Positions 1 to 64,000 of a stretch of DNA of 64,000 nucleotides are shown here, one piece after another. The position numbers and the translations under genes are program-made. How positions within the stretch are numbered: position 1 is the first letter of the stretch; the number at the start of each line of letters is the position of its first letter. The stretch lies in the IMG/VR virus record IMGVR_UViG_3300027917_004314; one strand, 5' to 3'. The notes beneath the pieces are model-generated. The model worked only from the letters and a program-made list of their open reading frames with translations. It made no database searches and was not told where the DNA came from. The DNA is from a virus (lineage: Duplodnaviria > Caudoviricetes).

Positions 1-892
1 GGTAAAGCCAGATGCAAAAGTTTTCCCGGCACAACCAACGCCGCAATCGTTGAACTGGGGTATATATATTGCAGAACGGTTGGCTCAAATGAAAGGTGCT
101 GCTCTTGGTTTGCCGCAAGATATGGACATTCCATATACAGATAAAATAAAGTTCAAGCTTAGAGAACTCGCAGATCCGAGAGCTTTTCTTACTACACTAG
201 CTGGATTTAGGACGCAAAATGTTCTACCCGATGTACATACCGGAGAAGAAACCGCAGAAGCTTTTACAATACTTGCAAAGTTGTATAACAAACTTACTAG
301 AGGCAAGGAATATAGAGAAAATCTAACGTTTAGTAGTGGAGTTGTCGGAGTTGCCGACAAGGCCGCAAAAGTTGTTTTTGATACTTTTAAGCAATTATAT
401 AACATGCCTGGTGGCAAACAGAGTTATGAGGGATTGGTTAAAAAGAGAACGCCCGCAGCAAAAAAGGCTCCAAAGAAAACTCCAGAAGCACGCATGGATT
501 TGTCATGGGCGGCACCAGGGCGCGAAAGAACCGAAGAGTTAGATACACCAGATAAAGTCGCTGTAGCGATTCGCGGATTGCCATTTATGGAGTTCTTGGC
601 TCAAGTAGATGCATTTGAAGAAATCGCTTTGAACGCATCTAGATATGACAAAAGTCTTCGTGGATTTTGGGGCGAGACGGTTCCATATGGAAGTGAAACT
701 CCCAAACAACGAAGAGAAGTGGCAAGGAAATTTTTGAAAAAACTTAAGACCAGAGCTGGACGTCTATATAGCGCTTTGGGCAGGGTTCAAGGAGAGTTTT
801 TAGCTAAATATAACAAAAGGGATTTCTTAAATTTTGTACACCACATGCAGACTTATTTTGTAGCATTGAGGCAATTAGCAGAGGCATTATGA
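1..892 (+). CDS. Hypothetical protein, 5'-truncated (possible internal head protein)
   Basis: Frame is open from position 2 to TGA at 890-892, so the track's start at 50 is probably not the true start. Lys/Arg/Ala-rich; ATGA overlap with the next gene. Confidence 0.7.
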   Translation, partial: VKPDAKVFPAQPTPQSLNWGIYIAERLAQMKGAALGLPQDMDIPYTDKIKFKLRELADPRAFLTTLAGFRTQNVLPDVHTGEETAEAFTILAKLYNKLTRGKEYRENLTFSSGVVGVADKAAKVVFDTFKQLYNMPGGKQSYEGLVKKRTPAAKKAPKKTPEARMDLSWAAPGRERTEELDTPDKVAVAIRGLPFMEFLAQVDAFEEIALNASRYDKSLRGFWGETVPYGSETPKQRREVARKFLKKLKTRAGRLYSALGRVQGEFLAKYNKRDFLNFVHHMQTYFVALRQLAEAL

Positions 893-2046
893 CCAATATA
901 TTAACTACTAATAATGACAAGCAAATTATTAGAGAAGCTGACATGTTGGCAAATTTTGTATCTGGTGCTTTAGGTAGAGTTAAAGACGATATCAATTTAA
1001 GGGAGAAGCCCTTTGAGACAATCTTCACCGTAATGACTCCAGTAATTGCCCTCAGGTTTGGGTTTCTTTTAGGTAGTATTATAATTGCCGCTGATTATGC
1101 ATTTGGTGCTGGGCCAAGTGCTCTTGGAAGGATGATAGACAACTACCTCAAGATGGGTGGCGCAAAAGACGTGGCGCAAATGGATCTTTCGGAATCTAAC
1201 CTTGAAAAGGCATCAACGTTTTCTCTAGGACAAATTTGGTCTACGCTACAGTCGAAAGCAGGATTAGAATCTAAATCAACGCTTCAAGATATTATGATGG
1301 TTAAAGGATGTATTACACCAAATGACGTAAAGACAGCCTTTTACGTTGGTTTATATAAAGAATCTCAACCTTGGGGATATAGAAGGCCTTGGTTTGGTAG
1401 TAGATATTCGAGGTATTGGGGTACCAGAAGTGGATTTTTTAGAAGGTTTATGAGTGGTGTAAGGTATGGTGGTAGGCTCCCATTTTTCTCAGCTGCACTG
1501 CTTGGATTGTTAAAAGCAGTTGCTAGCGGCTTGGCGATTTTTATGTTGACCGGCGGCGTTGCTAAAATGGTTGGTCTTAAGAGCAAAAAAGAACGGGAAA
1601 TCCGTAAAGAGACTCCATCTGCTTTCAAGTTTCATGATGACGATCCGTTGCTTCCTAGCAAACTGAAGTCTCAGACAATGCAATATTATTCTAATGTTGC
1701 AGGAGATGTAGAAGATACATTAATAAAATTTTTGGATACTTCGGTAGCCAATTTTTCTAGAGCTTTTCAATCTGTAAATGGAATGCCACTAAAGGGCTCG
1801 GCAAAAATGAAATCTGTTTTACAAGATGTAGAGCTTTTAAATTGGGGCACTTTAAATGAGATTAATAAAAGAAAAGCATTTGTGGCTCCAAGAGTAATTA
1901 ATTTGGCGAAAAAATTATTACCAGAAGCACAATATGAAAGAGTTAAAGCGACACCATTGATAAAGAAGAAGCCGTTGCCGACACCAGTTGAAAAAGAATC
2001 GCCAAAAATTGAGGAGTTGTCGGGACTTCTTCAAGGAGCGCATTAA
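889..2046 (+). CDS. Hypothetical protein with two hydrophobic segments (candidate internal/ejection protein)
   Basis: 385-aa ORF. Hydrophobic stretches IFTVMTPVIALRFGFLLGSIIIAA and LPFFSAALLGLLKAVASGLAIFMLTGG. Lies upstream of the capsid genes; function is inferred. Confidence 0.7.
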   Translation: MTNILTTNNDKQIIREADMLANFVSGALGRVKDDINLREKPFETIFTVMTPVIALRFGFLLGSIIIAADYAFGAGPSALGRMIDNYLKMGGAKDVAQMDLSESNLEKASTFSLGQIWSTLQSKAGLESKSTLQDIMMVKGCITPNDVKTAFYVGLYKESQPWGYRRPWFGSRYSRYWGTRSGFFRRFMSGVRYGGRLPFFSAALLGLLKAVASGLAIFMLTGGVAKMVGLKSKKEREIRKETPSAFKFHDDDPLLPSKLKSQTMQYYSNVAGDVEDTLIKFLDTSVANFSRAFQSVNGMPLKGSAKMKSVLQDVELLNWGTLNEINKRKAFVAPRVINLAKKLLPEAQYERVKATPLIKKKPLPTPVEKESPKIEELSGLLQGAH

Positions 2047-3440
2047 TGTACAAAGAATGGGAAAGCAGCGGCGTTATGCAAGAATTTCTAAAAGTCGCTG
2101 CAAAATCGGGTTTGATAACATCAGATCTACAACAAAAAGAACTAGCTGGTAATGCCGACGAGGAGACGCCTGTAAAAGATCACAGGAGATATGAACCTAC
2201 CGAAGAATACGAGCTAGAGGTAGAGGGTGGAAATTTAGTTGAGAAAGCTCACCCAGAACAAGCGTGGACGGCCAAACAAAGTCCCATAATGAATAGTATG
2301 GGCGAAGGAAGTCTTGTAGAAAACATTGAAGAACAGCAAAAAAAAGATATCGAGGTCGCAACCAAGATGCCTAGCGGCGCATTGCCTGGCATTCATGCCT
2401 CGATGGTTTCTGAGTTGATTAAACTTGCTGATCGGCTTGATGGAGAAAACAAGACTAAAGAAGCAGCAAGAATTGATGAAACGATTGAGAGGCTTGGCCG
2501 CCTCCCTTTCGCCGATAGCCGCCCGCGCATTAAAGAAGGCGGTTGGTTTGCGCCAATCGTACTTTTAATTACTACTGTAGCACCACTCGCTTGGGATTAT
2601 TTTTTTAACAAAGGTAAAATAACAACCACTAAAGGCAAACCTGATGTGGGGAAAGGTAGAGTTGTTAGGACAAGGAAAGCTCCAATGGGTAGGGTTGGCA
2701 AAGTTATTACCACAATAGGACTTGGTTTATCAGCGTTAACCTTGCTAGGAAAAAAGATCACAAGCGTGCAAGAAGGCATTAAAAAAGACACGAAAGATCT
2801 ACATGATGTGCTACAAAAGGCAGCACCAGAATCAGCTGCAGCAGCTCAGGCTGCGGCGAAATTAGCACCATATATCAAAGAACTTGAACAAAAGCCAACA
2901 AAGCCAGAAGATTATACGAGATATCGGCAAAAGGTTATAGAACTTAAGAGCTTATTGCCATCTATCAGGAAACACATAGACGACGCATTGTCTACTGACA
3001 TCGAGGCTGGCCTTTGGACATGGACAGGGTTAGATTTACACTCTAGAATAGCTGAAAAATTGAATACTTGGGAAGCCGACCTGGAAGCCGTAAAAACGAA
3101 GGGGGCTAGGTTAGATGCTGTGGCGGCAGAAGAATATCGACGGACGCCAATGGTTATGGAGGGCGTTTATGGTTTGCAACAAGTGCTAACACTAAATGGT
3201 CTGCTTTCTAAAAATCAAATAAGTGGTGCGATGGATGATGTGACGCTTAAAGCGACACAGCAGCTAGAGAAACGCTTAGACACAGACACTGATACTCTCT
3301 ATAGTAAGAAAATTATTAGGCGAAAACCAAAGGATGGTTTTGCTGGCAAAATAGTTAGAAACGGCCAATTGGTTATGAGACCTGAAAAATTGCAGAGGAT
3401 CATAAGTCTTATAGACCAACTTAAAGCCAAAATGGGTTAA
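2046..3440 (+). CDS. Hypothetical protein with hydrophobic segments and a degenerate C-terminal peptidoglycan-binding-like motif
   Basis: 464-aa ORF coupled by TAATG. VYGLQQVLTLNGLL...SGAMDDVTLKATQQLE resembles the PG_binding_1 pattern. Confidence 0.65.
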   Translation: MYKEWESSGVMQEFLKVAAKSGLITSDLQQKELAGNADEETPVKDHRRYEPTEEYELEVEGGNLVEKAHPEQAWTAKQSPIMNSMGEGSLVENIEEQQKKDIEVATKMPSGALPGIHASMVSELIKLADRLDGENKTKEAARIDETIERLGRLPFADSRPRIKEGGWFAPIVLLITTVAPLAWDYFFNKGKITTTKGKPDVGKGRVVRTRKAPMGRVGKVITTIGLGLSALTLLGKKITSVQEGIKKDTKDLHDVLQKAAPESAAAAQAAAKLAPYIKELEQKPTKPEDYTRYRQKVIELKSLLPSIRKHIDDALSTDIEAGLWTWTGLDLHSRIAEKLNTWEADLEAVKTKGARLDAVAAEEYRRTPMVMEGVYGLQQVLTLNGLLSKNQISGAMDDVTLKATQQLEKRLDTDTDTLYSKKIIRRKPKDGFAGKIVRNGQLVMRPEKLQRIISLIDQLKAKMG

Positions 3441-3528
3441 ATTCTTAACCATTTCAACCAGTTAGTTAATTTACCAAATTATACGCTTTTTTAAGAATAC
3501 GCCATAAGTAGTTAATATTTATAAGAAT

Positions 3529-3537
3529 CTATCAATA
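3529..3537 (+). promoter_or_regulatory. Candidate late promoter CTATCAATA
   Basis: Identical 9-mer in the intergenic regions upstream of the genes at 3618, 5562, 7347, 30684 and (minus strand) 30544. Confidence 0.6.
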
Positions 3538-3617
3538 TTAAAATATAGAAATGTAATCCCTGTTAGGGAATTGGATCAAAGACAATAAAATAAAAATCTT
3601 TTCGGAGGATATAGAAC

Positions 3618-4271
3618 ATGGCTCTTTATATTTACCAGTCAGGAGTCCAACCACTAGGACAGTTTGACGCTCTAGATGGCTATCTCGACGGAACTTATGA
3701 CACCATCCTTGGTGGTGAAATTGGCACCGTTTTCGCAGCTGCTAGGACCGTTTCCGCCAGCGAAAAAGCCGCATACGACGTACTTGATGGTTATACCAAC
3801 GCAACTGATCAGTACCGCCCTGCGATCGCTAACAGTATTGATGCATCTACTACACGCCCACTATGGCTACTTGATGATGGTACAGCCGGATATGGCACTC
3901 TGTTTGGCCAGGTAATTGGTACTCCAGTCGGACTTTCCACCACTGGAACCAATCTCGGACCTCACACCGCTGCTGCAAGTGGCAAGGTCACTTGTTGGGA
4001 CAAGCCAGGTCTTTACGCAGTTTCTGTTGACGCAGTTGACACTTCTGCCGACGGTCTGGTACTCACCAACGTTAATTGTGACCCCGCTGCTGCGATTCAG
4101 CCACAGCATGATGGTACTCTGACCGTATCTACAGCTTCTACTGCTGTTGATGTCACAGTTGGTCGATTCATGGAATTTGAGACAAGCCCGTTCTTGGTAA
4201 CCACTCCACCTTCATTGGTCGGTGCTACCGAAGCGGCAGTAAGAGTTGTATTTAGCTACATGGTAGAGTAA
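3618..4271 (+). CDS. Head decoration / capsid cement protein
   Basis: 217 aa, immediately upstream of the major capsid protein; GGAGG RBS; Gly/Thr/Ala-rich beta-type composition. Confidence 0.65.
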   Translation: MALYIYQSGVQPLGQFDALDGYLDGTYDTILGGEIGTVFAAARTVSASEKAAYDVLDGYTNATDQYRPAIANSIDASTTRPLWLLDDGTAGYGTLFGQVIGTPVGLSTTGTNLGPHTAAASGKVTCWDKPGLYAVSVDAVDTSADGLVLTNVNCDPAAAIQPQHDGTLTVSTASTAVDVTVGRFMEFETSPFLVTTPPSLVGATEAAVRVVFSYMVE

Positions 4272-4313
4272 TAAGAAATAGTAAGAATAAAGACAATAGT
4301 GATTCCAAGGATT

Positions 4314-4334
4314 CCCCCCTCTTAAAGAGGGGGG
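4314..4334 (+). other. GC-rich intergenic hairpin between the decoration and capsid genes
   Basis: CCCCCCTCT-TAA-AGAGGGGGG, 9-bp perfect stem with no downstream U-tract. Confidence 0.6.
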
Positions 4335-4367
4335 CCTTAAAAATAACAATAGGAGGACAAAGGCACT

Positions 4368-5399
4368 ATGTCGTTATTTAGTACATATGGAAAACAAGGC
4401 GAGCTGAATGCGAGTTCCGTTAGAGATGCTCTTGCGAACATTGTGAAGTACGCTAGCGTACTTGACGATTTGGCCCCTGCAAACCAGGGTCTAGCGCAAC
4501 AGCCATCCTATACGGATGATCAGCGTAACGAGCTTATTAAGCGCGCTTTGATGACGCAAGAAGGCAAGATTGCTCTTGGCCAGGCAATGGCCAATCCGAT
4601 CCGCAGAAACTTGGATTATCAAGGAGTGGGCCGGAGAGTTTTGGTTGTCGACCCGTTGCCCCAAGGTGCTCTTCCTGTATACGACCGCGATATCGATGTC
4701 GCAGCTACCGTTGTTTCTAGCAATGGTTCTGCTCCAGAGAGCCGCGTGTTCGGTGACAGGGTGACTGTACCTGAGTTTGAGGTTGTTTCTAATCCTACTG
4801 TGCGTATTGCTGAGGTAAGAAGGCGTCGTTTTAACGTGATCGACCGTGCTCAGCAGAAGGCAAGGCAAGAGATCCAGGCACAAGAAGATGCTAACATTTT
4901 CGCGTCCCTCGATTTCGCAGCCGATGCAACGCTTGGTGGAGAGAACACTGCCCAGGATATTGCTGATGCGGGACTTCTAAAGCGTGACCTTTCCGAGATT
5001 AAGGTTCAGGTAGACCGTTGGGACCTTGTAACTACTAAGTTCCTCATGAATATCATTGAATTTAATGACATTCTGAATTGGGCAACTGGTGGTGGCCAAG
5101 GATCTAATGGCGGCGAGGTTGATCCTGTTACGATGAGAGAGATCCTTCAGACTGGTCTATATGCCCACATCTGGGGTGCAGACATCATCGTTTCTAAGAT
5201 CGTCCCAGTCGGAACCGTTTTCGGAACCGCCGATCCAGAGTTCGTAGGTGTTATGCCTGTCCGTCAGGACATCGAGGTACTACCTGCCGATGAGCCCAAG
5301 CAGCTAAAGCTTGGTTGGGTTATCTCTGAGATCATCGGAATCGGCATCGTCAACCCACGCGGTTGCGCTGTTGGTCGTAAGTCTGTTGCTGTTGGCTAA
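4368..5399 (+). CDS. Major capsid protein (HK97-fold type)
   Basis: 343 aa; AGGAGG RBS; followed by a strong terminator. Motifs IRRNLDYQGVGRRVLVVDPLPQG and HIWGADIIVSKIVPVGTVF...EIIGIGIVNPRG are typical of large tailed-virus capsid proteins. Confidence 0.85.
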   Translation: MSLFSTYGKQGELNASSVRDALANIVKYASVLDDLAPANQGLAQQPSYTDDQRNELIKRALMTQEGKIALGQAMANPIRRNLDYQGVGRRVLVVDPLPQGALPVYDRDIDVAATVVSSNGSAPESRVFGDRVTVPEFEVVSNPTVRIAEVRRRRFNVIDRAQQKARQEIQAQEDANIFASLDFAADATLGGENTAQDIADAGLLKRDLSEIKVQVDRWDLVTTKFLMNIIEFNDILNWATGGGQGSNGGEVDPVTMREILQTGLYAHIWGADIIVSKIVPVGTVFGTADPEFVGVMPVRQDIEVLPADEPKQLKLGWVISEIIGIGIVNPRGCAVGRKSVAVG

Positions 5400-5425
5400 T
5401 ACCCAAGTAACTAAAACTTAATAAG

Positions 5426-5465
5426 AAAACGGGCTATCTTGGATGGGTAGCCCGTTTTTACTTTT
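5426..5465 (+). terminator. Intrinsic terminator (possibly bidirectional) after the capsid gene
   Basis: AAAACGGGCTATC-TTGGATG-GGTAGCCCGTTTT followed by TACTTTT. Confidence 0.85.
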
Positions 5466-5466
5466 A

Positions 5467-5475
5467 CTATCAATA
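5467..5475 (+). promoter_or_regulatory. Candidate late promoter CTATCAATA
   Basis: Second exact copy, directly after the capsid terminator, where transcription would need to restart. Confidence 0.6.
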
Positions 5476-5561
5476 ATTTAGAATACTATTAACTCATATA
5501 TTAGCGGACTATAGGGTGTTGAGGTTGGTGTAGAGTCAGCGTGTTGGTGGGGGTGTATGAT

Positions 5562-6014
5562 ATGAGTAGTTTTGGTTCTCCAGCTAGATGTTATGGAAAA
5601 ACATATATTGCTAGTGGTGGTAATACAGAATTAATAGATGCGGACACATGGTACCAAATAGATGGTGCCGCTTATAGCAGCACTATTTGCTATTATTTTC
5701 ATCAAACTGATGCTAGTAGTGCTATGCAATATCGTAGGCTAAGTCCAAGAAGAGTTTATTTAAGAGCAACGATATCTGCATCCTCAAACAAAGCAGACAA
5801 CTTTCATTTTGGTTTTGCAAGGAATGGAGCGGTTATTAGTGATAGCTGTATTGATAGGCAGATTAACGCTCTTGGGGAAAAGGCAAGCGTTTCTATAATT
5901 TGGACCTTATGTTTGTACAATAATGATATAGTATCAATAGTGGTAAAATCTACGGTACAGAATAATGCGACTCTAACGACTGACCACGGTGTTTTTGTTG
6001 CAACTAGTATATGA
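5562..6014 (+). CDS. Small jelly-roll (BclA-C/C1q-like) virion protein
   Basis: ATG at 5562 is in frame with the track's GTG at 5541. Alternating beta-strand pattern (YLRATISAS, FHFGFARNG, IVSIVV). Confidence 0.5.
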   Translation: MSSFGSPARCYGKTYIASGGNTELIDADTWYQIDGAAYSSTICYYFHQTDASSAMQYRRLSPRRVYLRATISASSNKADNFHFGFARNGAVISDSCIDRQINALGEKASVSIIWTLCLYNNDIVSIVVKSTVQNNATLTTDHGVFVATSI

Positions 6015-6050
6015 TACATTCCCCCAAAAAAATGAAATATGGAGGAAAAG

Positions 6051-7295
6051 ATGAGTGGTTTTGCCGGAAGAAGTAGCTTCTTGACTGACGCAGACGGTGC
6101 GTTTATCACTAGTTTTCAAGATGAATCTAAAGATGCATTCACTCGCCTGAGAGTTTCAAACAATCATTTGCTTTTAACATCGCAACAGACTTTTGATTCT
6201 TTACCGTTAGTATGGGATACGGAGCTAACAGGTTCTGCTTCAACGTTGTTTTTGCCAGACGAATCAACTACATCGTTGATCGTAACCGGGGATTTAGGAG
6301 ACAAAGTAATCAGACAAACAAAGCGTTATTGGCTTTATCGTGCTGGGCAAGGGCACAATATTCATATGACGTTCGGAGATGGATATCAAGCAGCCGGTAT
6401 TAGAAAACGAGTTGGGTATTTTGATGGATATAATGGAATATTTTTAGAAATCACAGAGAATGATATAGCTGTGGTATTGCGTTCATATACATCTGGTATT
6501 GTTGAAGAACGGCGTATTACACAAAAAAACTGGAATTTTGATCATTTAGATGGTACCGGTAGGAGTGGCATCACGTTAGATTTAACAAGCACCCAAATCT
6601 TTCATATTGATTTTCAATGGCTTGGAGTTGGTAGGGTACGCACCGGTTTTGATATTGGTGGTAAAACATATTATATACACATATTTGAGAACGCTAACAG
6701 ATATCCCTCTGTATACATGAGTACAGCGACACTACCTTGCCGATATGAAATAGAGGCGGTTGATGATTGTCTGGGTGGAACATTAAATCACATATGTAGT
6801 TCCGTATTCAGAGAAGGTGGTGATGAAGAAGAGGGTATTCGTACGTCAGCTACTACTGGCTTTGCGGCAACGACAGCGACAACCACGCAACGCAGTGTAT
6901 TATCCCTTCGTTTAAGAAGTTCTCATATACGTGGATTTTTACAACCAATTAACTCGTTGATCAACAATCGCGGCACTGAGAGCGTTAGATGGGACGTGGT
7001 ACTTAATCCAACGCTTGATGGCACGCTTTCCTGGATTAACATAGGACAATCCGCACAGCAATCTATAACGCAGCTAAATTATACTGCTGGTAGTGGTCAT
7101 CGTATAGCATCTGGATACGTTAATGCAGCGGTGGGGGTAGTAACAAATAAGCAGGTAGCGAACTCGGATATAAACTCCATATTGGGTGTTGCGGCAGATA
7201 TAGGAGGAACATCTGACGTTTTGTCAATAATTGTAGAGTCTTCTACTGGCAGCCAAACAATTGATGCTATTTTATCGTTTTTAGAATTATTTTAA
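6051..7295 (+). CDS. Virion structural protein, lectin/concanavalin-like
   Basis: GGAGG precedes ATG 6051. The motifs DAFTRLRVS and IDFQWLGVGRVRTGF resemble widespread phage structural proteins. Confidence 0.6.
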   Translation: MSGFAGRSSFLTDADGAFITSFQDESKDAFTRLRVSNNHLLLTSQQTFDSLPLVWDTELTGSASTLFLPDESTTSLIVTGDLGDKVIRQTKRYWLYRAGQGHNIHMTFGDGYQAAGIRKRVGYFDGYNGIFLEITENDIAVVLRSYTSGIVEERRITQKNWNFDHLDGTGRSGITLDLTSTQIFHIDFQWLGVGRVRTGFDIGGKTYYIHIFENANRYPSVYMSTATLPCRYEIEAVDDCLGGTLNHICSSVFREGGDEEEGIRTSATTGFAATTATTTQRSVLSLRLRSSHIRGFLQPINSLINNRGTESVRWDVVLNPTLDGTLSWINIGQSAQQSITQLNYTAGSGHRIASGYVNAAVGVVTNKQVANSDINSILGVAADIGGTSDVLSIIVESSTGSQTIDAILSFLELF

Positions 7296-7310
7296 AATGA
7301 TATCAAAAAT

Positions 7311-7319
7311 CTATCAATA
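7311..7319 (+). promoter_or_regulatory. Candidate late promoter CTATCAATA
   Basis: Third exact copy, in the 51-nt gap before gene 7347. Confidence 0.6.
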
Positions 7320-7346
7320 ACCAATCATAATTATAGGAGTTTGTGA

Positions 7347-7634
7347 ATGAGCAAATGGAATTATTTTGATGTTGTAACCGTTGACGGGTACGATTTTCCT
7401 GTTGTACCGCAAGCTAATTTTAGTTTTCTTTCTACTGCAATCAGCTTTCTAAACAGGAGTAGTTACGTCATAGAATATTCTTTTGATGGTACAACTTTAC
7501 ATGGGGATCTAAACCCTTCTGACAGTTCTAGTGGAGTAATGTGTGACAACCGTGTAGAAAGCAAAGTATGGTTTAGGGCAGTTGATGGGTATGGAGATGT
7601 AAGAGTCGAGGCTTGGGGGAACTCTGGTAGATAA
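7347..7634 (+). CDS. Small beta-rich protein with two DGY motifs (possible decoration protein)
   Basis: 95 aa; AGGAG RBS; own candidate promoter. Confidence 0.7.
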   Translation: MSKWNYFDVVTVDGYDFPVVPQANFSFLSTAISFLNRSSYVIEYSFDGTTLHGDLNPSDSSSGVMCDNRVESKVWFRAVDGYGDVRVEAWGNSGR

Positions 7635-7939
7635 TGTCTTTTATTAAACGTTCAGATGGCACGACCGTTTATGCTGGCAGACACCCAACTGTACGTCCGT
7701 CATTAGCTGAGATTAGGCACGGTGGTGCTGCGACTAATGAACCAGAGAGCCCAGAAGAAAAAATGTGGCTAAAACAGGTTGTGGCAGCCATGATGCCTTT
7801 TGGTGAAGCTGCTGCTTTTGATTATTATCCAAGCGAGGAAGCGGAAATTATTTCCATGTTGTGGGGCATTTATTATAATACCTGTCCTACTGTTCGAAGA
7901 GATTTCAACGACGAATATTTTAGCCCATCAGATCATTAA
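7634..7939 (+). CDS. Hypothetical protein
   Basis: 101 aa, TAATG-coupled to the upstream gene. Confidence 0.65.
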   Translation: MSFIKRSDGTTVYAGRHPTVRPSLAEIRHGGAATNEPESPEEKMWLKQVVAAMMPFGEAAAFDYYPSEEAEIISMLWGIYYNTCPTVRRDFNDEYFSPSDH

Positions 7940-7950
7940 GAGGGAAAATA

Positions 7951-8205
7951 ATGGGGATGAAAAGCGAGAAAGAAGTTAGAGAAGGATTGATGAATCATGC
8001 GCGTCGTATTGGGGCGCAAGCTGACTTGCAACATTTATTTGACAAATGGGATAGAGCTATTGCGCTTGCCCCGGCAAACGAAAAATTAGACATGGCAAGA
8101 GCAGCAATTTTAGAAGTGCAGGCCCTTCTAGATATCCATGCCAAAGATGGGCTTACAATAAATAATGAGATAGTTATTCCTATGACGTCTAAGGAGAAGA
8201 AGTGA
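7951..8205 (+). CDS. Hypothetical helical protein
   Basis: 84 aa; GAGGG RBS-like element. Confidence 0.65.
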   Translation: MGMKSEKEVREGLMNHARRIGAQADLQHLFDKWDRAIALAPANEKLDMARAAILEVQALLDIHAKDGLTINNEIVIPMTSKEKK

Positions 8206-8417
8206 GTAATTATAGTATACAAATACGCGGCAATACTATTAAAGTTGATGGACTGCCAATCAAAAGAATTCCCAAAGACAAAACGTGTATCATCGACGGT
8301 TTTTATATTGAAAATGGAAGAATTATAAAGCATGGAGTGTTTAAATTGGTCCCAAAACGAGATGGGGCAACATATATAATTACAAATAATATTATTAAAC
8401 GCACTGACGTGTGTTAA
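8202..8417 (+). CDS. Hypothetical protein
   Basis: 71 aa; GTG start overlaps the upstream TGA; AAGGAG RBS. Confidence 0.55.
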   Translation: MSNYSIQIRGNTIKVDGLPIKRIPKDKTCIIDGFYIENGRIIKHGVFKLVPKRDGATYIITNNIIKRTDVC

Positions 8418-8456
8418 AAAGTCACTATTCGAGTGGCAAAAAAAGGAGAAGGAAAA

Positions 8457-8953
8457 ATGACAGAACAAGTTAAGAATGGAGTAGTCGTTTGGTCGTAGGC
8501 CCCTTGGTGCAGTAATGTGCCAAGAGCATTGGGTGAATTGCTGGGAACCTCAGCACGTAACGGTGGTGGCAATCAGCAGCCAAGTTTGTGAAGTTTATTT
8601 AGTAGCAAAAAGGTTCAGAGACTAGAAAAGTGAGTAGAACAGCGATAATCTTTTCCACGAGCGCCCGATATCCTTTTAGGATAAAAATATAGTCCGACAC
8701 TCTAAAGAAATTTAGAGATCTGGTTTAAACGTCCAGAGCAACAGATGTTAACGACAAAAGAGGAATTGGATTTATTAAGCCTGATGCTGGAGATGATGAC
8801 ATGTTTGTCCATTTCAGCAACATCGTCGGTGAGCCAGGTAAGTTTAAGTCTTTGACCGCCGGTCAGAGAGTATCTTTTACTATCGGAGCCAACAATAAGG
8901 GTCCTCAGGCAGAAAACGTAGTAATTCTAGAAGAACCAAGTACGGAAGTATAA
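8457..8953 (+). CDS. csp: Cold-shock domain protein split by a group I intron (exon 1 8457-8493, exon 2 8748-8953; 80 aa spliced)
   Basis: The joined exons read [80 protein letters not shown], with RNP1 (RGIGFI) and RNP2 (FVHF). AAGGAG RBS upstream. Absent from the ORF track. Confidence 0.92.
8494..8747 (+). ncRNA. Group I self-splicing intron, subgroup IA-like, ORF-less, 254 nt
   Basis: 5' exon ends in U and the intron ends in G. Conserved elements: P AATTGCTGGGAA (8536-8547), Q AATCAGCAG (8571-8579), R GTTCAGAGACTA (8613-8624), S AAAATATAGTCC (8684-8695). P2 has a GTAA loop (8503-8524); P3 pairs GGGTG/CGCCC; P7.1 pairs GAAAAG/CTTTTC; P9 is CTCTAAA-GAAA-TTTAGAG. Confidence 0.92.
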
Positions 8954-8974
8954 TCAAAAGGAATTTTTGCAAAC

Positions 8975-9439
8975 ATGCCGAGATATAGAGCTGTGCACCA
9001 CAAGAAGCGGGAGCCAGAACGAGATAGGTACATATTACGGAATACTTCTAAGTATGATATTAACCTGGGTGATTTAAGGTACAAGATCCCTGCTGGGCAA
9101 GCTAGAGACTTATTGTCGCCAACAGCACATCTAGAACTTGAAGATATTATGTTATCCGTAGCTTCTGGATCTATTAGCAAAAGGCTAGGGAAAACCCTGA
9201 TTGTAGCATACAGCACTTTAACACCAGCTCCGCCTTCATATGAGGAGGCGGAGCCCTCTCGTGTATCATTTCCACAAAGGATCAAGTCTTCTATTATATT
9301 GGGTGTTGGCGATGTAGATGAAGAAATCAAAAGCCTTATATTGTCTGAAGACGAAGAATATCTTAAAAAACTAGAAGAAGGTGATCTGTTTGATGGCAGT
9401 GAAGTGGCGCCTATCATAGCCAAGGGGGAAGATTCATAA
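8975..9439 (+). CDS. Hypothetical protein
   Basis: 154 aa, basic N-terminus and acidic C-terminus. Confidence 0.7.
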   Translation: MPRYRAVHHKKREPERDRYILRNTSKYDINLGDLRYKIPAGQARDLLSPTAHLELEDIMLSVASGSISKRLGKTLIVAYSTLTPAPPSYEEAEPSRVSFPQRIKSSIILGVGDVDEEIKSLILSEDEEYLKKLEEGDLFDGSEVAPIIAKGEDS

Positions 9440-9756
9440 TGTTAAGACCCAAAAAAATCTGTGAAATTTGTAGTTTCCCGAAAAGCAATGTATTGCACAG
9501 GCACCACATTGTTCCTAGACAAGACGAAAGATGCACCAATTCGGACGGCAATTTAGCTATATTATGCCCCACTTGTCATTCTTTGGTACATTCGGGACAT
9601 TTTGTTATTATTGGTGTATATCCATCTACAAGTGGGCAACAGCTTGTGTGGTTTAAAAATGGCGAGGAGCCGCCGTTTCCAAAAGAATTTTGGTTTATTA
9701 AGGAAAATCCACTGGTTAAAACGTTAAAAGGCGACGAGGATGATCTGCCAGACTAA
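9439..9756 (+). CDS. HNH endonuclease (zinc-binding type)
   Basis: CEIC...LHRHHIVP...NSDGNLAILCPTCHSLVH; the catalytic His/Asn/His pattern is intact. Confidence 0.85.
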   Translation: MLRPKKICEICSFPKSNVLHRHHIVPRQDERCTNSDGNLAILCPTCHSLVHSGHFVIIGVYPSTSGQQLVWFKNGEEPPFPKEFWFIKENPLVKTLKGDEDDLPD

Positions 9757-9765
9757 GGAGAAAAA

Positions 9766-10047
9766 ATGGAAGAAAACCGTAAAGTTATTGAATTGACTCA
9801 GGAAGAAGAGGAAAATATAAGGACGATTTTAACGCTTATAGAGAAGCAAAAAGCGGCTCTCGGCGTATTGCGTCGTCAATATTTAGATTCTGAAAAGAAA
9901 TTATTTGAGGCATTAGAGAAGGCCGAGTCTGATTATGTTTCGCATGTTAATATGCTTTCTAAGATGAAGAAAGTACCTACCTCAGACGAAAGATGGGTGT
10001 TCGACCCCTCCGCCTGCGTCTTCAGAAAAATAGAAGATAATCAGTAG
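9766..10047 (+). CDS. Small coiled-coil protein
   Basis: 93 aa; AAGGAG RBS; heptad-like charged helix. Confidence 0.7.
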   Translation: MEENRKVIELTQEEEENIRTILTLIEKQKAALGVLRRQYLDSEKKLFEALEKAESDYVSHVNMLSKMKKVPTSDERWVFDPSACVFRKIEDNQ

Positions 10048-10195
10048 ATTAGCTGCCCTCCAAAACTCTTCTATCTATTAATAAATACTTATTATTTGTG
10101 ATAGCTCTTCGTTTGTATATCAATTAGATGTACAAATGTCATTATTATCTATGTGTTTGATAATATTAGATAAACCTATCATTTGGGGAATATAG

Positions 10196-10699
10196 ATGCA
10201 CAGGGAATGCGGTGATTGCACGGTATGTTGTTATGTTGGTGGCGTACCAGAGCTTGGAAAGCCTGCACATAAAAAGTGCTGCTATGAGAACAAAGGATGT
10301 TCTATTTACAATAGTCGAGAACGCCCGTCAATTTGTAATAATTTTCAGTGCGCTTGGTTACGTGGTATAGGGTCAGAGAATGATAGGCCTGATATCAACG
10401 GCGTAATGTGTTCTGATAATTTTTTAAATGGTGGCCATTGGGTTTTTGTGATTGAATTGATTCCTGAGGCGGCAACTACTAGCGGGTTATCAATGGTAAA
10501 ACAGCTTGTAGAATGTTTTGATATTCCAGTAATAATTTCTAACTACGATTCTATACCCCCGAATGATACTGGTGACCGCGTAATAATTAAAGATTCACTA
10601 AAAACAAGATCTAAGAAATTAATGGGAGAATTGATTCAATACCTAGACGATGATAAAGTTATGGGTATTTATAAGTTAACAAATGGCAGTAACTTTTGA
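10196..10699 (+). CDS. CxxCxxCC (YkgJ-like) cysteine-cluster protein
   Basis: CGDCTVCC...CCYENKGCSIYNSRERPSICNNFQCAW. Confidence 0.75.
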   Translation: MHRECGDCTVCCYVGGVPELGKPAHKKCCYENKGCSIYNSRERPSICNNFQCAWLRGIGSENDRPDINGVMCSDNFLNGGHWVFVIELIPEAATTSGLSMVKQLVECFDIPVIISNYDSIPPNDTGDRVIIKDSLKTRSKKLMGELIQYLDDDKVMGIYKLTNGSNF

Positions 10700-12848
10700 T
10701 GGGGAAAGAATTGCAGATGCCGAAGTATCGAACCCAACAACTCCGGTGCCTGGTTTGTGGGAAGATGTTGGCGGCGGCGCTGCAACCGAGGAAACAGACT
10801 TTTTTTACCAGGGTAGCGGTTCTATATCGGAGCAGGTGAAAGCAGCTGAGTTCGGCATTTGTTTTATCCCAAGTGCTTTGACATATGACGCAGGCGGGTA
10901 CTTTTTCCTGCTGAAAGGAATTGTTACCACAAGCGGTTTGCTTGAGACAGCACGCATTAATGGTCAAAAATTTGAAATTGGATCTGGAGCCACTGCGGGA
11001 TCAGGCAAACCTACTAATTATCATCAATGGTATACATATGTTCAAAGCACATATCCGCCTACTACCAGTTGGATTATACATTTGTTTGATGTAAATGAAA
11101 TAGGTTTTATTGATAATACAAATGGCACAGTATCGGCATCTGCAATTAATTACTGGGGCGAAGTGGCTACAATGACCGGGAATGTTAAGTCACAGAATGT
11201 AGCAATGGACGCAATTGAATATATTGGGGTAGGAAAAGGATTAACGTGGAGCGGAGCTAACGGTGAATTTGCAGATTTTACAGACTTTGACGAGGGCACA
11301 ACAAGTAATAGATATGGAATTATAACTACCAAGGGTGGCGTTTTATATGTGCTGGGTACGCTAACCATTGGCAGCTCAACAGCTACATCTTTTGTTGACT
11401 CCAATCAGAAACTTATTTTTCCATGGACATATGTTGGCGAGGGAGCGCTTGGCGTTACATTTGATTTACAAAACGCCTCTACTGATATTGACTTAAGTGT
11501 ATGTTCATTTACTGGTAATGGACAATCTTCGGTCAAAAAGTTTTTTGATACATATTTACAAGTTGATGCCGGCAACGATGACATCACAGTACCATTTCAT
11601 GGTTGGGAAACAGGAGATTATGTAGAATATTCTGATGAATATGGGACGCATAATATAGGTCTTACCGACGGAAGTAGTTATTGGGTATATGTAATAGACG
11701 ATAGTACAGTAGCTATTCATTCGTCAAGATCTAATGCTTTTTCTGACACTTCGCGAGTTGATTTATCGATTGGTGCGGATCCTGGGGAAAATCATTCTCT
11801 GACACGTCAACCTGATAATAGAATAGATTTCACTGTCAGCGATAACGACGGATCATTAGACCTAGCTTCGTGCATTATAGAAGGTGTGCGCAATATGACG
11901 TTGACGTCAGCATGCTCCATTACTAGTGGATTTATCCAAAACATTGGTAATATTGATGCATCAACGGCAACTATAACAGGTGTCTCTATTAGTGATGCCA
12001 CGCTTTCAGAGGGTGTTGCTTTATTTAGCCCTCTAACAACATTGAGTAATATTACAGAATGTGAATTTACCTCGGATGGATATGGGCACGCCTTTGAGTT
12101 GATATCTACTGGTTCTACTGATTCGAATGCCAATGAGTATAGTGGCTATTGGACACCAACAATTAGTGGAGATTCTTATGGTTGGGAATTTGCTACAGAT
12201 ACTGGTGTAGACGATAGTACAGATATTATTACAACTAATGCTGCACACGGATTTGCAACCGGGGATGCGGTATATTATAACGACGAAGGTGGCACCGATT
12301 CTATAGGTTTAACAGACGGATATAAATACTATGTTAATGTTGCCAGCAGCACCACTTTTAGTGTGCATAATACTAGAGCTGCAGCAGTTGCAGGGACGCA
12401 AAAAATTGACCTGATCGATGGTTATGGTGAAACACACGCTGTATATTCTAGTAATGCCACACTCTATAATAATTCCGGCGGCTCTGTAACTATTAATGTA
12501 TTAAATGACGGCGATTCCCCCAGCGTAAGAAATGGTACTGGCGCTTCAACCTCTGTTGTAAACACAAAAACTCTAACAGTTACATGTTTAAATGCTTCTG
12601 GAAATGGCATCGAAAACGTCCGCGTAAGGATTGAAGCTTTGGCAGACGGATCTCTTATTAGTGAAGGATATACGAATGCCAGCGGCGTATATCAGGACAC
12701 TTCTTACAGCTTTACAGTTGAGGTTAATGTTAAGATAAAGGCCAGACTTAAAGGGTTTAAATTTAATGAGGCATCAGATACTATTACTGCAGGTGGATTG
12801 TCTGTGCCTTTTACAATGATTAAAGATACGGCAGTTGATCTGCCATAA
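10683..12848 (+). CDS. Virion fibre/spike protein with an internal duplicated beta domain
   Basis: 721 aa, Thr/Ser/Gly/Asp-rich. Two copies of the module H-G-[WF]-x-T-G-D...IGLTDG...Y.V; C-terminal module shared with gene 13198. Confidence 0.65.
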   Translation: MAVTFDGERIADAEVSNPTTPVPGLWEDVGGGAATEETDFFYQGSGSISEQVKAAEFGICFIPSALTYDAGGYFFLLKGIVTTSGLLETARINGQKFEIGSGATAGSGKPTNYHQWYTYVQSTYPPTTSWIIHLFDVNEIGFIDNTNGTVSASAINYWGEVATMTGNVKSQNVAMDAIEYIGVGKGLTWSGANGEFADFTDFDEGTTSNRYGIITTKGGVLYVLGTLTIGSSTATSFVDSNQKLIFPWTYVGEGALGVTFDLQNASTDIDLSVCSFTGNGQSSVKKFFDTYLQVDAGNDDITVPFHGWETGDYVEYSDEYGTHNIGLTDGSSYWVYVIDDSTVAIHSSRSNAFSDTSRVDLSIGADPGENHSLTRQPDNRIDFTVSDNDGSLDLASCIIEGVRNMTLTSACSITSGFIQNIGNIDASTATITGVSISDATLSEGVALFSPLTTLSNITECEFTSDGYGHAFELISTGSTDSNANEYSGYWTPTISGDSYGWEFATDTGVDDSTDIITTNAAHGFATGDAVYYNDEGGTDSIGLTDGYKYYVNVASSTTFSVHNTRAAAVAGTQKIDLIDGYGETHAVYSSNATLYNNSGGSVTINVLNDGDSPSVRNGTGASTSVVNTKTLTVTCLNASGNGIENVRVRIEALADGSLISEGYTNASGVYQDTSYSFTVEVNVKIKARLKGFKFNEASDTITAGGLSVPFTMIKDTAVDLP

Positions 12849-12865
12849 AATGTTTGGAGGGGCAT

Positions 12866-13153
12866 ATGCATTCAAAAATAGTGAGTGCTGCTATTTGTCC
12901 ATCGTGTGGTGTTGAAGTAGAAAATTATAAATGTCGTTTGTGTGGGGCTAGGTTGACCATTAATAGTGTTTCTGGGAATGCTATATGGATGCGAAATGGA
13001 CGAGTTGTATCAGCATTTAAAGACGAGAAAAAGGCTTATGTGGAAATGGCTAAAAGATATGGCATACCAGAAGAGAGGTGGCCAGAAAGATTTAGGTCAA
13101 GCAGTGAAGATCCCGAGGCATCATTAGATAAAGATGCCTCAGATAAAGAATAA
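12866..13153 (+). CDS. Double zinc-ribbon small protein
   Basis: GGAGG precedes ATG 12866; CPSCG...CRLCG. Confidence 0.7.
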   Translation: MHSKIVSAAICPSCGVEVENYKCRLCGARLTINSVSGNAIWMRNGRVVSAFKDEKKAYVEMAKRYGIPEERWPERFRSSSEDPEASLDKDASDKE

Positions 13154-13197
13154 TATTCGGGCAAAATGATTTGTCCAAATAACGGAGGATTTATGGA

Positions 13198-16100
13198 ATG
13201 GCTATATCTGATGATTGGGATTTTAATTTCAGCGACAAGGTTATAAGTCATATTGATGGTTATCTAAAATATGATGGAGGTTCAGGAACTGCACCAGTTG
13301 TTGGTGATATGGTAATAGGTAACACGAGCGGAGCCATTGGTAAGGTTTTACAAATTGATGGCGGTCTTCCCGCAGGCGGCCTGACGTTAACCAACACAGT
13401 GGGGTTGTTCCAAGACGATGAAACTTTAGACATTTTAAGTTATGTTGACTTTTATGGAGTTGGCAATGGTGGATTTGCGGTTGGAGATACCATTGTTGAT
13501 CAGGTATCTGGAAGTATAGATGTAAAATTTATTGAATATAATATAGGAACTTCGGAAGGTGGGTCTACTGCCGGCTTCGGGAGAATGTATGGCAACAACA
13601 TGTCTCTATTCACTCACTATTCACCACTTGATATTAGTGGCGGTACTTCATCAGTCGCAATAGCATATGGTATAGGTGAAGATAAAGATGGGTATTTGAC
13701 GGCAGATGTCAACGAAACCCTTGAAGTCCCCGGCACGCCAAACACAAACAATTGTATTATTCTACATTATGAGAATGGTACTATAGCGATCCCAGAAGAT
13801 GCTCGCATCTCTGATGGATATGATGCCGAAGGTTTTGCACAAGCAGTGTTTGGGTCAACGGTTATTGGTTCCATTCGCGTAATTGATAGTGACACAACTG
13901 CCGGAGTTTGGGATGATGGGTATGAACTAACAATAGAGGATGTTGTATTTTATGATAACTTGGTAGCTGGTAAAGTGTTTTCTGCTGGAGACGTTGTAAA
14001 AGGTGATACGTCTGGTGCAAAGGGCAGGGTTTTATCTGTCATCACAGATTCCGGTACTACAGGTAAATTAATTCTTGCTAACAAGTCTGGCACGTGGGAT
14101 CATACAACGCCCGATAATATACAGGTTTTGCAGGCAGACGATACATATCTCTCGTATGCCGAAGTAGCCAATAACACATTCACGTTGTACGCGGCCGATA
14201 TCAATATACCAAATGGTGTACGTGATACGCAACGAGAAGATCAAGGTGGTATATATGGGCCAGGCTCATTAAATATTGTAAGATCTGCAAATGCTTTATA
14301 TTCATATGCAATGGATTTGTTTGATGAATTGGCCCAATTGGATGATGACCCAGCATTTGAAGGTAACGTTAGGGATCAGTTATATACAGTTCTAAATAAT
14401 TATGTTATCCCAGATCTCAGCTTTAGGTTTTTAGAAAAAGGGTCTTTTAAGGACACGGGTAACAACAACATATTCACAAATATTCAAACAACGGGCGCTA
14501 TCGCTGATATTAGAGACAATGCATACTTCTATAACACAACTAACCCAACTCCGCAGCCGGATATGTATGTGGAACAAGACGGGGTGGTTGTACGACAAGA
14601 TTGGCTGGAAGGAAATCTTAACATTCTGCTAAAAACCAAGACATCTACAGATCCTAAATATATTGATCCGGCCGTTGAAGCCCTGGGCCAAGTAATTGAC
14701 GGCGGTGCTTTTACTGTTCACGTCAGGCCATATCGTCGTACATATGACTCTAACGAAGTTACACAGATTGGTGGTATCGCTGTTGTGGCTCTTGGTAATG
14801 CTGTAGACTTGAACAACACTACTGGGCAATATTCAGTTTCTTTTACAAGCGGTGTTGGAACTCCATTTACTGTTGGGGAAGAGGCAACTACGACCGATGG
14901 TAAAAGAATTGTTATAGTTACAAGTGATACTGGGGCAAGTGGTGATGTGACCTATGTTCTTAAATCAGACACCAATTTGGTTAATACGGACGTTTTTACG
15001 GGGGTGGTAAGTGGCGCTTATGCAACCGCAAGCACTCCGACTACGCTTGTGGCTGGATATGATGAAGATATTCGTGTTATGGTTGTACAACGTCGTTTCA
15101 CTGGCGGCACAACTAGTAGCGGCCCATTCGTTTATGGGGAGTGGATACAACAACTCGCGTCCGGTGCTGACGGATATTTTATGGAAGATGATAGTGGTAC
15201 AATATATATTGAAGAAAGTAACGGGACATTTACTGGAACAGACACTCTAACAGGATATATATCTGGAGCTACAAATACTCCGACTGCCACTGCGGCATAT
15301 TCTACTGTTCCAAAAGATATTGGTGGTGGTGTTGGTGATAAGAATTATACGGCCGTTGTTTCTGCTGATGTTACTGATGCCGATCCTCAAACTGTCGCGA
15401 ATGTATATGAGTGGTGGAAATTTATCACAAGAAAAGAGGCAAGCAACTATCAGGTAAAAACTGCTGGCGGACTATATACTGCATACACGCCAGGTAATAT
15501 TTATCGTAGGTTACAGTCGACATTCGCTGAAGTGCGTGGCGCGTCGCCGTTCGGCGTTAAGGCTGGTGCTCTTGTTATTGGTGCCCAGGGTGTGTTCATC
15601 CAAAAAGAAACACTTGACCCGAATGACATTCGTTCCATCCAGTTGACGGACAATCTCGGTAATGTTTATGATCCTCCGAACTTGCAAGCCTTGGTTGTAA
15701 CTAACATTACATCCGGCGTTCGCGTGGCTGTATATCGCTCAACTGGTGTTGGCAACGAAGACATTTTGCGTACCGAATTCGCTGTTGGGTCGGTAGGCAC
15801 ACATAATCAGTCATCTGATAGTACTGTTCTTGTAAAAGCTAATACAAGATCTGTTAGCCCGTTACCTTCAGATATACCAGACGAGGGAGTTTTAAGAGTG
15901 CTGGATCCAAGCGATACAGGGAATTATTTAAGATTTCCATATAGTTCTGTAGACAGAACAACTAATGTTTTTACATTAACTGCTGGCACAATTGGAGATG
16001 TAACAGGAGGTGTAGACTTAGTTGAGGATGATAACGTTCATGTGGTTTTGATCGAAGAAGAATCTACAGGCACTTCGGTTTCTAATACAATTCAATATGT

Positions 16101-16233
16101 AGCCAATATCCCATTGTTTGTAAGAGCCCGAATTAAAGGTAAGGTGCCATTCAAGACGACTTCTACGTTCACCACAATCGGTGCTTCTGTCGGCGCCGTT
16201 CTGAACCCAGATACTGTTGTAAATCTGCCGTAA
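13198..16233 (+). CDS. Large virion structural protein (head/neck-associated fibre)
   Basis: 1011 aa; GGAGG RBS. Repeated F.vG(D/E)...G.tSGA.G.V modules; five DGY motifs. Confidence 0.65.
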   Translation: MAISDDWDFNFSDKVISHIDGYLKYDGGSGTAPVVGDMVIGNTSGAIGKVLQIDGGLPAGGLTLTNTVGLFQDDETLDILSYVDFYGVGNGGFAVGDTIVDQVSGSIDVKFIEYNIGTSEGGSTAGFGRMYGNNMSLFTHYSPLDISGGTSSVAIAYGIGEDKDGYLTADVNETLEVPGTPNTNNCIILHYENGTIAIPEDARISDGYDAEGFAQAVFGSTVIGSIRVIDSDTTAGVWDDGYELTIEDVVFYDNLVAGKVFSAGDVVKGDTSGAKGRVLSVITDSGTTGKLILANKSGTWDHTTPDNIQVLQADDTYLSYAEVANNTFTLYAADINIPNGVRDTQREDQGGIYGPGSLNIVRSANALYSYAMDLFDELAQLDDDPAFEGNVRDQLYTVLNNYVIPDLSFRFLEKGSFKDTGNNNIFTNIQTTGAIADIRDNAYFYNTTNPTPQPDMYVEQDGVVVRQDWLEGNLNILLKTKTSTDPKYIDPAVEALGQVIDGGAFTVHVRPYRRTYDSNEVTQIGGIAVVALGNAVDLNNTTGQYSVSFTSGVGTPFTVGEEATTTDGKRIVIVTSDTGASGDVTYVLKSDTNLVNTDVFTGVVSGAYATASTPTTLVAGYDEDIRVMVVQRRFTGGTTSSGPFVYGEWIQQLASGADGYFMEDDSGTIYIEESNGTFTGTDTLTGYISGATNTPTATAAYSTVPKDIGGGVGDKNYTAVVSADVTDADPQTVANVYEWWKFITRKEASNYQVKTAGGLYTAYTPGNIYRRLQSTFAEVRGASPFGVKAGALVIGAQGVFIQKETLDPNDIRSIQLTDNLGNVYDPPNLQALVVTNITSGVRVAVYRSTGVGNEDILRTEFAVGSVGTHNQSSDSTVLVKANTRSVSPLPSDIPDEGVLRVLDPSDTGNYLRFPYSSVDRTTNVFTLTAGTIGDVTGGVDLVEDDNVHVVLIEEESTGTSVSNTIQYVANIPLFVRARIKGKVPFKTTSTFTTIGASVGAVLNPDTVVNLP

Positions 16234-16262
16234 GTTGGCTCATTTAATGTGAAGGAAGTACT

Positions 16263-18815
16263 ATGGCTGAACTTACTGAGCTTTGGGTTGACTGGGTTAA
16301 CACACCTAGGATTATATGGGTTGGTGCGCCCACAACAGAAGTAACTGTACAAGATCTAATCGACACTATTCGTGGCAGATTAGAAGTTGACATGGGCGCG
16401 CTTGACGATCCCACATTAATATCCGAGGCTGGAGGTAAACAGTTTCTTGGCGGAACCACCTATGTGGGACTCACATTAGAACTCAACAATGCGGTGGTTG
16501 CTTTTGAGGCAAGAACCGAGACCTTCGTAGATGGTTATATTACCACACCTGATGCTTACGGTAGCGGCACTTTAAGTTTAATCGACGAATATGCCACCTT
16601 TGTTACGTCCGGCATAACTGCGGGAATGATTGTTTTCAATCATGGTGATGACTCAAAGGGAACCATTTTATCTGTTCGTAGCGAAACCGAACTAATTACA
16701 ACACCGTTGACCGGTGGAACTGATAATCAATATGATTTGGGTGATTTATATCATATATATAATGTCGTAGGATGTGAAATATCTGGCGGCAACTTAGTGT
16801 CTGTTGATTATGACGGTTATAGTATTTCTCAAATTTTACCTACCTTTGGTACTCACGTAAAGGTTACTGCGGCAAGTTCTGCTACACAAACGGAAGATGA
16901 ATTAGTTAGGCATTCTAGTTATGGTGACGTTGTAACACTAGACGTTTATAATAAAACTGGCAGGGCTCAGTCCGGAACGATTTTTCCCGTAGGTACAAAG
17001 AAAGCTCCATGTAACAATGTGTCTGATGCTCTTACCATTGCCTCAGAAAAAGGTTTTGATACAATATTTATCCTTGGCAATGCTGTTTTTGGTTCTGGAC
17101 ACAATGTAGAAAATAAGATCGTTATCGGACAGAGCACCAATGTTTCTGAGATCACTATTCAATCTGCTGCCGAGGTGCGTGGCGCAGAATTTCGAGATAT
17201 GTATTTGCATGGGATATTGGACGGGGAATCGTGTATCCATAATTGTACTGTTGGTGATTTAGATTATCTAGAGGGTTGCATCTCCAACTGTATGTTAATT
17301 GGCACTATTACTCTCGGTGGCTCGGCAAGTACTCAGCTGGTAAAATGCACAGATGGTTTACCTGGTGTTGGCGTGCCCACTATAGATATTGGCGGCTCTG
17401 GACGCGATCTTGGTGTGTGGGGATATCACGGCGGAATTAAGCTTATAAATAAAACTGGCCCAGAGAGCGTTAGTGTGAATATGGATACCGGCAGATTAAT
17501 TTTGGACTCTACTATTACAAACGGATCCATTTTGGTCAAGGGCGTGGGTCTTATAGAAGATAATAGCGGACCAGACGCATATGTTGATACAAATGGCTTG
17601 GTAGGTGGGCCAACGATAAAAGATTTTGTGTGGGACGCATATAGAGCTGATCATACGATTTCAGGCACTTTTGGTGGTGACTTTTCTGATGCTGGAGCTA
17701 CTGTTGAAGAGATTGATGCTTATCTATCTGCCAATCATGGATATACCAGCTGGGAAGGATCTGGAGATCCAAATGCAATCGCTGATGCCGTATGGGATGA
17801 ATTAAGATCTGGCCACGCAGTTTCAGGTTCGTTCGGAGAATCAATCAGATTAGATTCAGCGGGTCTAGAACAATCTGCGATAGGAGAAATAGACGCTTAT
17901 TTGTCATCCATCCATGGATATACCAGTTGGGAAGGATCCGGAGACCCATATGCAGTTGCAGCAGCTGTATGGGACGAGTATAGATCAGGACATACAACAC
18001 CAGGCACCTTTGGTGGCGATTTCTCAGATGCTGGAGCTACTGTTGAAGAGATTGATGCTTATCTATCTGCTATTCATGGATATGGTAGCTGGGAAGGATC
18101 TGGAGATCCAAATGCAATAGCAGATGCAATTTGGGATGAGTTAAGGTCAGGCCATACTGTCTCAGGTTCGTTCGGAGAATCAATCAGATTAGATGCTGCC
18201 GGCTTGGAAACAGATGCCGTAGTAGAGATTGATGCTTATTTGTCATCCATCCATGGATTCGGAAACTGGGAAGGTGCTGGAAATGCTGGCGTAATTGCAG
18301 ATGCAGTTTGGGATGAATACAGAGTTGGTCACACAGTTCCTGGCACTTTTGGTGGTGATTTCTCAGATGCTGGCGCTACTGTTGAAGAGATTGATGCTTA
18401 TCTATCTGCTATTCATGGATCTGGGAACTGGGAAGGGTCTGGAGACCCATATGCAGTGGCAGACGCTGTATGGGAAGAAGACCTGTCAGCCCATCAAGTG
18501 ACTGGGTCTGCTGGAAAAATTGTGAGCGACGGTTACGCTGTATCGAATACTATATATACTGATGTCACCGCGATAGCTGTTCAAATAACCAGGGTGCTTG
18601 GGTTGGAACATGAAAATGCATTTTTAGATAATACTACTTACGACAGTAATGGACAACTGCTTGCACTTAGACTTAGAATATTCGATTCTAAAACAAATGC
18701 GGAAGCAGCCCAGGATGGCGGCTCAGAGACAACTGGTTTAATAGCGACATATACTGTTGAATCAGAATATGAATCACTAGGAAGAATGAAATTTTATAGG
18801 ATGGTGAAACAATAA
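16263..18815 (+). CDS. Virion structural protein with a beta-helix-like middle and ADAVWDE repeats
   Basis: 850 aa; five alternating repeats in the C-terminal third. Confidence 0.7.
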   Translation: MAELTELWVDWVNTPRIIWVGAPTTEVTVQDLIDTIRGRLEVDMGALDDPTLISEAGGKQFLGGTTYVGLTLELNNAVVAFEARTETFVDGYITTPDAYGSGTLSLIDEYATFVTSGITAGMIVFNHGDDSKGTILSVRSETELITTPLTGGTDNQYDLGDLYHIYNVVGCEISGGNLVSVDYDGYSISQILPTFGTHVKVTAASSATQTEDELVRHSSYGDVVTLDVYNKTGRAQSGTIFPVGTKKAPCNNVSDALTIASEKGFDTIFILGNAVFGSGHNVENKIVIGQSTNVSEITIQSAAEVRGAEFRDMYLHGILDGESCIHNCTVGDLDYLEGCISNCMLIGTITLGGSASTQLVKCTDGLPGVGVPTIDIGGSGRDLGVWGYHGGIKLINKTGPESVSVNMDTGRLILDSTITNGSILVKGVGLIEDNSGPDAYVDTNGLVGGPTIKDFVWDAYRADHTISGTFGGDFSDAGATVEEIDAYLSANHGYTSWEGSGDPNAIADAVWDELRSGHAVSGSFGESIRLDSAGLEQSAIGEIDAYLSSIHGYTSWEGSGDPYAVAAAVWDEYRSGHTTPGTFGGDFSDAGATVEEIDAYLSAIHGYGSWEGSGDPNAIADAIWDELRSGHTVSGSFGESIRLDAAGLETDAVVEIDAYLSSIHGFGNWEGAGNAGVIADAVWDEYRVGHTVPGTFGGDFSDAGATVEEIDAYLSAIHGSGNWEGSGDPYAVADAVWEEDLSAHQVTGSAGKIVSDGYAVSNTIYTDVTAIAVQITRVLGLEHENAFLDNTTYDSNGQLLALRLRIFDSKTNAEAAQDGGSETTGLIATYTVESEYESLGRMKFYRMVKQ
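17628..18467 (+). repeat. Coding tandem repeat in A-B-A-B-A order (54/59/54/59/54 aa; period 339 nt)
   Basis: A contains GTFGGDFSDAGATVEEIDAYLS and B contains GSFGESIRLD.AGLE...EIDAYLSSIHG. Total 840 nt. Confidence 0.9.
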
Positions 18816-19138
18816 TGTCAGTGGCACTGGCCATAGCGACTAGAGGTATAATTTGTTTTTCAACTGTCGGGGCACCTGTCCAAGGCTTAGTATCTTGTGA
18901 TTCACCAGACATTCAAGATTTTATTGATTTAAGGCCAGACATTGCAAGCTCTGAAGAGCTTAGTCCAACAATATCAGATACAACGCCAGTTGTAGAGTCA
19001 ACAGGGCAGCGCATTACGGAGATTGTAGAGGGAGATAATTTAGTGCCGAGAATATCCAGCTCTTCAGACCTAACGCCAACTATAACCAGTGGTGAGGAAT
19101 TAATACCATCTGTAACCATTGTGGAGGATGATGATTAA
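18815..19138 (+). CDS. Small acidic protein with L.P.I(S/T) repeats
   Basis: 107 aa, TAATG-coupled on both sides. Confidence 0.6.
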   Translation: MSVALAIATRGIICFSTVGAPVQGLVSCDSPDIQDFIDLRPDIASSEELSPTISDTTPVVESTGQRITEIVEGDNLVPRISSSSDLTPTITSGEELIPSVTIVEDDD

Positions 19139-20295
19139 TGGCTGTTATTAAACTGCAAATAAGCGTAAGCCAGATTACAAACGTTATATCATTATTTGAT
19201 AAAATTCAAGTGCAGCGCTCTAAATTGGGTGATCCGTATACAGATGCAGAGTTTATTACTGCTGATGCCGCAACCGCTCCAACCATGACAGGCACACAGG
19301 TGGGTCCATTTGATTTTTTACAAGGCACAACTCTTGAAATTCAGGTTGATGGCGGAGACACTCAAACTGTTACTTTTACAGCCACAAACCCAATACCAAT
19401 CTCAACAGTTGTCTCGACATTTAATGGAACTGTTACCGGAGCCGTTGCCTCTGATGGATACGGAAGGTTGGTTATAACTGGAGCTAATACAGGAACTGAT
19501 GGAACACTTAGAATAGTTGGTGGCACATCTTTGTCTGTACTCGGTTTTACTACAGATCAGGAAGCTAATGGGCAGGACCCACATGTTACTCTGGTGGCTG
19601 GTACATCATCATATGAGTACGACGATTCCAGTGGAGCTACCACTTATTACTATAGAACACGATATTATAACTCTTCATCAGGCGTTTTCAGCGATTACTC
19701 TGCTTGGGCACTTGGAACCTCAGACGACCCAGACGGTGATCAGATAGGTGATGCGGCACGAATTTCATATACTGAGGATGAAATCCAAGGAATAAATATA
19801 TTGTTAAGTATGCTAAAAGCTAGGCTCAAGAACGACATTGAGGTGGAAACCACAGATGCTTTTGGAAATGTTACATACACACAATGTAGTGTGTTCACAG
19901 ACGACGAGTTAACATGGTTTTTAAGATGTAGCTTAAGTGAGTTCAATCAAACTCCACACTTTACAGATTTTACGTTTGATATGGAAGTTATTTATGATAG
20001 GTTTGCCTATATAATTGTAGAGGGCGCATTCATATTGGCTATGGCAGCACAGATGTTGATAGAGGCTGGGCGTGAATTTACAATCACCGATAACGGTATT
20101 ACAATGAACCCACCGCCGCTGTCGACTGTTCTAAATAATGAACTTAGCCAATTTGTCTCAAGACATACTGAAATGTTACATAAAATTAAGTGGAGCATTA
20201 AACCAACTCCATTGGGTTTTGGTGGGTTCAGAGTGTTGGCCGTGTCTCCTAATTTTATGAGATTAAGGCATTTGAGGCAAAGGAGAATTGTATGA
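19138..20295 (+). CDS. Head-tail adaptor / neck protein with an N-terminal accessory domain
   Basis: C-terminal helical FTDDELTWFL...IIVEGAFILAM pattern as in head-tail connector proteins; position between the head and tail genes. Confidence 0.6.
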   Translation: MAVIKLQISVSQITNVISLFDKIQVQRSKLGDPYTDAEFITADAATAPTMTGTQVGPFDFLQGTTLEIQVDGGDTQTVTFTATNPIPISTVVSTFNGTVTGAVASDGYGRLVITGANTGTDGTLRIVGGTSLSVLGFTTDQEANGQDPHVTLVAGTSSYEYDDSSGATTYYYRTRYYNSSSGVFSDYSAWALGTSDDPDGDQIGDAARISYTEDEIQGINILLSMLKARLKNDIEVETTDAFGNVTYTQCSVFTDDELTWFLRCSLSEFNQTPHFTDFTFDMEVIYDRFAYIIVEGAFILAMAAQMLIEAGREFTITDNGITMNPPPLSTVLNNELSQFVSRHTEMLHKIKWSIKPTPLGFGGFRVLAVSPNFMRLRHLRQRRIV

Positions 20296-20531
20296 TAGTT
20301 AAGAAATATATAACGTATTTGGGTATAGAGAAACCATCAACCCCCGCTCAAGTAAATATGGAAATAAGCGGATTAAAACATGCTATTAGAGTGGCAGAGG
20401 AAATGATAGCTAGTTTGGAACAATCTCTAGCAATAGTTGATCTAAGACAAGAGGAGATGACGCTTAATGAAAAAACACAAAAAGAGGGCACAAATTCGAA
20501 AGTTAGTACAAAAATTGAAGAGACAACTTAA
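20292..20531 (+). CDS. Small coiled-coil hypothetical protein
   Basis: 79 aa; ATGA overlap with the upstream gene; overlaps the next gene by 65 nt. Confidence 0.45.
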   Translation: MIVKKYITYLGIEKPSTPAQVNMEISGLKHAIRVAEEMIASLEQSLAIVDLRQEEMTLNEKTQKEGTNSKVSTKIEETT

Positions 20532-20949
20532 AAAAGAAGACCCTTTTTTAGACAAGTGTAAAAAGTATAATAGAGATCCAGACTTCGTGGATAGTGTAAA
20601 AATTAGTTTTGAGCCTCTAGATGTGTCCGCCAAAACGATAAATGGCGATATTATCATAAATGAACAGCTCTTAGATGCGGGAGATTGGGATGACATTATG
20701 CGATATGTCGTACATGAAATGACACACGTGATGCAACAAGAGGCTGGCAAGGTTGATGGGGTTATAGATGAAGCTGATTATCTGGAAGATGAGAATGAGA
20801 TTGAGGCATTCAATGCACAGATGGAGTACATGGATGAGCATGTGCCTAAAGAAGAGTTGCAAGAGTACCTGGAAAATCTGCTTGACCACCACGGGGTAGA
20901 AGGGAAAGAAAGAAGAAAAGTGTTACGAACTCTAACAAAAGATATTTAA
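20467..20949 (+). CDS. Zincin-type metallopeptidase
   Basis: VVHEMTHVMQ (HExxH) plus a downstream EIEAF third-ligand motif; GAGGAG RBS. Confidence 0.75.
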   Translation: MKKHKKRAQIRKLVQKLKRQLKKEDPFLDKCKKYNRDPDFVDSVKISFEPLDVSAKTINGDIIINEQLLDAGDWDDIMRYVVHEMTHVMQQEAGKVDGVIDEADYLEDENEIEAFNAQMEYMDEHVPKEELQEYLENLLDHHGVEGKERRKVLRTLTKDI

Positions 20950-20969
20950 GTAAATGAGGTTTTGTTCTA

Positions 20970-22964
20970 TTGGCTCAATTTACAAATTTTTCTCCAGCAT
21001 CTGGTCAGACTGGCGTTGCTCGGACCGCAACAATTAGTTTCACTATTTTAGAGGGAGCAGCCGGCGCACAGATTAATACGCTGTCAACCTCTGTGGATGG
21101 GACATTTGCCATACAAAACGGCATTTTTGTGAATGGTTATAATGGCAGCATTTTTGCAGGCGTAGGAAAATACGTAGTTGGTATCTACCCAAAGAGCCCG
21201 GATTTTCTAGAAGCTGCCGCTCAAATTGATGCCTACATGGCAATTAGAGATTCCTACGATGTGTTGGATTCCTACAGTTATGCATTCTTTACCACTGGAT
21301 ATGTTGCAGACCCGGGCGATCCGGATCCAGCCCCAGAAGTAGACCCAAGAGCCTGCGATCTTACGAAACCGTTTTTCACGCCAACAGATCTTGGTTTGTC
21401 TGCCATTCTCGATGCAGGAGTTGGTACAGAAGTAGACGTAAGTTGGAAACCAGCGTATCCAAGTAACGAGAATAATTTAGTTTTCTATAATCTATATTAT
21501 TCTACGTTGAGAGAGCAAGTATTTGATGGATACCCAGATTTTCTAGTTGTAGATACAGAAGCTACCATTGGTGGTTTGCCACCAGGTGATCAACACTTTT
21601 TTGGTGTTAGGGCCACTGAGCTTAACCCATTAAATGTAACTATATCTGGTCTTAATCAAGCTGGGACAGATATGTATTACTATCCGGAGGCATTAGTAGA
21701 TGCATATTTTGATCAATATGCTATGTTCGTCCCAGCAGACTCGGTAAGTGGATTTCCTTTGTTTGGCACATTGGTTGTTAATGATGAATTAATCAGATAT
21801 GGTTCTAAACAGCTGTCGCCAGCTGGATTTAATGTTTCTGCCAATGGCAGAGGATATGCCGACACGGGCGCAGAAGCACATAGGGCTGGCGCACTTATCC
21901 GATTATACTGGGGTAAAGAAGATAAGAATACAATTACCGCTCAGGCAACGCCTACTTTCCAGAAGCCAAATTTAGCACTGACCTATGTTTTTGGTGATGG
22001 GTATGGGAATGATGGAAGAAGAGATGGGTACGACGGATATGCCAACACTGATGGTTACTTAAGATTGCGACAACAAGAGTTTGATAACATTACAACAGAT
22101 ACCACAAATAACGATGAACAGGGAGACTTCAACCGTTTTGATTATTGTGGTACATGGCGCACAATGTCGCCACAAAGTTTTATGCAAGGTCAATGTCGAG
22201 GTAGTTATTTTGGTGGCGCCCAAGTGCGTATCGATAATAATGGAGATAGGCATTTAGTAAAAGAATCTGATTTTCAGACGCATATGCTTCAACGAGAAGA
22301 GTTGTTGCTCGAACAAACCGGAGAGCCTTTTGTACTTATGCGCAGGATGTGGACAGGAGCCAAATGTCCATGCGTTATGTTACGGAGAGAACATCAGGAT
22401 GCTAGATGCCAAATATGTTTTGGCACAGGATTTGTACAGGGGTACATACAATTCTTCAATCCAAGAAGGGGTGATAGACGAATACTTGTTAGAATTGACC
22501 CCGCAACGGATGATGTAGATATTGTAGATCGCGGAGGTCTAGAACCCAAGTATGAGCCAAGCGGGTGGACATTACCGTTTCCTGCCATAAAAGACAGGGA
22601 CGTGTTAATTAGATTTAACGAAAACAATACAGAGGAATTTAGATATGAAATACTGGATGTAACCAGGCAGCGCGTTTTATTCTTGCAAAGCGGCGCACAA
22701 AAATTTAGAATGAAAAGATTTCCCAAAAGTGACATTATCTATCAATTTCCTGTAGTTAGAGATGTAAGCCCGACGCCTGGCACGCTGACTACCACATTAA
22801 CAGCTGCGCCTGGGATCGTGGCACATTCACATCAGATTGTTGTTTTACAAGGCACAGCTATTGCGACACTGAAGGCGGCCACACAAGAAAGCGAAGGACA
22901 CAATCACGTAATATATAATGGTATAGTGCAGTCAGTGCTTGGACACACACATACCATTCCATAA
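20970..22964 (+). CDS. Head-closure/neck protein with Ig-like and FN3-like N-terminal domains, a Cys4 zinc site and C-terminal HxH motifs
   Basis: FSPASGQTGVARTATISFTI (Ig-like); VSWKPAY...YNLYYS...FFGVRA (FN3-like); GEPFVLMRR...CPC...CQICFGTGFVQGY. Confidence 0.6.
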   Translation: MAQFTNFSPASGQTGVARTATISFTILEGAAGAQINTLSTSVDGTFAIQNGIFVNGYNGSIFAGVGKYVVGIYPKSPDFLEAAAQIDAYMAIRDSYDVLDSYSYAFFTTGYVADPGDPDPAPEVDPRACDLTKPFFTPTDLGLSAILDAGVGTEVDVSWKPAYPSNENNLVFYNLYYSTLREQVFDGYPDFLVVDTEATIGGLPPGDQHFFGVRATELNPLNVTISGLNQAGTDMYYYPEALVDAYFDQYAMFVPADSVSGFPLFGTLVVNDELIRYGSKQLSPAGFNVSANGRGYADTGAEAHRAGALIRLYWGKEDKNTITAQATPTFQKPNLALTYVFGDGYGNDGRRDGYDGYANTDGYLRLRQQEFDNITTDTTNNDEQGDFNRFDYCGTWRTMSPQSFMQGQCRGSYFGGAQVRIDNNGDRHLVKESDFQTHMLQREELLLEQTGEPFVLMRRMWTGAKCPCVMLRREHQDARCQICFGTGFVQGYIQFFNPRRGDRRILVRIDPATDDVDIVDRGGLEPKYEPSGWTLPFPAIKDRDVLIRFNENNTEEFRYEILDVTRQRVLFLQSGAQKFRMKRFPKSDIIYQFPVVRDVSPTPGTLTTTLTAAPGIVAHSHQIVVLQGTAIATLKAATQESEGHNHVIYNGIVQSVLGHTHTIP

Positions 22965-22974
22965 AGGAGTTAAA

Positions 22975-23367
22975 ATGAGCGAAGAAGATATTTTGGAAGA
23001 CATCATAGAAGACTATGAGCGCATATTAGGTATAGTTACTAACAGATTAAACCAATTAAAGACACTTAAGAAAAGAAAGAATGCTAACATAAAGTATCAG
23101 CATACAGGTGTAAATCACTCAGTGGGTGATTTGGTGGCTGAAAAAAGACGGCAGGTAATGGCAGATATAGAAAAGATGAAGGCGCAGGCCAGAGAACAAG
23201 CTAGAAAAACACAAGAAGAGGCAGATAAAAAAGTAGCAGAAATAAAAGCGATGCCCAATTTTCCAAATATTGAGCTGCCGATTGTTGATATAGAAAAGAT
23301 GAAGGCGCAGGCCAGAGAACAAGCTAGAAAAACACAAGAAAGAGAGGATAAGAAAAATGGCAGATGA
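22975..23367 (+). CDS. Coiled-coil protein with an exact internal duplication
   Basis: AAGGAG precedes ATG 22975; DIEKMKAQAREQARKTQE occurs twice. Confidence 0.7.
   Translation: MSEEDILEDIIEDYERILGIVTNRLNQLKTLKKRKNANIKYQHTGVNHSVGDLVAEKRRQVMADIEKMKAQAREQARKTQEEADKKVAEIKAMPNFPNIELPIVDIEKMKAQAREQARKTQEREDKKNGR
23164..23340 (+). repeat. Exact 54-nt direct repeat (23164-23217 and 23287-23340)
   Basis: GATATAGAAAAGATGAAGGCGCAGGCCAGAGAACAAGCTAGAAAAACACAAGAA occurs twice, 123 nt apart. Confidence 0.9.
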
Positions 23368-23752
23368 GAAAAATGGAAATGAATTGAAAATATATACAAA
23401 ATATCAATCTAGGAAATGGCAGCTCGTTGTTGTAGTGTTAGCAATCGCAACGCTTGGCTTGTTTGTTCCGCCAGTTTTAAGTCTTTTTGTCTTTAAAATG
23501 CCACAGGCATTTTTCATTATTACTGGTACCGAGTGGGTATCAGTGGTGACTTTAATAGTTGCAGCATACTTTGGCGCAAACATTTGGCAGAAGCACGTGG
23601 AGAGGCGGGGATTTGGCGGAGGTATGATGCCGTATGGCGGTTTTGGTATGTCTGGAGTAGAGGAAATTGAAGAAATATCTGGTATAGATGCAAGAGGTTC
23701 TGCGCCAGATTATGAAGAAGAAATACGACCAAATGAAGAGGGAGAAGCTTAA
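23357..23752 (+). CDS. Two-TM membrane protein, holin-like
   Basis: SRKWQLVVVVLAIATLGLFV and WVSVVTLIVAAYFGANIW, with a charged C-terminal tail. Confidence 0.5.
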   Translation: MADEKNGNELKIYTKYQSRKWQLVVVVLAIATLGLFVPPVLSLFVFKMPQAFFIITGTEWVSVVTLIVAAYFGANIWQKHVERRGFGGGMMPYGGFGMSGVEEIEEISGIDARGSAPDYEEEIRPNEEGEA

Positions 23753-23825
23753 TTTATCCGTTTTTTGGCAGGAGATTATAGATTTTGCTTGATAAATAGA
23801 TAAATATTTTGGAGGCTTATAAAAC

Positions 23826-26800
23826 ATGACTGATAGCCAATATCCTGACAGCATTGACGATGACGTAGTTTTGCCAAGAGTAGATGATAATATAACAGAG
23901 ATTGGTGGCGAGGCTATTAACGGCTGTCGAAGTGCTATATTTAATATAGAAGAGACCTTGGGCACTAATCCACAAGGCACAGCGGCTGATGTAGCTACAA
24001 GATTGGCAGAGTCTTTAAATCCAGACGGCAGTATTAAAGCATCTGCACTATCTAGTGTTGGTTTGGTAACACTACCCATAGATAATGCTCAGGTTGGCAC
24101 CAACGCTGGCATTGAAGAATCAAAACTAGATTTAGACTATTCCACTGCTACATTAAGACAACTCATTGCATCTTTGGATGCATTTATAATGTCAATAAAC
24201 AACCGGCTGATTATTGATATAAGTAATCTTACGCAGCACGTTGCGCATCCATCAGCCTATGGTCGCCACAGGACCAGCGACATAGACGGATATACAGGAA
24301 AATATTCTTCATACAATGCCCAAGGAATGATCGATGACCTTGATACAAGGTTAATTAATCATGTCACTGACACCATTGACGCCCACGATGCCAGTGCAAT
24401 ATCATTTGTTGACACGGGTTTAACTATAAGTGCAGATGATGTGCAAGAAGCTCTTGAATTGTTAGATGAACTTCAAGCTACGCTTATGACAAAACATAGA
24501 GATGATATGCACAGTAACGGCATATTAAAGGAGCAAGAAGTTTATGTTGATGGCTATGTCCACTCAACTGCGATTCTTAGCGATCTGCCAATTTCAGCAG
24601 TTAGCCCTGGTGATACATCCATTACGTTTACTGGCGGCCCGATAGCTGCTTTAGCACAAGTCTCAAGGGGCGATAAAATCGAAGTCACAATTGGTGGACA
24701 GACATTCGTCAAGTATGTAGAGAGTGTGGTAACTATCAGCGATTCTGTTTTATTTTTTGGTGTTGCTCCATTTGGTGGTAGTGGCGCAACAGCTTCTATC
24801 TACTATGCATCTGAAGAAATTATTGCCCCCTCCGCTTTAATGATGGCAATTAAGAAAAAAGCAAGTGGAACGCAAGAAGCTACTGTGCAGATAATACACC
24901 CCAGTGCTCCTTATCTCTTAAGTAGTGGAATTGATACTGGACAACTTTCTCCAACCGTTAAAAATATCCAAGTTAAATGGCCAACTGGTTATGCGGAAAT
25001 TGACGCATACGGTGCTCTAAATACATATACTTCGTCTGCTGATCCAAGCACATGGACCACAGAGGTCTTAGCTCTTGCCCTTAACGAATCGTTTAGACCA
25101 GATGGCATTCTGGCTTCTTCTGTAGGATTGCCGCTTCTTGCTTTTACATATCGTGGAGAACTTGGGCTTGCATATGATGAACCCGATGGCTATCTAATTG
25201 CTGAAGCTCCAGGTTCTGGGAACAGCGCCTGGGCAGCACTAGGATTTACTGGTGTTGAAGAGGCCTATAGTCTTGGCCCAAGGAGATTCTACATTGACGG
25301 GTACGAGTTTACTGGCATTAGAACCATACTTAATGGGACTGGTAAAGTAGAAGGCGGCTCGCCAGAATTGATTGAAGATATTAATGTGGATTTAACTGAT
25401 CTTGGCATACCGAATCAGGGTGTTGTTAGGGTAACTGGCAGCTCAGGTGATGGCACTTACATATTCAATGCGACAACATCGTCAACCATCAGAATTGATG
25501 AATATCCGCTATTTTCAGTTGATCCATCGGTCGATGTGAAAATATACGCGGATCATTTTACGACAGGTGTTGCCACCAAAACCCTCTATGAGCTGTTTCT
25601 AGATGCATATGAAAATGGCCTGGCAGAATTAAGAGGTTCTGCAAGAGTGGAGTATAGTAACACTGCTGGTGCATCACCTGATTGGCCTGAAGATTGGTTT
25701 GATGTAGTCGATGTTTCTAGGACATTTGGTGCCAGTGAAAAGCGCATAGAATATAGAGAAGGAGCACTAACTTTAGGGGACAGATCTGGCGCTACAGGTG
25801 TCACAAACACGGGGCCTGCCGTATTGCTTCCAACCTCTAATGAAGAAGGATTTAGATTTAAATTGTATGATGGTAATGGAGTAGATTACTTAGAAATAGA
25901 AATAGCCGAAGGTGATTACGTAGGTGAAACCAACGTAAATGCGATTGATGTTGAGGTATTGTCAAGAGCAAGTGAAGAAAGATATGTACAAGTGGCGACG
26001 GTATTATATGATACTAATGATCTCAAATATTTAAGCGATAAACGTTTATTTGGGAGTGTTGGAAGAAGAGACGTCCGTGACGACTATACAAGAGATTATA
26101 TCACTTATCCAACCTCTCTGTTAAGAGGAAATGGCATTATTTATGGATTAGAGGTTTTTGATTCTTCGACTGATGTTGGCATTAAGGGTGGGCAAGTCGT
26201 AGTCGATGGTATTATATACGCAGTAGAAAGCACTGTCATCACGTGCCCAAAAAATTATTCTTTTACTACATATAATTTATTTGTTGATAATACAGGCAAA
26301 TTAAGGTTGTTAGAAGACAATCAGTACATTTATGGAGTTATTTCTACACCACCCATAGAAGAAATAGTTCAGAGCAAAGATAAGACGCTATTAGCTCAAG
26401 TCGTAGTAGATTTTAATAATAATGTGGATAGTATTTCTGATTACCGTAGGTTTGTTGGAGATGTAGATAATAATTTTGAACTTATATTAGAAAATAACGA
26501 TGGATATAATGTAACACATGGAACTTTTTCAACATTCGGATCTGTAATAAATTGGATTAATCTCCATGATTCTGCGGGGTTACCAATACCGAGATTAATA
26601 AGGTTGCGTGGTAATATTGATATAGATGTAAGTGACGGCACTACGCCCATTTCTTTTCCAGATGGTATTACATTTGCTGGTGATGCAACTAGTTGGGACG
26701 ATACCACTACTATGTCTACTATAACGTTGAGTGGTATTACGAGCAGCGGTGTTATACGGCCTGGTGATGGGTTTACTATGAAGAACATAAAGATCGATTT

Positions 26801-28829
26801 TACGTCGGGTGCAACTGTTAAGTATTTAGTGGGAAGTAGTATTACCGACCTTACCAACATGACTCTGGAAAACTGTGTTTTTGCTAACATAGCCGACGAA
26901 AACGGACTTATGGAAACAATTCGTGGAAAAACCATGTCGAATGTTAATATTGTAGGGTGCTCTTTTGAATATACCGAAAATTTTCAAGGCGGCTTTGCAA
27001 TTACATGTACAAGCACCGTAGATAATTTGTTTGTATCTAATTGTCTCTTTACTTGTACAGATATAGATGAGAGCATCGTTTTCATGTCTTTTAGTGGGAC
27101 AACAACCAGGATGACGGTACTAAACACTAAATTTGAGAGTTCGGCGCGCTTATCTACTTGGGCCATTGGTGCATTGTTCGGATCCATTGAACACTCATTA
27201 ATAGATAATTGTGTATTTGATATTACCTCTTATCCTGGTGCTATAGCGGATGGTTATTTTGGTATAGCAACTAGTGATATGACTAATACGACCATTTCAA
27301 ATTGTAGGTTTATCGATAGTGGTGCTGGTGATAAAAATATGTATGGTGTGCTCGGCCCAGGAGAAAATACAACAATTAGTGGCTGTTCTTTTGAGGATCA
27401 GCTAATAGGAGTGGTAGCTAGCAACGATGCGTACGGCATAATAATAAGTAATAATATCTTTGATGGAATTGGAACAGCAGCGATTAATGCCAATACACAC
27501 ATGGGCGGTATGATTATCGAAAAGAATTTTTTCAGGAAAACCGCGAAGAGAGAAGCAACAGATGTGTTTATTACCCTAAAAGATCCAGAACATGCGACAA
27601 TCAGGGACAATCTCTTTATAATGTCTGCATCAGATGGAAATTATGGCGAGATGATTCAAATTACTAATACAAGTAAGTCTACTGCTATTATAAACAACTA
27701 CTTGTTTAACACCGCCGCATCTGGACAGGGTTTTGAAGTTGGAATATATTTTGACGGTGATGCCGGAACACAAGGTGCTGACCACAAGTTGGACTGTATT
27801 CTGAACAACCACCTCTATAATTTTGGCGGCGGCAACGCTATTCCCATATCAATTACCAATGGTAATGAAACACTAATAAGTGGTAATAAAACCTTTGGTA
27901 CAACCACCGGTGGTATATATATGTTTGATTGTAAGTGGGCCACTATTGTTGATAATTCCCTTATGTGTAATATAGGTACAGCGCCAGTGTTAGAAATAGA
28001 TGGTAGCGGCGGCGGCGGCGTTGGTGAAGCATTCAATTTAATTAGCCAAAACACTTTTCATAATGCTCAGTCCGCCGGGCTGGATAATATTGTAGAAATA
28101 ACGGCAAATGGTGGAGAGAGGGTTATTTTCTCCAACAATATTGTAAGACAATATGTCTCCACTAGCTTCGCACTTGTTCTTATACAAACCAATTTTGTCG
28201 AATGCATAGGAAACTTCTTTTCATGTTATATTGCAAATAATACATATATGTTGAATGTTAGTGGTACATACGCTCTGGTTGCACTAAACAATCTAGCAGC
28301 TAACACGTTCCCATATTCTGGTGGTCGAATAAGTGTATCTGATGACACAAGTGTAGATTTTATGAATAAGGGTGGTACATACTACTCTGTAATACCTATG
28401 TCGCGAGCTTTCCCGGATACTGGTTCGTCTTGGGCAATTTATGCTGCTTCTAACCCACATAAGCTTGAACTAACAAATCCCAGTGGAACAAGTGAAGAAG
28501 CTTACATAGAATTCTCCAATTTGGATGTTCCAACGCATGCTAGGATAGTCCAATTAGACGTAAATGCACAAGTATCTGCAACAGACGATCTTGCAGTTAC
28601 ATGGTATAAAGATGATTGGGAGGGGGGTTCTAGTGCTGGCGATACTATCAGTCTTGCCACCAACCCAGATTCAACTGGTGCATATCTAACTTTTGATGTT
28701 GTGCCAAGTTCTGGTAATGATCCACAATATATGATGAATGACGAAGTACATCTAATAAAATTCCGTACAGACGATCCACTATCTGGGGCCGTATGGGTGG
28801 CGGGACTTAGAATTAAATACATATTGTAA
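23826..28829 (+). CDS. Large fibre/tailspike-like protein with a right-handed beta-helix (pectate-lyase-like) region
   Basis: 1667 aa. N-terminal YPDSIDD...AIFNIEETLGTNP and AHDASAIS fibre motifs; many I.NC.F / I.NN.F repeats from about 26850 to 28300. Confidence 0.75.
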   Translation: MTDSQYPDSIDDDVVLPRVDDNITEIGGEAINGCRSAIFNIEETLGTNPQGTAADVATRLAESLNPDGSIKASALSSVGLVTLPIDNAQVGTNAGIEESKLDLDYSTATLRQLIASLDAFIMSINNRLIIDISNLTQHVAHPSAYGRHRTSDIDGYTGKYSSYNAQGMIDDLDTRLINHVTDTIDAHDASAISFVDTGLTISADDVQEALELLDELQATLMTKHRDDMHSNGILKEQEVYVDGYVHSTAILSDLPISAVSPGDTSITFTGGPIAALAQVSRGDKIEVTIGGQTFVKYVESVVTISDSVLFFGVAPFGGSGATASIYYASEEIIAPSALMMAIKKKASGTQEATVQIIHPSAPYLLSSGIDTGQLSPTVKNIQVKWPTGYAEIDAYGALNTYTSSADPSTWTTEVLALALNESFRPDGILASSVGLPLLAFTYRGELGLAYDEPDGYLIAEAPGSGNSAWAALGFTGVEEAYSLGPRRFYIDGYEFTGIRTILNGTGKVEGGSPELIEDINVDLTDLGIPNQGVVRVTGSSGDGTYIFNATTSSTIRIDEYPLFSVDPSVDVKIYADHFTTGVATKTLYELFLDAYENGLAELRGSARVEYSNTAGASPDWPEDWFDVVDVSRTFGASEKRIEYREGALTLGDRSGATGVTNTGPAVLLPTSNEEGFRFKLYDGNGVDYLEIEIAEGDYVGETNVNAIDVEVLSRASEERYVQVATVLYDTNDLKYLSDKRLFGSVGRRDVRDDYTRDYITYPTSLLRGNGIIYGLEVFDSSTDVGIKGGQVVVDGIIYAVESTVITCPKNYSFTTYNLFVDNTGKLRLLEDNQYIYGVISTPPIEEIVQSKDKTLLAQVVVDFNNNVDSISDYRRFVGDVDNNFELILENNDGYNVTHGTFSTFGSVINWINLHDSAGLPIPRLIRLRGNIDIDVSDGTTPISFPDGITFAGDATSWDDTTTMSTITLSGITSSGVIRPGDGFTMKNIKIDFTSGATVKYLVGSSITDLTNMTLENCVFANIADENGLMETIRGKTMSNVNIVGCSFEYTENFQGGFAITCTSTVDNLFVSNCLFTCTDIDESIVFMSFSGTTTRMTVLNTKFESSARLSTWAIGALFGSIEHSLIDNCVFDITSYPGAIADGYFGIATSDMTNTTISNCRFIDSGAGDKNMYGVLGPGENTTISGCSFEDQLIGVVASNDAYGIIISNNIFDGIGTAAINANTHMGGMIIEKNFFRKTAKREATDVFITLKDPEHATIRDNLFIMSASDGNYGEMIQITNTSKSTAIINNYLFNTAASGQGFEVGIYFDGDAGTQGADHKLDCILNNHLYNFGGGNAIPISITNGNETLISGNKTFGTTTGGIYMFDCKWATIVDNSLMCNIGTAPVLEIDGSGGGGVGEAFNLISQNTFHNAQSAGLDNIVEITANGGERVIFSNNIVRQYVSTSFALVLIQTNFVECIGNFFSCYIANNTYMLNVSGTYALVALNNLAANTFPYSGGRISVSDDTSVDFMNKGGTYYSVIPMSRAFPDTGSSWAIYAASNPHKLELTNPSGTSEEAYIEFSNLDVPTHARIVQLDVNAQVSATDDLAVTWYKDDWEGGSSAGDTISLATNPDSTGAYLTFDVVPSSGNDPQYMMNDEVHLIKFRTDDPLSGAVWVAGLRIKYIL

Positions 28830-28838
28830 GGAGAGAGA

Positions 28839-29288
28839 ATGACCAATAAGTCTGGTTTAGAATTAATAGAAGAGTTGGTGGAAAAGGTTTCGTTGCTCAA
28901 TAAACGGCTTGAAATCATCGAACAAAATACCAAGGAAATATTAAATAGGGCCAATGGGTTCCAAAACAAAACGGTAGTAGCGCAATTAAAACCGTCAACC
29001 AACACTGGCAAAAAACCAATCAGTGTTGTGGGTTCTAAAGTAATTGGAAAGATTAAAAATGAAGAGGGTAAGGCTATAAGCGGTGTACATATAACAATCA
29101 CGAATGAACATGGCCACGTAGTAAAAGAAACTAAAACAAATAGAGCCGGCGACTGGATGAGTTTTTTGCCACCTGGTAAATATGAAGCAAATTATTTTCT
29201 AGAAAACATGATAGACGCCAAAGTGGGTTTTATCGTTACGCAAGAGCAGAGGCTTATTAGGGTAGCCCAACCCAAAAAGGGAGGATAA
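28839..29288 (+). CDS. Coiled-coil plus transthyretin-like (carboxypeptidase-regulatory-like) domain protein
   Basis: GKIKNEEGKAISGVHITI...TKTNRAGDW...LPPGKYEA. Confidence 0.6.
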   Translation: MTNKSGLELIEELVEKVSLLNKRLEIIEQNTKEILNRANGFQNKTVVAQLKPSTNTGKKPISVVGSKVIGKIKNEEGKAISGVHITITNEHGHVVKETKTNRAGDWMSFLPPGKYEANYFLENMIDAKVGFIVTQEQRLIRVAQPKKGG

Positions 29289-29294
29289 CGCTTA

Positions 29295-30050
29295 ATGGTA
29301 ACGGATCACCGCGTTTACAGTGATTTATTCGACCTTGCAAATTTTGTCCGCCAGGTAGCGGTTTCGCAGGGAAAAAATTTACTTATTGACACTTTAAGGG
29401 AACACTTTAAAGCGGATAGATTCTACAGGTATACTACAGATGCGTTTGGTTTCCCGTTAACGCCAGACATGACAGATCTTCCTGCAGACATTCAAGAAGA
29501 CCGTACTACTAGGATATTTATTGGCGACGTATTCAGATACGATAAACGTTACTGGCCCGCTATAGTGGTTAGGTACGGATCTGGAAAATATAAGCCCGTG
29601 AGTTTCAACCAGAATCAAACTGTTAGATACAGAATGGATTTGGTCTTAGATGGATACGGTGGGCGTTCCTATGTTAATGTTCCAACACACCATGTAGTAG
29701 CTGGCGCATGGGAGCAAACATTTGAGATTTTAATAGCTTCTGAAGCCATACCGGATAGAGAAGAGCTTACTGATATCGTGTCTTCGTTCTTGATAGGTAA
29801 AGCGAGACAAGAGCTTTACGAAGCCGGTTTGTTTGTTAGAGGCGTCTCCATGAGTGGGGAACGTGAAGAAGAGTGGGGCAATGACAAAGTGTATTTGCAA
29901 AGTATCACCGTTGAAGCTTACTCTGAGTGGAGGCGAGAAATACCGATAGATAATCTGGTCGAAACTATAAATTTCTGTTTTAACTACGGTTTGTTTGGAT
30001 CAGGAGAATATTCGATAGATACTATTACAGTAGACGTTTCAGACACCTAG
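29295..30050 (+). CDS. Tail terminator / tail completion protein
   Basis: 251 aa, last plus-strand gene before the sheath; PAIVVR...FEILIAS...DIVSSFL pattern. Confidence 0.55.
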   Translation: MVTDHRVYSDLFDLANFVRQVAVSQGKNLLIDTLREHFKADRFYRYTTDAFGFPLTPDMTDLPADIQEDRTTRIFIGDVFRYDKRYWPAIVVRYGSGKYKPVSFNQNQTVRYRMDLVLDGYGGRSYVNVPTHHVVAGAWEQTFEILIASEAIPDREELTDIVSSFLIGKARQELYEAGLFVRGVSMSGEREEEWGNDKVYLQSITVEAYSEWRREIPIDNLVETINFCFNYGLFGSGEYSIDTITVDVSDT

Positions 30051-30544
30051 TTTCCTTTTTCCCATTTTCGAATGGCGCTACAATTTTTACATAACAACAC
30101 ATAGTGCTTTACTTTTTCTCTCAGTTTATGTAACGACATATTTCTTGCTTTGCTTAGCCTAAAAATGTCATTTTCTGAATAAAATTCATATACTGGTAGT
30201 GGATAAGGTATTTTACAATCGTTACATACCCCGCCCCTTTCCTGAATCATCCTTTCTAACTTCTCTTCATATTTAAGATTTTTTACCTCTTCTTGACATA
30301 TTATACAATAACTAAAAGGTTTCCCACTAGTCTTTCTAATATAAAATTGCTCCTTGTCTTTGATTTTTTGGCACCTTGCACAGTATGCTTCATTGCTGTT
30401 TAACTTAATAATATAGGACCTGGTATTCCGACTGCCAAGCGGCGAGCACTCTAGGCAAAACTTTCTGCCGGACAGGTTTATGATTTTATTATCTATTTTA
30501 ACACTGCTGGGGAAATTTTTGTTACAATTTTTACAAGTAAGCAT
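30047..30544 (-). CDS. Multi-zinc-finger protein with a degenerate HNH-like domain
   Basis: Six CxxC motifs. GGVCNDC...VYEFYS...VLLCKNCSA lacks the HNH catalytic histidines. Only credible minus-strand gene; GAGGTG RBS on the minus strand. Confidence 0.7.
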   Translation of the reverse strand: MLTCKNCNKNFPSSVKIDNKIINLSGRKFCLECSPLGSRNTRSYIIKLNSNEAYCARCQKIKDKEQFYIRKTSGKPFSYCIICQEEVKNLKYEEKLERMIQERGGVCNDCKIPYPLPVYEFYSENDIFRLSKARNMSLHKLREKVKHYVLLCKNCSAIRKWEKGN

Positions 30545-30571
30545 ATCAACACCTCATTGAATATTATGTTT

Positions 30572-30580
30572 TATTGATAG
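30572..30580 (-). promoter_or_regulatory. Candidate late promoter CTATCAATA (minus strand)
   Basis: TATTGATAG on the plus strand, 27 nt upstream of the minus-strand start at 30544. Confidence 0.55.
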
Positions 30581-30624
30581 AACTCAAGTATGCTATTATA
30601 AGGAAAAGGCTAATAATTTCAAAT

Positions 30625-30633
30625 CTATCAATA
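30625..30633 (+). promoter_or_regulatory. Candidate late promoter CTATCAATA
   Basis: Exact copy 50 nt upstream of the sheath gene. Confidence 0.6.
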
Positions 30634-30683
30634 AAAAATCATTGATCTGAAAGAATATACATATATTCTGGAGGATACTATAA

Positions 30684-33227
30684 ATGCCAAATATACCAGG
30701 TATTTCGGGATACATACAGCCAACTGTCGTTTCTCGTGTTCGTACTTTGCAAAGAGCTTTGTCCATTCCTGGTGGACTTCGTGTACTTAGCATCGTTGGA
30801 GAGGGCAGGCAAGAAGAGCTAATTATAGATGCTGCCGTAGGGGATGGAACTGATGGCTTTGACCCAACTTTCACCACCACTCCTACTGAAGGATATGGAA
30901 GGTTTTTTAAAACTTCAAATACTAACTTAGTAGAGAATCGCACTACGTTGTTGCTTAATGGCTCAGAATTGCGCGTGCTGGAAGCAGAAAATGACGGGAC
31001 TTCTTTTTCATCGCAATATGACGCCAGATTGGACCCAGCTACCGGAGAGATCGAGCTTCAAAGCGCCTCTATTGTAGACCAAGGAGGGTTGCTTTACGCG
31101 GTGGGATCTGGTAACACTGGGGACGGATATCTATCTACGCCAGTACTAACTGATACCAATGCACCACCAGAAATATGGACCATACGGTGTGTTAGTGTGC
31201 TAAGAGATAGCTATGGTGCAGCAATCAGAGGGCAGGCAACTTTTACAGCGAAAGGTAGTGTGAGTGGCTCTCTTGCAGATGAATATGGCCAAACATATAC
31301 CTGGAGAAGTGATGGCACCACAACTGATAACGGTATATTGTCATTTGCTATTTTTAACTTGTCTCCAAATACTCCATTTGAAGTCGGCGACAGGTTTACG
31401 ATAGAAGTAGACAGCAAGGTTCTGCAATCAAGGGATAGCCTTGAGGCAAGGTATATTGCAACAGCAGATCTAAATGATCCGACGACATATACCGAACCAA
31501 GTCAGCTATTTACAAAATATGGCACTCCTAGTACAGAAAACACTCTGTCGTTGGGTGCGCAAATGGCTTTTGAGAACGGGGCTACATCGATCTTGGCAAT
31601 GCAAGCCAAGCCCCCAATGCCAAGAAGGACATCTGAAATTGTTCTGCCAGCTTATAACAGCGTAACCGGCCGGGGTGGCGCAACAGGTAACTCTGACCCA
31701 GATGACCTTATTTTCCCAATAGAAACTCCGGGCAAACCAGATACGGATACTGTTGTACATTTCTTTATTCTGGGTACAGATGGCACAGAAACGCAGATTT
31801 TCCCAAACAAAGTAAACTTTTATAATCCAGATATCACTGACGCCTTCTCTCAATATGAGGAAACTGGTGTGAGTACAAATCTGATGGCTGAATTTATGGA
31901 TCCTTCACAAAGTGGCACTCCATTCAGCTACACAGTGGTAACGGATGACAGGATTGAACAAAGTGCCAGCGATGGATATGTCGCCCCTATTGGTGTGGGA
32001 AGCACTGCTACTTTCTATAGCCCATCCGCACAATTTACATCTGAAGATGTTGGTCAAGGCAAAGAGCTTGATTTCCATAATACTGCTACTGATAATGAAG
32101 GTAGATGGACAATCAGCGCCATTACAGACGAAAACACAGTGACAATTACCAGAGCATCCGGATTTTTCGTATCGGAAACTAATCTGAAATGGCAGTTGCT
32201 GTTGCCTGGTAGTGATTCACAAAGGGTACTATTTACAACCGACCTAGCGTTGGCAGCGACACAGGGACTTAGAGTCTCGTACATTGATGAACGAGACGCC
32301 GATTTCTTTGATGCTAACTGGGCAGCAGCCCTTGAGGTCCTAGAAACACAGGATATACAAATTCTTGTGCCGCTGCCAACGCAGACTTTTTCTGCAATCC
32401 AGCAATCGTTTAGAGTTCATGTTGAAACAATGTCTACGACATATTATAAACGTGAACGAGTATTGCTCACGGGTGCATTAGAAGGTCTAACAGTTCAACA
32501 GGTATTGGGTAACGAGCTAGCAGCACCAGAAGATATAGGTATACTAGAAGGTATCCAGGGAGATGATGCTGAAGAAGTCCTAGATGGAAACATCGAAGAC
32601 CTTGCAGATTATGGTGTGGCGACTAATTTTGGCTCCACTTACAGGGTTGTATATTTCTATCCCGATGAGATTATCAGAGTCATCAATGGTACGCGCACAA
32701 CAATTCCTGGTTATTACATGGCAGCAGCTGCTGGGGGTTGGTTAAATGGCGAGCCCAACATTGCAATGCCGTTAACTTTTAAGACTCTAGTAGGATTTAC
32801 CATTCTTAACGATAATATATTTAAGCAAACAGAACTAGACCTTATGGGAGATGGCGGTATCACGGTTGTACAGCCAGTTACGGGTGGTGGAAGAGTATTG
32901 CATGGCAAAACAACCACTCAGAGTGGAAACGCAGAAGAAGAGGAGATTTCTATTGTCTTCATTAGAGACCACATTGCAAGAACAATGCGTCGCAGTTTTC
33001 AGGCATTTATTGGCCAACCAGAAGATCCTACGCTTATACCTTCCATGACGGCAAGAGCAATTGCATTGTTGAATGCATTTGTCTCACAGAATCTGATTAC
33101 TGCTTACAGAAATCTGTCCGTATCTAGAGATGACGTAGAGCCAAGACAATACAATATAGTTCTAGAAGTACAGCCTAACTACCCAGTGAATTGGATCTTC
33201 ATTGACATCTCGGTTGGACTCTTTTAA
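30684..33227 (+). CDS. Contractile tail sheath protein with insertion domains
   Basis: PGISGYIQP N-terminus; C-terminal GYYMAAAAGG...PLTFKTLVGF...GITVVQ...EISIVFIRDHI...PNYPVNWIFIDI typical of sheath proteins. Confidence 0.9.
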   Translation: MPNIPGISGYIQPTVVSRVRTLQRALSIPGGLRVLSIVGEGRQEELIIDAAVGDGTDGFDPTFTTTPTEGYGRFFKTSNTNLVENRTTLLLNGSELRVLEAENDGTSFSSQYDARLDPATGEIELQSASIVDQGGLLYAVGSGNTGDGYLSTPVLTDTNAPPEIWTIRCVSVLRDSYGAAIRGQATFTAKGSVSGSLADEYGQTYTWRSDGTTTDNGILSFAIFNLSPNTPFEVGDRFTIEVDSKVLQSRDSLEARYIATADLNDPTTYTEPSQLFTKYGTPSTENTLSLGAQMAFENGATSILAMQAKPPMPRRTSEIVLPAYNSVTGRGGATGNSDPDDLIFPIETPGKPDTDTVVHFFILGTDGTETQIFPNKVNFYNPDITDAFSQYEETGVSTNLMAEFMDPSQSGTPFSYTVVTDDRIEQSASDGYVAPIGVGSTATFYSPSAQFTSEDVGQGKELDFHNTATDNEGRWTISAITDENTVTITRASGFFVSETNLKWQLLLPGSDSQRVLFTTDLALAATQGLRVSYIDERDADFFDANWAAALEVLETQDIQILVPLPTQTFSAIQQSFRVHVETMSTTYYKRERVLLTGALEGLTVQQVLGNELAAPEDIGILEGIQGDDAEEVLDGNIEDLADYGVATNFGSTYRVVYFYPDEIIRVINGTRTTIPGYYMAAAAGGWLNGEPNIAMPLTFKTLVGFTILNDNIFKQTELDLMGDGGITVVQPVTGGGRVLHGKTTTQSGNAEEEEISIVFIRDHIARTMRRSFQAFIGQPEDPTLIPSMTARAIALLNAFVSQNLITAYRNLSVSRDDVEPRQYNIVLEVQPNYPVNWIFIDISVGLF

Positions 33228-33249
33228 TCGGGATGATTTATAAACACAA

Positions 33250-33858
33250 ATGACTTATCCAGCCAGCGGAAGTATTCTAAATTCCAAGATCAGCAGTGGA
33301 CTCTCAACACAAATCACAATTAAGGTGGGGAGAGTCACTGTTGGTGCAATCCAACAGCTGGTGGTAAATCAGAATCGCGACATGAATTGTTGGGAAGAGA
33401 TCGGCACGGATGGAGTCGTGGAGATGCATCCAAAAGGTGCAGCACGTATAGAATTGCAAGTGACTAGAATAGTATTCGACGATCTTAGACTCCCAGAAGC
33501 ATTTGCAAGAGGATTTATAAATTTGCAGGCGCAGAGGATTCCGTTTGACATCCAACTGATTGATAGATCAAGCTCAAGCGTAAGCTCTAATGCAATTGTA
33601 CATATTTTTAATAATTGCTGGATTAGTACATATAGCCCTACGTTTAGGGCTGACAATTTTTTGATTTCAGAAAATGCCACCATATTAAGTGAGTATATCA
33701 CCTCAAATCGCGATGCCGAAAGCGCTGTGTATGGCGGCATAAGAGGAATTCCTTATGAGCGCGATAGCATAGAAAGATCTACCGATGTTAATGGACAGAG
33801 AGGAAGATTGGAGCCGACTGGTTTAGGCTCCGCAATAGGTGGAAACCTAAGAGATTAA
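33250..33858 (+). CDS. Tail tube protein (paralog 1)
   Basis: Follows the sheath; TVGAIQQL...EIGTDG...PFDIQLID...FNNCWISTYS. Confidence 0.8.
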   Translation: MTYPASGSILNSKISSGLSTQITIKVGRVTVGAIQQLVVNQNRDMNCWEEIGTDGVVEMHPKGAARIELQVTRIVFDDLRLPEAFARGFINLQAQRIPFDIQLIDRSSSSVSSNAIVHIFNNCWISTYSPTFRADNFLISENATILSEYITSNRDAESAVYGGIRGIPYERDSIERSTDVNGQRGRLEPTGLGSAIGGNLRD

Positions 33859-33888
33859 TAGCCACATACTATTGGAGGTTTTAAAACG

Positions 33889-34521
33889 ATGGCATATCCT
33901 TTGACTGGCAGCACTTTAAATAGTACCATAAGTACTGGTCTATCTACCCAAATTTTAATTAAGGTAGAGAACGTGACCGTTGGTGCCATCCAGAATATTA
34001 CTGTTAATCATACTAGAGATCTGGAAAGGGTCCGAGAAGTTGGTCTTGATGGCGTACTAGAAATTGTGCCAAGGGCTCCAACACAATACGAAGCAACCGT
34101 GACTCGTATCGTATTTGACAGATTGCGCTTGCCGGAAGCCTTTGCTAGAGCATTTATTAATATTAAATCGCAGCTTCTGGCATTCGACATTGAGATTATT
34201 GACCGCACCAACGGGGATGGAGAGGGAGCAATAGTACACAGACTGTCAAACTGTTGGTTTAACAGATATAGTCCGCGATACCAAGCTGATAATTTCATCA
34301 TCCAGGAAGATGCAACTTTGTGGATTGAAGATATCAGCACAACTCTAGGAACTTCGCAGGCTAGCGCCGTAACAGGTGGTGCACGTGGTGTTCCATATGT
34401 CAAGGATAATCTTGGCAGAGAACAACAGACTGATTCTGGGGCTGGCGGAGATGCCGCTGGCGGCGGATTCAGAGGCACTATGGATGTTTCTGGTATTATT
34501 ACGGCTGCAGCTGAGGAATAA
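33889..34521 (+). CDS. Tail tube protein (paralog 2)
   Basis: Alignable with paralog 1 along most of its length; GGAGG RBS; followed by a terminator. Confidence 0.8.
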   Translation: MAYPLTGSTLNSTISTGLSTQILIKVENVTVGAIQNITVNHTRDLERVREVGLDGVLEIVPRAPTQYEATVTRIVFDRLRLPEAFARAFINIKSQLLAFDIEIIDRTNGDGEGAIVHRLSNCWFNRYSPRYQADNFIIQEDATLWIEDISTTLGTSQASAVTGGARGVPYVKDNLGREQQTDSGAGGDAAGGGFRGTMDVSGIITAAAEE

Positions 34522-34537
34522 TAATCATAAATTTATT

Positions 34538-34563
34538 GACGGGGACAAATGTCCCCGTCTTTT
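34538..34563 (+). terminator. Intrinsic terminator after the tube genes
   Basis: GACGGGGAC-AAAT-GTCCCCGTC followed by TTTT. Confidence 0.75.
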
Positions 34564-34662
34564 CCCCCCCTTCTATTTCTGCAGAATGGAAAACAATACT
34601 AACTTCTTACAATCCATAATAATTTAACCACGCCCTTATGGGGTATTAGTAGAGGTGTATAA

Positions 34663-35130
34663 ATGGTAGAAATGAAACATAAAGTGTTGGGGACTGTGGG
34701 CGCCCCAAAAGAACAAGAAAAAAAGCCTGAGCTTCCGGCCATGACTGATATCGATCTCAAGTCTCTAATTGAACTTGGTTGTGTTAGAGACTCAGTTCAG
34801 ATAGGCAACTTATCATTTACTATGAGATCTTTAAATGCGGCGGAAAAATTATTGCTGGCAGATTTAACTGCGCCAGATAAAACTGATGCAGAGTTATTTG
34901 CGTTTAATGCCAAAATGCTAGCCATATCAATTGAATCAGTAAATGGTAAGCCGTTTGAATCGCTGCACCCGAGCTACGCACCAAAAATGTCAGAATCGGA
35001 AAAAACAGACATAAAGGTTGATCTTATTAGTGCAATGCAAACTCCGGCTATTGCCATGTTGCTCGAGTTTTATCAAACTATAAGTGATAGGTGTGAGGCT
35101 CAATTTACTGTCGAACAAGTAAAAAACTAG
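34663..35130 (+). CDS. Tail assembly chaperone (gpG-like)
   Basis: 155 aa between the tube and tape measure genes; GAGGTG RBS. Confidence 0.75.
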   Translation: MVEMKHKVLGTVGAPKEQEKKPELPAMTDIDLKSLIELGCVRDSVQIGNLSFTMRSLNAAEKLLLADLTAPDKTDAELFAFNAKMLAISIESVNGKPFESLHPSYAPKMSESEKTDIKVDLISAMQTPAIAMLLEFYQTISDRCEAQFTVEQVKN

Positions 35131-35546
35131 CAGAGGAGCCTGGGCATCGGCTCCGCTGGAAATTGTGCAAATTATTTAAGCTACCTGTAGATCACGAGAA
35201 ATTAAACACTATAAATGATGCTCAACTGGCTTGGTACCAGTTACAAGGAATGTTGGACGATAAAGATAATTTTGAGTTGTTAAGAGATGTGGCCGAACAT
35301 AATGCTATGTTCTTGAACCCTGATGGAGTAAAACAAATTAGGGAGGCACGAGACAACTCATATGAAGTTTCAGAAGAGGATTTTGATACACTGTTAACGG
35401 AAGCTTTTGGCCGCCCATTGCCAAAAGTAAGTGAAGACGATAAGAAGAGCCTCGCGGATTTAATGTGTGAAGCTCAAGGAATTGCAGATGTTAAGCCATA
35501 CTTGGACATAGAGCTAGATGAAGTAACTTTTACCCCGTTTGAATGA
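34663..35546 (+). CDS. Tail assembly chaperone fusion (gpGT-like, about 294 aa via -1 frameshift)
   Basis: The -1 frame is open from the slippery site (KKLAEEPGHRLRWKLCKLF...) into track ORF 35163..35546. Confidence 0.75.
35121..35158 (+). promoter_or_regulatory. Programmed -1 ribosomal frameshift signal
   Basis: In-frame heptamer A-AAA-AAC (35121-35127) directly before TAG, followed by the stem CAG-A-GGAGCC...GGCTCC-G-CTG. Confidence 0.8.
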
Positions 35547-35561
35547 GAGGTGTCATGACAT

Positions 35562-37799
35562 ATGGCCGATGAAACCCTCCTTGCTGATCCAAATATAATT
35601 GATCGCATAAATAAAACCAAAGAAGCAATTGCTGAACTTGCAGAAAAAGAGAAAAATCTGATTACCGAATTTGGTAGATTAGATGATAGGACGCGTGCGG
35701 TAACAAATCGTCTTATGGATATGCAAAAAGCCCTTCAAGATTTAATTGCTTCTTTGCCACCTTCTCAAAGGGGAATAATTAGTTTACAAAACGAAATACA
35801 GAAGTTATCCGCTGGATTTGATGATAGCACCAAATCAGTATTTGGTTTTGTTGAATCAATAGGTGGTGCAATACTAAACAATGCTAAGGAGCTTGGTAAA
35901 GTATTTGCACTTTCTGGTAAGGAAGTGCGCGGTTTTGTAGATCCCCTGGGTGAAGCAAGATTGCTCTCTAGTGAAAACACAACAGTGCTTGGCGGCCTGC
36001 AACAAGCAATGAGCAGGTTATTAGCCGCACAGCGCAGTTCAAGAGTTGCTTTTACACGATTGGGTTTAAGCATTAGAGACGCAAATCGATTTAGTGAACA
36101 GTATCCGCAATCGTTAAGGGCCATGTCAGCAGGGTTTTCTTTGTCTACGAAGAGCCTTGATGAAATGGTGAAGAAGATGAGCGGTGTGCCACCAATTTTA
36201 ACCAGCAACGAAGCAGGTTTGCGTGGGGTAAATAACCTGCAATCAGTAATGGTAAGATCTACTGCTGAACTAGCCACTACTATGGCTGCTTTTGGTAAAT
36301 CTGCCCAAGATGCAGCCGATTTTGGTGTTAGGGCATGGTTTGATTTTAACCAAACAACTAAAGAAACAACCAGATTGATGGAACTTGTGAATCAAACTGC
36401 CGTGCAAAACAATGTGGACCTTGGAAAAGCATCAGAACAAATAGCTAGGGCCAGTCAAAGTATGGGCATATTTGGTGGTAAAATTACTGCCTCTGCCAGA
36501 ATCTGGCACACTTTTATGGGTTCTCTAAGAGAATCAGGGGTTCCAATTAATGCCATTGGCAGTATGGTTGCCGATTTAACAGACAAAATGGCTTCTATGA
36601 CCACTCAAAACAGGGCTTTTATCGGTTTAATGAGCGGAATGGCTCGCGGTAGAACTGCTCTTGGCGGTGCTCTACAAATGGAAGTAAATATGAGAACGCC
36701 AGGTGGTCTTGAAAAGAATTTAGAGGCCATGACTAGTACGTTATCTAGATTTGGCGGCGGCCGCGTAATTACTTTAGAACAAGCAGCTAGAAGCCCTCAG
36801 CTTGAGATGCAGTTTGTTTTGCAGAGACAAATGCTTGGCAAACTGACTGGTATCACTACCGCTGAACAACAAAATAGAATCTTAGAAACGTTGGAAAAAG
36901 TACAGCGGGGTGGAATTTCACGTATACAAGGATCTAGAGAAATTCAATCTGCCATGGAGAAAGGTAAAAACATACAGGAAAGAACACTTACTGCGATGGA
37001 AAGGATTGATTTGACCGTTAGGGGGATAATAGGCGGCAAACTAGATAAGCTTATCAGTGCTGTTAATGAAACTTTTACGGGTGAAGGTGTTGGTGAAAGA
37101 GGCAGAATACAAGAGCGCGGTGGCTTACAAACATTACAAAGAGCAATGACGATGGAACCTGGTCCTGCTAGACAAAACCTGCTGCGTGCTGGATTACAAG
37201 GTATATTTTCACAACTAAGAAACATAGGGCCGAATGTGCGTAGGGCCGATGTACCAGCACCAGGTGAGGCCACAGTGTCAGAAATTTTTAGAGATGTGCG
37301 CAGAGCCGCCGAAGCTGGGCGTTATGGTGGCGCTCCGCCAGAAATGCCGGTACCAAGAGAAGTTACTAGGCCACCAACATCTCCATTTTTGGCGGCTACG
37401 CCAGGAAGAAGGGGAACTGCAGCACTGCCTAGATTTAGAGCAATAATTCCTCCCGCTGGGCCAGAACAAAGGGTAGCACAACAAGGAAGTGTGGCCAGAA
37501 TACTGTCAGAAGCTTTGAGTCCACTAAGAAGAACGGCTGGGCCCGACATAGGGAGAATGATAGAAGCTATTGGTCCGACAAGACCTGTTGCTGCTCCACC
37601 AGAAAAAAGAACTCCAGAAGTGACACCTGCTGCAGTTACAAGAGGCGCTGGCGGAGAGTATAACATTAACGTACGGGTTAGCAGTGATGTTCCTTTAGGT
37701 CAAGCCGGTATGGACAACTTTATTGAAAAACTAGCAGATGTTATAAAAAAAGACATGGAAAGTTTTTCAATATCTTCTATACTAGGACATAGTGATTAA
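35562..37799 (+). CDS. Tape measure protein
   Basis: 745 aa, helical Ala/Gln/Met-rich, directly after the chaperones; Pro/Arg-rich C-terminal tail. Confidence 0.8.
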   Translation: MADETLLADPNIIDRINKTKEAIAELAEKEKNLITEFGRLDDRTRAVTNRLMDMQKALQDLIASLPPSQRGIISLQNEIQKLSAGFDDSTKSVFGFVESIGGAILNNAKELGKVFALSGKEVRGFVDPLGEARLLSSENTTVLGGLQQAMSRLLAAQRSSRVAFTRLGLSIRDANRFSEQYPQSLRAMSAGFSLSTKSLDEMVKKMSGVPPILTSNEAGLRGVNNLQSVMVRSTAELATTMAAFGKSAQDAADFGVRAWFDFNQTTKETTRLMELVNQTAVQNNVDLGKASEQIARASQSMGIFGGKITASARIWHTFMGSLRESGVPINAIGSMVADLTDKMASMTTQNRAFIGLMSGMARGRTALGGALQMEVNMRTPGGLEKNLEAMTSTLSRFGGGRVITLEQAARSPQLEMQFVLQRQMLGKLTGITTAEQQNRILETLEKVQRGGISRIQGSREIQSAMEKGKNIQERTLTAMERIDLTVRGIIGGKLDKLISAVNETFTGEGVGERGRIQERGGLQTLQRAMTMEPGPARQNLLRAGLQGIFSQLRNIGPNVRRADVPAPGEATVSEIFRDVRRAAEAGRYGGAPPEMPVPREVTRPPTSPFLAATPGRRGTAALPRFRAIIPPAGPEQRVAQQGSVARILSEALSPLRRTAGPDIGRMIEAIGPTRPVAAPPEKRTPEVTPAAVTRGAGGEYNINVRVSSDVPLGQAGMDNFIEKLADVIKKDMESFSISSILGHSD

Positions 37800-37819
37800 A
37801 TATTGGAGTGTACACAAAT

Positions 37820-38602
37820 ATGGCGAGTGAACATATCACTAGAGAAGGTAATCTGCAATCTCCAGATATAATTGCCGAAAACCCGCAGCAGCCTAAGGGT
37901 GCGCGTATTCGCCAACTTATCCGATGGCGTGTTCCGGGATTAGGATTTGTAGATATGTATATTAACCCACAAAATATGGACATTACGGAAAAGAAAGTGA
38001 TACAGAAGCAGCGTACGAAAGGTGGATATATTGTTCAGTACTGGGGAGAAGAACTGATGACAATCCGTATGTCTGGATCAACAGGAGCGTCTGGGATTGA
38101 AGGTATAAATGTTTTACGTAAAGTATATAGAGCTGAACAAGATTCTTTCTTACAAGTGGCGCAGAGCTTAGCAGACAGAGTGAACTCATACACTGCTGGT
38201 GGCAACATCGCAAATATTATTGCCCAGGGGGCTGGCCAATCAGCCAAAGATTTGTCTGGCAGTATCAGCGGCGGTCTAATCACCGGTCTATTAGGCGGTG
38301 GCTCTAGTCCATCGTTGTTGCCAACTTTGGGTTCACTAGCGGTATCTGTAGAGTTATTCTATCAGGGATGGGTGTTCAAAGGATTTTTTGAAGAGTTTAC
38401 TGTTAGTGAAAATGTAGCCAATGGGCCGGGCGTGTTTAATTATAACCTAAGTTTTACTGTCCTAGACAGAAGAGGAGTTAGAAGTAACTTTATGCCTTGG
38501 CATCGTGACCCGACAGAAAAGGACCAATCAGGTAATCCAGTTGGATATAGGAAATCTGATGCAAAATCTACTCCAATGAGTTTTGGTGATATTGAGGAAT
38601 AA
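37820..38602 (+). CDS. Tail tube initiator / baseplate hub-associated protein
   Basis: MYINPQNMDITEKK...TKGGYIVQYWGEEL.TIRMSGSTG...FNYNLSFTV. ATG 37820 preferred over GTG 37808 on RBS spacing. Confidence 0.65.
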   Translation: MASEHITREGNLQSPDIIAENPQQPKGARIRQLIRWRVPGLGFVDMYINPQNMDITEKKVIQKQRTKGGYIVQYWGEELMTIRMSGSTGASGIEGINVLRKVYRAEQDSFLQVAQSLADRVNSYTAGGNIANIIAQGAGQSAKDLSGSISGGLITGLLGGGSSPSLLPTLGSLAVSVELFYQGWVFKGFFEEFTVSENVANGPGVFNYNLSFTVLDRRGVRSNFMPWHRDPTEKDQSGNPVGYRKSDAKSTPMSFGDIEE

Positions 38603-41600
38603 TGTCTATTATTTTATCAAGTCAGGCAAATGTATCTACCGATGATGGTTTAAATATCCTTGGAGATTTTGGTAAATCTATAGGAATCCCGGGATTCCCG
38701 GAGCCACCAAATTTAAATAGCCCAGTTGCTAGCGGTTTAGAATCTTTAAAAAACGCTGCCAATGACGTATTGAATAAACTTCTTGGAAAAACAAACCAGG
38801 AGGCATGGGATTTAAATTTTGTTGAAAGTGGTAAACAAAGAATAGCAGGCGGAAATGTACAGGGAGGAAAAGTCCCGCCACTAGAAGAGGCAAATATAAG
38901 GCAGGTATATAGCCAAAGTCCGCACGTAAGCGTGATAATCAAAAAGCGTGCCTTTTCTTCTTTAAAAAATTTATACAATCCAATCTTTATGGATCCATCA
39001 GAGCAGTGGTTGTTTCGTGCCACCAAAAGACTGATTTCCAATAAGTGCGCTGAAATAGCCGATTATGAGAGGCTCACTAAGATATTGGAACTAGATGAGC
39101 TTGGCGCCAGCCCAGGTACCATTATTGCATCACTTGTGTCCAGTCTGGCAGAAAACACTGGTATTACTACAGCATTTACCTCTGCCATGCATTTGCAGAA
39201 GGCCGCATATGATAAACAACCACCAAAACTCACTACATATTTTGTTGACCACGACCTACCGGTGCTTGAAGAGCTAGGTGCCGGCAACGGCATATTTGAG
39301 ATCACCATGGTATCGGATGTCAACACCAGCTTGAGTTTAGACGGTTCAGGTGCCTGTAATTTCAATATAGAAGATCCATATCGCATATTGTTTATCACTG
39401 AGCAAGACATAGAATCTGCCCTACAGCAGACAGCTTTATCTAAATTTGTCGATGTTGTGAGCAACACTGCTTCTGCAGCACTAGAAAATGCGCAGATAAG
39501 GGATTCATTGCTCAGTAAAGCTAGAAAAGAAAGAGGTAAAAGCGAAATAAGCTTCACCGCAAACGTAGGTGGGGGGTTAGATATCGTTGCCGTCATAGAC
39601 GCCATCGGTTTTCAGATTACTCCGGATAATCTGAGTGATGTGCCTGAAACTCACGCCCTTGATACAAATGAAGAAGAGCTTTTCGAAGGTGTATACGAGT
39701 CTTTGAAAACATATCAGGCCGCAATGAAAAAGAATCTTTTGAACGGACTGAGCAATATTCTTAACTCGGGTGCTAAGATAAGAAGCCAGATGGAATATGC
39801 TCGCAAGAAAATGAGGTTATTCTATTTGGGGAAGTCTATTATACAACCTATGGACGCTGTACATATCCTCATGGATAGTGGAACCAGGCGACTTGGAGAA
39901 GGTGACAATGTTTCAATAGATAAGAACCAAAATATACTTACTGCAGAGGGACGCATCAGCCTTGCTAACGACGTATTAGGACTGGGCGATGACGCGATTA
40001 TAGATGATGATCTTCTCAAAATGGAATGGGAAAGAGAGGGTCAGCACATGCGGTTTACAGATTTCAAAAAATTGCGCATGATGCAATCTAGCGGTGAGGG
40101 CGGCACGCATGTATTCGGCGGATTAGTTAACACAGTAACTGATAGATATGATGCTAATTCTGGCAAATTTGTACTTTCAGTGGCATGCAACTCAAATATG
40201 GAATGGTTAAAAATTTCAAAGTATAATCAGCAACCATCATTGGATCAAACACAGGGCATAGTTTATGACCCGCTGACCCCGTTTGATTATGAAACGGATC
40301 CTGCTACTGGTCTTCCGACAGGGAAACCAAAACTCAGTGACGCGAATGTGATAGCTGGTACGTGTAAAAGGTATTTTGATAATGGGCCAAGAATTGGCAC
40401 TACGCTTGAAACGATAGAAGATATGGAGCAAGATGTCAGAAGGTTGGGTGGGAATGTAATTACACTATATCAACACGCACCAGGTTTGCTCTATAAGTGG
40501 AAAGAAGGCATCCAAACTGCCACATATAATCTCTCGACTGTGGATCCGCTTGACGGATCTCTAGTGGACGGCAAACAGTTAAGAAGAGATGTGGGCTTCT
40601 TCGCATCTAACACTCCGTTTGACAACCTTGATGCGGCTAATATTATCAGCCTGTTAGTTACAGGATTTCCGTATGATCCTGCAAAATTTGTGCAATCCGC
40701 GATTAATAATGGGTCGTTTAACATAGATACGACCCTGAATAGCACGAAACATTATTTTCATACCTTTTTGGACGTGCAAAGGTCCCTTAATTTTGTGCAT
40801 GGCGGTTTTGTACCATTTAAAACTCTCACCAGCAGCCCGGCCGCATTGGCAAAAGCAATAAACCTACAACAACAATTAACCGACAGATCTTCTAGACTGT
40901 CTCAATTACGCACTCAATTAGCAGCTAGTTCAGACAAAATTTCTCAACTAAAAGAAATGAAGCAGGCAGACCAGCGACTTATGGATGCTTTAGATAAGAA
41001 ATTTGGTGAAACTAGTAGAACTTTGGATGAACTTGAAAATGAAATTATGGGCTTTAAGGAAAGTGCCGAATGGCTAAAGGGCGGCGTACTAGAGGTGGCC
41101 GGCAACGATATTTCATTTGATTTAACTGGCGGCGCAGACAATTTTAAGTTGTTTTCTGATAGACTTACACATGCGTCCTTGAGAAGGAGAGAGCAAATAG
41201 TAAACGGCCGGGACACGAATTTTCTGATCGTTTCGGATGAATACGACAAAGATTACGATATACAATCCTTTATATTGAAACTAAAAGAGCAGGCTCCAAG
41301 CTTTTGGAAATCTACTTATATGTCGGTATATCAAATGTGTCAAGAAGTGGCAAAGATATTGAACTTCGAGTTGTTCTGTAATAGTCAGGGTCATATTGAA
41401 TTTAGGCCACCACAATATAATAGAACTCCAGTCTCTGTATTCAATCAGATGGTTACATTAAGTAAAACATCTGGAATTAAAATTTTTCCGGATTTTCTTG
41501 CCAGTTTGTACCAAAGCAGAGAGCAAAGTCTAACTAACGACATTATTGTATTAGAGTGGGAGATACGTCTTAAAGCAGCGTTGCTTGGGAAAAAGACACT

Positions 41601-43365
41601 TAAAGAGGTGCAAGACCTCACGTCTAGTCTTACATCTGCCGGAGGCTATAGAGTAGATGGTGGCATCATATTTATCACTGAACAGGTTGATAAACTAAAG
41701 AAAGCTGCTGCAGAGAGGAGTTCTATTAAAGAGCCGCCCGATAAGAAGGCGCTGCAGGCTCGTATTAAAGAGGCTGCTGCTGCATCAGTAATCGATGTTA
41801 ACGGTGGCACTTTCACCGCAACGGGTCAAAAGAATTTACAAGCCACATATCTAAACAGAGAGGGATCCGTATCTGATGACGCTTTGAGCACTTTGGCGAC
41901 TGAAGCAAGCCAAGAAGCATATAAAAAAGCAAGAAATGCGCTTGTTAAATTAACAGGCAAAAGGCCACAAAGTTTCGACGAATTTGATAAAGCAAAAGTC
42001 GGAGCCGTAAGAAATGGTCAAAGCACACCGGCAAGTGATATTGCACGAATTATTTCTGATATCGGGGAGCTGATAAGTAGAAGAGCCAAATTGCTAAAAA
42101 CCCTTAAAAGAGTATTAGAACAAAACATTGAAATTGGATACGTAAATGAAGATGGAACATTTAAGGTGTCCGCTGCTAATTTTTTGAGCACCTCGGCCTT
42201 CAAAGAATCTGATATGTTCTCAAAACTAATTGAAGAAGATTCAAAACATATACTTGGTCATATGTCTGGAAGCAGATTTATCATTAAAGACGAGCATATC
42301 ATTGCATCTACTTTTGAAGAAAAACCGCCTGCACTCACAAATGTAACGGTTACTGGTACGGAGCCAATAGTGGGAGAAGGTGGTGGTAATTTGGCAGGAG
42401 TGCCAGTATATACCGCATTCGGTGTTGATTTTGACATGTGGCGACAATATGGTTGGCGCGGCGAGCAGGCTTTTGATAAACCATTTTTGTGGAGTGCAGA
42501 AGCACAATGCGCACCATACGCAGTTATGTTGCTGTCTAGACAGAGGAAAAATATTGTTACAGGTACAATAACTGTGATGGGCAACGAATATTATCAACTC
42601 GGAGATGTAGTATATGTAACGCACAGGGAAATGCTTTATTATGTAGATGCCGTACAACATGAGTTCTCATATACTGGAGGTCTTAAAACAACACTAAAAT
42701 TGGTTTATGGACACCCGCCCGGAGAATATATACCAACACCCTTGGACATTATAGGAAAAAATCTAACTGCAAAAGGTAGAACGCAAGGCGCCTATAGAAT
42801 TAGACGGGATAGACCGGGTTCCGACGTGCTGTTGGGTACCATACAATTCAGGAAAAATTCTAGTAGTGTCGATCTATTGGAGGGTGCATACGGTGTAAAG
42901 AATTTTATGGAGCTTGTTAATGCTTCATTAACTGCGCGAGCAGATAAGAACATAGATGAGAAAAATCCACTCATTAGTGCAAGAATTTATATCATGTCGT
43001 TTGGACGTAATAAAAAACTTGGAGAAGCGAGGGCCCACATTGTAAAAAGTTGGTTCGCAAACCCCTATTCACCTATTGAACCGCAAGATGGAATCGGGGC
43101 TGTTGGTGGTGTGTCACAGCTAAACGTAACAAATAGAACTTCCAAAATAGACGAAGACCCTAAAAATTATGCCATTCCAGAGAAACTGGTAAAGGTTCAA
43201 ACTATTGATCAGTGTTCTGAGAAAGCGCAATTAACGCCTGCTGAACAAGATCTAATAAACAAAGGCATTACTGCTAATCAAAAATCCATTGCGCTGGATA
43301 ATACGTTAAACAGCGTAATAGAAATACGTTTGCGGGAGCCGCCAACTGGAGGTTGGAAAGACTAA
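38602..43365 (+). CDS. Baseplate hub protein with large insertions
   Basis: 1587 aa; FELFCNSQGHIEFRPPQY and GTITVMGN...LGDVVY...VDAVQHEFSY...TTLKLVYG hub motifs. Confidence 0.7.
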   Translation: MSIILSSQANVSTDDGLNILGDFGKSIGIPGFPEPPNLNSPVASGLESLKNAANDVLNKLLGKTNQEAWDLNFVESGKQRIAGGNVQGGKVPPLEEANIRQVYSQSPHVSVIIKKRAFSSLKNLYNPIFMDPSEQWLFRATKRLISNKCAEIADYERLTKILELDELGASPGTIIASLVSSLAENTGITTAFTSAMHLQKAAYDKQPPKLTTYFVDHDLPVLEELGAGNGIFEITMVSDVNTSLSLDGSGACNFNIEDPYRILFITEQDIESALQQTALSKFVDVVSNTASAALENAQIRDSLLSKARKERGKSEISFTANVGGGLDIVAVIDAIGFQITPDNLSDVPETHALDTNEEELFEGVYESLKTYQAAMKKNLLNGLSNILNSGAKIRSQMEYARKKMRLFYLGKSIIQPMDAVHILMDSGTRRLGEGDNVSIDKNQNILTAEGRISLANDVLGLGDDAIIDDDLLKMEWEREGQHMRFTDFKKLRMMQSSGEGGTHVFGGLVNTVTDRYDANSGKFVLSVACNSNMEWLKISKYNQQPSLDQTQGIVYDPLTPFDYETDPATGLPTGKPKLSDANVIAGTCKRYFDNGPRIGTTLETIEDMEQDVRRLGGNVITLYQHAPGLLYKWKEGIQTATYNLSTVDPLDGSLVDGKQLRRDVGFFASNTPFDNLDAANIISLLVTGFPYDPAKFVQSAINNGSFNIDTTLNSTKHYFHTFLDVQRSLNFVHGGFVPFKTLTSSPAALAKAINLQQQLTDRSSRLSQLRTQLAASSDKISQLKEMKQADQRLMDALDKKFGETSRTLDELENEIMGFKESAEWLKGGVLEVAGNDISFDLTGGADNFKLFSDRLTHASLRRREQIVNGRDTNFLIVSDEYDKDYDIQSFILKLKEQAPSFWKSTYMSVYQMCQEVAKILNFELFCNSQGHIEFRPPQYNRTPVSVFNQMVTLSKTSGIKIFPDFLASLYQSREQSLTNDIIVLEWEIRLKAALLGKKTLKEVQDLTSSLTSAGGYRVDGGIIFITEQVDKLKKAAAERSSIKEPPDKKALQARIKEAAAASVIDVNGGTFTATGQKNLQATYLNREGSVSDDALSTLATEASQEAYKKARNALVKLTGKRPQSFDEFDKAKVGAVRNGQSTPASDIARIISDIGELISRRAKLLKTLKRVLEQNIEIGYVNEDGTFKVSAANFLSTSAFKESDMFSKLIEEDSKHILGHMSGSRFIIKDEHIIASTFEEKPPALTNVTVTGTEPIVGEGGGNLAGVPVYTAFGVDFDMWRQYGWRGEQAFDKPFLWSAEAQCAPYAVMLLSRQRKNIVTGTITVMGNEYYQLGDVVYVTHREMLYYVDAVQHEFSYTGGLKTTLKLVYGHPPGEYIPTPLDIIGKNLTAKGRTQGAYRIRRDRPGSDVLLGTIQFRKNSSSVDLLEGAYGVKNFMELVNASLTARADKNIDEKNPLISARIYIMSFGRNKKLGEARAHIVKSWFANPYSPIEPQDGIGAVGGVSQLNVTNRTSKIDEDPKNYAIPEKLVKVQTIDQCSEKAQLTPAEQDLINKGITANQKSIALDNTLNSVIEIRLREPPTGGWKD

Positions 43366-45623
43366 TGACACGTAAACATGTGACAAGCGTTATTCGTCTG
43401 GCAGAAATAACGAGCGTAAATTATGAAGATGGCGTTGCGTTCACAAGATGGTTAGATGAAGGTCAAGAGATTGGGCCAGTTATTCCCATACCACATCCAA
43501 CAGCCAATAAGGGTGGTAGTGGTATCTTCATAGGGATAAAAGTTGGCACTGTTGTGGCATTAGCGATGGCATCTTATCAGAGATGGATTCCAGTACATAT
43601 CATCCCAATTAGGGCCTACTATGACGACGATGTATCTGATATTCCAGAAGCACACTACGATGATGTTGGATTCCCAGTTATTGGCGAAGGGGAAATAGTT
43701 TTGCAGGGTCCATCTGGAGGCCTGCTTGTGTTTGCTAATGATGAGTCCATTTATCTAGAAAACGAGTATGAAGAGGGGTTTATATATAGTGGGAGAGACG
43801 ATAGTACTAGGTGTCTTATACATACGTCTCCTCCAGTTTCATATAATGTCTCGCACGCTGGACTCGAAGTAAAAGGTATTGTTAGGCGTGACGTTAGAAT
43901 GGAAGACAACGAAGAAGATTACTCAGATTTTCTAACGGATATCGAATCCGAGGCCATACTTGAGGAAATTGGCTGGGATTACAGCAGAAAAGTAGCATAT
44001 GTTTCTAGAAACACTGAAGAAACTGGCGCAAGTGGTAGTGGCAGCATCCAAAACAAAAATTTTAGAAATCCAGCATTTGTTGAAGAAAGAAACATATTAT
44101 TAGAATCTGGTAGGAAATGGAATGTAGGGACATTTGACGAAGAATTAGCCAGATTTCAGCAGCCTCTTAAAGCACTTAATGACTTTGAAGATAGGTCAGA
44201 ATATCGAAGTAATGCCCTTGGATTGTCATTGGCAAATCCAAACGAGCTGATTGAAGAAATTAAAGGGACGGTTGTGGATCTGTTTGGTAACCCTGTAGAT
44301 ATTAATCGAAACATTATCGGCACTCCGAGCGGAAAGACTGCCAAAGAACTATTACTAGATACTGTAGAAAAAAATAGGCACACAATTGCCTATCATAAAG
44401 AAATAAATGTACGCAAGGGTTGGGCGTATAGAGAAGCGGTTGTTAGCACAAAAAAGCCAATTTTGCTCACAGATGTTCCAGATATTTTATCCGCCGCAAA
44501 CAATGCCAGAGATAGAAGCAAATGGTTCGTCGATGTAGATAAGGAAGGCCTAACAAAAATTAACATACCTGCAAGTTCAGAAACTGGCAATGTGCCATTG
44601 TTGACTAGATATGAAAATTCTAGTGTAATAGAAGTTGATAGTAGCGGCAAACCAACAGGCAAAGCAAGAGGTGTTGAAGACGCTCAAAAAATATTTAGAA
44701 ACGAGGCGAACCGGGACATATTTCTAGATCAGTTCGGCCCAGGCGGAATTGAGCTAGAGCCCTATGGTCCAGATAACAGATTAGCTGGATGGGATACCAG
44801 TTGGACAGATAGTGAACAGCAAGTTCTGGATTTAGAGATACAATCAGGAACAGCATTTCACGACATAACACAGACCGCTAAAGCACTACTTAATGAAAGT
44901 ATTAATAAAAATTCATCTACAATAGCATCAGACGTTATAAATAATGAATCTACCCCAGTGGAAAGCGACATACCAGCTGTAGCTAGCCCTATCAACCGGT
45001 CGATTCCAAAAGCTGAAACATCTAAAGCAGTTAGGGACGAGAAAACAGGGCTTGTGAAAAACCAACCAAATGCTGGTGGCCGCAGTGTTCATCTTAATCT
45101 TGATGGAAGTTTTGAGACATCAATAGGTGCCAACACTATCGACAGAATATCATGGACTTTGGATACTGCCGGTGCCCTGGTAGCTAGACTTGGCAGAGAC
45201 AGATCGGGAAGAAGTGCTATTATACATACTGATGGAACTATAGCTGTGGAAGTTGGGGGATATGATTTTATTGGAGAATCTAGCAACGACGAAGTGGATA
45301 CCAGATTTGTAGGTCGTGGAGATAATAGAATCGCGGCACTACCACTTGATCAAACTAGGTTCCGTGGCGGTAAGATTGTTATACGAGTTAGAAGAGCAAA
45401 TGCTGCAGGAACGGGCCCTGATCAGCAGGGAGATGATCATTTGGTTATTATAGATGACACGGGCGTTACAATAGAATCTGCCGGTGTTATGAATTTTGTT
45501 AGCAAAGCAAACATGACTTTCAAGAGTGAGACCGGCATTGTTATTATAGATGGCGAAGCTATCCAATTTTATGAACAAAACCCCAGGTATTTAAACCGGT
45601 CCACAAGACAACTAATACCGTAA
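43365..45623 (+). CDS. Baseplate central spike protein (gp5/gpV-like)
   Basis: N-terminal OB-like AEITSVNY...GIFIGIKVGTVVAL; C-terminal beta-strand repeats. GGAGG RBS and TAATG coupling favour ATG 43365. Confidence 0.6.
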   Translation: MTRKHVTSVIRLAEITSVNYEDGVAFTRWLDEGQEIGPVIPIPHPTANKGGSGIFIGIKVGTVVALAMASYQRWIPVHIIPIRAYYDDDVSDIPEAHYDDVGFPVIGEGEIVLQGPSGGLLVFANDESIYLENEYEEGFIYSGRDDSTRCLIHTSPPVSYNVSHAGLEVKGIVRRDVRMEDNEEDYSDFLTDIESEAILEEIGWDYSRKVAYVSRNTEETGASGSGSIQNKNFRNPAFVEERNILLESGRKWNVGTFDEELARFQQPLKALNDFEDRSEYRSNALGLSLANPNELIEEIKGTVVDLFGNPVDINRNIIGTPSGKTAKELLLDTVEKNRHTIAYHKEINVRKGWAYREAVVSTKKPILLTDVPDILSAANNARDRSKWFVDVDKEGLTKINIPASSETGNVPLLTRYENSSVIEVDSSGKPTGKARGVEDAQKIFRNEANRDIFLDQFGPGGIELEPYGPDNRLAGWDTSWTDSEQQVLDLEIQSGTAFHDITQTAKALLNESINKNSSTIASDVINNESTPVESDIPAVASPINRSIPKAETSKAVRDEKTGLVKNQPNAGGRSVHLNLDGSFETSIGANTIDRISWTLDTAGALVARLGRDRSGRSAIIHTDGTIAVEVGGYDFIGESSNDEVDTRFVGRGDNRIAALPLDQTRFRGGKIVIRVRRANAAGTGPDQQGDDHLVIIDDTGVTIESAGVMNFVSKANMTFKSETGIVIIDGEAIQFYEQNPRYLNRSTRQLIP

Positions 45624-45632
45624 GGAGAGAAT

Positions 45633-47654
45633 ATGGCGGCACCAAACCTGCCCGTTGTACCACTATTACCGTCTACTGGCGCTCGGCCTTTAACATATCC
45701 AGAGTTATTGGATAAATTAAAGTGCGTATGTACCGCTGGCGCACAAATACGACCATCTTCACTGCCGAGTGCTACAGTCGACTTGGCAGATATTATCGCA
45801 GATCACGCTAGGTTTTTAACTATCTTCACAGCTGGGTTTGGTATTATAACGGTGGTGTTAAAAATGATAGCATGTATTATTGACGTGCTATGCGCCTTAA
45901 TGAATCCGTTTTCTGTTATATCTGCTTTAATTAGATTGTTTGGAACATGTTTACCAGATTTTATTCTCATATTCCCGCAATTTGCCATACCTGCCAAGAT
46001 TATTTGTATACTAAAAATTATCTTGGCAATTTTGGAATATATACTTACAGTCATTGTTCCACTGATACAAGAAATTATACAGAACGTTGAAGGTTTAATC
46101 AGATCCATAGACGACAACAATGCACAAGGAATAGCGGCCATATCGTTCAAAATTGCGACATTGATTAAAGAACTATATAGTGTGTTGGGGATCTTTGAGG
46201 CGCTATCTGCAATATGGGCCATGATCAAGTTGTTTTTAGACGCTGGAATAGGAATCCCATGTGGCGGTTCAGGTGGCTCATGTGAAGGGTGTGCAGATGA
46301 TCAATGTAATGATACGCTTAGAGAGTCAAACATTACTGGTACTGATGGTGTGCTTTCTTTGAGCTATATAAGTTCCAGCAGTTACATAATCAGATTTTAT
46401 TCGAACTCTAAAAAATCCAATTTTCTGGATCTGCGTGGCTTTTTCCCAAGGGGGTTGAACTACAGTGAAATTGAAGATGAAGATGATCTTCCATATGTTA
46501 TAACTGTAGATGGAACAGCATACGCTATGACTGGCATAAATTCTAGCGGTACTGCTACATTATCTTTTATTAACCAACCATACGAAACAGACGGTTACTT
46601 ATCTGGTATGGTTTCTGGGGTTTCTTTTGTTGACCCCTTGGATATACGCTTTGGTGTTGATACGCAAACATTTTTACCATCGTATGCAGGCACCCGCTAT
46701 GTAGAATTAATAGACAGAACGAACGCTTCTTTCGCAACGGCTAATAATGGAACATGGCGCATTGAAGAAGTATATGATAGCAATAATGTGCGCTTAAGAA
46801 GATCAGATGATTACTGGCGCTATAGCGGCGGGGCTAACCCAGCAAACCATCTAGACTGGAAATTGTTGCCAGCAACTCCTTCTGCTGGATCTAATAAAAC
46901 ATTTGATCTTGAAATAAACCATAATGAACTTATAAGACATAACGTAATTGGTGCTGGATGCCACCCAGCTATTAAGGCAACCTTAGATGCATTTAATAAT
47001 AGATTTCCTGACGCAAGTAATCTCACGCTTCCAGAGTTGCCAGATTTCGATTTGTTGTTATCTGAGTTGGATACATGTTTAGCTGCTGTTGGTCCAGAAG
47101 ATGTGACCACAGACTACGTATTAGATAATTATGATTCTATTGCGTCGGGTGCAGCAGCTTTACAAAGTTGTATTGCTGGACCTATGGAAAATTTCACATC
47201 TGAGCTTACCGATTACGTAGAAGATATATACCCTAGAATTTTCGACCCAGAAAACTCTACTTTAGAAGCAGAGCCGCTCATTCAGGTGGTCGGCGAATAT
47301 GTTGATGTTACTTTAATACCATATGATATTAATGGGAATAAATTGGCGCAGACATTGCCAGTTGGTATTATAGAGGCAACAATCTTTAGCGATGTAGGAG
47401 TATTATCGTCGACACAAGAGGTGCTTGACGAGAATGGTGACTCTACTGGTGATTTTGTGGCAACCTTAACCAGTTATAAACCAACTACGGTGAAGCTTAG
47501 CGCACAGGTTGGTGGTAAAGACGTCGCTGATTTTAACGGTTCAACTTTAGTAAAGCGCATAGTAGAAGTTGAATTCGTAGCACCCGAGGTACAGAGAGTA
47601 CCAGCCATTGAGGGTGACACCCCAGAACCGCTTGGCGTAGGTAAAACGGAGTAA
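45633..47654 (+). CDS. Spike-adjacent protein with a hydrophobic Cys-rich N-terminus and a C-terminal Ig-like domain
   Basis: 673 aa; AAGGAG RBS; long hydrophobic helices followed by CGGSGGSCEGC...C. Confidence 0.55.
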   Translation: MAAPNLPVVPLLPSTGARPLTYPELLDKLKCVCTAGAQIRPSSLPSATVDLADIIADHARFLTIFTAGFGIITVVLKMIACIIDVLCALMNPFSVISALIRLFGTCLPDFILIFPQFAIPAKIICILKIILAILEYILTVIVPLIQEIIQNVEGLIRSIDDNNAQGIAAISFKIATLIKELYSVLGIFEALSAIWAMIKLFLDAGIGIPCGGSGGSCEGCADDQCNDTLRESNITGTDGVLSLSYISSSSYIIRFYSNSKKSNFLDLRGFFPRGLNYSEIEDEDDLPYVITVDGTAYAMTGINSSGTATLSFINQPYETDGYLSGMVSGVSFVDPLDIRFGVDTQTFLPSYAGTRYVELIDRTNASFATANNGTWRIEEVYDSNNVRLRRSDDYWRYSGGANPANHLDWKLLPATPSAGSNKTFDLEINHNELIRHNVIGAGCHPAIKATLDAFNNRFPDASNLTLPELPDFDLLLSELDTCLAAVGPEDVTTDYVLDNYDSIASGAAALQSCIAGPMENFTSELTDYVEDIYPRIFDPENSTLEAEPLIQVVGEYVDVTLIPYDINGNKLAQTLPVGIIEATIFSDVGVLSSTQEVLDENGDSTGDFVATLTSYKPTTVKLSAQVGGKDVADFNGSTLVKRIVEVEFVAPEVQRVPAIEGDTPEPLGVGKTE

Positions 47655-47657
47655 TAC

Positions 47658-49283
47658 ATGTCAGATATTTCTAATAAAGACTCACGGGCAAATTTTGATG
47701 TCATTGCTTTTGCTAAAAGTATCTTATATGAAGTGGATGCTGTCAGGGCTTTTAGTAAAACATCAGATGATAAAACTGAAGGGCAGGTACAAACATACAT
47801 AGAGTCTAGAGTTAATGCGTTTTTTAGACTTATTGGCTTGCCAATGTTCGTAGAAGTAAAACCGAAAAACGAGCGCAATGCAAAGGTAAAGGCCGAAGGG
47901 TTTTCCGGCGAGCAAATACTGACCCCAGGATTTTCTAGAACTGTAAGTCCGACATTAGATTCAGTATACAATATTGTAAACAGTACAAAAGTAGAGATCA
48001 GCAAGGAAGCACAAAGCAGAGAGTCATACCTACTTAAAATAGAAAATAATATTGGCACACAAAAAATGAATGACGATATGTTAGAGGCCCTAAAGACTCC
48101 CATACCTTTACAGGCTAATGTAGTTGGCATGGTTGGCGAAAGCGGGCGTATAGTTCAGAAGAAATTAAAACCACTTATGACTGTACGTTTGGCTGACGGA
48201 GTGTTGCCACGCAGAAATGAACTAGCAAGACCGTTTTTATCGGAAAAAGATGATGACAAAATTGATTCAGATACGATATTGCCCAAACCATTTATCGAAA
48301 CTGTCATACGCATACGGTTGGTTGAAGCTGGAGGGGGAGGTGATGCGGCCAACAGAGAAAAGGTAAGTGATTTTCAGAATTCTATCAAAGCGGCGCTAGG
48401 CCGAGATAAAGACGGCGATGACATATTTGATCAAGTGTTTTCTAACTATAAGAAAGCATTTAGCGAAACGGATGTGCGAGAGGATTTTATTTTAAGTAAG
48501 TTGCTCGGAGCACTTCAACTGTTAGCCAATAAGTGGGTAAATATTAAAAGAAAACAAACGCGCTTGGCAAGCGAAATAGAATCTAATATCCTTATCAAAA
48601 CATCGTCTGCAAAATCAAGTCCGTTTGCCAGGAGAGCAAGTATTTCAACGACACTGAGTAATGATTCTACATTAAGTAAAAAGATCAGGCATGAGTCAGA
48701 AAAAATAGCAGTTGAGGAATCATATTTAAGTTTACTTACCTCAGATGATGTGGCTAGGTCCTCGGCCATTACACCGAAAGTTGCGGCAACTAAAAATACT
48801 GCAACCAGTGCACTTAACAGGCCGTTCACTGAAATAATGAATAATGACCTTACTCAGTTTAAGAAAAACTTGTCCAACCTTAACAGAACAAAGAAGAAAA
48901 AGGCAGCAGAGCTAGATAAATTAAGAATTGAGTTAGAAATGATGACCGGTGAGTTTACTGGGCTATCGATTCCAGATGTGATTATTACTATGACAGCATT
49001 ATTTTTGATAACTGACAAAGACTTGCTGGGACTTTTAGATTCCAAGACTCTCAAAGAAATGGAAAATGATGACATTCTGAAGAGGGCACTGGAATCCGTA
49101 GGGTCGCCGACAGATACTATCACAGCTGTAGCAAATCTTGGTCTTGTTGTTGACGATCTATATACCTTGTTGAAAACAAATATTGCTATAGTGGTAGACA
49201 GGAAAACTAAAACAAGCGTAACCAGTCGCGCCAATAGAAGAAAAGCTAAATCAACTAAAAGGAGCGTTAATTATTCCGAGTAA
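47658..49283 (+). CDS. Hypothetical baseplate-region protein
   Basis: 541 aa, charged and helical. Confidence 0.65.
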   Translation: MSDISNKDSRANFDVIAFAKSILYEVDAVRAFSKTSDDKTEGQVQTYIESRVNAFFRLIGLPMFVEVKPKNERNAKVKAEGFSGEQILTPGFSRTVSPTLDSVYNIVNSTKVEISKEAQSRESYLLKIENNIGTQKMNDDMLEALKTPIPLQANVVGMVGESGRIVQKKLKPLMTVRLADGVLPRRNELARPFLSEKDDDKIDSDTILPKPFIETVIRIRLVEAGGGGDAANREKVSDFQNSIKAALGRDKDGDDIFDQVFSNYKKAFSETDVREDFILSKLLGALQLLANKWVNIKRKQTRLASEIESNILIKTSSAKSSPFARRASISTTLSNDSTLSKKIRHESEKIAVEESYLSLLTSDDVARSSAITPKVAATKNTATSALNRPFTEIMNNDLTQFKKNLSNLNRTKKKKAAELDKLRIELEMMTGEFTGLSIPDVIITMTALFLITDKDLLGLLDSKTLKEMENDDILKRALESVGSPTDTITAVANLGLVVDDLYTLLKTNIAIVVDRKTKTSVTSRANRRKAKSTKRSVNYSE

Positions 49284-49296
49284 TTAATTTTTGAAA

Positions 49297-49728
49297 ATGT
49301 CATTTGATTTAAAAATTGAAAATAACAATTTGAATTTAAATCCCGACGGATCATTACAGACTGTTCACGATAATAATAAATTAGCGCAGGATGTTGTAAA
49401 AGGGATACTGACACCATTGGGCTCTAATAAGTTTTTTAGATGGTATGGTAGCATGATAAGCGCGCGAGTTGTTGGAAATATTTTATCGGCATCACAAACA
49501 GAAGCAGAAATAGAAAGAGCGATATACAATACTTTAAGTAATTTAATAGCTTTACAGAAGGTACAGGCACGCACACAGTATGTTTCTGCCGGAGAAACCA
49601 TCGCTGCTATTAAAAACATAACGGCGGCCAGAGACCCAGTAGATCCAAGAGAATGGGAAATCACGGTGTCGGTTTTGACCAGAAAACTAACACTTGTGGA
49701 AGAGACTTTTAGCTTGAGGGTGGTATAA
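49297..49728 (+). CDS. Baseplate wedge / sheath initiator (gp25-like)
   Basis: DLKIENNNL...KLAQDVVKGILTPLGS...WYGS...EITVSVLT; precedes the baseplate J-like gene. Confidence 0.75.
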   Translation: MSFDLKIENNNLNLNPDGSLQTVHDNNKLAQDVVKGILTPLGSNKFFRWYGSMISARVVGNILSASQTEAEIERAIYNTLSNLIALQKVQARTQYVSAGETIAAIKNITAARDPVDPREWEITVSVLTRKLTLVEETFSLRVV

Positions 49729-49731
49729 CAC

Positions 49732-52700
49732 ATGGTAACTTTTAAAAGCTTTGATAACATTGTCCTTGACATGGTGCAACAACTTAGGTTAACACAGCCT
49801 AGTTTGGATACCAAACCTGCAACGGTGGCCAGAGATCTTATGATTGATCTGCAGGCACAACAAGTGTCAGAAATCTATGAGGCACTTAGAGAAATTGCCG
49901 CATTACAATCGATTTCTAATGTTACTGGGCAAGACCTCACAAACTATGCATCCAACTATGGTGTTACTAGACAAAGCGGAACGAAAGCAATAGGAACTGT
50001 TGTTTTTACATTCAAAAACATAGACTCAGATATTACCATTTCTGCCGGCACTTTGGTGAGGACAGCAAACGGCCTTCCATTTTCAACTGTTTCCGCAATC
50101 AACATAACCACCTCCCAAGCAAATTCATTGCGCGCCACCGCCACACGACTGCGCGATCGGTTAAATACGGCTGGTATTACAGATGAATTTGCTGTAGAAG
50201 CTTCTGTGGAAGCAAACAGCGCTGGTTCAATCGGCAACATTGCTTCTTATTCTATTACACTTACAAATGCGAGTGATGCTAATAATGTTACAAACTTATC
50301 TTCATTTACTGGCGGTTCAAATTTAGAAAGTGACGCTGCGCTAAGGTCGCGTATTCTCGCAGCATTTGCTGGCACAAACGTAGGTACAGCTGTTGGTTAT
50401 AGAAGTATAGTATTGAATCTTGCTAGTTCTATAGATGCCCTGGTAGTTGAGCCCGGTGATCCATTGATGACAAGGGATGGCACGGTTACTGTTGTAGATT
50501 CTAATGGGACTGTGACTGTATCAGAACCCGGAACAGGAGGTAGGGTTGATATCTATATCATGGGAGAAAACCTGCAATCTGCTACAGATAGCTTCGTCTT
50601 CAATGACTTAAGTGGCAGAGGAGACCCTACGGATTCCAATAATGATTTTATTATGGGTCAAAGCAGCTTGACTGCTGATACTAGTTTAACACTAAATTCT
50701 AGAAGGGTAGCAACCTTGTCTGAGGGTGCAGAGATACCAACACAACCGGTGTCTAATATAGTATCAGTTAGTGGCAGTTCCTCTGGTCCTAATTTTGTAG
50801 AACAATATACTGACTCGGCAGGAAACCTACAAGGGAATTATGCATTAGTTAAAGATACTGGCGCAGCTGGTGGTAGCCCATTTGGTTTAGACAAATTTGT
50901 ATGGACTTCTGATCGAATAGAACTAGAAGGAGAGTCGGCTGTAAAAGGAGAATATAATAGCATTGACGAACTTACTTTTACAGATATATTAAAAGTTGGA
51001 GCTATAGACCAAGAGGTCCAGGTTACCAATGAAAATTCGTCTGTTTCAGCCTCTAACAGAAGTTATATAACTGTCAGCCACACGCCTGTTAAAACTGTAA
51101 CCAGAGTTTTTAATCTAACGACTGGCGAGAGGTATACAATTATCGATCAGAATCCAGATGGTTCTGGTAGCACAAATACTACTGGACGGGTTCAAATTAG
51201 TGGCAGAACACTGCCAACGGCTAGTGATATATTACAGGTTGACTATATTTGGGTTTTTCCACATGACCAATATGTTGACTTCGATAATTTTGACCCAAGA
51301 GATACGCTAGATGAAGCACAAGATTCGGTAGAGTGGGGATTCTCAAACTACATTAGAGACGAAATTACAACGGCGGTGCTAGATTCGTACAATAATCTGA
51401 CAGTCACTACTACATATCCGATTAGTCGTATACTTTCCGTTAATACCTATGAAACGGAAGTGGCTGTAGTAAGTTCTCAGAGCACCATGACAGTGTCAAA
51501 GGCTGTGAGCAACATACACAGCATCACAGATACGACACTATCTGGAAATCCTGAAATTTATAATACAAGCGCAGGCGATGGCAGTTATTCAAATTTGGTA
51601 ATTACTTTGCCAACCGACACCATAGCGGAGTCTGGGGATTCTGCTACTGTGATATATAATTTGGTAGATATTTCAGATGTAGATGGATATGATGTTGCTA
51701 CCGCCTTGAACAATGTTATCACCCTCAATCCTTATACCGTCGTGTCGACTGGGACAAGTGTAAGAGTCAATTATGTAGCAGATTTCCTTAATATAATGCC
51801 AACTACCAACATATCGGCGCTTCCTGTGTCAACTGATGGATTTAATTCTTTTCTTGACGTTGGTGGTTACCAGCCGGTACAGAACACCTATTCGGGTAGT
51901 ACGGTAGTAACAAATCAGAGAAGGTCGCCTAGCAATCTGAGTGTAACTACCTCTAGCATACCGGATAGCGGTACGCTTAGGATTGTCGGTACAACAATTA
52001 ATAAGGTTACAGATGCCGTATTTACTTCGACGTCAACAAATTTGGATTTCTCAGTTCCAATTAGAGTTTCAGAAGGCTTGTCAACTAGCGCCATCATTCC
52101 TAGCACAATATATATAGCCAGGATTGTGTCACTAGAAGAGGTAACATTATCTACTTCAAATGAGGTGCAGACTGTTGTCACAGACTACGATCTTACCAAC
52201 TATGCAATTAAGAATTCTCGATGGGATCGGGCCAATGCTATAGAACAAACCGCTCTATTGGCAACAAGGGCGCTTTTAACATCAACGGAGACTAATACCG
52301 GCAGTCCGATTCGTACAGGTACGATTCTACGTGCTACTTTCTATTATGCCAAACAAAATGATTCAGAGGATTTATTTTACTCGCGAAATGGCACGGCTAT
52401 CACAGATAAAAGATTTGGGGCTGTGTCTTCGATTAGTAGAATAGCCGGCTTCCAAAATTCTAGCGGCACCGTCAGCGGCAGAGTCTTAATAGATTCTTTT
52501 AACCAGCCACTACCCAATATAACATACCTTGTCGATTATGATTATACAGCCCCGAAAGAAAATGAGAGAATTACAATAAATTTCGAATACAATAAATTAA
52601 TTGTAGATGCAACACAAGCTGTAGAAAATGGCCGCCCCATTACTGCCGATGTTCTAAGCAAAGCGGCCACAAAAATAGAGCTGGACGTAGAGGCCGTTAT

Positions 52701-52971
52701 TATTGTATTAGACAGTTTTAGTAACAAAGAAACAACGGTACAACAAGATGTTACAAACAACATTTCTGCTACGCTAAATGCGTCGGCGCTTGGAACAACG
52801 CTAGATAAATCTGACATTTCTGCTAACGCATATAATGTGGCCGGATTGGATAGGATAAGAATCACCAGGTTTAACAAAACTGGTGTTTTAGGAACTGTAC
52901 TCAGTGTAACTGCGCAAAAAAGTGAATATCTGGCGGCCGGAACGGTTACCGTTACTGTGGAGGAACGTTAA
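49732..52971 (+). CDS. Baseplate J-like wedge protein with insertions
   Basis: GQDLTNYASNYGVTRQSGTKAIGTVVF...GSIGNIA...FTGGSNLESDAALRSRIL. Confidence 0.85.
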   Translation: MVTFKSFDNIVLDMVQQLRLTQPSLDTKPATVARDLMIDLQAQQVSEIYEALREIAALQSISNVTGQDLTNYASNYGVTRQSGTKAIGTVVFTFKNIDSDITISAGTLVRTANGLPFSTVSAINITTSQANSLRATATRLRDRLNTAGITDEFAVEASVEANSAGSIGNIASYSITLTNASDANNVTNLSSFTGGSNLESDAALRSRILAAFAGTNVGTAVGYRSIVLNLASSIDALVVEPGDPLMTRDGTVTVVDSNGTVTVSEPGTGGRVDIYIMGENLQSATDSFVFNDLSGRGDPTDSNNDFIMGQSSLTADTSLTLNSRRVATLSEGAEIPTQPVSNIVSVSGSSSGPNFVEQYTDSAGNLQGNYALVKDTGAAGGSPFGLDKFVWTSDRIELEGESAVKGEYNSIDELTFTDILKVGAIDQEVQVTNENSSVSASNRSYITVSHTPVKTVTRVFNLTTGERYTIIDQNPDGSGSTNTTGRVQISGRTLPTASDILQVDYIWVFPHDQYVDFDNFDPRDTLDEAQDSVEWGFSNYIRDEITTAVLDSYNNLTVTTTYPISRILSVNTYETEVAVVSSQSTMTVSKAVSNIHSITDTTLSGNPEIYNTSAGDGSYSNLVITLPTDTIAESGDSATVIYNLVDISDVDGYDVATALNNVITLNPYTVVSTGTSVRVNYVADFLNIMPTTNISALPVSTDGFNSFLDVGGYQPVQNTYSGSTVVTNQRRSPSNLSVTTSSIPDSGTLRIVGTTINKVTDAVFTSTSTNLDFSVPIRVSEGLSTSAIIPSTIYIARIVSLEEVTLSTSNEVQTVVTDYDLTNYAIKNSRWDRANAIEQTALLATRALLTSTETNTGSPIRTGTILRATFYYAKQNDSEDLFYSRNGTAITDKRFGAVSSISRIAGFQNSSGTVSGRVLIDSFNQPLPNITYLVDYDYTAPKENERITINFEYNKLIVDATQAVENGRPITADVLSKAATKIELDVEAVIIVLDSFSNKETTVQQDVTNNISATLNASALGTTLDKSDISANAYNVAGLDRIRITRFNKTGVLGTVLSVTAQKSEYLAAGTVTVTVEER

Positions 52972-55900
52972 TGGCTAATAACCTGCGCATTCAAAGACTG
53001 GCGGTTAAAAGTAGCACTTTATTAGAGTTGTCTTTTAACTACCCTTTGGATTCTGGTATAGGAATTAACAACATAACAATCGAGGGTGCTAGCGGTGGCA
53101 CCAGTGATGCAACCATTTTATCAGTATCTGTATCTACAAACATCTTAAGTATTAGTGTCAGGCCACTTATACCAAGGGCGCATTATAAACTTACTGTGCG
53201 GTCTACGTCTTCTCAAACAGTCACTGGCGTGCATGGGCAACCATTTCTTGAGGATGGTGCCACAAATGTTGTATTTTTTGTTGGACAGCAAGAAGAAAAT
53301 GTTGTTAGAGATGATATTCTTGGAGAGCTTAATAATGGCATTTACAACACTGATGAGGGGACGTTAATTTTTGATACAATCGACGCCGGAGCGAAAGAGA
53401 TTTTAGTTAACGGGCAAATCGCCGGTGAAGTGCGAAGCGCTAATTATGTCTCCATTGAAGTAGCAGACGAAATATTGACGAGAGGAGAAGGCCCATTTGA
53501 CAGGTTTGCCAATGAGAGTGTTTTTCAAGTGTTAAGGGTTGGTTCCACGTCCACCGGAGCATCTGCTGCAGCCTCCATATCTTTTGCCGAATTTCCGTCT
53601 GATCCTGTTAGTTTACAAAGGGTATTGGTTGAAGACGAAGAGGTGTCAAACACATCTAATGATGCGAACAGTTTTGTTGGGTTAGATATTAGTTTGTCAA
53701 AAAGTCCTGTTATTCAGCTAACATCTCTTACTTTAACTAGAGATACAACTACATATACATATGATATTAGCGCCTATAAATATGGTGTAAAAGAAAGTAA
53801 ATATGATACAGATAACTCATATCAAGCTATAGATCTCGATGATAATCAAATTAGATTAAGTAGCGCGGCTGTTGGACCAACATTCCCATTCCCACAAGGC
53901 AGCGATACAATTACTGCATCGTATTACTATAAAAGGGAAGGTAGGATTGTAGAGTCAGACACTGTAGAGGTATACACTCCGGTTGATATTGTAAGGGAAT
54001 CAGTACCCGCTGTATCAGTGGCATTTACACTTGGCAACGCGCCAATCATTAATAGTGCTGGTGACATCCCAACTTTGAACGGCGTTACCTGGCTTGATCC
54101 CGGACAGAATTTTGATCCAACAAAAAAGCATGCTGCCTTTACAACAGAACTAATTTACAACACATCAAACTTACCTAAGGCGCCAGGCGAATACTCAGTA
54201 AACTACTCAACAGGTCAGGTTATAGTCTTTGGAGTAGACGGCAGTGGCGTAGATGGTACAACTGTAACGCCGCCGGTAGCATCTTATAAATATAAAAAAG
54301 TTTTTCAAGAAGGTTTGGATTATAGATTTTTCTCAGACATAAATGAAATAGCATCACTGCCAGGCAGAGACCTTCGAGATGGTCCCGGAACTGTTGCATT
54401 TGAATATGAAGATACGTTTGCAGATGGCTCAGATTTTGAATTTTCTTCCCACATCGAGGTTATTGATGAGAGAGTTAATAACAATTTAATTGATACAATA
54501 GGATTGAAAACTACTTATAGCCCTGTAAGAGAAGTGTTTAGAATATTTAATGAAACAACCGGCGAAATCTATACTACCACAAGGATAAATGGAAATGAGG
54601 TATATTTTTCTTCTGTGAGCCCACCAAACACTGTAGATGTCTCTCGTGAAAGAGTCGAGTTTGATCAAGTAATTCAATCGCAATTGGTAGTTACAGATGA
54701 ACTTACCATAGCTGGTAAAGCATTTGTTGCTTTTAGGATACTATTTACTGATTCAGATATTATGTCCGCATCTGGTAGTTTTATCGGGGCAAGTTTTAAC
54801 AGCTCTTTAACGTTTTCTGACACCACGATATTCGAAGATGAGTTCTTTTATGACCCAAACGACACCGTAAACGAAAATTTAGCGAGACTGCAGAACGTTG
54901 GCGATTATATGGTTAATTATGAGTCTGGTATTGTATATGTAGCTGCCACTTCTGGATCCAGCACAGCTGTTGGTGATGCATCATATCGTCGCGGCAAAAT
55001 TAAAACCAGAAACGACCATATTATCCGTGTCGACGATGTGTATAGAAGCGCAAGTGTGACAGCTGCAAACACCGAAACTATGACTGTTGGTACGGTTAGT
55101 GATACCACGGTAGATATTACAAATCTGTCTCATGTGGGTGAGCGCACTGTAGATGGCGCCACTATTGACGTTTCTAGCACTTCAACTATAACGGTAAGTT
55201 CAGATATATTCAGATTGTCGCATGTCTATCAGGTTACAGATTTGCAAACCAGATGTGATCCGATAGATTTTGCAGAAAGTGCTGTTGTTTCTTCTGGCAC
55301 TCCAACTGTAGTTACATTGGATGAATATGGTGTGGCAATTACGGATGATAATTACGGATCCGGCTTGTTGGTGAAAACTGCCGGGTCTAGAGAATATGTG
55401 GAAGCCGAAAGAATATCAACAATGTTTGCTGCAGGCCTAGCAACATTGGTTTCAGCCATTAGTGTGAATCCTCTAGATGATACGACCAATTACTATTCGC
55501 AAGGCGCCGACGGATACATTGATGCTGTAACTAATAGGATTTATTTGCCGACAGGGTCTGGTATCGCTGGCAGTTTGGTGGAAGCCACATATAAGGTAGC
55601 TTTACGCCCCGGCGCGTCCGTATTGGTAGACTATATTACAGGCGAGATGTTTATAGATTATACGTATACTACTGATGAAATATTAATTAGCTACGAATAT
55701 GGGGATAATGTATTGGATTGGAGTATCTCAGATTCCCTGAGTTCTGGTACTGAATATTATGTGACCTATAGATATGGTGCGCTGAGGCAACCATTGGTGG
55801 ATAATTTTGGGGTTTTAACCAGTCTGGAAGAGCTAGCTACCATACCAGATGCATTAGATAGAGAAACTTATCGTAATGCTGTATCTGGCTCACTCCAATC

Positions 55901-58900
55901 ATTTATTAAAGGGCCAACAATTCCGGCTATAGAATTGTTGGTCGAGGCTTTTACACAGATAACCCCCAACATTACCGAATCTGTTTTCTTAGAGTGGATT
56001 TTGGGCAGAGATTCTCTACACTTAATGGAAATGGAATTATCTGCTGATAGCGACGATGATTTGCCGACCTATGCTCCTGGCAAGTTTGGCAACGGTTTGC
56101 TGCTAAACAAAGCGGGACAAACGGCTACAATTCCAGCTAATTCTAATATAAGTTTCCGCGAGGGTACGTGGGAGGCTTTTGTAACCCCAGAGTGGAAGGG
56201 GATAGATAATGATGCTACTCTGACATTTGATATACTTTTTGATGGACAAGAGCGCCTCAATAATATATTTATCGGAGCAGACGCCGCTAACCCAACAGAG
56301 ATTCCGTTCTCGTTGGATAGCACTGACCCAAGCGTGCTGGGTAGACCCAGCAATTTACATTCAGCAACTGGATATTTCATTTGGTTTGACACGTCAGCAA
56401 GCAAATGGCGCATGCGTAATAGGGCTCCCATATCTGAAAGCCGTTTGTTTTCTGGCAGGATTACAACTTCAGGCGAGTTCCATGACGTAAAAGTTGCTAG
56501 TACTGCAGATGGTTACGATGGATATGACGGCTATGAGATAAATGAAATAAACGATTCTCTAAGATCGACAAACGAAACTATCAGATTTAGTTTTGTCGTA
56601 GACGGATATGATTCACTTAACATGGCGTTTGATGCCTATGACGCGTATAATGGAGATATTGCAGGGTTTGATGGAATAGATTTTACATCGGACGATATAC
56701 ATTATTTCTTTGATACCGGATATTTAGCGAACAGGTGTCGTATGTCATTGTACAAAGATGGCAAGGGGTTTCTTCGTTATAGAGTTTATGACGGCATTGG
56801 CCGCGTCAAAATGTTAAGTCACAACATTAATGATTGGGGTCTTAACGAAACTCACCACATTGCAACGTCATGGAAAATAGGCACTATAGAAATGAAAGAC
56901 GAGTTACACTTATTTGTGGATGGCGAAGAAGTTCCTAATACATATAGATTTAGTGGTTATTTAAGCGTGCCGGGTAGCTCGACACTATATATGGATGAGG
57001 CTTCAGAAATTCTAATTAGCTCTGTATCCAGCCCAACAATAGGTGGCATTGATCTTTCCACCACATCTGGGTCTGATATTGTATCATCTGTTGGTTCGGA
57101 TTTCAGTTCGGTGACGGTTGGTAGCAGATTTTTGATTCTAGATAGTACTGCTGATGGCGTTGCCACACAAACATCGCCGTATGTTTATGTGAGATCCATA
57201 CCGAGCCCAACATCTCTGCAACTGGAGACGGGCCCACCAGGGTCTGGGACACCATACAATGCGGTTTCAACTTTAGACGATGTAAGATTTTCTGTGAACC
57301 CGCTTACTTTAGAAACAGTAAGTGACCCCGAAATAGAAAGAATAAGAGTATTTGAGTTAGACACTGGCGGACTTGAAACAGAGCTTTATTCGCCATCAAC
57401 GCTAACTCCGGATTACGGATTTACAGAAGATGGATACAACGATATAGTTAATATTTATAACGGTTTGGCCGTAGGTTCGAGCGTAGTGTTGAAAACTTAT
57501 GGTCTAAACATCCAACGATGCATCAATTATGCGTATGTTTGGCCAGACAGATTGACAAATTTGCTAAATGTTGTGACACCTCCGCCAACAGCTATTTCTA
57601 AAATTAATGTCACCAATTTAATAACTAGGCGAACATCTGTTGGTTTGGGCACATTCGCTCTGATAGCGACTATAGTGGGTGGACACATAGTACCTGTGTT
57701 GACGTCAAACCTGGAGTTTTGTCAACCATCTAATACCATAACTGGCAGAAGACTTACGGCAACATTGTCTGGGGATAATATTAGTTTCTCTGGACTCAAT
57801 CGGATATTTATTATCGGATCAACGTCAGATGGCTATGGCTTAGAAACTATAACCTTTACATCTACTGGTAAACAAACAACTACCGGTTATTTCACAGAAA
57901 TTACAGATATTATAGCATCATTTACACCTATAGATTCTAGCAGAGATGCCGGAAGCGTTGAAATTCGAGAAGCCGTCCCTATAAATTGGCAAGAAAATGA
58001 TGGCTATTATGCAGAAATACATCTGTCAGTACGGGAGCAGAATGGCATTAACGGCACCGCCACAGTAGGAACTGGCAGGGTAAGAGACGTTTCTGCTAGA
58101 TTTGGGGAAGAAGATATTGGTAAAACTTTCAATATAGATTCGCCTGGTTCTATTGCTGGTGTATACACAGTACAAGATGTCCCACTAGATCCATCTGGCA
58201 CAGTAAAAGACTCAGATACGGTAATTTTGGACACAACGTGGGGGGATGGATATTCTAGCATTCAATGGCGGCTACTTACCACTTCCTATGGTGACAGTGG
58301 TTTTGCCAACGGACTGCTCACTTTTGAGACTGTTGGCACAGGCGGAGATCCATTTTTGCTTAGAAGTTGTTGGTACGAGGTAGACCACCCTGCATTTCTG
58401 ATTATTCCGTGGGATCAAATCCCAGATAAAATATATGTCGGCTCTGACATGAATGGAGAAAACCAGGCAAACGCAGTTATAGACGAGATGCGTATATTAG
58501 ATGAGCTGTCGGTTGACACTGGCCTTGGGGAATCTGCACCAAGTTCCGGAAGGTCCATAACAACAGATTCTTTGGTAGTGGAGGAATTTACGGAAACAAC
58601 TCAAACGCTCGGATTATTCCATTTCAATGATGACGTTACAAATAGCGCTGATTTCTGGTCCAGTTTTTCTGGCTCGTACAGACAAAGCGAAAACAGCGTT
58701 AATAGCAATTTTGAGCAATCTGGGGTGTTTATTTATAATCAGCCACTACAGTATGATAACGCATCCATTTTTAACAATGATGAGGGCACGATTGAATTTT
58801 GGATTAGTCCAATTTTGGACGGGTATAACGACCCGACAATTAGATACTATGTAGATTTGTCACCAGATTTGCAAGCTGCAGCGACGGCAGTTTCGGCGTT

Positions 58901-59783
58901 GATAGTACCACTACCGTCTAGGGCCAGATCAGTAAGCTCTGTAACTATAACGGGCAGTGATACCAACTATTTCACGAATGGTAGCCTATCTGCAGATGGC
59001 AATACTGTCACTCTTGGGCAGCCACTTCCAGGAAATGTCCGTGATGTTACAGTTACATTTGTGCCGATAACCAGTCAGGGAGATAGATTTAGCATTTTTA
59101 AAAATGCAGCTAATTCTTTAATACTACGCGTAATTGCTTCCGGAATCACATATCAGATTACAGTGCCGATATTCTGGAAAAAGAATACGTGGCATAGAGT
59201 TTTCGTGGGTTGGGATCTGAACAATTTAGATAATCAGGATAGACTTATTATGTTGGTAGATGGAATGGAAACCGGGACTGCCCAGTATAGCAGTGACTCT
59301 GTCGTGCTAGGCTCCAGCAAGGTAGGGACTCGGGCTGCTAGAAACATTATGACTGACATTAACCTTGTTGATTCATTTAATACGGTTAATATTGGCGCTG
59401 ATTTTGCGGGTCAATACTCGGCATTGGCAAGAATTGATAATATGAGATTTTCTAGTGAGTTAAGAACAGTTACATATCTGGGTGGTGAAGGACCAGGTCA
59501 ACTACTGGGAAGAGATTTAATATATACAAGTAATACTGATACAGCACAACCAGTTGTTAGTGATGCGCTTACACGATTGTTATTAGATTTTGACACTACG
59601 CAGACCGAAGTAGAAAATCTAATCACTATAAGAAATGCTACTACTGGCATATTCGACTTTTTTGTAGAAGTTATCGATACGTTTAGCCTTGCAGATACGC
59701 AACTGGCGCACGATTTGATTGAAGCACTAATTAATAGGATAAAGCCGGCTCACACCAGAGCTTTTGTGAGCTTTACGAAATAG
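52971..59783 (+). CDS. Giant baseplate wedge / fibre-attachment protein with an Ig-like domain and two LamG-like domains
   Basis: 2270 aa. GPTIPAIELLVEAFT wedge motif; EGTWEAFVTPEW...HHIATSW...LFVDG and EGTIEFWISP...WHRVFVGW; ends INRIKPAHTRAFVSF. Confidence 0.7.
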   Translation: MANNLRIQRLAVKSSTLLELSFNYPLDSGIGINNITIEGASGGTSDATILSVSVSTNILSISVRPLIPRAHYKLTVRSTSSQTVTGVHGQPFLEDGATNVVFFVGQQEENVVRDDILGELNNGIYNTDEGTLIFDTIDAGAKEILVNGQIAGEVRSANYVSIEVADEILTRGEGPFDRFANESVFQVLRVGSTSTGASAAASISFAEFPSDPVSLQRVLVEDEEVSNTSNDANSFVGLDISLSKSPVIQLTSLTLTRDTTTYTYDISAYKYGVKESKYDTDNSYQAIDLDDNQIRLSSAAVGPTFPFPQGSDTITASYYYKREGRIVESDTVEVYTPVDIVRESVPAVSVAFTLGNAPIINSAGDIPTLNGVTWLDPGQNFDPTKKHAAFTTELIYNTSNLPKAPGEYSVNYSTGQVIVFGVDGSGVDGTTVTPPVASYKYKKVFQEGLDYRFFSDINEIASLPGRDLRDGPGTVAFEYEDTFADGSDFEFSSHIEVIDERVNNNLIDTIGLKTTYSPVREVFRIFNETTGEIYTTTRINGNEVYFSSVSPPNTVDVSRERVEFDQVIQSQLVVTDELTIAGKAFVAFRILFTDSDIMSASGSFIGASFNSSLTFSDTTIFEDEFFYDPNDTVNENLARLQNVGDYMVNYESGIVYVAATSGSSTAVGDASYRRGKIKTRNDHIIRVDDVYRSASVTAANTETMTVGTVSDTTVDITNLSHVGERTVDGATIDVSSTSTITVSSDIFRLSHVYQVTDLQTRCDPIDFAESAVVSSGTPTVVTLDEYGVAITDDNYGSGLLVKTAGSREYVEAERISTMFAAGLATLVSAISVNPLDDTTNYYSQGADGYIDAVTNRIYLPTGSGIAGSLVEATYKVALRPGASVLVDYITGEMFIDYTYTTDEILISYEYGDNVLDWSISDSLSSGTEYYVTYRYGALRQPLVDNFGVLTSLEELATIPDALDRETYRNAVSGSLQSFIKGPTIPAIELLVEAFTQITPNITESVFLEWILGRDSLHLMEMELSADSDDDLPTYAPGKFGNGLLLNKAGQTATIPANSNISFREGTWEAFVTPEWKGIDNDATLTFDILFDGQERLNNIFIGADAANPTEIPFSLDSTDPSVLGRPSNLHSATGYFIWFDTSASKWRMRNRAPISESRLFSGRITTSGEFHDVKVASTADGYDGYDGYEINEINDSLRSTNETIRFSFVVDGYDSLNMAFDAYDAYNGDIAGFDGIDFTSDDIHYFFDTGYLANRCRMSLYKDGKGFLRYRVYDGIGRVKMLSHNINDWGLNETHHIATSWKIGTIEMKDELHLFVDGEEVPNTYRFSGYLSVPGSSTLYMDEASEILISSVSSPTIGGIDLSTTSGSDIVSSVGSDFSSVTVGSRFLILDSTADGVATQTSPYVYVRSIPSPTSLQLETGPPGSGTPYNAVSTLDDVRFSVNPLTLETVSDPEIERIRVFELDTGGLETELYSPSTLTPDYGFTEDGYNDIVNIYNGLAVGSSVVLKTYGLNIQRCINYAYVWPDRLTNLLNVVTPPPTAISKINVTNLITRRTSVGLGTFALIATIVGGHIVPVLTSNLEFCQPSNTITGRRLTATLSGDNISFSGLNRIFIIGSTSDGYGLETITFTSTGKQTTTGYFTEITDIIASFTPIDSSRDAGSVEIREAVPINWQENDGYYAEIHLSVREQNGINGTATVGTGRVRDVSARFGEEDIGKTFNIDSPGSIAGVYTVQDVPLDPSGTVKDSDTVILDTTWGDGYSSIQWRLLTTSYGDSGFANGLLTFETVGTGGDPFLLRSCWYEVDHPAFLIIPWDQIPDKIYVGSDMNGENQANAVIDEMRILDELSVDTGLGESAPSSGRSITTDSLVVEEFTETTQTLGLFHFNDDVTNSADFWSSFSGSYRQSENSVNSNFEQSGVFIYNQPLQYDNASIFNNDEGTIEFWISPILDGYNDPTIRYYVDLSPDLQAAATAVSALIVPLPSRARSVSSVTITGSDTNYFTNGSLSADGNTVTLGQPLPGNVRDVTVTFVPITSQGDRFSIFKNAANSLILRVIASGITYQITVPIFWKKNTWHRVFVGWDLNNLDNQDRLIMLVDGMETGTAQYSSDSVVLGSSKVGTRAARNIMTDINLVDSFNTVNIGADFAGQYSALARIDNMRFSSELRTVTYLGGEGPGQLLGRDLIYTSNTDTAQPVVSDALTRLLLDFDTTQTEVENLITIRNATTGIFDFFVEVIDTFSLADTQLAHDLIEALINRIKPAHTRAFVSFTK

Positions 59784-59796
59784 GAGGAATTTTCTC

Positions 59797-62670
59797 ATGG
59801 CAACCAGACGTCTAGACGTAGATGTTCCACGCGTGAATTGGTTTGATGGATTGAGCGTTACTGAAGATGATATGGATGATGAGCAAAGTAGAAATATTGG
59901 CATAGATGCCGCGACCGTGAATAATTTTTTCGGCAGCGGTGTGCTTAACCATTCTTTAGCTGATACGACATTTTTGGACACCGATTCGCTCAATTCACAG
60001 CAACAGGCGTTACTAGATGCTTATTCATTTGACGGACAAAACGTTTATATAGGTTCATCCCTTACAAGTGTATCCGACGAGGTACAGGGTGTGCAAATTG
60101 CGGTGACGCTTACAGGTGTAGATTTGGATGGAACGGAATCTACAAAAGTGTCTATCATAGGAGATGAATTTGGAGATAACCTTATTCATGATGATTTAAT
60201 ATTCCATGAAAATGGCACTCAAATAACAAGAGGTAGATATAATAACCTGCGCTCCATCATATTTAACGACTTTTCCGGCAATCTGAGGGGTAGCCGCGCC
60301 CCAGCAAGAGAGTCATCAGATGTATATGAAGAGCTGGTCGGAAGGTGTGTAGTTCGCGAAGCTCGTTCACTAGAAGTGTCACCAGATCCTATAATTGCCT
60401 CACAAATGGACCAACCAACCAGGTTTTTTAATAGTTTCTCGCCGGCACAGGTTGGTGACACTGTAAGCTCTATGCTACAGGATGCCATTGGAGCCGACAA
60501 ATCTGTTGCTGACCTTGGTATTGGATTTTTGGCAACAGCCTCTAGATCGTTAGCGCCTAATGATGTGAGCACGATGGTTGGCCAGAAATTTCTGGCTAAT
60601 GGGTCTAACATACAAAAAGTATCTATTTTGCTATCAGTGAAGGAAGATACTACTGTTCTTCCTGCCGATGCCTATAACTGGTCTGGCTCAATTACTATGA
60701 CCATATATGAACTGCAGACTGATGTGTCATGTCCGACTGACCCAGTACCAGATAATGCCGTTGATTTTGATCCAAATCCAACAATAATTACACAACTTTC
60801 ACTGGATAGTGATGACTTAGAGAAACAAGGAGTTGTGCTGACAGATGGATATGATGCATACCAAATTGTTGACTTTGTGTTTACAGGCTCTCCCGTCTCT
60901 GATCCGCTGCGGACAGCAATTGAAACCGACAGATATTATGCTATAGCAGTCCACAGGTCCGGTGACACTAGTGTGGGCACGTTGGTGTTGGCAGAAGTTC
61001 CCCACCAGGTGACACATGGATATATGATAGTATACGACGGAATCCAATGGGTAAATGTGACTGACAGTGATATGTGGTTTGCAATATATGGCGATTATGT
61101 CAAAATGGCGGATGGCATTGGATATGATGAGGGTGTTGGAGTGGAAGTTCCAAAGATTAAAGAAGACGATACCAACACAGAAGTGCCGTATGTAGAGGGG
61201 TTCCATTCATATTATACAGTGACAAGAGATGCATATAATTATGTAATTATGGAGACTCAAAACGAGTTTTCTGACCCCGTGCAAGATCAGAGAACCGGCA
61301 ATAATGTTTACTCTAGAATTACTCCTATGCCGTCGTTTTCGCTTAACAGTTCTTCACAGCTTTCATCCCTTTTGGTGTCAGAACCATCTCCTGTAATGCT
61401 GGCGTGTGCAAGAGATCAGAATGCCAGGGGCAACCCTGCTTCCATCACTGGCACAATGGATTTGATTGGATTAGTAACTAGCAATGAGCTTAATATGTTA
61501 AACCCCGATGCGGATCTGTTAAATAATAATTTGGTGGGCTCTACGATAAAACCGGATAGTGCTGGGTGTACTACAGAATACAGGATTATAAGTGCTACTG
61601 AAGTCGACGATGCTTATGGCGATACAAACGGTGACGGCGAAATAGGCACAAACGATTACACACTTATAGATGATTGGCTGAGCAAATATAATGTTTATTT
61701 AATAACACTGCCGGTTGGTTATCAGAAAATAAGTGCATCAGATGCATATTTCCAAGGTGAAATTGCGGACGGAGAGCTAGATGTGTTGCAACTGCTCAGG
61801 GCTGATGTAAATGACGATGGTTATGTTGGGGCCGATGACTCTGCACTAATACAATCTTTTGTAAATAGAGAGATTTCAACGTTTCCGGCAGGGTCTACAT
61901 TTCCAAGATTGAATATAAAAGTCGAAAGCATACTTGATCCGCTTACTACAAGCGTGAATATCCCAGCTACGTGTCCTGGGTATTCTACTGCGCCATATAG
62001 CGTTTTGACCTGGGAGATAGATTATTTCGCCACATGGATACCAGATTTGTTAGTTGTACAGGACACCAGAAGAGAAATGCCAACCACTTTTACTGATGAT
62101 GTTGCGGCATGTGATGGTGGAAAAAATAATTTCTTTGTGCCGGGAGATCTGGTAATTGGTGAGCTGCAACTTAACCCAGACGGGACACATTATTCTGTAG
62201 ATTTCGAAATGAATCATTTGTCGTTAGATATTCCAATCACGGATTCATATGGTAACGCAACTTTTGTCGATGGCTATACAGGAATACTATTGTTTGACAA
62301 TTTTGTGGCCGAAACTTCAAACGGAAAAACGTTTTCTGGTTTTGATGCAATGAAATACGCTGATGGTACATATGTGCAGTTGACTGATTTTGCAGATGGT
62401 AAAGTTAAAATTGCTCCGTGTATACAATCAACAGCCAACGGCTTTGACGCACCTTTTGGTAGTATAATAGAAGATATTGTCGGAATGTATTATGACCCTG
62501 CTACGTCGCTAATGACTTTATACCTCGATAATCTTTTCGATGATGGTTATGAATCACGTCCAGCGCTTAGTACAAAAATTCTTGTATCGGTATATCTAAA
62601 AAGGGCTGGGTTTAAAAATGACACAAGAACGGTAACTATGGGCCAAATGAGAACATTGCTCGACATATAA
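59797..62670 (+). CDS. Baseplate/fibre connector protein with a dockerin-like domain
   Basis: RVNWFDGLSVTEDDMDDEQ N-terminus; paired loops GDTNGDGEIGTND and ADVNDDGYVGADD. Confidence 0.65.
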   Translation: MATRRLDVDVPRVNWFDGLSVTEDDMDDEQSRNIGIDAATVNNFFGSGVLNHSLADTTFLDTDSLNSQQQALLDAYSFDGQNVYIGSSLTSVSDEVQGVQIAVTLTGVDLDGTESTKVSIIGDEFGDNLIHDDLIFHENGTQITRGRYNNLRSIIFNDFSGNLRGSRAPARESSDVYEELVGRCVVREARSLEVSPDPIIASQMDQPTRFFNSFSPAQVGDTVSSMLQDAIGADKSVADLGIGFLATASRSLAPNDVSTMVGQKFLANGSNIQKVSILLSVKEDTTVLPADAYNWSGSITMTIYELQTDVSCPTDPVPDNAVDFDPNPTIITQLSLDSDDLEKQGVVLTDGYDAYQIVDFVFTGSPVSDPLRTAIETDRYYAIAVHRSGDTSVGTLVLAEVPHQVTHGYMIVYDGIQWVNVTDSDMWFAIYGDYVKMADGIGYDEGVGVEVPKIKEDDTNTEVPYVEGFHSYYTVTRDAYNYVIMETQNEFSDPVQDQRTGNNVYSRITPMPSFSLNSSSQLSSLLVSEPSPVMLACARDQNARGNPASITGTMDLIGLVTSNELNMLNPDADLLNNNLVGSTIKPDSAGCTTEYRIISATEVDDAYGDTNGDGEIGTNDYTLIDDWLSKYNVYLITLPVGYQKISASDAYFQGEIADGELDVLQLLRADVNDDGYVGADDSALIQSFVNREISTFPAGSTFPRLNIKVESILDPLTTSVNIPATCPGYSTAPYSVLTWEIDYFATWIPDLLVVQDTRREMPTTFTDDVAACDGGKNNFFVPGDLVIGELQLNPDGTHYSVDFEMNHLSLDIPITDSYGNATFVDGYTGILLFDNFVAETSNGKTFSGFDAMKYADGTYVQLTDFADGKVKIAPCIQSTANGFDAPFGSIIEDIVGMYYDPATSLMTLYLDNLFDDGYESRPALSTKILVSVYLKRAGFKNDTRTVTMGQMRTLLDI

Positions 62671-62686
62671 TTCGGAGGTTTAAGAG

Positions 62687-64000
62687 ATGGTAACTGCATC
62701 TATAGTAATTTCGCAGGCCGGTAACCCGCCACCTGGTGGTTATGTTAGCGGCAGCAGAACAGACCTAGATACATCTGGGTTGGTAACTTTAACTAATGAG
62801 GATAATACTGGCGTTATATCATGGACATGGAAACTTATATCTATACCTGATGGTTCCTCGGTATCTTTATCTGGCGGCGCCACTTCTACGGCCACTTTTA
62901 CACCAGATGTAGATGGCTCATATTTGATACAACTTGCTGTAAACGGACATATTAAAGCTAGAGCAGTGGGCTCTGTTTTAACGTCTAATAATATTAGACT
63001 TATTGCGCGTGGAGAAACAGATGAGGTCGAAGGTAGCTGGACTCAGGCTGTGAACAACAATTTTGTTTTGTTAGAGGCGCTCGGCGCTGGTGGTGTTGGG
63101 GCACATGCTCTTGGTGGTTCAGTGCATACTGCCGATTCGCTTGCTGACCTTAATTCGAAAATTTCGGATGCTACACTGGATGATTCTAGTAATTCTAGAC
63201 CACCATCTGGCTCTGCGGGAGGACAGTTGGGCGGGACATATCCTAACCCAGACGTGCGTGGTATAAGGGAAACTAGTGGACCAACTTTGTTGACCATTGG
63301 TTCCATTGCAGATGGAGAGGTGCTGACAAGAAGTGGTTCTACTCTCACTAGTACCGCTGGCGGAGGTGCTGGTAACACTCTCGATCAGGCCTATGATGAG
63401 GGCGGCGGCGGAGTAGGCAGATCAATTACTGTAGATTCTGGCCCAGTTTTTATGGATGCTAGTGGTGCTGGAGCACTACAACTTGATGGATATCTTACCA
63501 TAAAAGAAATATCATCGCCAAGCGCATTAGGATCAAGCGGTCTTGTATACTCTAAAGACGTCTCATCAATTTCTGAACTGTTTTATATGGATGACGGTGG
63601 CCAAGAAATACAAATTACTGATAATGGCTCTGTTGTTGGCGGAGGTGCTGGTAATACACTTAATCAAGCTTATGATCAGGGAGGAGCGGGTGCTGGTAGG
63701 TCAATCACAGTGGATGCCGGCCCAGTTTTTATGGATGCTAGTGGTGCTGGAGCATTACAACTTGATGGATATCTTACCATAAAAGAAATATCATCGCCAA
63801 GTGCATTAGGATCAAGCGGTCTTGTATATTCCAAAGACGTCTCATCAATTTCTGAACTGTTTTATATGGATGACGGCGGGCAGGAAATACAAATTACCAG
63901 TAATGGAGCGGTGTCTGGTGGTGGTGGTGGCGGAGACGGATATGGTGACAGATTCTTAATTTTTTCTGATGATACAGAATTTACAGAAACAAGTAGCAGC
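62687..64000 (+). CDS. Tail fibre protein, 3'-truncated by the window edge
   Basis: GGAGG precedes ATG 62687 and the frame stays open to the end. PKD-like WTWKLISIPDGS...TFTPDVDGSYLIQL, Gly-rich hinges. Not in the ORF track. Confidence 0.85.
   Translation, partial: MVTASIVISQAGNPPPGGYVSGSRTDLDTSGLVTLTNEDNTGVISWTWKLISIPDGSSVSLSGGATSTATFTPDVDGSYLIQLAVNGHIKARAVGSVLTSNNIRLIARGETDEVEGSWTQAVNNNFVLLEALGAGGVGAHALGGSVHTADSLADLNSKISDATLDDSSNSRPPSGSAGGQLGGTYPNPDVRGIRETSGPTLLTIGSIADGEVLTRSGSTLTSTAGGGAGNTLDQAYDEGGGGVGRSITVDSGPVFMDASGAGALQLDGYLTIKEISSPSALGSSGLVYSKDVSSISELFYMDDGGQEIQITDNGSVVGGGAGNTLNQAYDQGGAGAGRSITVDAGPVFMDASGAGALQLDGYLTIKEISSPSALGSSGLVYSKDVSSISELFYMDDGGQEIQITSNGAVSGGGGGGDGYGDRFLIFSDDTEFTETSSS
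63359..63916 (+). repeat. Near-identical tandem 279-nt (93-aa) coding duplication in the tail fibre
   Basis: GGGAGNTL.QAYD.GG.G.GRSITVD.GPVFMDASGAGALQLDGYLTIKEISSPSALGSSGLVYSKDVSSISELFYMDDGGQEIQIT occurs twice. Confidence 0.9.

Follow-up and report, generated by a model that had tools for sequence, protein, structure and literature searches.

The glycosylation of mycobacteriophage virions by phage-encoded glycosyltransferases was reportedly described by Freeman et al. in Cell Host & Microbe in 2023, with Myrna among the phages concerned. A similar scheme may apply to the DNA analyzed here, a stretch of 64,000 nucleotides from an uncultured huge phage of marine sediment (the window): in both cases, the proposal is that glycosyltransferases encoded by the phage itself modify structural proteins of the particle in the cytoplasm. 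In the mycobacteriophages, however, the acceptors are Ser and Thr in the C-terminal tails of capsid and tail-tube subunits. Here the capsid and tube proteins are without the motif, and the candidate acceptor is a Tyr within a tripeptide, D-[G/A/S]-Y, that is found across more than 16 peripheral proteins. Myrna, a distant relative of the window phage by its capsid, sheath and baseplate proteins, displays no DGY excess, whereas the present clade does display the excess and its glycosylation is only predicted.

As a three-residue code in exposed loops of many unrelated proteins, with turnover of the sites, D-[G/A/S]-Y resembles the N-x-S/T sequon and the Bacteroidota motif D-(S/T)-(A/I/L/V/M/T), the latter also starting with Asp. 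Unlike in these two, the acceptor would be the Tyr at the third position. Both known systems work outside the cytoplasm on secreted proteins, whereas the candidate phage transferase would be cytoplasmic. The Bacteroidota sequon itself was rejected, as it is not enriched (97 occurrences against 110 expected in virion proteins, and 63 against 67 elsewhere). Tyrosine O-glycosylation is known from the S-layer proteins of Paenibacillus and Thermoanaerobacter, and also from glycogenin and PaTox. These provide a precedent for a sugar on the tyrosine hydroxyl, including surface arrays of Firmicutes, which is the host phylum of phage G, the nearest cultured relative of the window phage. Transfer to S-layer proteins is extracytoplasmic, unlike that in the candidate phage system. 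We know of no D-x-Y sequon for S-layer, glycogenin or PaTox glycosylation, nor of any transferase with such a sequon.

Tyrosine sulfation by TPST and RaxST takes place in a similarly acidic, turn-rich context, and a sulfotransferase is encoded in the tail-adjacent gene island of one relative (G002), the only one in which it was found. The classic sulfation site, however, has an acidic residue adjacent to the Tyr. Such a context was rejected for the window phage: in the virion proteins of its 161-kb record (G000), adjacent DY is depleted to 0.76 of expectation while D[GAS]Y is enriched 7.6-fold. The HxH metal-binding motifs of the trimeric fibers and spikes of T4 (gp37, gp12) likewise consist of two ligands, spaced two residues apart, in fiber proteins of the virion, and HxH is also found in the 664-aa protein of the window. 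These HxH sites of T4 keep their positions on a three-fold axis, whereas most DGY sites are isolated, loop-located and turning over. The first-pass annotation of the window knew of no comparable system, and full-text literature searches returned no published description of a DGY motif in phages. In the multi-omics paper on phage G, glycosylation is mentioned only as a possible DNA modification (PMC12484599).

The DGY excess and its place in the virion

Per-gene counting yields 51 DGY, 21 DAY and 6 DSY tripeptides in the window, the DGY being spread over 16 genes (Table 1). No other tripeptide comes close to DGY as an outlier. The first-pass counts of DGY were reproduced gene by gene; its approximately 20 DAY and 6 DSY became 21 and 6 on recounting, and its composition-based expectation of about 5 DGY was recomputed as 4.3. 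The enrichment also stays under the dipeptide-aware model that had been set beforehand as a test, with 8.0 DGY expected by a first-order Markov model (z = 15). Within-protein shuffles give 4.5 +/- 2.1, with a maximum of 13 in 5000. The Poisson probability is approximately 1e-35 against the shuffle mean and 3e-24 against the Markov mean. Overall, the frequency of D-[G/A/S]-Y is approximately 10- to 30-fold above chance in those particle proteins that face outward, both in this huge phage and in its relatives.

It is extremely improbable that the excess is an artefact, whether from composition, from internal repeats or from paralogy. DGY does occur within the repeat units of fiber paralogs (the fiber protein at the end of the window is a paralog of five DGY-rich fiber genes at 21213-28668 of G000), and 6 of the 21 DAY belong to a single internal repeat, 'EIDAYLS.IHG..(S/N)WEG.G', of the 850-aa protein, which has 8 DAY in all. 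However, 46 of the 51 DGY sites are more than 12 residues apart, and repeats therefore do not explain the count. Most DGY-bearing proteins have no detectable homology to each other, as all-against-all BLASTP links the fiber paralogs only, and the excess is found again in five relatives with a GC content of 30-46%. The Markov and shuffle models, the homology test and this recurrence rule out a composition or dipeptide artefact. A single shared domain as carrier of DGY was likewise rejected, with BLASTP, Pfam and flanks all against it: the Pfam domains of these proteins are few and unrelated to each other, and no consensus is found in the residues flanking DGY. A scan of bacterial genomes for (DGY)3 was uninformative, its matches (at least 120) being simple-sequence repeats of 9 bp that occur in many frames and in a wide range of taxa.

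The constraint lies at the protein level, as the first-pass annotation had argued from the variation in codons. GAT and GAC, all four GGN, and TAT and TAC are all in use. In the 161-kb record, GAYGGNTAY is found 90 times in forward and 3 times in reverse orientation (control: 10 and 14), essentially in frame only. A DNA-level motif was rejected on these grounds and by the persistence of the pattern across 30-46% GC.

The excess is confined to the peripheral virion proteins, in agreement with the proposed marking of decoration, neck, sheath, baseplate and fiber proteins, and head fibers are included. In the virion blocks of the 161-kb record, 114 D-[G/A/S]-Y are observed against 15 expected, compared to 12 against 11 in its non-virion genes, where DGY alone is also at expectation (4 against 3.6). 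A coat over the whole virion, as initially envisaged, does not agree with these data, since the capsid, tube, tape measure and hub are without the motif. The reported absence of DGY from the major capsid protein, the tubes (33250 and 33889), the tape measure (35562), the 1587-aa hub (38602) and the three upstream proteins was confirmed, and the gene at 43353 also has none. The block of tubes, chaperones, tape measure, 264-aa protein and hub contains zero DGY in 3,290 residues.

Several motif-bearing proteins deserve a closer description. In the 2270-aa protein, 10 of the 24 DG dipeptides are followed by Y, the same count as in the first pass, and a tandem DGYDGYDGY lies at nt 56508-56534. The 664-aa protein consists of N-terminal Ig/FN3 domains, a Cys cluster and C-terminal HxH motifs. 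The sites of the sheath fall in a region without counterpart in the shorter phage G sheath. For the 418-aa head-region protein, no homolog was found in the relatives.

Table 1. Features of the window, with their motif content (aa, position in the protein)
Feature	Position	Strand	Motifs and remarks
Probable decoration protein, 217 aa	3618..4271	+	DGY x2 (aa 20, 57); directly upstream of the major capsid gene
Major capsid protein	4368..5399	+	DGY x0; internal negative control; 54% identical to phage G gp27
Head-region protein, 418 aa	6039..7295	+	DGY x2 (aa 114, 129)
95-aa protein	7347..7634	+	DGY x2 (aa 13, 80)
721-aa protein	10683..12848	+	DGY x3, DSY x1; weak Ig-like (Big_1) match below cut-off
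Head-region protein, 1011 aa	13198..16233	+	DGY x5
850-aa protein	16263..18815	+	DGY x3, DAY x8
385-aa protein	19138..20295	+	DGY x1
Neck-region protein, 664 aa	20970..22964	+	DGY x5, DAY x2, DSY x2
Conserved DGY cluster of the 664-aa protein, DGYGNDGRRDGYDGYANTDGY	21996..22058	+	aa 343-363
1667-aa protein, right-handed beta-helix	23826..28829	+	DGY x6, DAY x3
251-aa protein upstream of the sheath gene	29295..30050	+	DGY x1, conserved
Tail sheath, 847 aa	30684..33227	+	DGY x2 (aa 147, 430), DSY x1
Tubes, chaperones, tape measure, 264-aa protein, 1587-aa hub	33250..43365	+	internal negative control
Baseplate-region protein, 673 aa	45633..47654	+	DGY x1; orthologs 2-5
Baseplate J-like protein, 1079 aa	49732..52971	+	DGY x1, DSY x1
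Outer baseplate/fiber protein, 2270 aa, LamG-like domain	52971..59783	+	DGY x10, DAY x2
Tail protein, 957 aa, dockerin-like Ca-loop domain	59797..62670	+	DGY x4, DAY x6, DSY x1
Fiber protein, 537 aa, continues beyond the window end	62687..64000	+	DGY x3, within repeat units

Turnover, residue requirements and structural setting of the sites

DGY ranks first among the outlying tripeptides in G000 and in the relatives G002, G003, G004 and G006, and its excess is weak in G005. Among 111 homologs of the 664-aa protein, 766 DGY occur against 24 expected, and among 120 homologs of the 957-aa protein 659 against 29; in total, the excess extends to more than 200 metagenomic homologs. No excess was found in phage G (34 DGY, against 21.6 expected by composition and 29.4 by the Markov model), LR745208, Tunturi_5, Rctr197k or Myrna.

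Across orthologs the individual sites turn over and their density is maintained. G000 and G001 have 13 DGY sites in common, with 12 found only in the former and 12 only in the latter. In two alignments, DGY appears in 32 and 43 columns with 121 and 144 parsimony changes, compared to 5 columns for YGD. Orthologs of the 1667-aa protein contain 0-11 DGY at mostly different positions, and the G006 ortholog of the 217-aa protein has kept the DGY at 57 and misses the one at 20. Both DGY of the 95-aa protein are missing from its G006 ortholog (64% identical) and therefore represent recent gains, at loop or indel positions. Tandem arrays of (DGY)3-6 are also present. Some sites are highly conserved: in the cluster of the 664-aa protein (aa 343-363), every DGY has been retained by 72-79 of 83 aligned homologs, and the DGY at aa 825 of the 957-aa protein is highly conserved in position and located mid-strand. 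Such position-conserved sites look structural or ligand-binding rather than like a replaceable tag.

The motif was proposed as D-[G/A/S]-Y, and DGY, DAY and DSY indeed swap within one alignment column. Asp is not replaced by Glu, nor Tyr by Phe or Trp, which suggests that the carboxylate and the phenol are themselves required, rather than just any aromatic or a turn. Within the homolog sets of the 664-aa and 957-aa proteins, the observed/expected ratios are 0-0.4 for EGY, 0.3-2.3 for DGF, 0.5-2.3 for DGW and 0.3-0.5 for DTY. Read backwards, as Y[GAS]D, the motif is merely as frequent as expected (1.0) in the virion proteins of G000; this, together with the reversed order of the residues (D-x-Y), led to the rejection of substrates for radical-SAM three-residue cyclophanes (triceptides, Aromatic-X-X). 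The tyrosine corner of Ig/FN3 domains (D-x-G/A-x-Y) was rejected as well, with D.[GA].Y observed 7 times against 9.7 expected. The D-[G/A/S]-Y sites are mostly in loops and not at the strand ends of Ig domains.

This loop location, proposed from sequence in the first pass, is also found by AlphaFold mapping. In two confident AF2 models, the Tyr is in coil at approximately 14 of 20 D[GAS]Y sites and most of the others are at helix or strand edges, with no common local fold. The model of the 664-aa protein (pLDDT 84.9) has all 5 DGY outside regular secondary structure, including the cluster at aa 343-363, which is coil with a pLDDT of ~62; Foldseek with this model returned generic FN3/Ig arrays only. 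The model of the 957-aa protein has a pLDDT of 87.8. In two homolog sets, 96% and 86% of the sites adjoin indel-prone columns, compared to 42% and 38% of all residues.

Other functions than modification have to be weighed against these properties. It is unlikely, though worth considering, that the sites are ligand-binding microsites, in which the carboxylate of the Asp and, two residues on, the phenol of the Tyr would together bind either a sugar or a metal ion such as Fe(III) or Ca2+. Many weak surface sites would then serve adhesion to host or sediment polysaccharides or metal-stabilized assemblies. The strict requirement for Asp and Tyr, both hard-ligand donors, around a small middle residue speaks for such a role, as do the marine sediment source, the DGY arising within the dockerin-type Ca loops of the 957-aa protein, the 2.4-fold enrichment of H.H in the virion proteins of G000 and the spacing, which equals that of the HxH metal sites in trimeric phage fibers. 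The conserved multi-DGY cluster, moreover, belongs to the same protein as the C-terminal HxH motifs and the Cys cluster. However, a coordination sphere cannot be filled by a single Asp/Tyr pair, and the majority of sites stand alone in monomeric loops. Fast positional turnover is unusual in binding sites, flanking patterns of the DxDxDG type are absent, and no lectin or metal site is known that this tripeptide alone defines.

A lineage-specific structural or folding motif without a reader partner must be considered unlikely as well. With such a motif, the very large, beta-rich peripheral proteins would gain stability at helix caps or where loops pass into strands, or would be helped to fold and assemble. 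D-G is a favored turn and Tyr a favored first strand residue, some sites are conserved in position, and modeled sites lie right before a beta-strand (352/355 before 356, 480 before 481, 363) or cap a helix (74, 649). Yet such a general preference yields approximately a 1.2-1.6-fold excess, as in phage G, compared to 10-30-fold here. The interchange of Gly, Ala and Ser without Phe, Trp or Glu is the opposite of a left-handed Gly turn with a packed aromatic, the modeled sites have no local structure in common, tandem (DGY)n arrays cannot form turns, and the homologous folds of phage G manage without the motif. Exposure, turnover and tandem arrays are the behavior of a short linear motif and would also suit a docking code, to which a phage protein that coats the peripheral parts or puts them together would bind non-covalently (a dedicated chaperone, for instance, or a small protein for cement or decoration); a trigger factor homolog is indeed encoded at 42301-43656 of G000. 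Docking is nevertheless quite improbable: three residues provide little binding energy, no candidate reader protein was found to co-vary with the motif in the genomes compared, and trigger factor favors aromatic and basic stretches over acidic ones. Nothing in the data points specifically to the docking of a small protein, or to cross-linking.

Candidate enzymes and the proposed tyrosine modification

In six of six relatives (G001-G006), a GT4 gene comes directly after the last tail genes and has their orientation. Further downstream, the relatives encode a GT2, a CgeB-like glycosyltransferase (PF13524, absent from the complete phage G genome), GDP-mannose dehydratase/epimerases and methyltransferases. 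The island of G002 additionally contains a sulfotransferase (262 aa; PF13469 and PF17784 matches) and a radical-SAM/SPASM enzyme. The PF13469-type sulfotransferase was seen in this island only, and the remaining records, all incomplete, did not show it; a radical-SAM gene is also present in G001 and in none of the other records. Of the enzymes that the first-pass annotation had suggested looking for, glycosyltransferases were thus located downstream of the tail genes in relatives, but none (PF00534, PF00535) in the 161-kb record of the window, which ends 2.3 kb past the last large tail gene. PDB sequence searches returned generic GT4 enzymes only for the GT4 protein and no match for the CgeB-like glycosyltransferase, and no GT8- or PaTox-like enzyme was seen. 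G005 has an island with five GT4 copies, yet a weak DGY excess. The co-occurrence of motif and island is therefore imperfect, and phage G is the only complete negative genome.

Three other genes are common to several of these phages: an FAD oxidoreductase (377 aa; G002, G003, G004, G006), a PARP-like protein (G002-G004), neither of which was found in phage G or G005, and an aminotransferase class V (G000, G003, G004, G006). No tie to the motif was found for any of them.

The tail-adjacent glycosyltransferases and the glycan-synthesis island of the relatives provide circumstantial support for a modification code. As the best explanation, tentatively held and with a likelihood somewhat short of even, D-[G/A/S]-Y would be the sequon of a phage-encoded tyrosine modification, probably glycosylation. 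It would act as a short linear recognition motif, under selection in the solvent-exposed loops of peripheral virion proteins across a clade of huge phages that are phage-G-like and uncultured. Late in infection, the phage would make its own transferase, which would read Asp, a small residue and Tyr, and modify the hydroxyl of the tyrosine. The likeliest modification would be a glycan made by the glycosyltransferase/nucleotide-sugar island downstream of the tail genes, which we infer to be present in the genome of the window phage as well. The outcome would be a coat on the head decorations, neck, sheath surface, outer baseplate and fibers, leaving the capsid shell, tube, tape measure and hub bare. 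The original interpretation of the window is partly supported in this form.

Other points argue against this sequon, next to the position-conserved sites, the imperfect co-occurrence with the island, the lack of a glycosyltransferase in the 161-kb record and the absence of a known transferase with a D-x-Y sequon. The island could instead serve the glycosylation of DNA, of the host envelope or of Ser/Thr. A promiscuous cytoplasmic enzyme might also be expected to impose avoidance of its sequon, and the non-virion proteins display none (4 DGY against 3.6). Slightly less probable than the sequon itself is the wider reading that the whole huge-phage clade writes the D-[G/A/S]-Y code on every exposed part of the particle, with a cytoplasmic phage transferase adding a glycan or other group to the tyrosine and with sites gained and lost as freely as the N-glycosylation sequons of viral envelope proteins.

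Should the motif turn out to have a structural or ligand-binding role, it would still be an unusually clear example of selection acting on three residues, with one tripeptide in 10-30-fold excess and maintained by convergent gains in hundreds of relatives. If it is a sequon, it would represent a new sequon and a new tyrosine-directed system of protein modification, and the first 'programmable coat' of a bacteriophage virion, by which huge phages coat their particles by genetic program. Such a coat would bear on host recognition, sediment adhesion, particle stability and escape from recognition, and the motif would provide a sequence rule that predicts the particle-exposed proteins of uncultured phages.

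Asp-Gly-Tyr excess in the virion proteins

The window comprises the virion module of a large myovirus, with all long ORFs on the plus strand, and corresponds to bases 96,001-160,000 of a 161,010-bp IMG/VR record (G000). The same genes are also found on a 460,921-bp contig of another assembly; the DNA originates from marine sediment. Translation of 40 window genes (20,100 residues) yielded 51 Asp-Gly-Tyr (DGY), 21 DAY and 6 DSY tripeptides. The hand counts of the first-pass annotation stood up well: its list of DGY per gene is matched exactly in genes and numbers, about 20 DAY and 6 DSY had been claimed, and Tyr does follow 10 of the 24 DG dipeptides in the 2270-aa baseplate/fibre protein. The major capsid protein, tubes, tape measure, hub and three upstream proteins contain no DGY in the window translations, as it had also stated.

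No other tripeptide of the window is nearly as strong an outlier as DGY. Composition predicts 4.3 occurrences and a first-order Markov model 8.0 (z = 15), so that the excess is retained under a dipeptide-aware model. Tyr follows DG in 51/157 cases and Asp precedes GY in 51/88, while GY after other residues and DG before other residues are depleted if anything. The spacing exceeds 12 residues for 46 of the 51 sites. At the DNA level, the coding strand has 90 GAYGGNTAY matches and the opposite strand 3, with every synonymous codon in use; the constraint acts on the protein, as the first-pass annotation had proposed.

Throughout G000 the excess is confined to the virion and fibre blocks (82 DGY vs 5.4 expected; 114 vs 15 for D-[G/A/S]-Y, i.e. 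DGY, DAY and DSY). The non-virion genes (29,168 residues) hold 4 DGY vs 3.6 expected, and D-[G/A/S]-Y elsewhere amounts to 12 vs 11.1. Beyond the window, five fibre genes paralogous to the one at the window end form another hot spot; their 30 DGY lie partly in a repeat unit. Outside this family, the DGY-bearing proteins of G000 share no detectable homology, in line with the earlier description of mostly non-homologous genes, and carry few Pfam domains. No consensus around the tripeptide was found in the DGY-bearing proteins.

Other features were observed in G000. The 850-aa protein contains six copies of a ~55-aa repeat, each with EIDAYLS.IHG..(S/N)WEG.G. The fibre paralogues are directly followed by a class V aminotransferase/cysteine-desulfurase-like gene, kept in G003, G004 and G006. 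A phage-encoded trigger-factor homologue (Trigger_N and Trigger_C) lies near genes for a sigma-70-like factor, an FtsK-like ATPase and a DnaG-type zinc ribbon.

Coordinates of the features in the window, in G000 and in the relatives (L-numbers, fetched stretches)
Feature	Record	Position
95-aa protein	window	7347-7634
850-aa repeat protein	window	16263-18815
664-aa neck-region protein	window	20970-22964 (+)
957-aa tail protein	window	59797-62670 (+)
Dockerin-type loop	957-aa protein	aa 605-690
Fibre-gene hot spot	G000	21,213-28,668
Aminotransferase-like gene	G000	28686-29798 (L001:10687-11799)
Trigger-factor homologue	G000	42301-43656 (L139:10301-11656)
GT4 gene with LAGLIDADG-type insertion	G001	L007:6780-9482
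PARP-like protein	G002	L056:1414-2916
Sulfotransferase (PF13469)	G002	L065:18409-19197
Radical-SAM/SPASM enzyme	G002	L066:748-1740
(DGY)6 array, (GACGGTTAT)6	G005	C1:71333-71386
(DGY)5 array, (GACGGATAT)5	G005	C1:72749-72793
Intein-split GDP-mannose 4,6-dehydratase	G006	L072:12689-14878

Relatives and their glycan-synthesis island

The closest cultured phage, Bacillus phage G (54% identity in the major capsid protein), displays no DGY excess (34 in 146,000 residues, where composition predicts 21.6 and the Markov model 29.4), and none was detected in LR745208, Tunturi_5, Rctr197k or Myrna. The excess is present in the 49-kb relative G001 and in four large records, G002 (318 kb), G003 (208 kb), G004 (219 kb) and G006 (302 kb). 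Despite GC contents of 30-46%, no tripeptide stands out more than DGY in G000, G002, G003, G004 and G006. The records G002-G006 were retrieved via the tandem pattern DGYDGYDGY; G005 has a weak excess, with the majority of its DGY in tandem arrays. Its two perfect 9-bp arrays sit in a 3295-aa tail protein, and there is little excess otherwise. Among metagenomic homologues, 111 of the 664-aa protein contain 766 DGY vs 24 expected, and 120 of the 957-aa protein, among the matches listed, contain 659 vs 29.

(DGY)3 or longer also occurs in many bacterial genomes (L143-L222), notably Streptomyces, as 9-bp simple-sequence repeats, often in short or non-coding frames and unrelated to the phage clade. 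DGY-rich proteins (e.g. 428 aa with 9 DGY, 126 aa with 4) were seen on viral contigs L033, L047, L029/L038/L046 and L045, which have no detectable similarity to this phage over the fetched 5-15 kb stretches. L047 belongs to the clade because it lies on G006, the closest syntenic relative found at the whole-record level. Three huge-phage relatives (G002, G003, G004) encode a PARP-like protein with WGR, PARP regulatory and PARP catalytic domains.

Protein clustering across all records, followed by a Pfam scan of the conserved proteins, revealed a GT4 glycosyltransferase past the last tail genes, on the same strand, in every relative with this region available. The gene is directly 3' of the 957-aa orthologue in G003-G005 and follows the fibre genes, ~2.5-10 kb from that orthologue, in G001, G002 and G006. 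Downstream lies an island of genes for GT2, a CgeB-like GT (PF13524), GDP-mannose 4,6-dehydratase, epimerases and methyltransferases. In G006 a nucleotidyltransferase/kinase and a SIS-domain protein are also part of it. The island of G002 additionally includes a sulfotransferase as well as a radical-SAM/SPASM enzyme, and G001 has a radical-SAM enzyme; these include enzyme types that the first-pass annotation had named as candidates. An intein splits the dehydratase gene of G006, and the GT4 gene of G001 has a LAGLIDADG-type insertion.

The complete genome of phage G lacks PF13524, and its GT matches elsewhere stay below threshold. No GT was found in G000, which stops 2.3 kb past the 957-aa gene. 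The co-occurrence of island and motif is suggestive but not proof, the metagenomic records all being incomplete, and G005 carries the island yet has a weak DGY excess.

Residue specificity, turnover and location of the sites

Judged from the sequences of the 664-aa and 957-aa families, the motif chemistry is strict. EGY reaches 0-0.4 of expectation, DGF 0.3-2.3, DGW 0.5-2.3 and DTY 0.3-0.5, while DAY is enriched 7-8-fold and DSY 2-3.6-fold, and the same alignment column may hold DGY, DAY or DSY in turn. Among the virion proteins of G000, Y[GAS]D, the motif read backwards, occurs as often as expected, and DY with no residue in between is rarer than expected.

The positions turn over. Between G000 and G001 (56% identity), 13 sites are common and 12 are exclusive to each. 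In multi-genome alignments the DGY columns differ by lineage within the same protein. DGY is spread over 32 and 43 columns, for which parsimony counts 121 and 144 changes; YGD takes up 5 columns. Both DGY sites of the 95-aa protein were gained after the split from a 64%-identical orthologue. A small share of sites is strongly conserved, mainly the cluster DGYG.DG.RDGYDGY...DGY of the 664-aa protein, each DGY of which is retained in 72-79 of 83 sequences.

The sites are located in loops. Columns prone to indels adjoin 96% and 86% of them, compared with 42% and 38% for residues overall. According to AF2 models of the 664-aa (pLDDT 84.9) and 957-aa proteins (pLDDT 87.8, pTM 0.79), Tyr is in coil at ~14 of 20 D[GAS]Y sites. 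Most others are at a helix or strand edge, and three are within strands: DGY 825 (957-aa protein), DAY 87 and DSY 100 (664-aa protein). We only infer that the sites would be exposed, because the models were read for secondary structure and not for solvent accessibility.

The 664-aa protein terminates in three HxH motifs (AHSHQ, GHNHV, GHTHT) resembling metal-binding fibre tips. About 15 of its 111 homologues (P0004, P0008, P0025 and others) contain a ~410-aa intein with Hint and LAGLIDADG domains; its insertion site, ARC.(I/V)C|FGTGF, is conserved and belongs to a Cys cluster. The 957-aa protein has a dockerin-type double Ca-binding loop; its own Dockerin_1 match is weak (E 0.0065, below cut-off), and most homologues have a precomputed Dockerin_1 assignment (PF00404). 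A phage-tail dockerin suggests a cohesin-like binding partner.

A candidate tyrosine sequon

The best arguments for other explanations are the conserved multi-DGY cluster of the 664-aa protein and the mid-strand site. Ligand-binding microsites are an unlikely reading of the sites. A lineage-specific structural or folding motif is likewise doubtful; no common local structure was found among the D[GAS]Y sites of the two models. A docking code for a phage protein appears improbable. That the excess is an artefact is hardly credible; within-protein shuffles (n = 5000) gave 4.5 +/- 2.1 DGY, at most 13, vs 51 observed.

A full-text literature search found no published description of the DGY excess, and we know of neither a D-x-Y sequon nor any surface tripeptide of proteome-wide occurrence in phages. 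Mycobacteriophage virions are known to be glycosylated, but the acceptors and proteins differ from those here. The observations fit a short linear motif in which selection acts on the number of sites and their exposure rather than on where they lie, and sequons are known to behave likewise. That precisely Asp and Tyr are required suggests a chemistry on or with those side chains. Given this sequon-like behaviour, the Asp/Tyr requirement and the glycan island of the late module, D-[G/A/S]-Y is therefore tentatively favoured as a tyrosine-directed modification sequon, most likely for glycosylation, and the enzymes of the island would be plausible candidates for its writers.

Follow-up and report, generated by a model that had tools for sequence, protein, structure and literature searches.

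A probably selfish, ORF-less group I intron interrupts the cold-shock protein gene of a phage

The cold-shock protein gene (csp) of this phage is interrupted by a group I intron at positions 8494 to 8747 of the window, the whole 64-kb stretch of DNA that was analysed. The presence of the intron in csp was confirmed, and its splicing is predicted from the sequence. The best explanation, with a probability of about 0.8, is that this is an ORF-less intron of the IA type which is selfish and mobile, whose competence for splicing has been kept by selection, and which is largely neutral for Csp and serves as no dedicated regulator. A sequence-only reading of this DNA had proposed a group I intron, and a covariance-model search detected one, with a match to Rfam RF00028 (group I intron) at 8479 to 8717 on the + strand that covered model positions 1 to 253 of 253 with a score of 90.7 bits (gathering score of 50) and an E value of 6.6e-22. 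This was the sole Rfam match in the 64-kb window, and the intron was the only group I intron detected with Rfam in the 161-kb virus record.

Deletion of the 254 nt from 8494 to 8747 produced an in-frame, 243-nt reading frame encoding an 80-aa protein that ends in ...EV, in which ATG 8457...TGG T(8493) was joined to TT AAC GAC (8748...). The predicted junction of the ligated RNA is ...GUUUGGU/UUAACGAC... (the slash marks the point of joining), which as DNA reads ...GTTTGGT/TTAACGAC.... Exon 2 alone matched Pfam CSD PF00313 (8.4e-19; profile positions 9 to 64 of 66), and the missing start of the domain, G-x-V-x-W-F, was encoded by exon 1. RNP1 reads K-R-G-I-G-F-I (after N-D), with Ile where the first aromatic residue is usual, and RNP2 reads M-F-V-H-F. 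The intron splits the Phe codon of the W-F-N motif between its first and second bases, a place where this conserved gene shows its strongest conservation. In the unspliced frame, T(8493) is followed by CG TAG, and because the UAG at 8496 to 8498 is in frame, unspliced RNA would yield only a 13-aa peptide. No ORF of more than 36 aa was present inside the intron in the ORF list for 8494 to 8747. The two claims that removal of this segment restores csp and that the unspliced message encodes 13 aa were therefore upheld, the second by the reading frame and the first by the in-frame 80-aa product and by intron-less alleles with an identical junction.

The anatomy of the intron was assigned from the Rfam alignment, the minimum free energy (MFE) fold and comparison with relatives (Table 1). 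All conserved core positions agreed with the Rfam consensus. P1 is short, consisting of three exon-guide pairs plus one intron-internal pair, and the GGU at the end of exon 1 forms its 5' strand. In P10, U8748, U8749 and A8750 (UUA of exon 2) pair with G8498, A8497 and U8496 of the guide, and UAG 8496-8498 hence has a double role as the P10 guide strand and as the in-frame stop of the unspliced RNA. The intron was assigned to subgroup IA because a hairpin sits between P7 and the 3' strand of P3; a single hairpin only was evident at the P7.1/P7.2 position.

Table 1. Positions of the csp exons, the intron and its structural elements, and neighbouring genes in the window
Feature	Position	Strand	Details or basis
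Other ORF regions of the window	4368-5399, 6039-7295, 52971-59783		Head/virion gene setting; very long ORFs
csp ribosome-binding site AGGAG	8444-8448	+	Read from sequence; 8 nt 5' of start codon
csp exon 1, 37 nt	8457-8493	+	12 codons (...GTC GTT TGG) plus T of Phe codon
ORF-less group I intron, IA type, 254 nt	8494-8747	+	Rfam RF00028, covariation
P1	8491-8494 with 8498-8501	+	GGUC/GGCC; U8493.G8499 wobble, G8492-C8500, G8491-C8501
Internal guide sequence UAGGCC	8496-8501	+	G8499-C8501 pair with exon 1 GGU (P1)
P2	8503-8511 with 8516-8524	+	9 bp, GUAA tetraloop; MFE fold, Rfam alignment
P3	8528-8535 with 8662-8669	+	Rfam alignment; covaries
J3/4 AAU	After 5' strand of P3 (8528-8535)	+	Rfam alignment
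P4	8539-8544 with 8573-8578	+	Rfam alignment; invariant
P5	About 8548-8569	+	Irregular pairing
P6	8579-8581 with 8612-8614	+	Rfam alignment; P6a extension; invariant
P7	8618 and 8620-8624 with 8690-8695	+	A8619 bulged
P7.1	8625-8630 with 8650-8655	+	Between P7 and P3'
P8	8670-8674 with 8678-8682	+	Within P7, then J8/7
P9	8700-8706 with 8711-8717	+	GAAA tetraloop
P9.1	8719-8723 with 8733-8737	+	Rfam alignment, MFE fold, relatives
Terminal G	8747	+	Final intron base
csp exon 2	8748-8953	+	Starts with TT of Phe codon; stop TAA 8951-8953; Pfam CSD PF00313
Free-standing HNH gene, 105 aa	9439-9756	+	Pfam HNH PF01844 2.8e-8; PHROG HNH families

Related introns were collected by a core pattern scan of IMG/VR and ranked with nhmmer, and the window intron and 15 relatives (16 introns) were aligned with MAFFT. 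The closest intron, at locus L200 (nhmmer score of 81 bits over positions 3 to 249), exhibited many compensatory differences. Across the 16 introns, the proposed structure paired 72% of cells, compared to 33 to 45% when the partners were slid by 1 to 3 columns, and none of 500 shuffles reached any of five measures. P7 was paired in 98% of cells, and P4, P6 and P7 were invariant. Double-sided changes were concentrated in P3, P7.1, P8 and P9, including five of the six P7.1 pairs and four of the five P8 pairs; P1, P2 and P9.1 scored poorly in this count because the MAFFT alignment was not fitted to structure. The structural elements named in the sequence-only reading were all recovered: the P/Q/R/S elements by the full-length RF00028 match and the invariance of P4, P6 and P7, the P7.1 stem of an IA-type intron by a hairpin at that position with the double-sided changes described above, the short P1 with its U.G pair by a P1 of the same design in L200, and the terminal G by the alignment of the L200 terminal G at position 8747.

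Two short stretches near the junctions attracted attention. The sequence TGGTTTAAACG at 8721 to 8731, in P9.1 and its loop, resembles the ligated junction TGGT/TTAACG; it was rejected as a meaningful look-alike, since its GG lies within the P9.1 stem and the UAAA-containing loop recurs in relatives located in other genes. GUCGUU of exon 1 (8484-8489) is perfectly complementary to AACGAC of exon 2 (8750-8755), the two flanking the intron, and three synonymous differences from an intron-less relative, L005 (at 8486, 8489 and 8752), all improve this pairing, which could be an aid to holding the exons, a trace of co-conversion or the product of chance.

The search for intron-less csp alleles in related phages that had been called for was successful. 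In L002, a syntenic IMG/VR locus with the same gene order and no Rfam match, csp is uninterrupted and reads ...GTA GTA TGG T/TT AAT AAC.... L006 is the same DNA as L002 and forms part of a 452.6-kb metagenome contig, which indicates that phages of this type are very large. L005 (76% identical over exon 2) and L007 (68%) were also uninterrupted at the exact junction, so that three independent syntenic relatives (L002/L006, L005 and L007), with 63 to 76% amino-acid identity to exon 2, all carry TGGT/TT at the predicted junction, their proteins reading ...GTVVW F N... with no interruption. Among approximately 110 other csp loci from viral and metagenome collections, all readable ones had W-F (W-V in one case) joined to the domain. 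As intron-less alleles are common to the relatives, the predicted ligation product represents the normal state of csp. Alleles of this kind were not detected in the samples that contain the intron, in that no contig skipping 8494 to 8747 was found in eight runs aligned to the region.

These alleles also bear on the position of the 3' splice site. The same intron could be imagined to end after G8744, which is followed by AUG UUA AC and would keep the frame, the product having W-Y-V-N in place of W-F-N. Such a site is extremely unlikely, however, as the relatives all read W-F-N/D/S with no additional residue, an exon 2 that starts with AUG cannot pair with the UAG of the guide whereas one that starts with UUA can, and the L200 terminal G aligns at 8747 and not at 8744.

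Close copies of the intron were present elsewhere. Contigs from a second marine-sediment sample of another study were identical across both junctions, a wetland contig of ∼95% identity covered exon 1 into the intron, and in contigs of ∼91% identity from two further studies the intron was followed by a csp exon 2 that has diverged (..KPDDSEKDLFVHF..). The ∼91%-identical copies exhibited compensatory changes from U-A to C-G in P9 (8703/8714), from G-C to A-U in P9.1 (8722/8734) and from U-A to C-G in P3 (8529/8668), the 5' side of the last being derived from a loose-end consensus. These double changes indicate that the RNA fold is under selection, and their pattern looks like that of a working ribozyme and not of a decaying one. 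As these copies are close relatives, a single gain followed by vertical descent could explain their presence.

It is very improbable, given these changes, that the intron is a dead relic in which splicing has been lost and that the phage's csp has become a pseudogene. In favour of a relic are the shortness of P1, the irregularity of P5 and searches of sequencing runs, in which none recorded as RNA was found to contain this region; nevertheless, the fit of the core to the Rfam consensus is complete, both exons are intact, the ribosome-binding site is strong, the CSD match is highly significant, and the allele persists across samples of several studies. In a wastewater run labelled RNA-seq, many contigs matched only the P3-P5 core (8528 to 8588) at less than 90% identity; these contigs are the cores of other group I introns and not the csp intron.

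Evidence for a selfish, mobile element came from the genes in which related introns reside. The L200 intron interrupts an unrelated gene of ∼240 aa (L200 5094-6070, - strand), with 21 codons before the intron and 219 codons after it, for which no Pfam or PHROG match was obtained. Its P1 has the same GGU/GCC plus C-G pair, and its P10 is fitted to exon 2 of its own gene. Just 4 nt separate the start codon of this gene from the end of a free-standing endonuclease-VII-type gene (L200 6066-6776, - strand) that precedes it. When every ORF in the 82 loci that carry related IA introns (which lie in L114 to L232) was included in an iterative profile search, 20 endonuclease-VII-type ORFs were found, 18 of them no more than 700 nt from the intron, although the DNA within 1 kb of it amounts to only 25%. 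Two further members of this family were confirmed as endonuclease VII with PHROGs. These ORFs occur beside or inside the introns, further examples being L120 3213-3635 (+) and L194 757-1275 (+). No convincing endonuclease-VII-type ORF was found in the 161-kb record. The intron family can be considered mobile because endonuclease-VII-type ORFs accompany it. An in-frame stop close to the 5' splice site is typical of phage group I introns, as is their insertion into conserved coding regions (PMC3984707).

An intact free-standing HNH gene follows the intron downstream at a distance of 692 nt. Relative to L002, where the two flanking genes adjoin each other (at L002 3653), this gene is precisely inserted, and its start and the stop of the preceding gene overlap. 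A sub-hypothesis on mobility, which is compatible with the selfish-intron explanation, is that the HNH protein acts in trans, cutting intron-less csp at or near the insertion site, with repair then copying the intron in. Such collaborative homing is possible but unlikely. It would suit an ORF-less intron with a free-standing endonuclease nearby, it is established in two phage systems (PMC3984707; PMC6083498), and L200 too has a free-standing endonuclease gene by its intron; however, the endonuclease and the intron do not occur together in the relatives. The HNH gene is missing from the intron-less L002, and this joint absence had suggested a linkage, which was weakened by the presence of a 64%-identical ortholog at the same position in the intron-less L007 (3505-3825). 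The HNH gene and the intron are, given this ortholog, separate elements that are not co-inherited, and the divergence of the HNH is about that of its neighbours. Furthermore, the HNH and the endonuclease-VII-type ORFs are members of different families, the HNH has no relatives beside the 82 related introns, a whole gene separates it from csp, and it could home to a site of its own or be a packaging-type HNH. A second free-standing HNH gene was observed at 30047 to 30544 on the - strand (PHROG 2255, 2.8e-24), the strand opposite to all of its large neighbours.

The neighbourhood of csp contains genes for the head and virion, including those of a major head protein (PHROG 2522) and a virion protein (PHROG 1645). 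Some ORFs of the window are very long, up to 2270 aa, and IMG/VR tags the 161-kb record as a 'provirus' that is 40% complete. The source, an uncultured large phage from marine sediment, is probably a huge phage.

The claim that csp is an unfamiliar host gene for such introns holds as far as the searchable literature goes, since full-text searches found no paper on an intron in a phage cold-shock gene. A review of bacterial group I introns gives polymerase, ribonucleotide reductase, terminase, recA and flagellin genes as hosts (PMC3984707). Pattern searches for other csp introns at this site recovered none. None of 119 IMG/VR loci with the intron-core pattern lay beside a CSD, and none of six matches to a pattern of TGGT, core and GTTYAAY was in csp. 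Uninterrupted csp genes dominated the matches to a csp-exon pattern, and a version that excluded these gave two matches, both uninterrupted M-F variants. A relaxed core plus RNP1 pattern gave no matches in IMG/VR and two chance matches in GTDB genomes. Genomes of huge 'Jug' gut phages contain 18.5 group I introns each on average, spread over many genes (PMC12880540), and with ∼18 introns in each such genome a new host gene is not very surprising. The element itself is of a known kind, most likely an ordinary selfish intron; what is new is its host gene.

The introns of T4 td, nrdB and nrdD and of other phages, mostly of subgroup IA2, to which more than half of viral group I introns belong (PMC11835236), are likewise group I introns of the self-splicing type in conserved phage protein genes, and share with the csp intron a P7.1-type insertion, peripheral helices with GNRA caps, a stop codon in frame shortly after the intron begins, and the terminal G (PMC3984707). 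The csp intron differs in its host gene (which was not found in the literature searched), in having no ORF, in its 37-nt exon 1 and in showing a single evident hairpin where P7.1/P7.2 would be. Among isolated phages, the best matches were the introns of Shewanella phage 1/4 (RNR alpha) and of Flavobacterium psychrophilum FpV/FPSV phages, with identities in the P3-P6 core of 86% (57 nt) and 73% (125 nt); the resemblance is confined to the core, and the hosts are RNR alpha and an unannotated gene. In the collaborative homing of cyanophage S-PM2, the free-standing enzyme F-CphI targets the psbA intron site and uses an Endo VII catalytic motif (PMC6083498). As in this phage, a group I intron lacking an ORF has a free-standing endonuclease gene nearby, and it is the relatives of the csp intron that are accompanied by endonuclease-VII-type ORFs. 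The gene near csp, in contrast, is a small HNH (PF01844) 0.7 kb off, with a gene between, and is also present in the intron-less L007. The 'Jug' phages resemble the present one in having short ORF-less group I introns in very large genomes with many stand-alone HNH genes around them. Some of their introns were confirmed by metatranscriptome reads. They differ in that their 18.5 introns per genome are mainly in terL, nrdD and a polymerase gene, with csp unmentioned, compared to one intron in the 161-kb record (PMC12880540).

In the proposed splicing mechanism, the RNA would fold to the P3-P9 core, and an external guanosine would attack 3' of U8493, held as a U.G pair with G8499 in the short P1. 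The guide would next align exon 2 by pairing of UUA with UAG (P10), the terminal G8747 would move into the G-binding site in P7, and ligation of the exons to ...GUUUGGU/UUAACGAC... would restore csp. Because the stop codon lies in the guide sequence, a ribosome that terminates there would be expected to sit over P1 and the first part of P2, and splicing is probably in competition with translation of the short exon 1.

The remaining proposal of the sequence-only reading was that splicing gates Csp by temperature or GTP and that Csp, as an RNA chaperone, in turn influences how its own intron folds. Nucleic-acid structure is melted by CSD proteins, E. coli CspA and CspE among them, and for the T4 td group I intron several RNA chaperones promote splicing (PMC3017892; PMC3984707). 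In csp itself, the 37-nt exon 1 with a stop in the guide would probably set folding and translation in competition, and an MFE hairpin (UGCUGGG/CUCAGCA, 8539-8545/8549-8555) rivals P4, because UCAGCA occurs twice (at 8550 and 8573), and is a possible folding trap. The hairpin is common to L200 and absent from the other relatives. Regulation of this kind is nonetheless quite improbable, and the proposal was not supported. The nearest csp relatives have no intron, which indicates that expression of Csp in this lineage does not need one; the closest intron lies in an unrelated gene, and its family is tied to homing-type endonucleases. The host cell, moreover, has chaperones of its own. Any group I intron is somewhat dependent on temperature and GTP, and such dependence alone would be no proof of regulation. 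The known case of group I splicing for gene control, the c-di-GMP allosteric ribozyme of Clostridioides difficile (PMC3984707), has an adjoining sensor aptamer, whereas Rfam detected no aptamer, sensor domain or other RNA family adjoining the csp intron or elsewhere in the 64-kb window, and the intron is a minimal 254-nt core. We consider equally improbable the autoregulatory loop that could be built on these features, in which the intron would misfold in the cold or early in infection, for example via the P4-competing hairpin or ribosomes on the 37-nt exon 1, and the first Csp or cold-induced host Csps would melt the trap and speed splicing. If such a loop did exist, Csp output would be switch-like and temperature dependent, and this would be a natural case of chaperone control of a ribozyme inside the chaperone's own gene.

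For the selfish intron that we favour, these findings have several implications. The annotation of this locus is corrected, as gene callers would obtain a 13-aa stub and a truncated fragment instead of a complete 80-aa Csp. As csp encodes an RNA chaperone, the gene and its intron form a compact natural system of ∼500 nt for asking if a chaperone affects a ribozyme in its own message. The strong association of this IA intron family with endonuclease-VII-type ORFs provides a lead on how ORF-less copies move. Finally, the W-F-N/RNP1 region of the cold-shock protein joins the conserved protein sites that are invaded by phage group I introns, and the insertion in csp fits the rule that such elements target the most conserved sequences.
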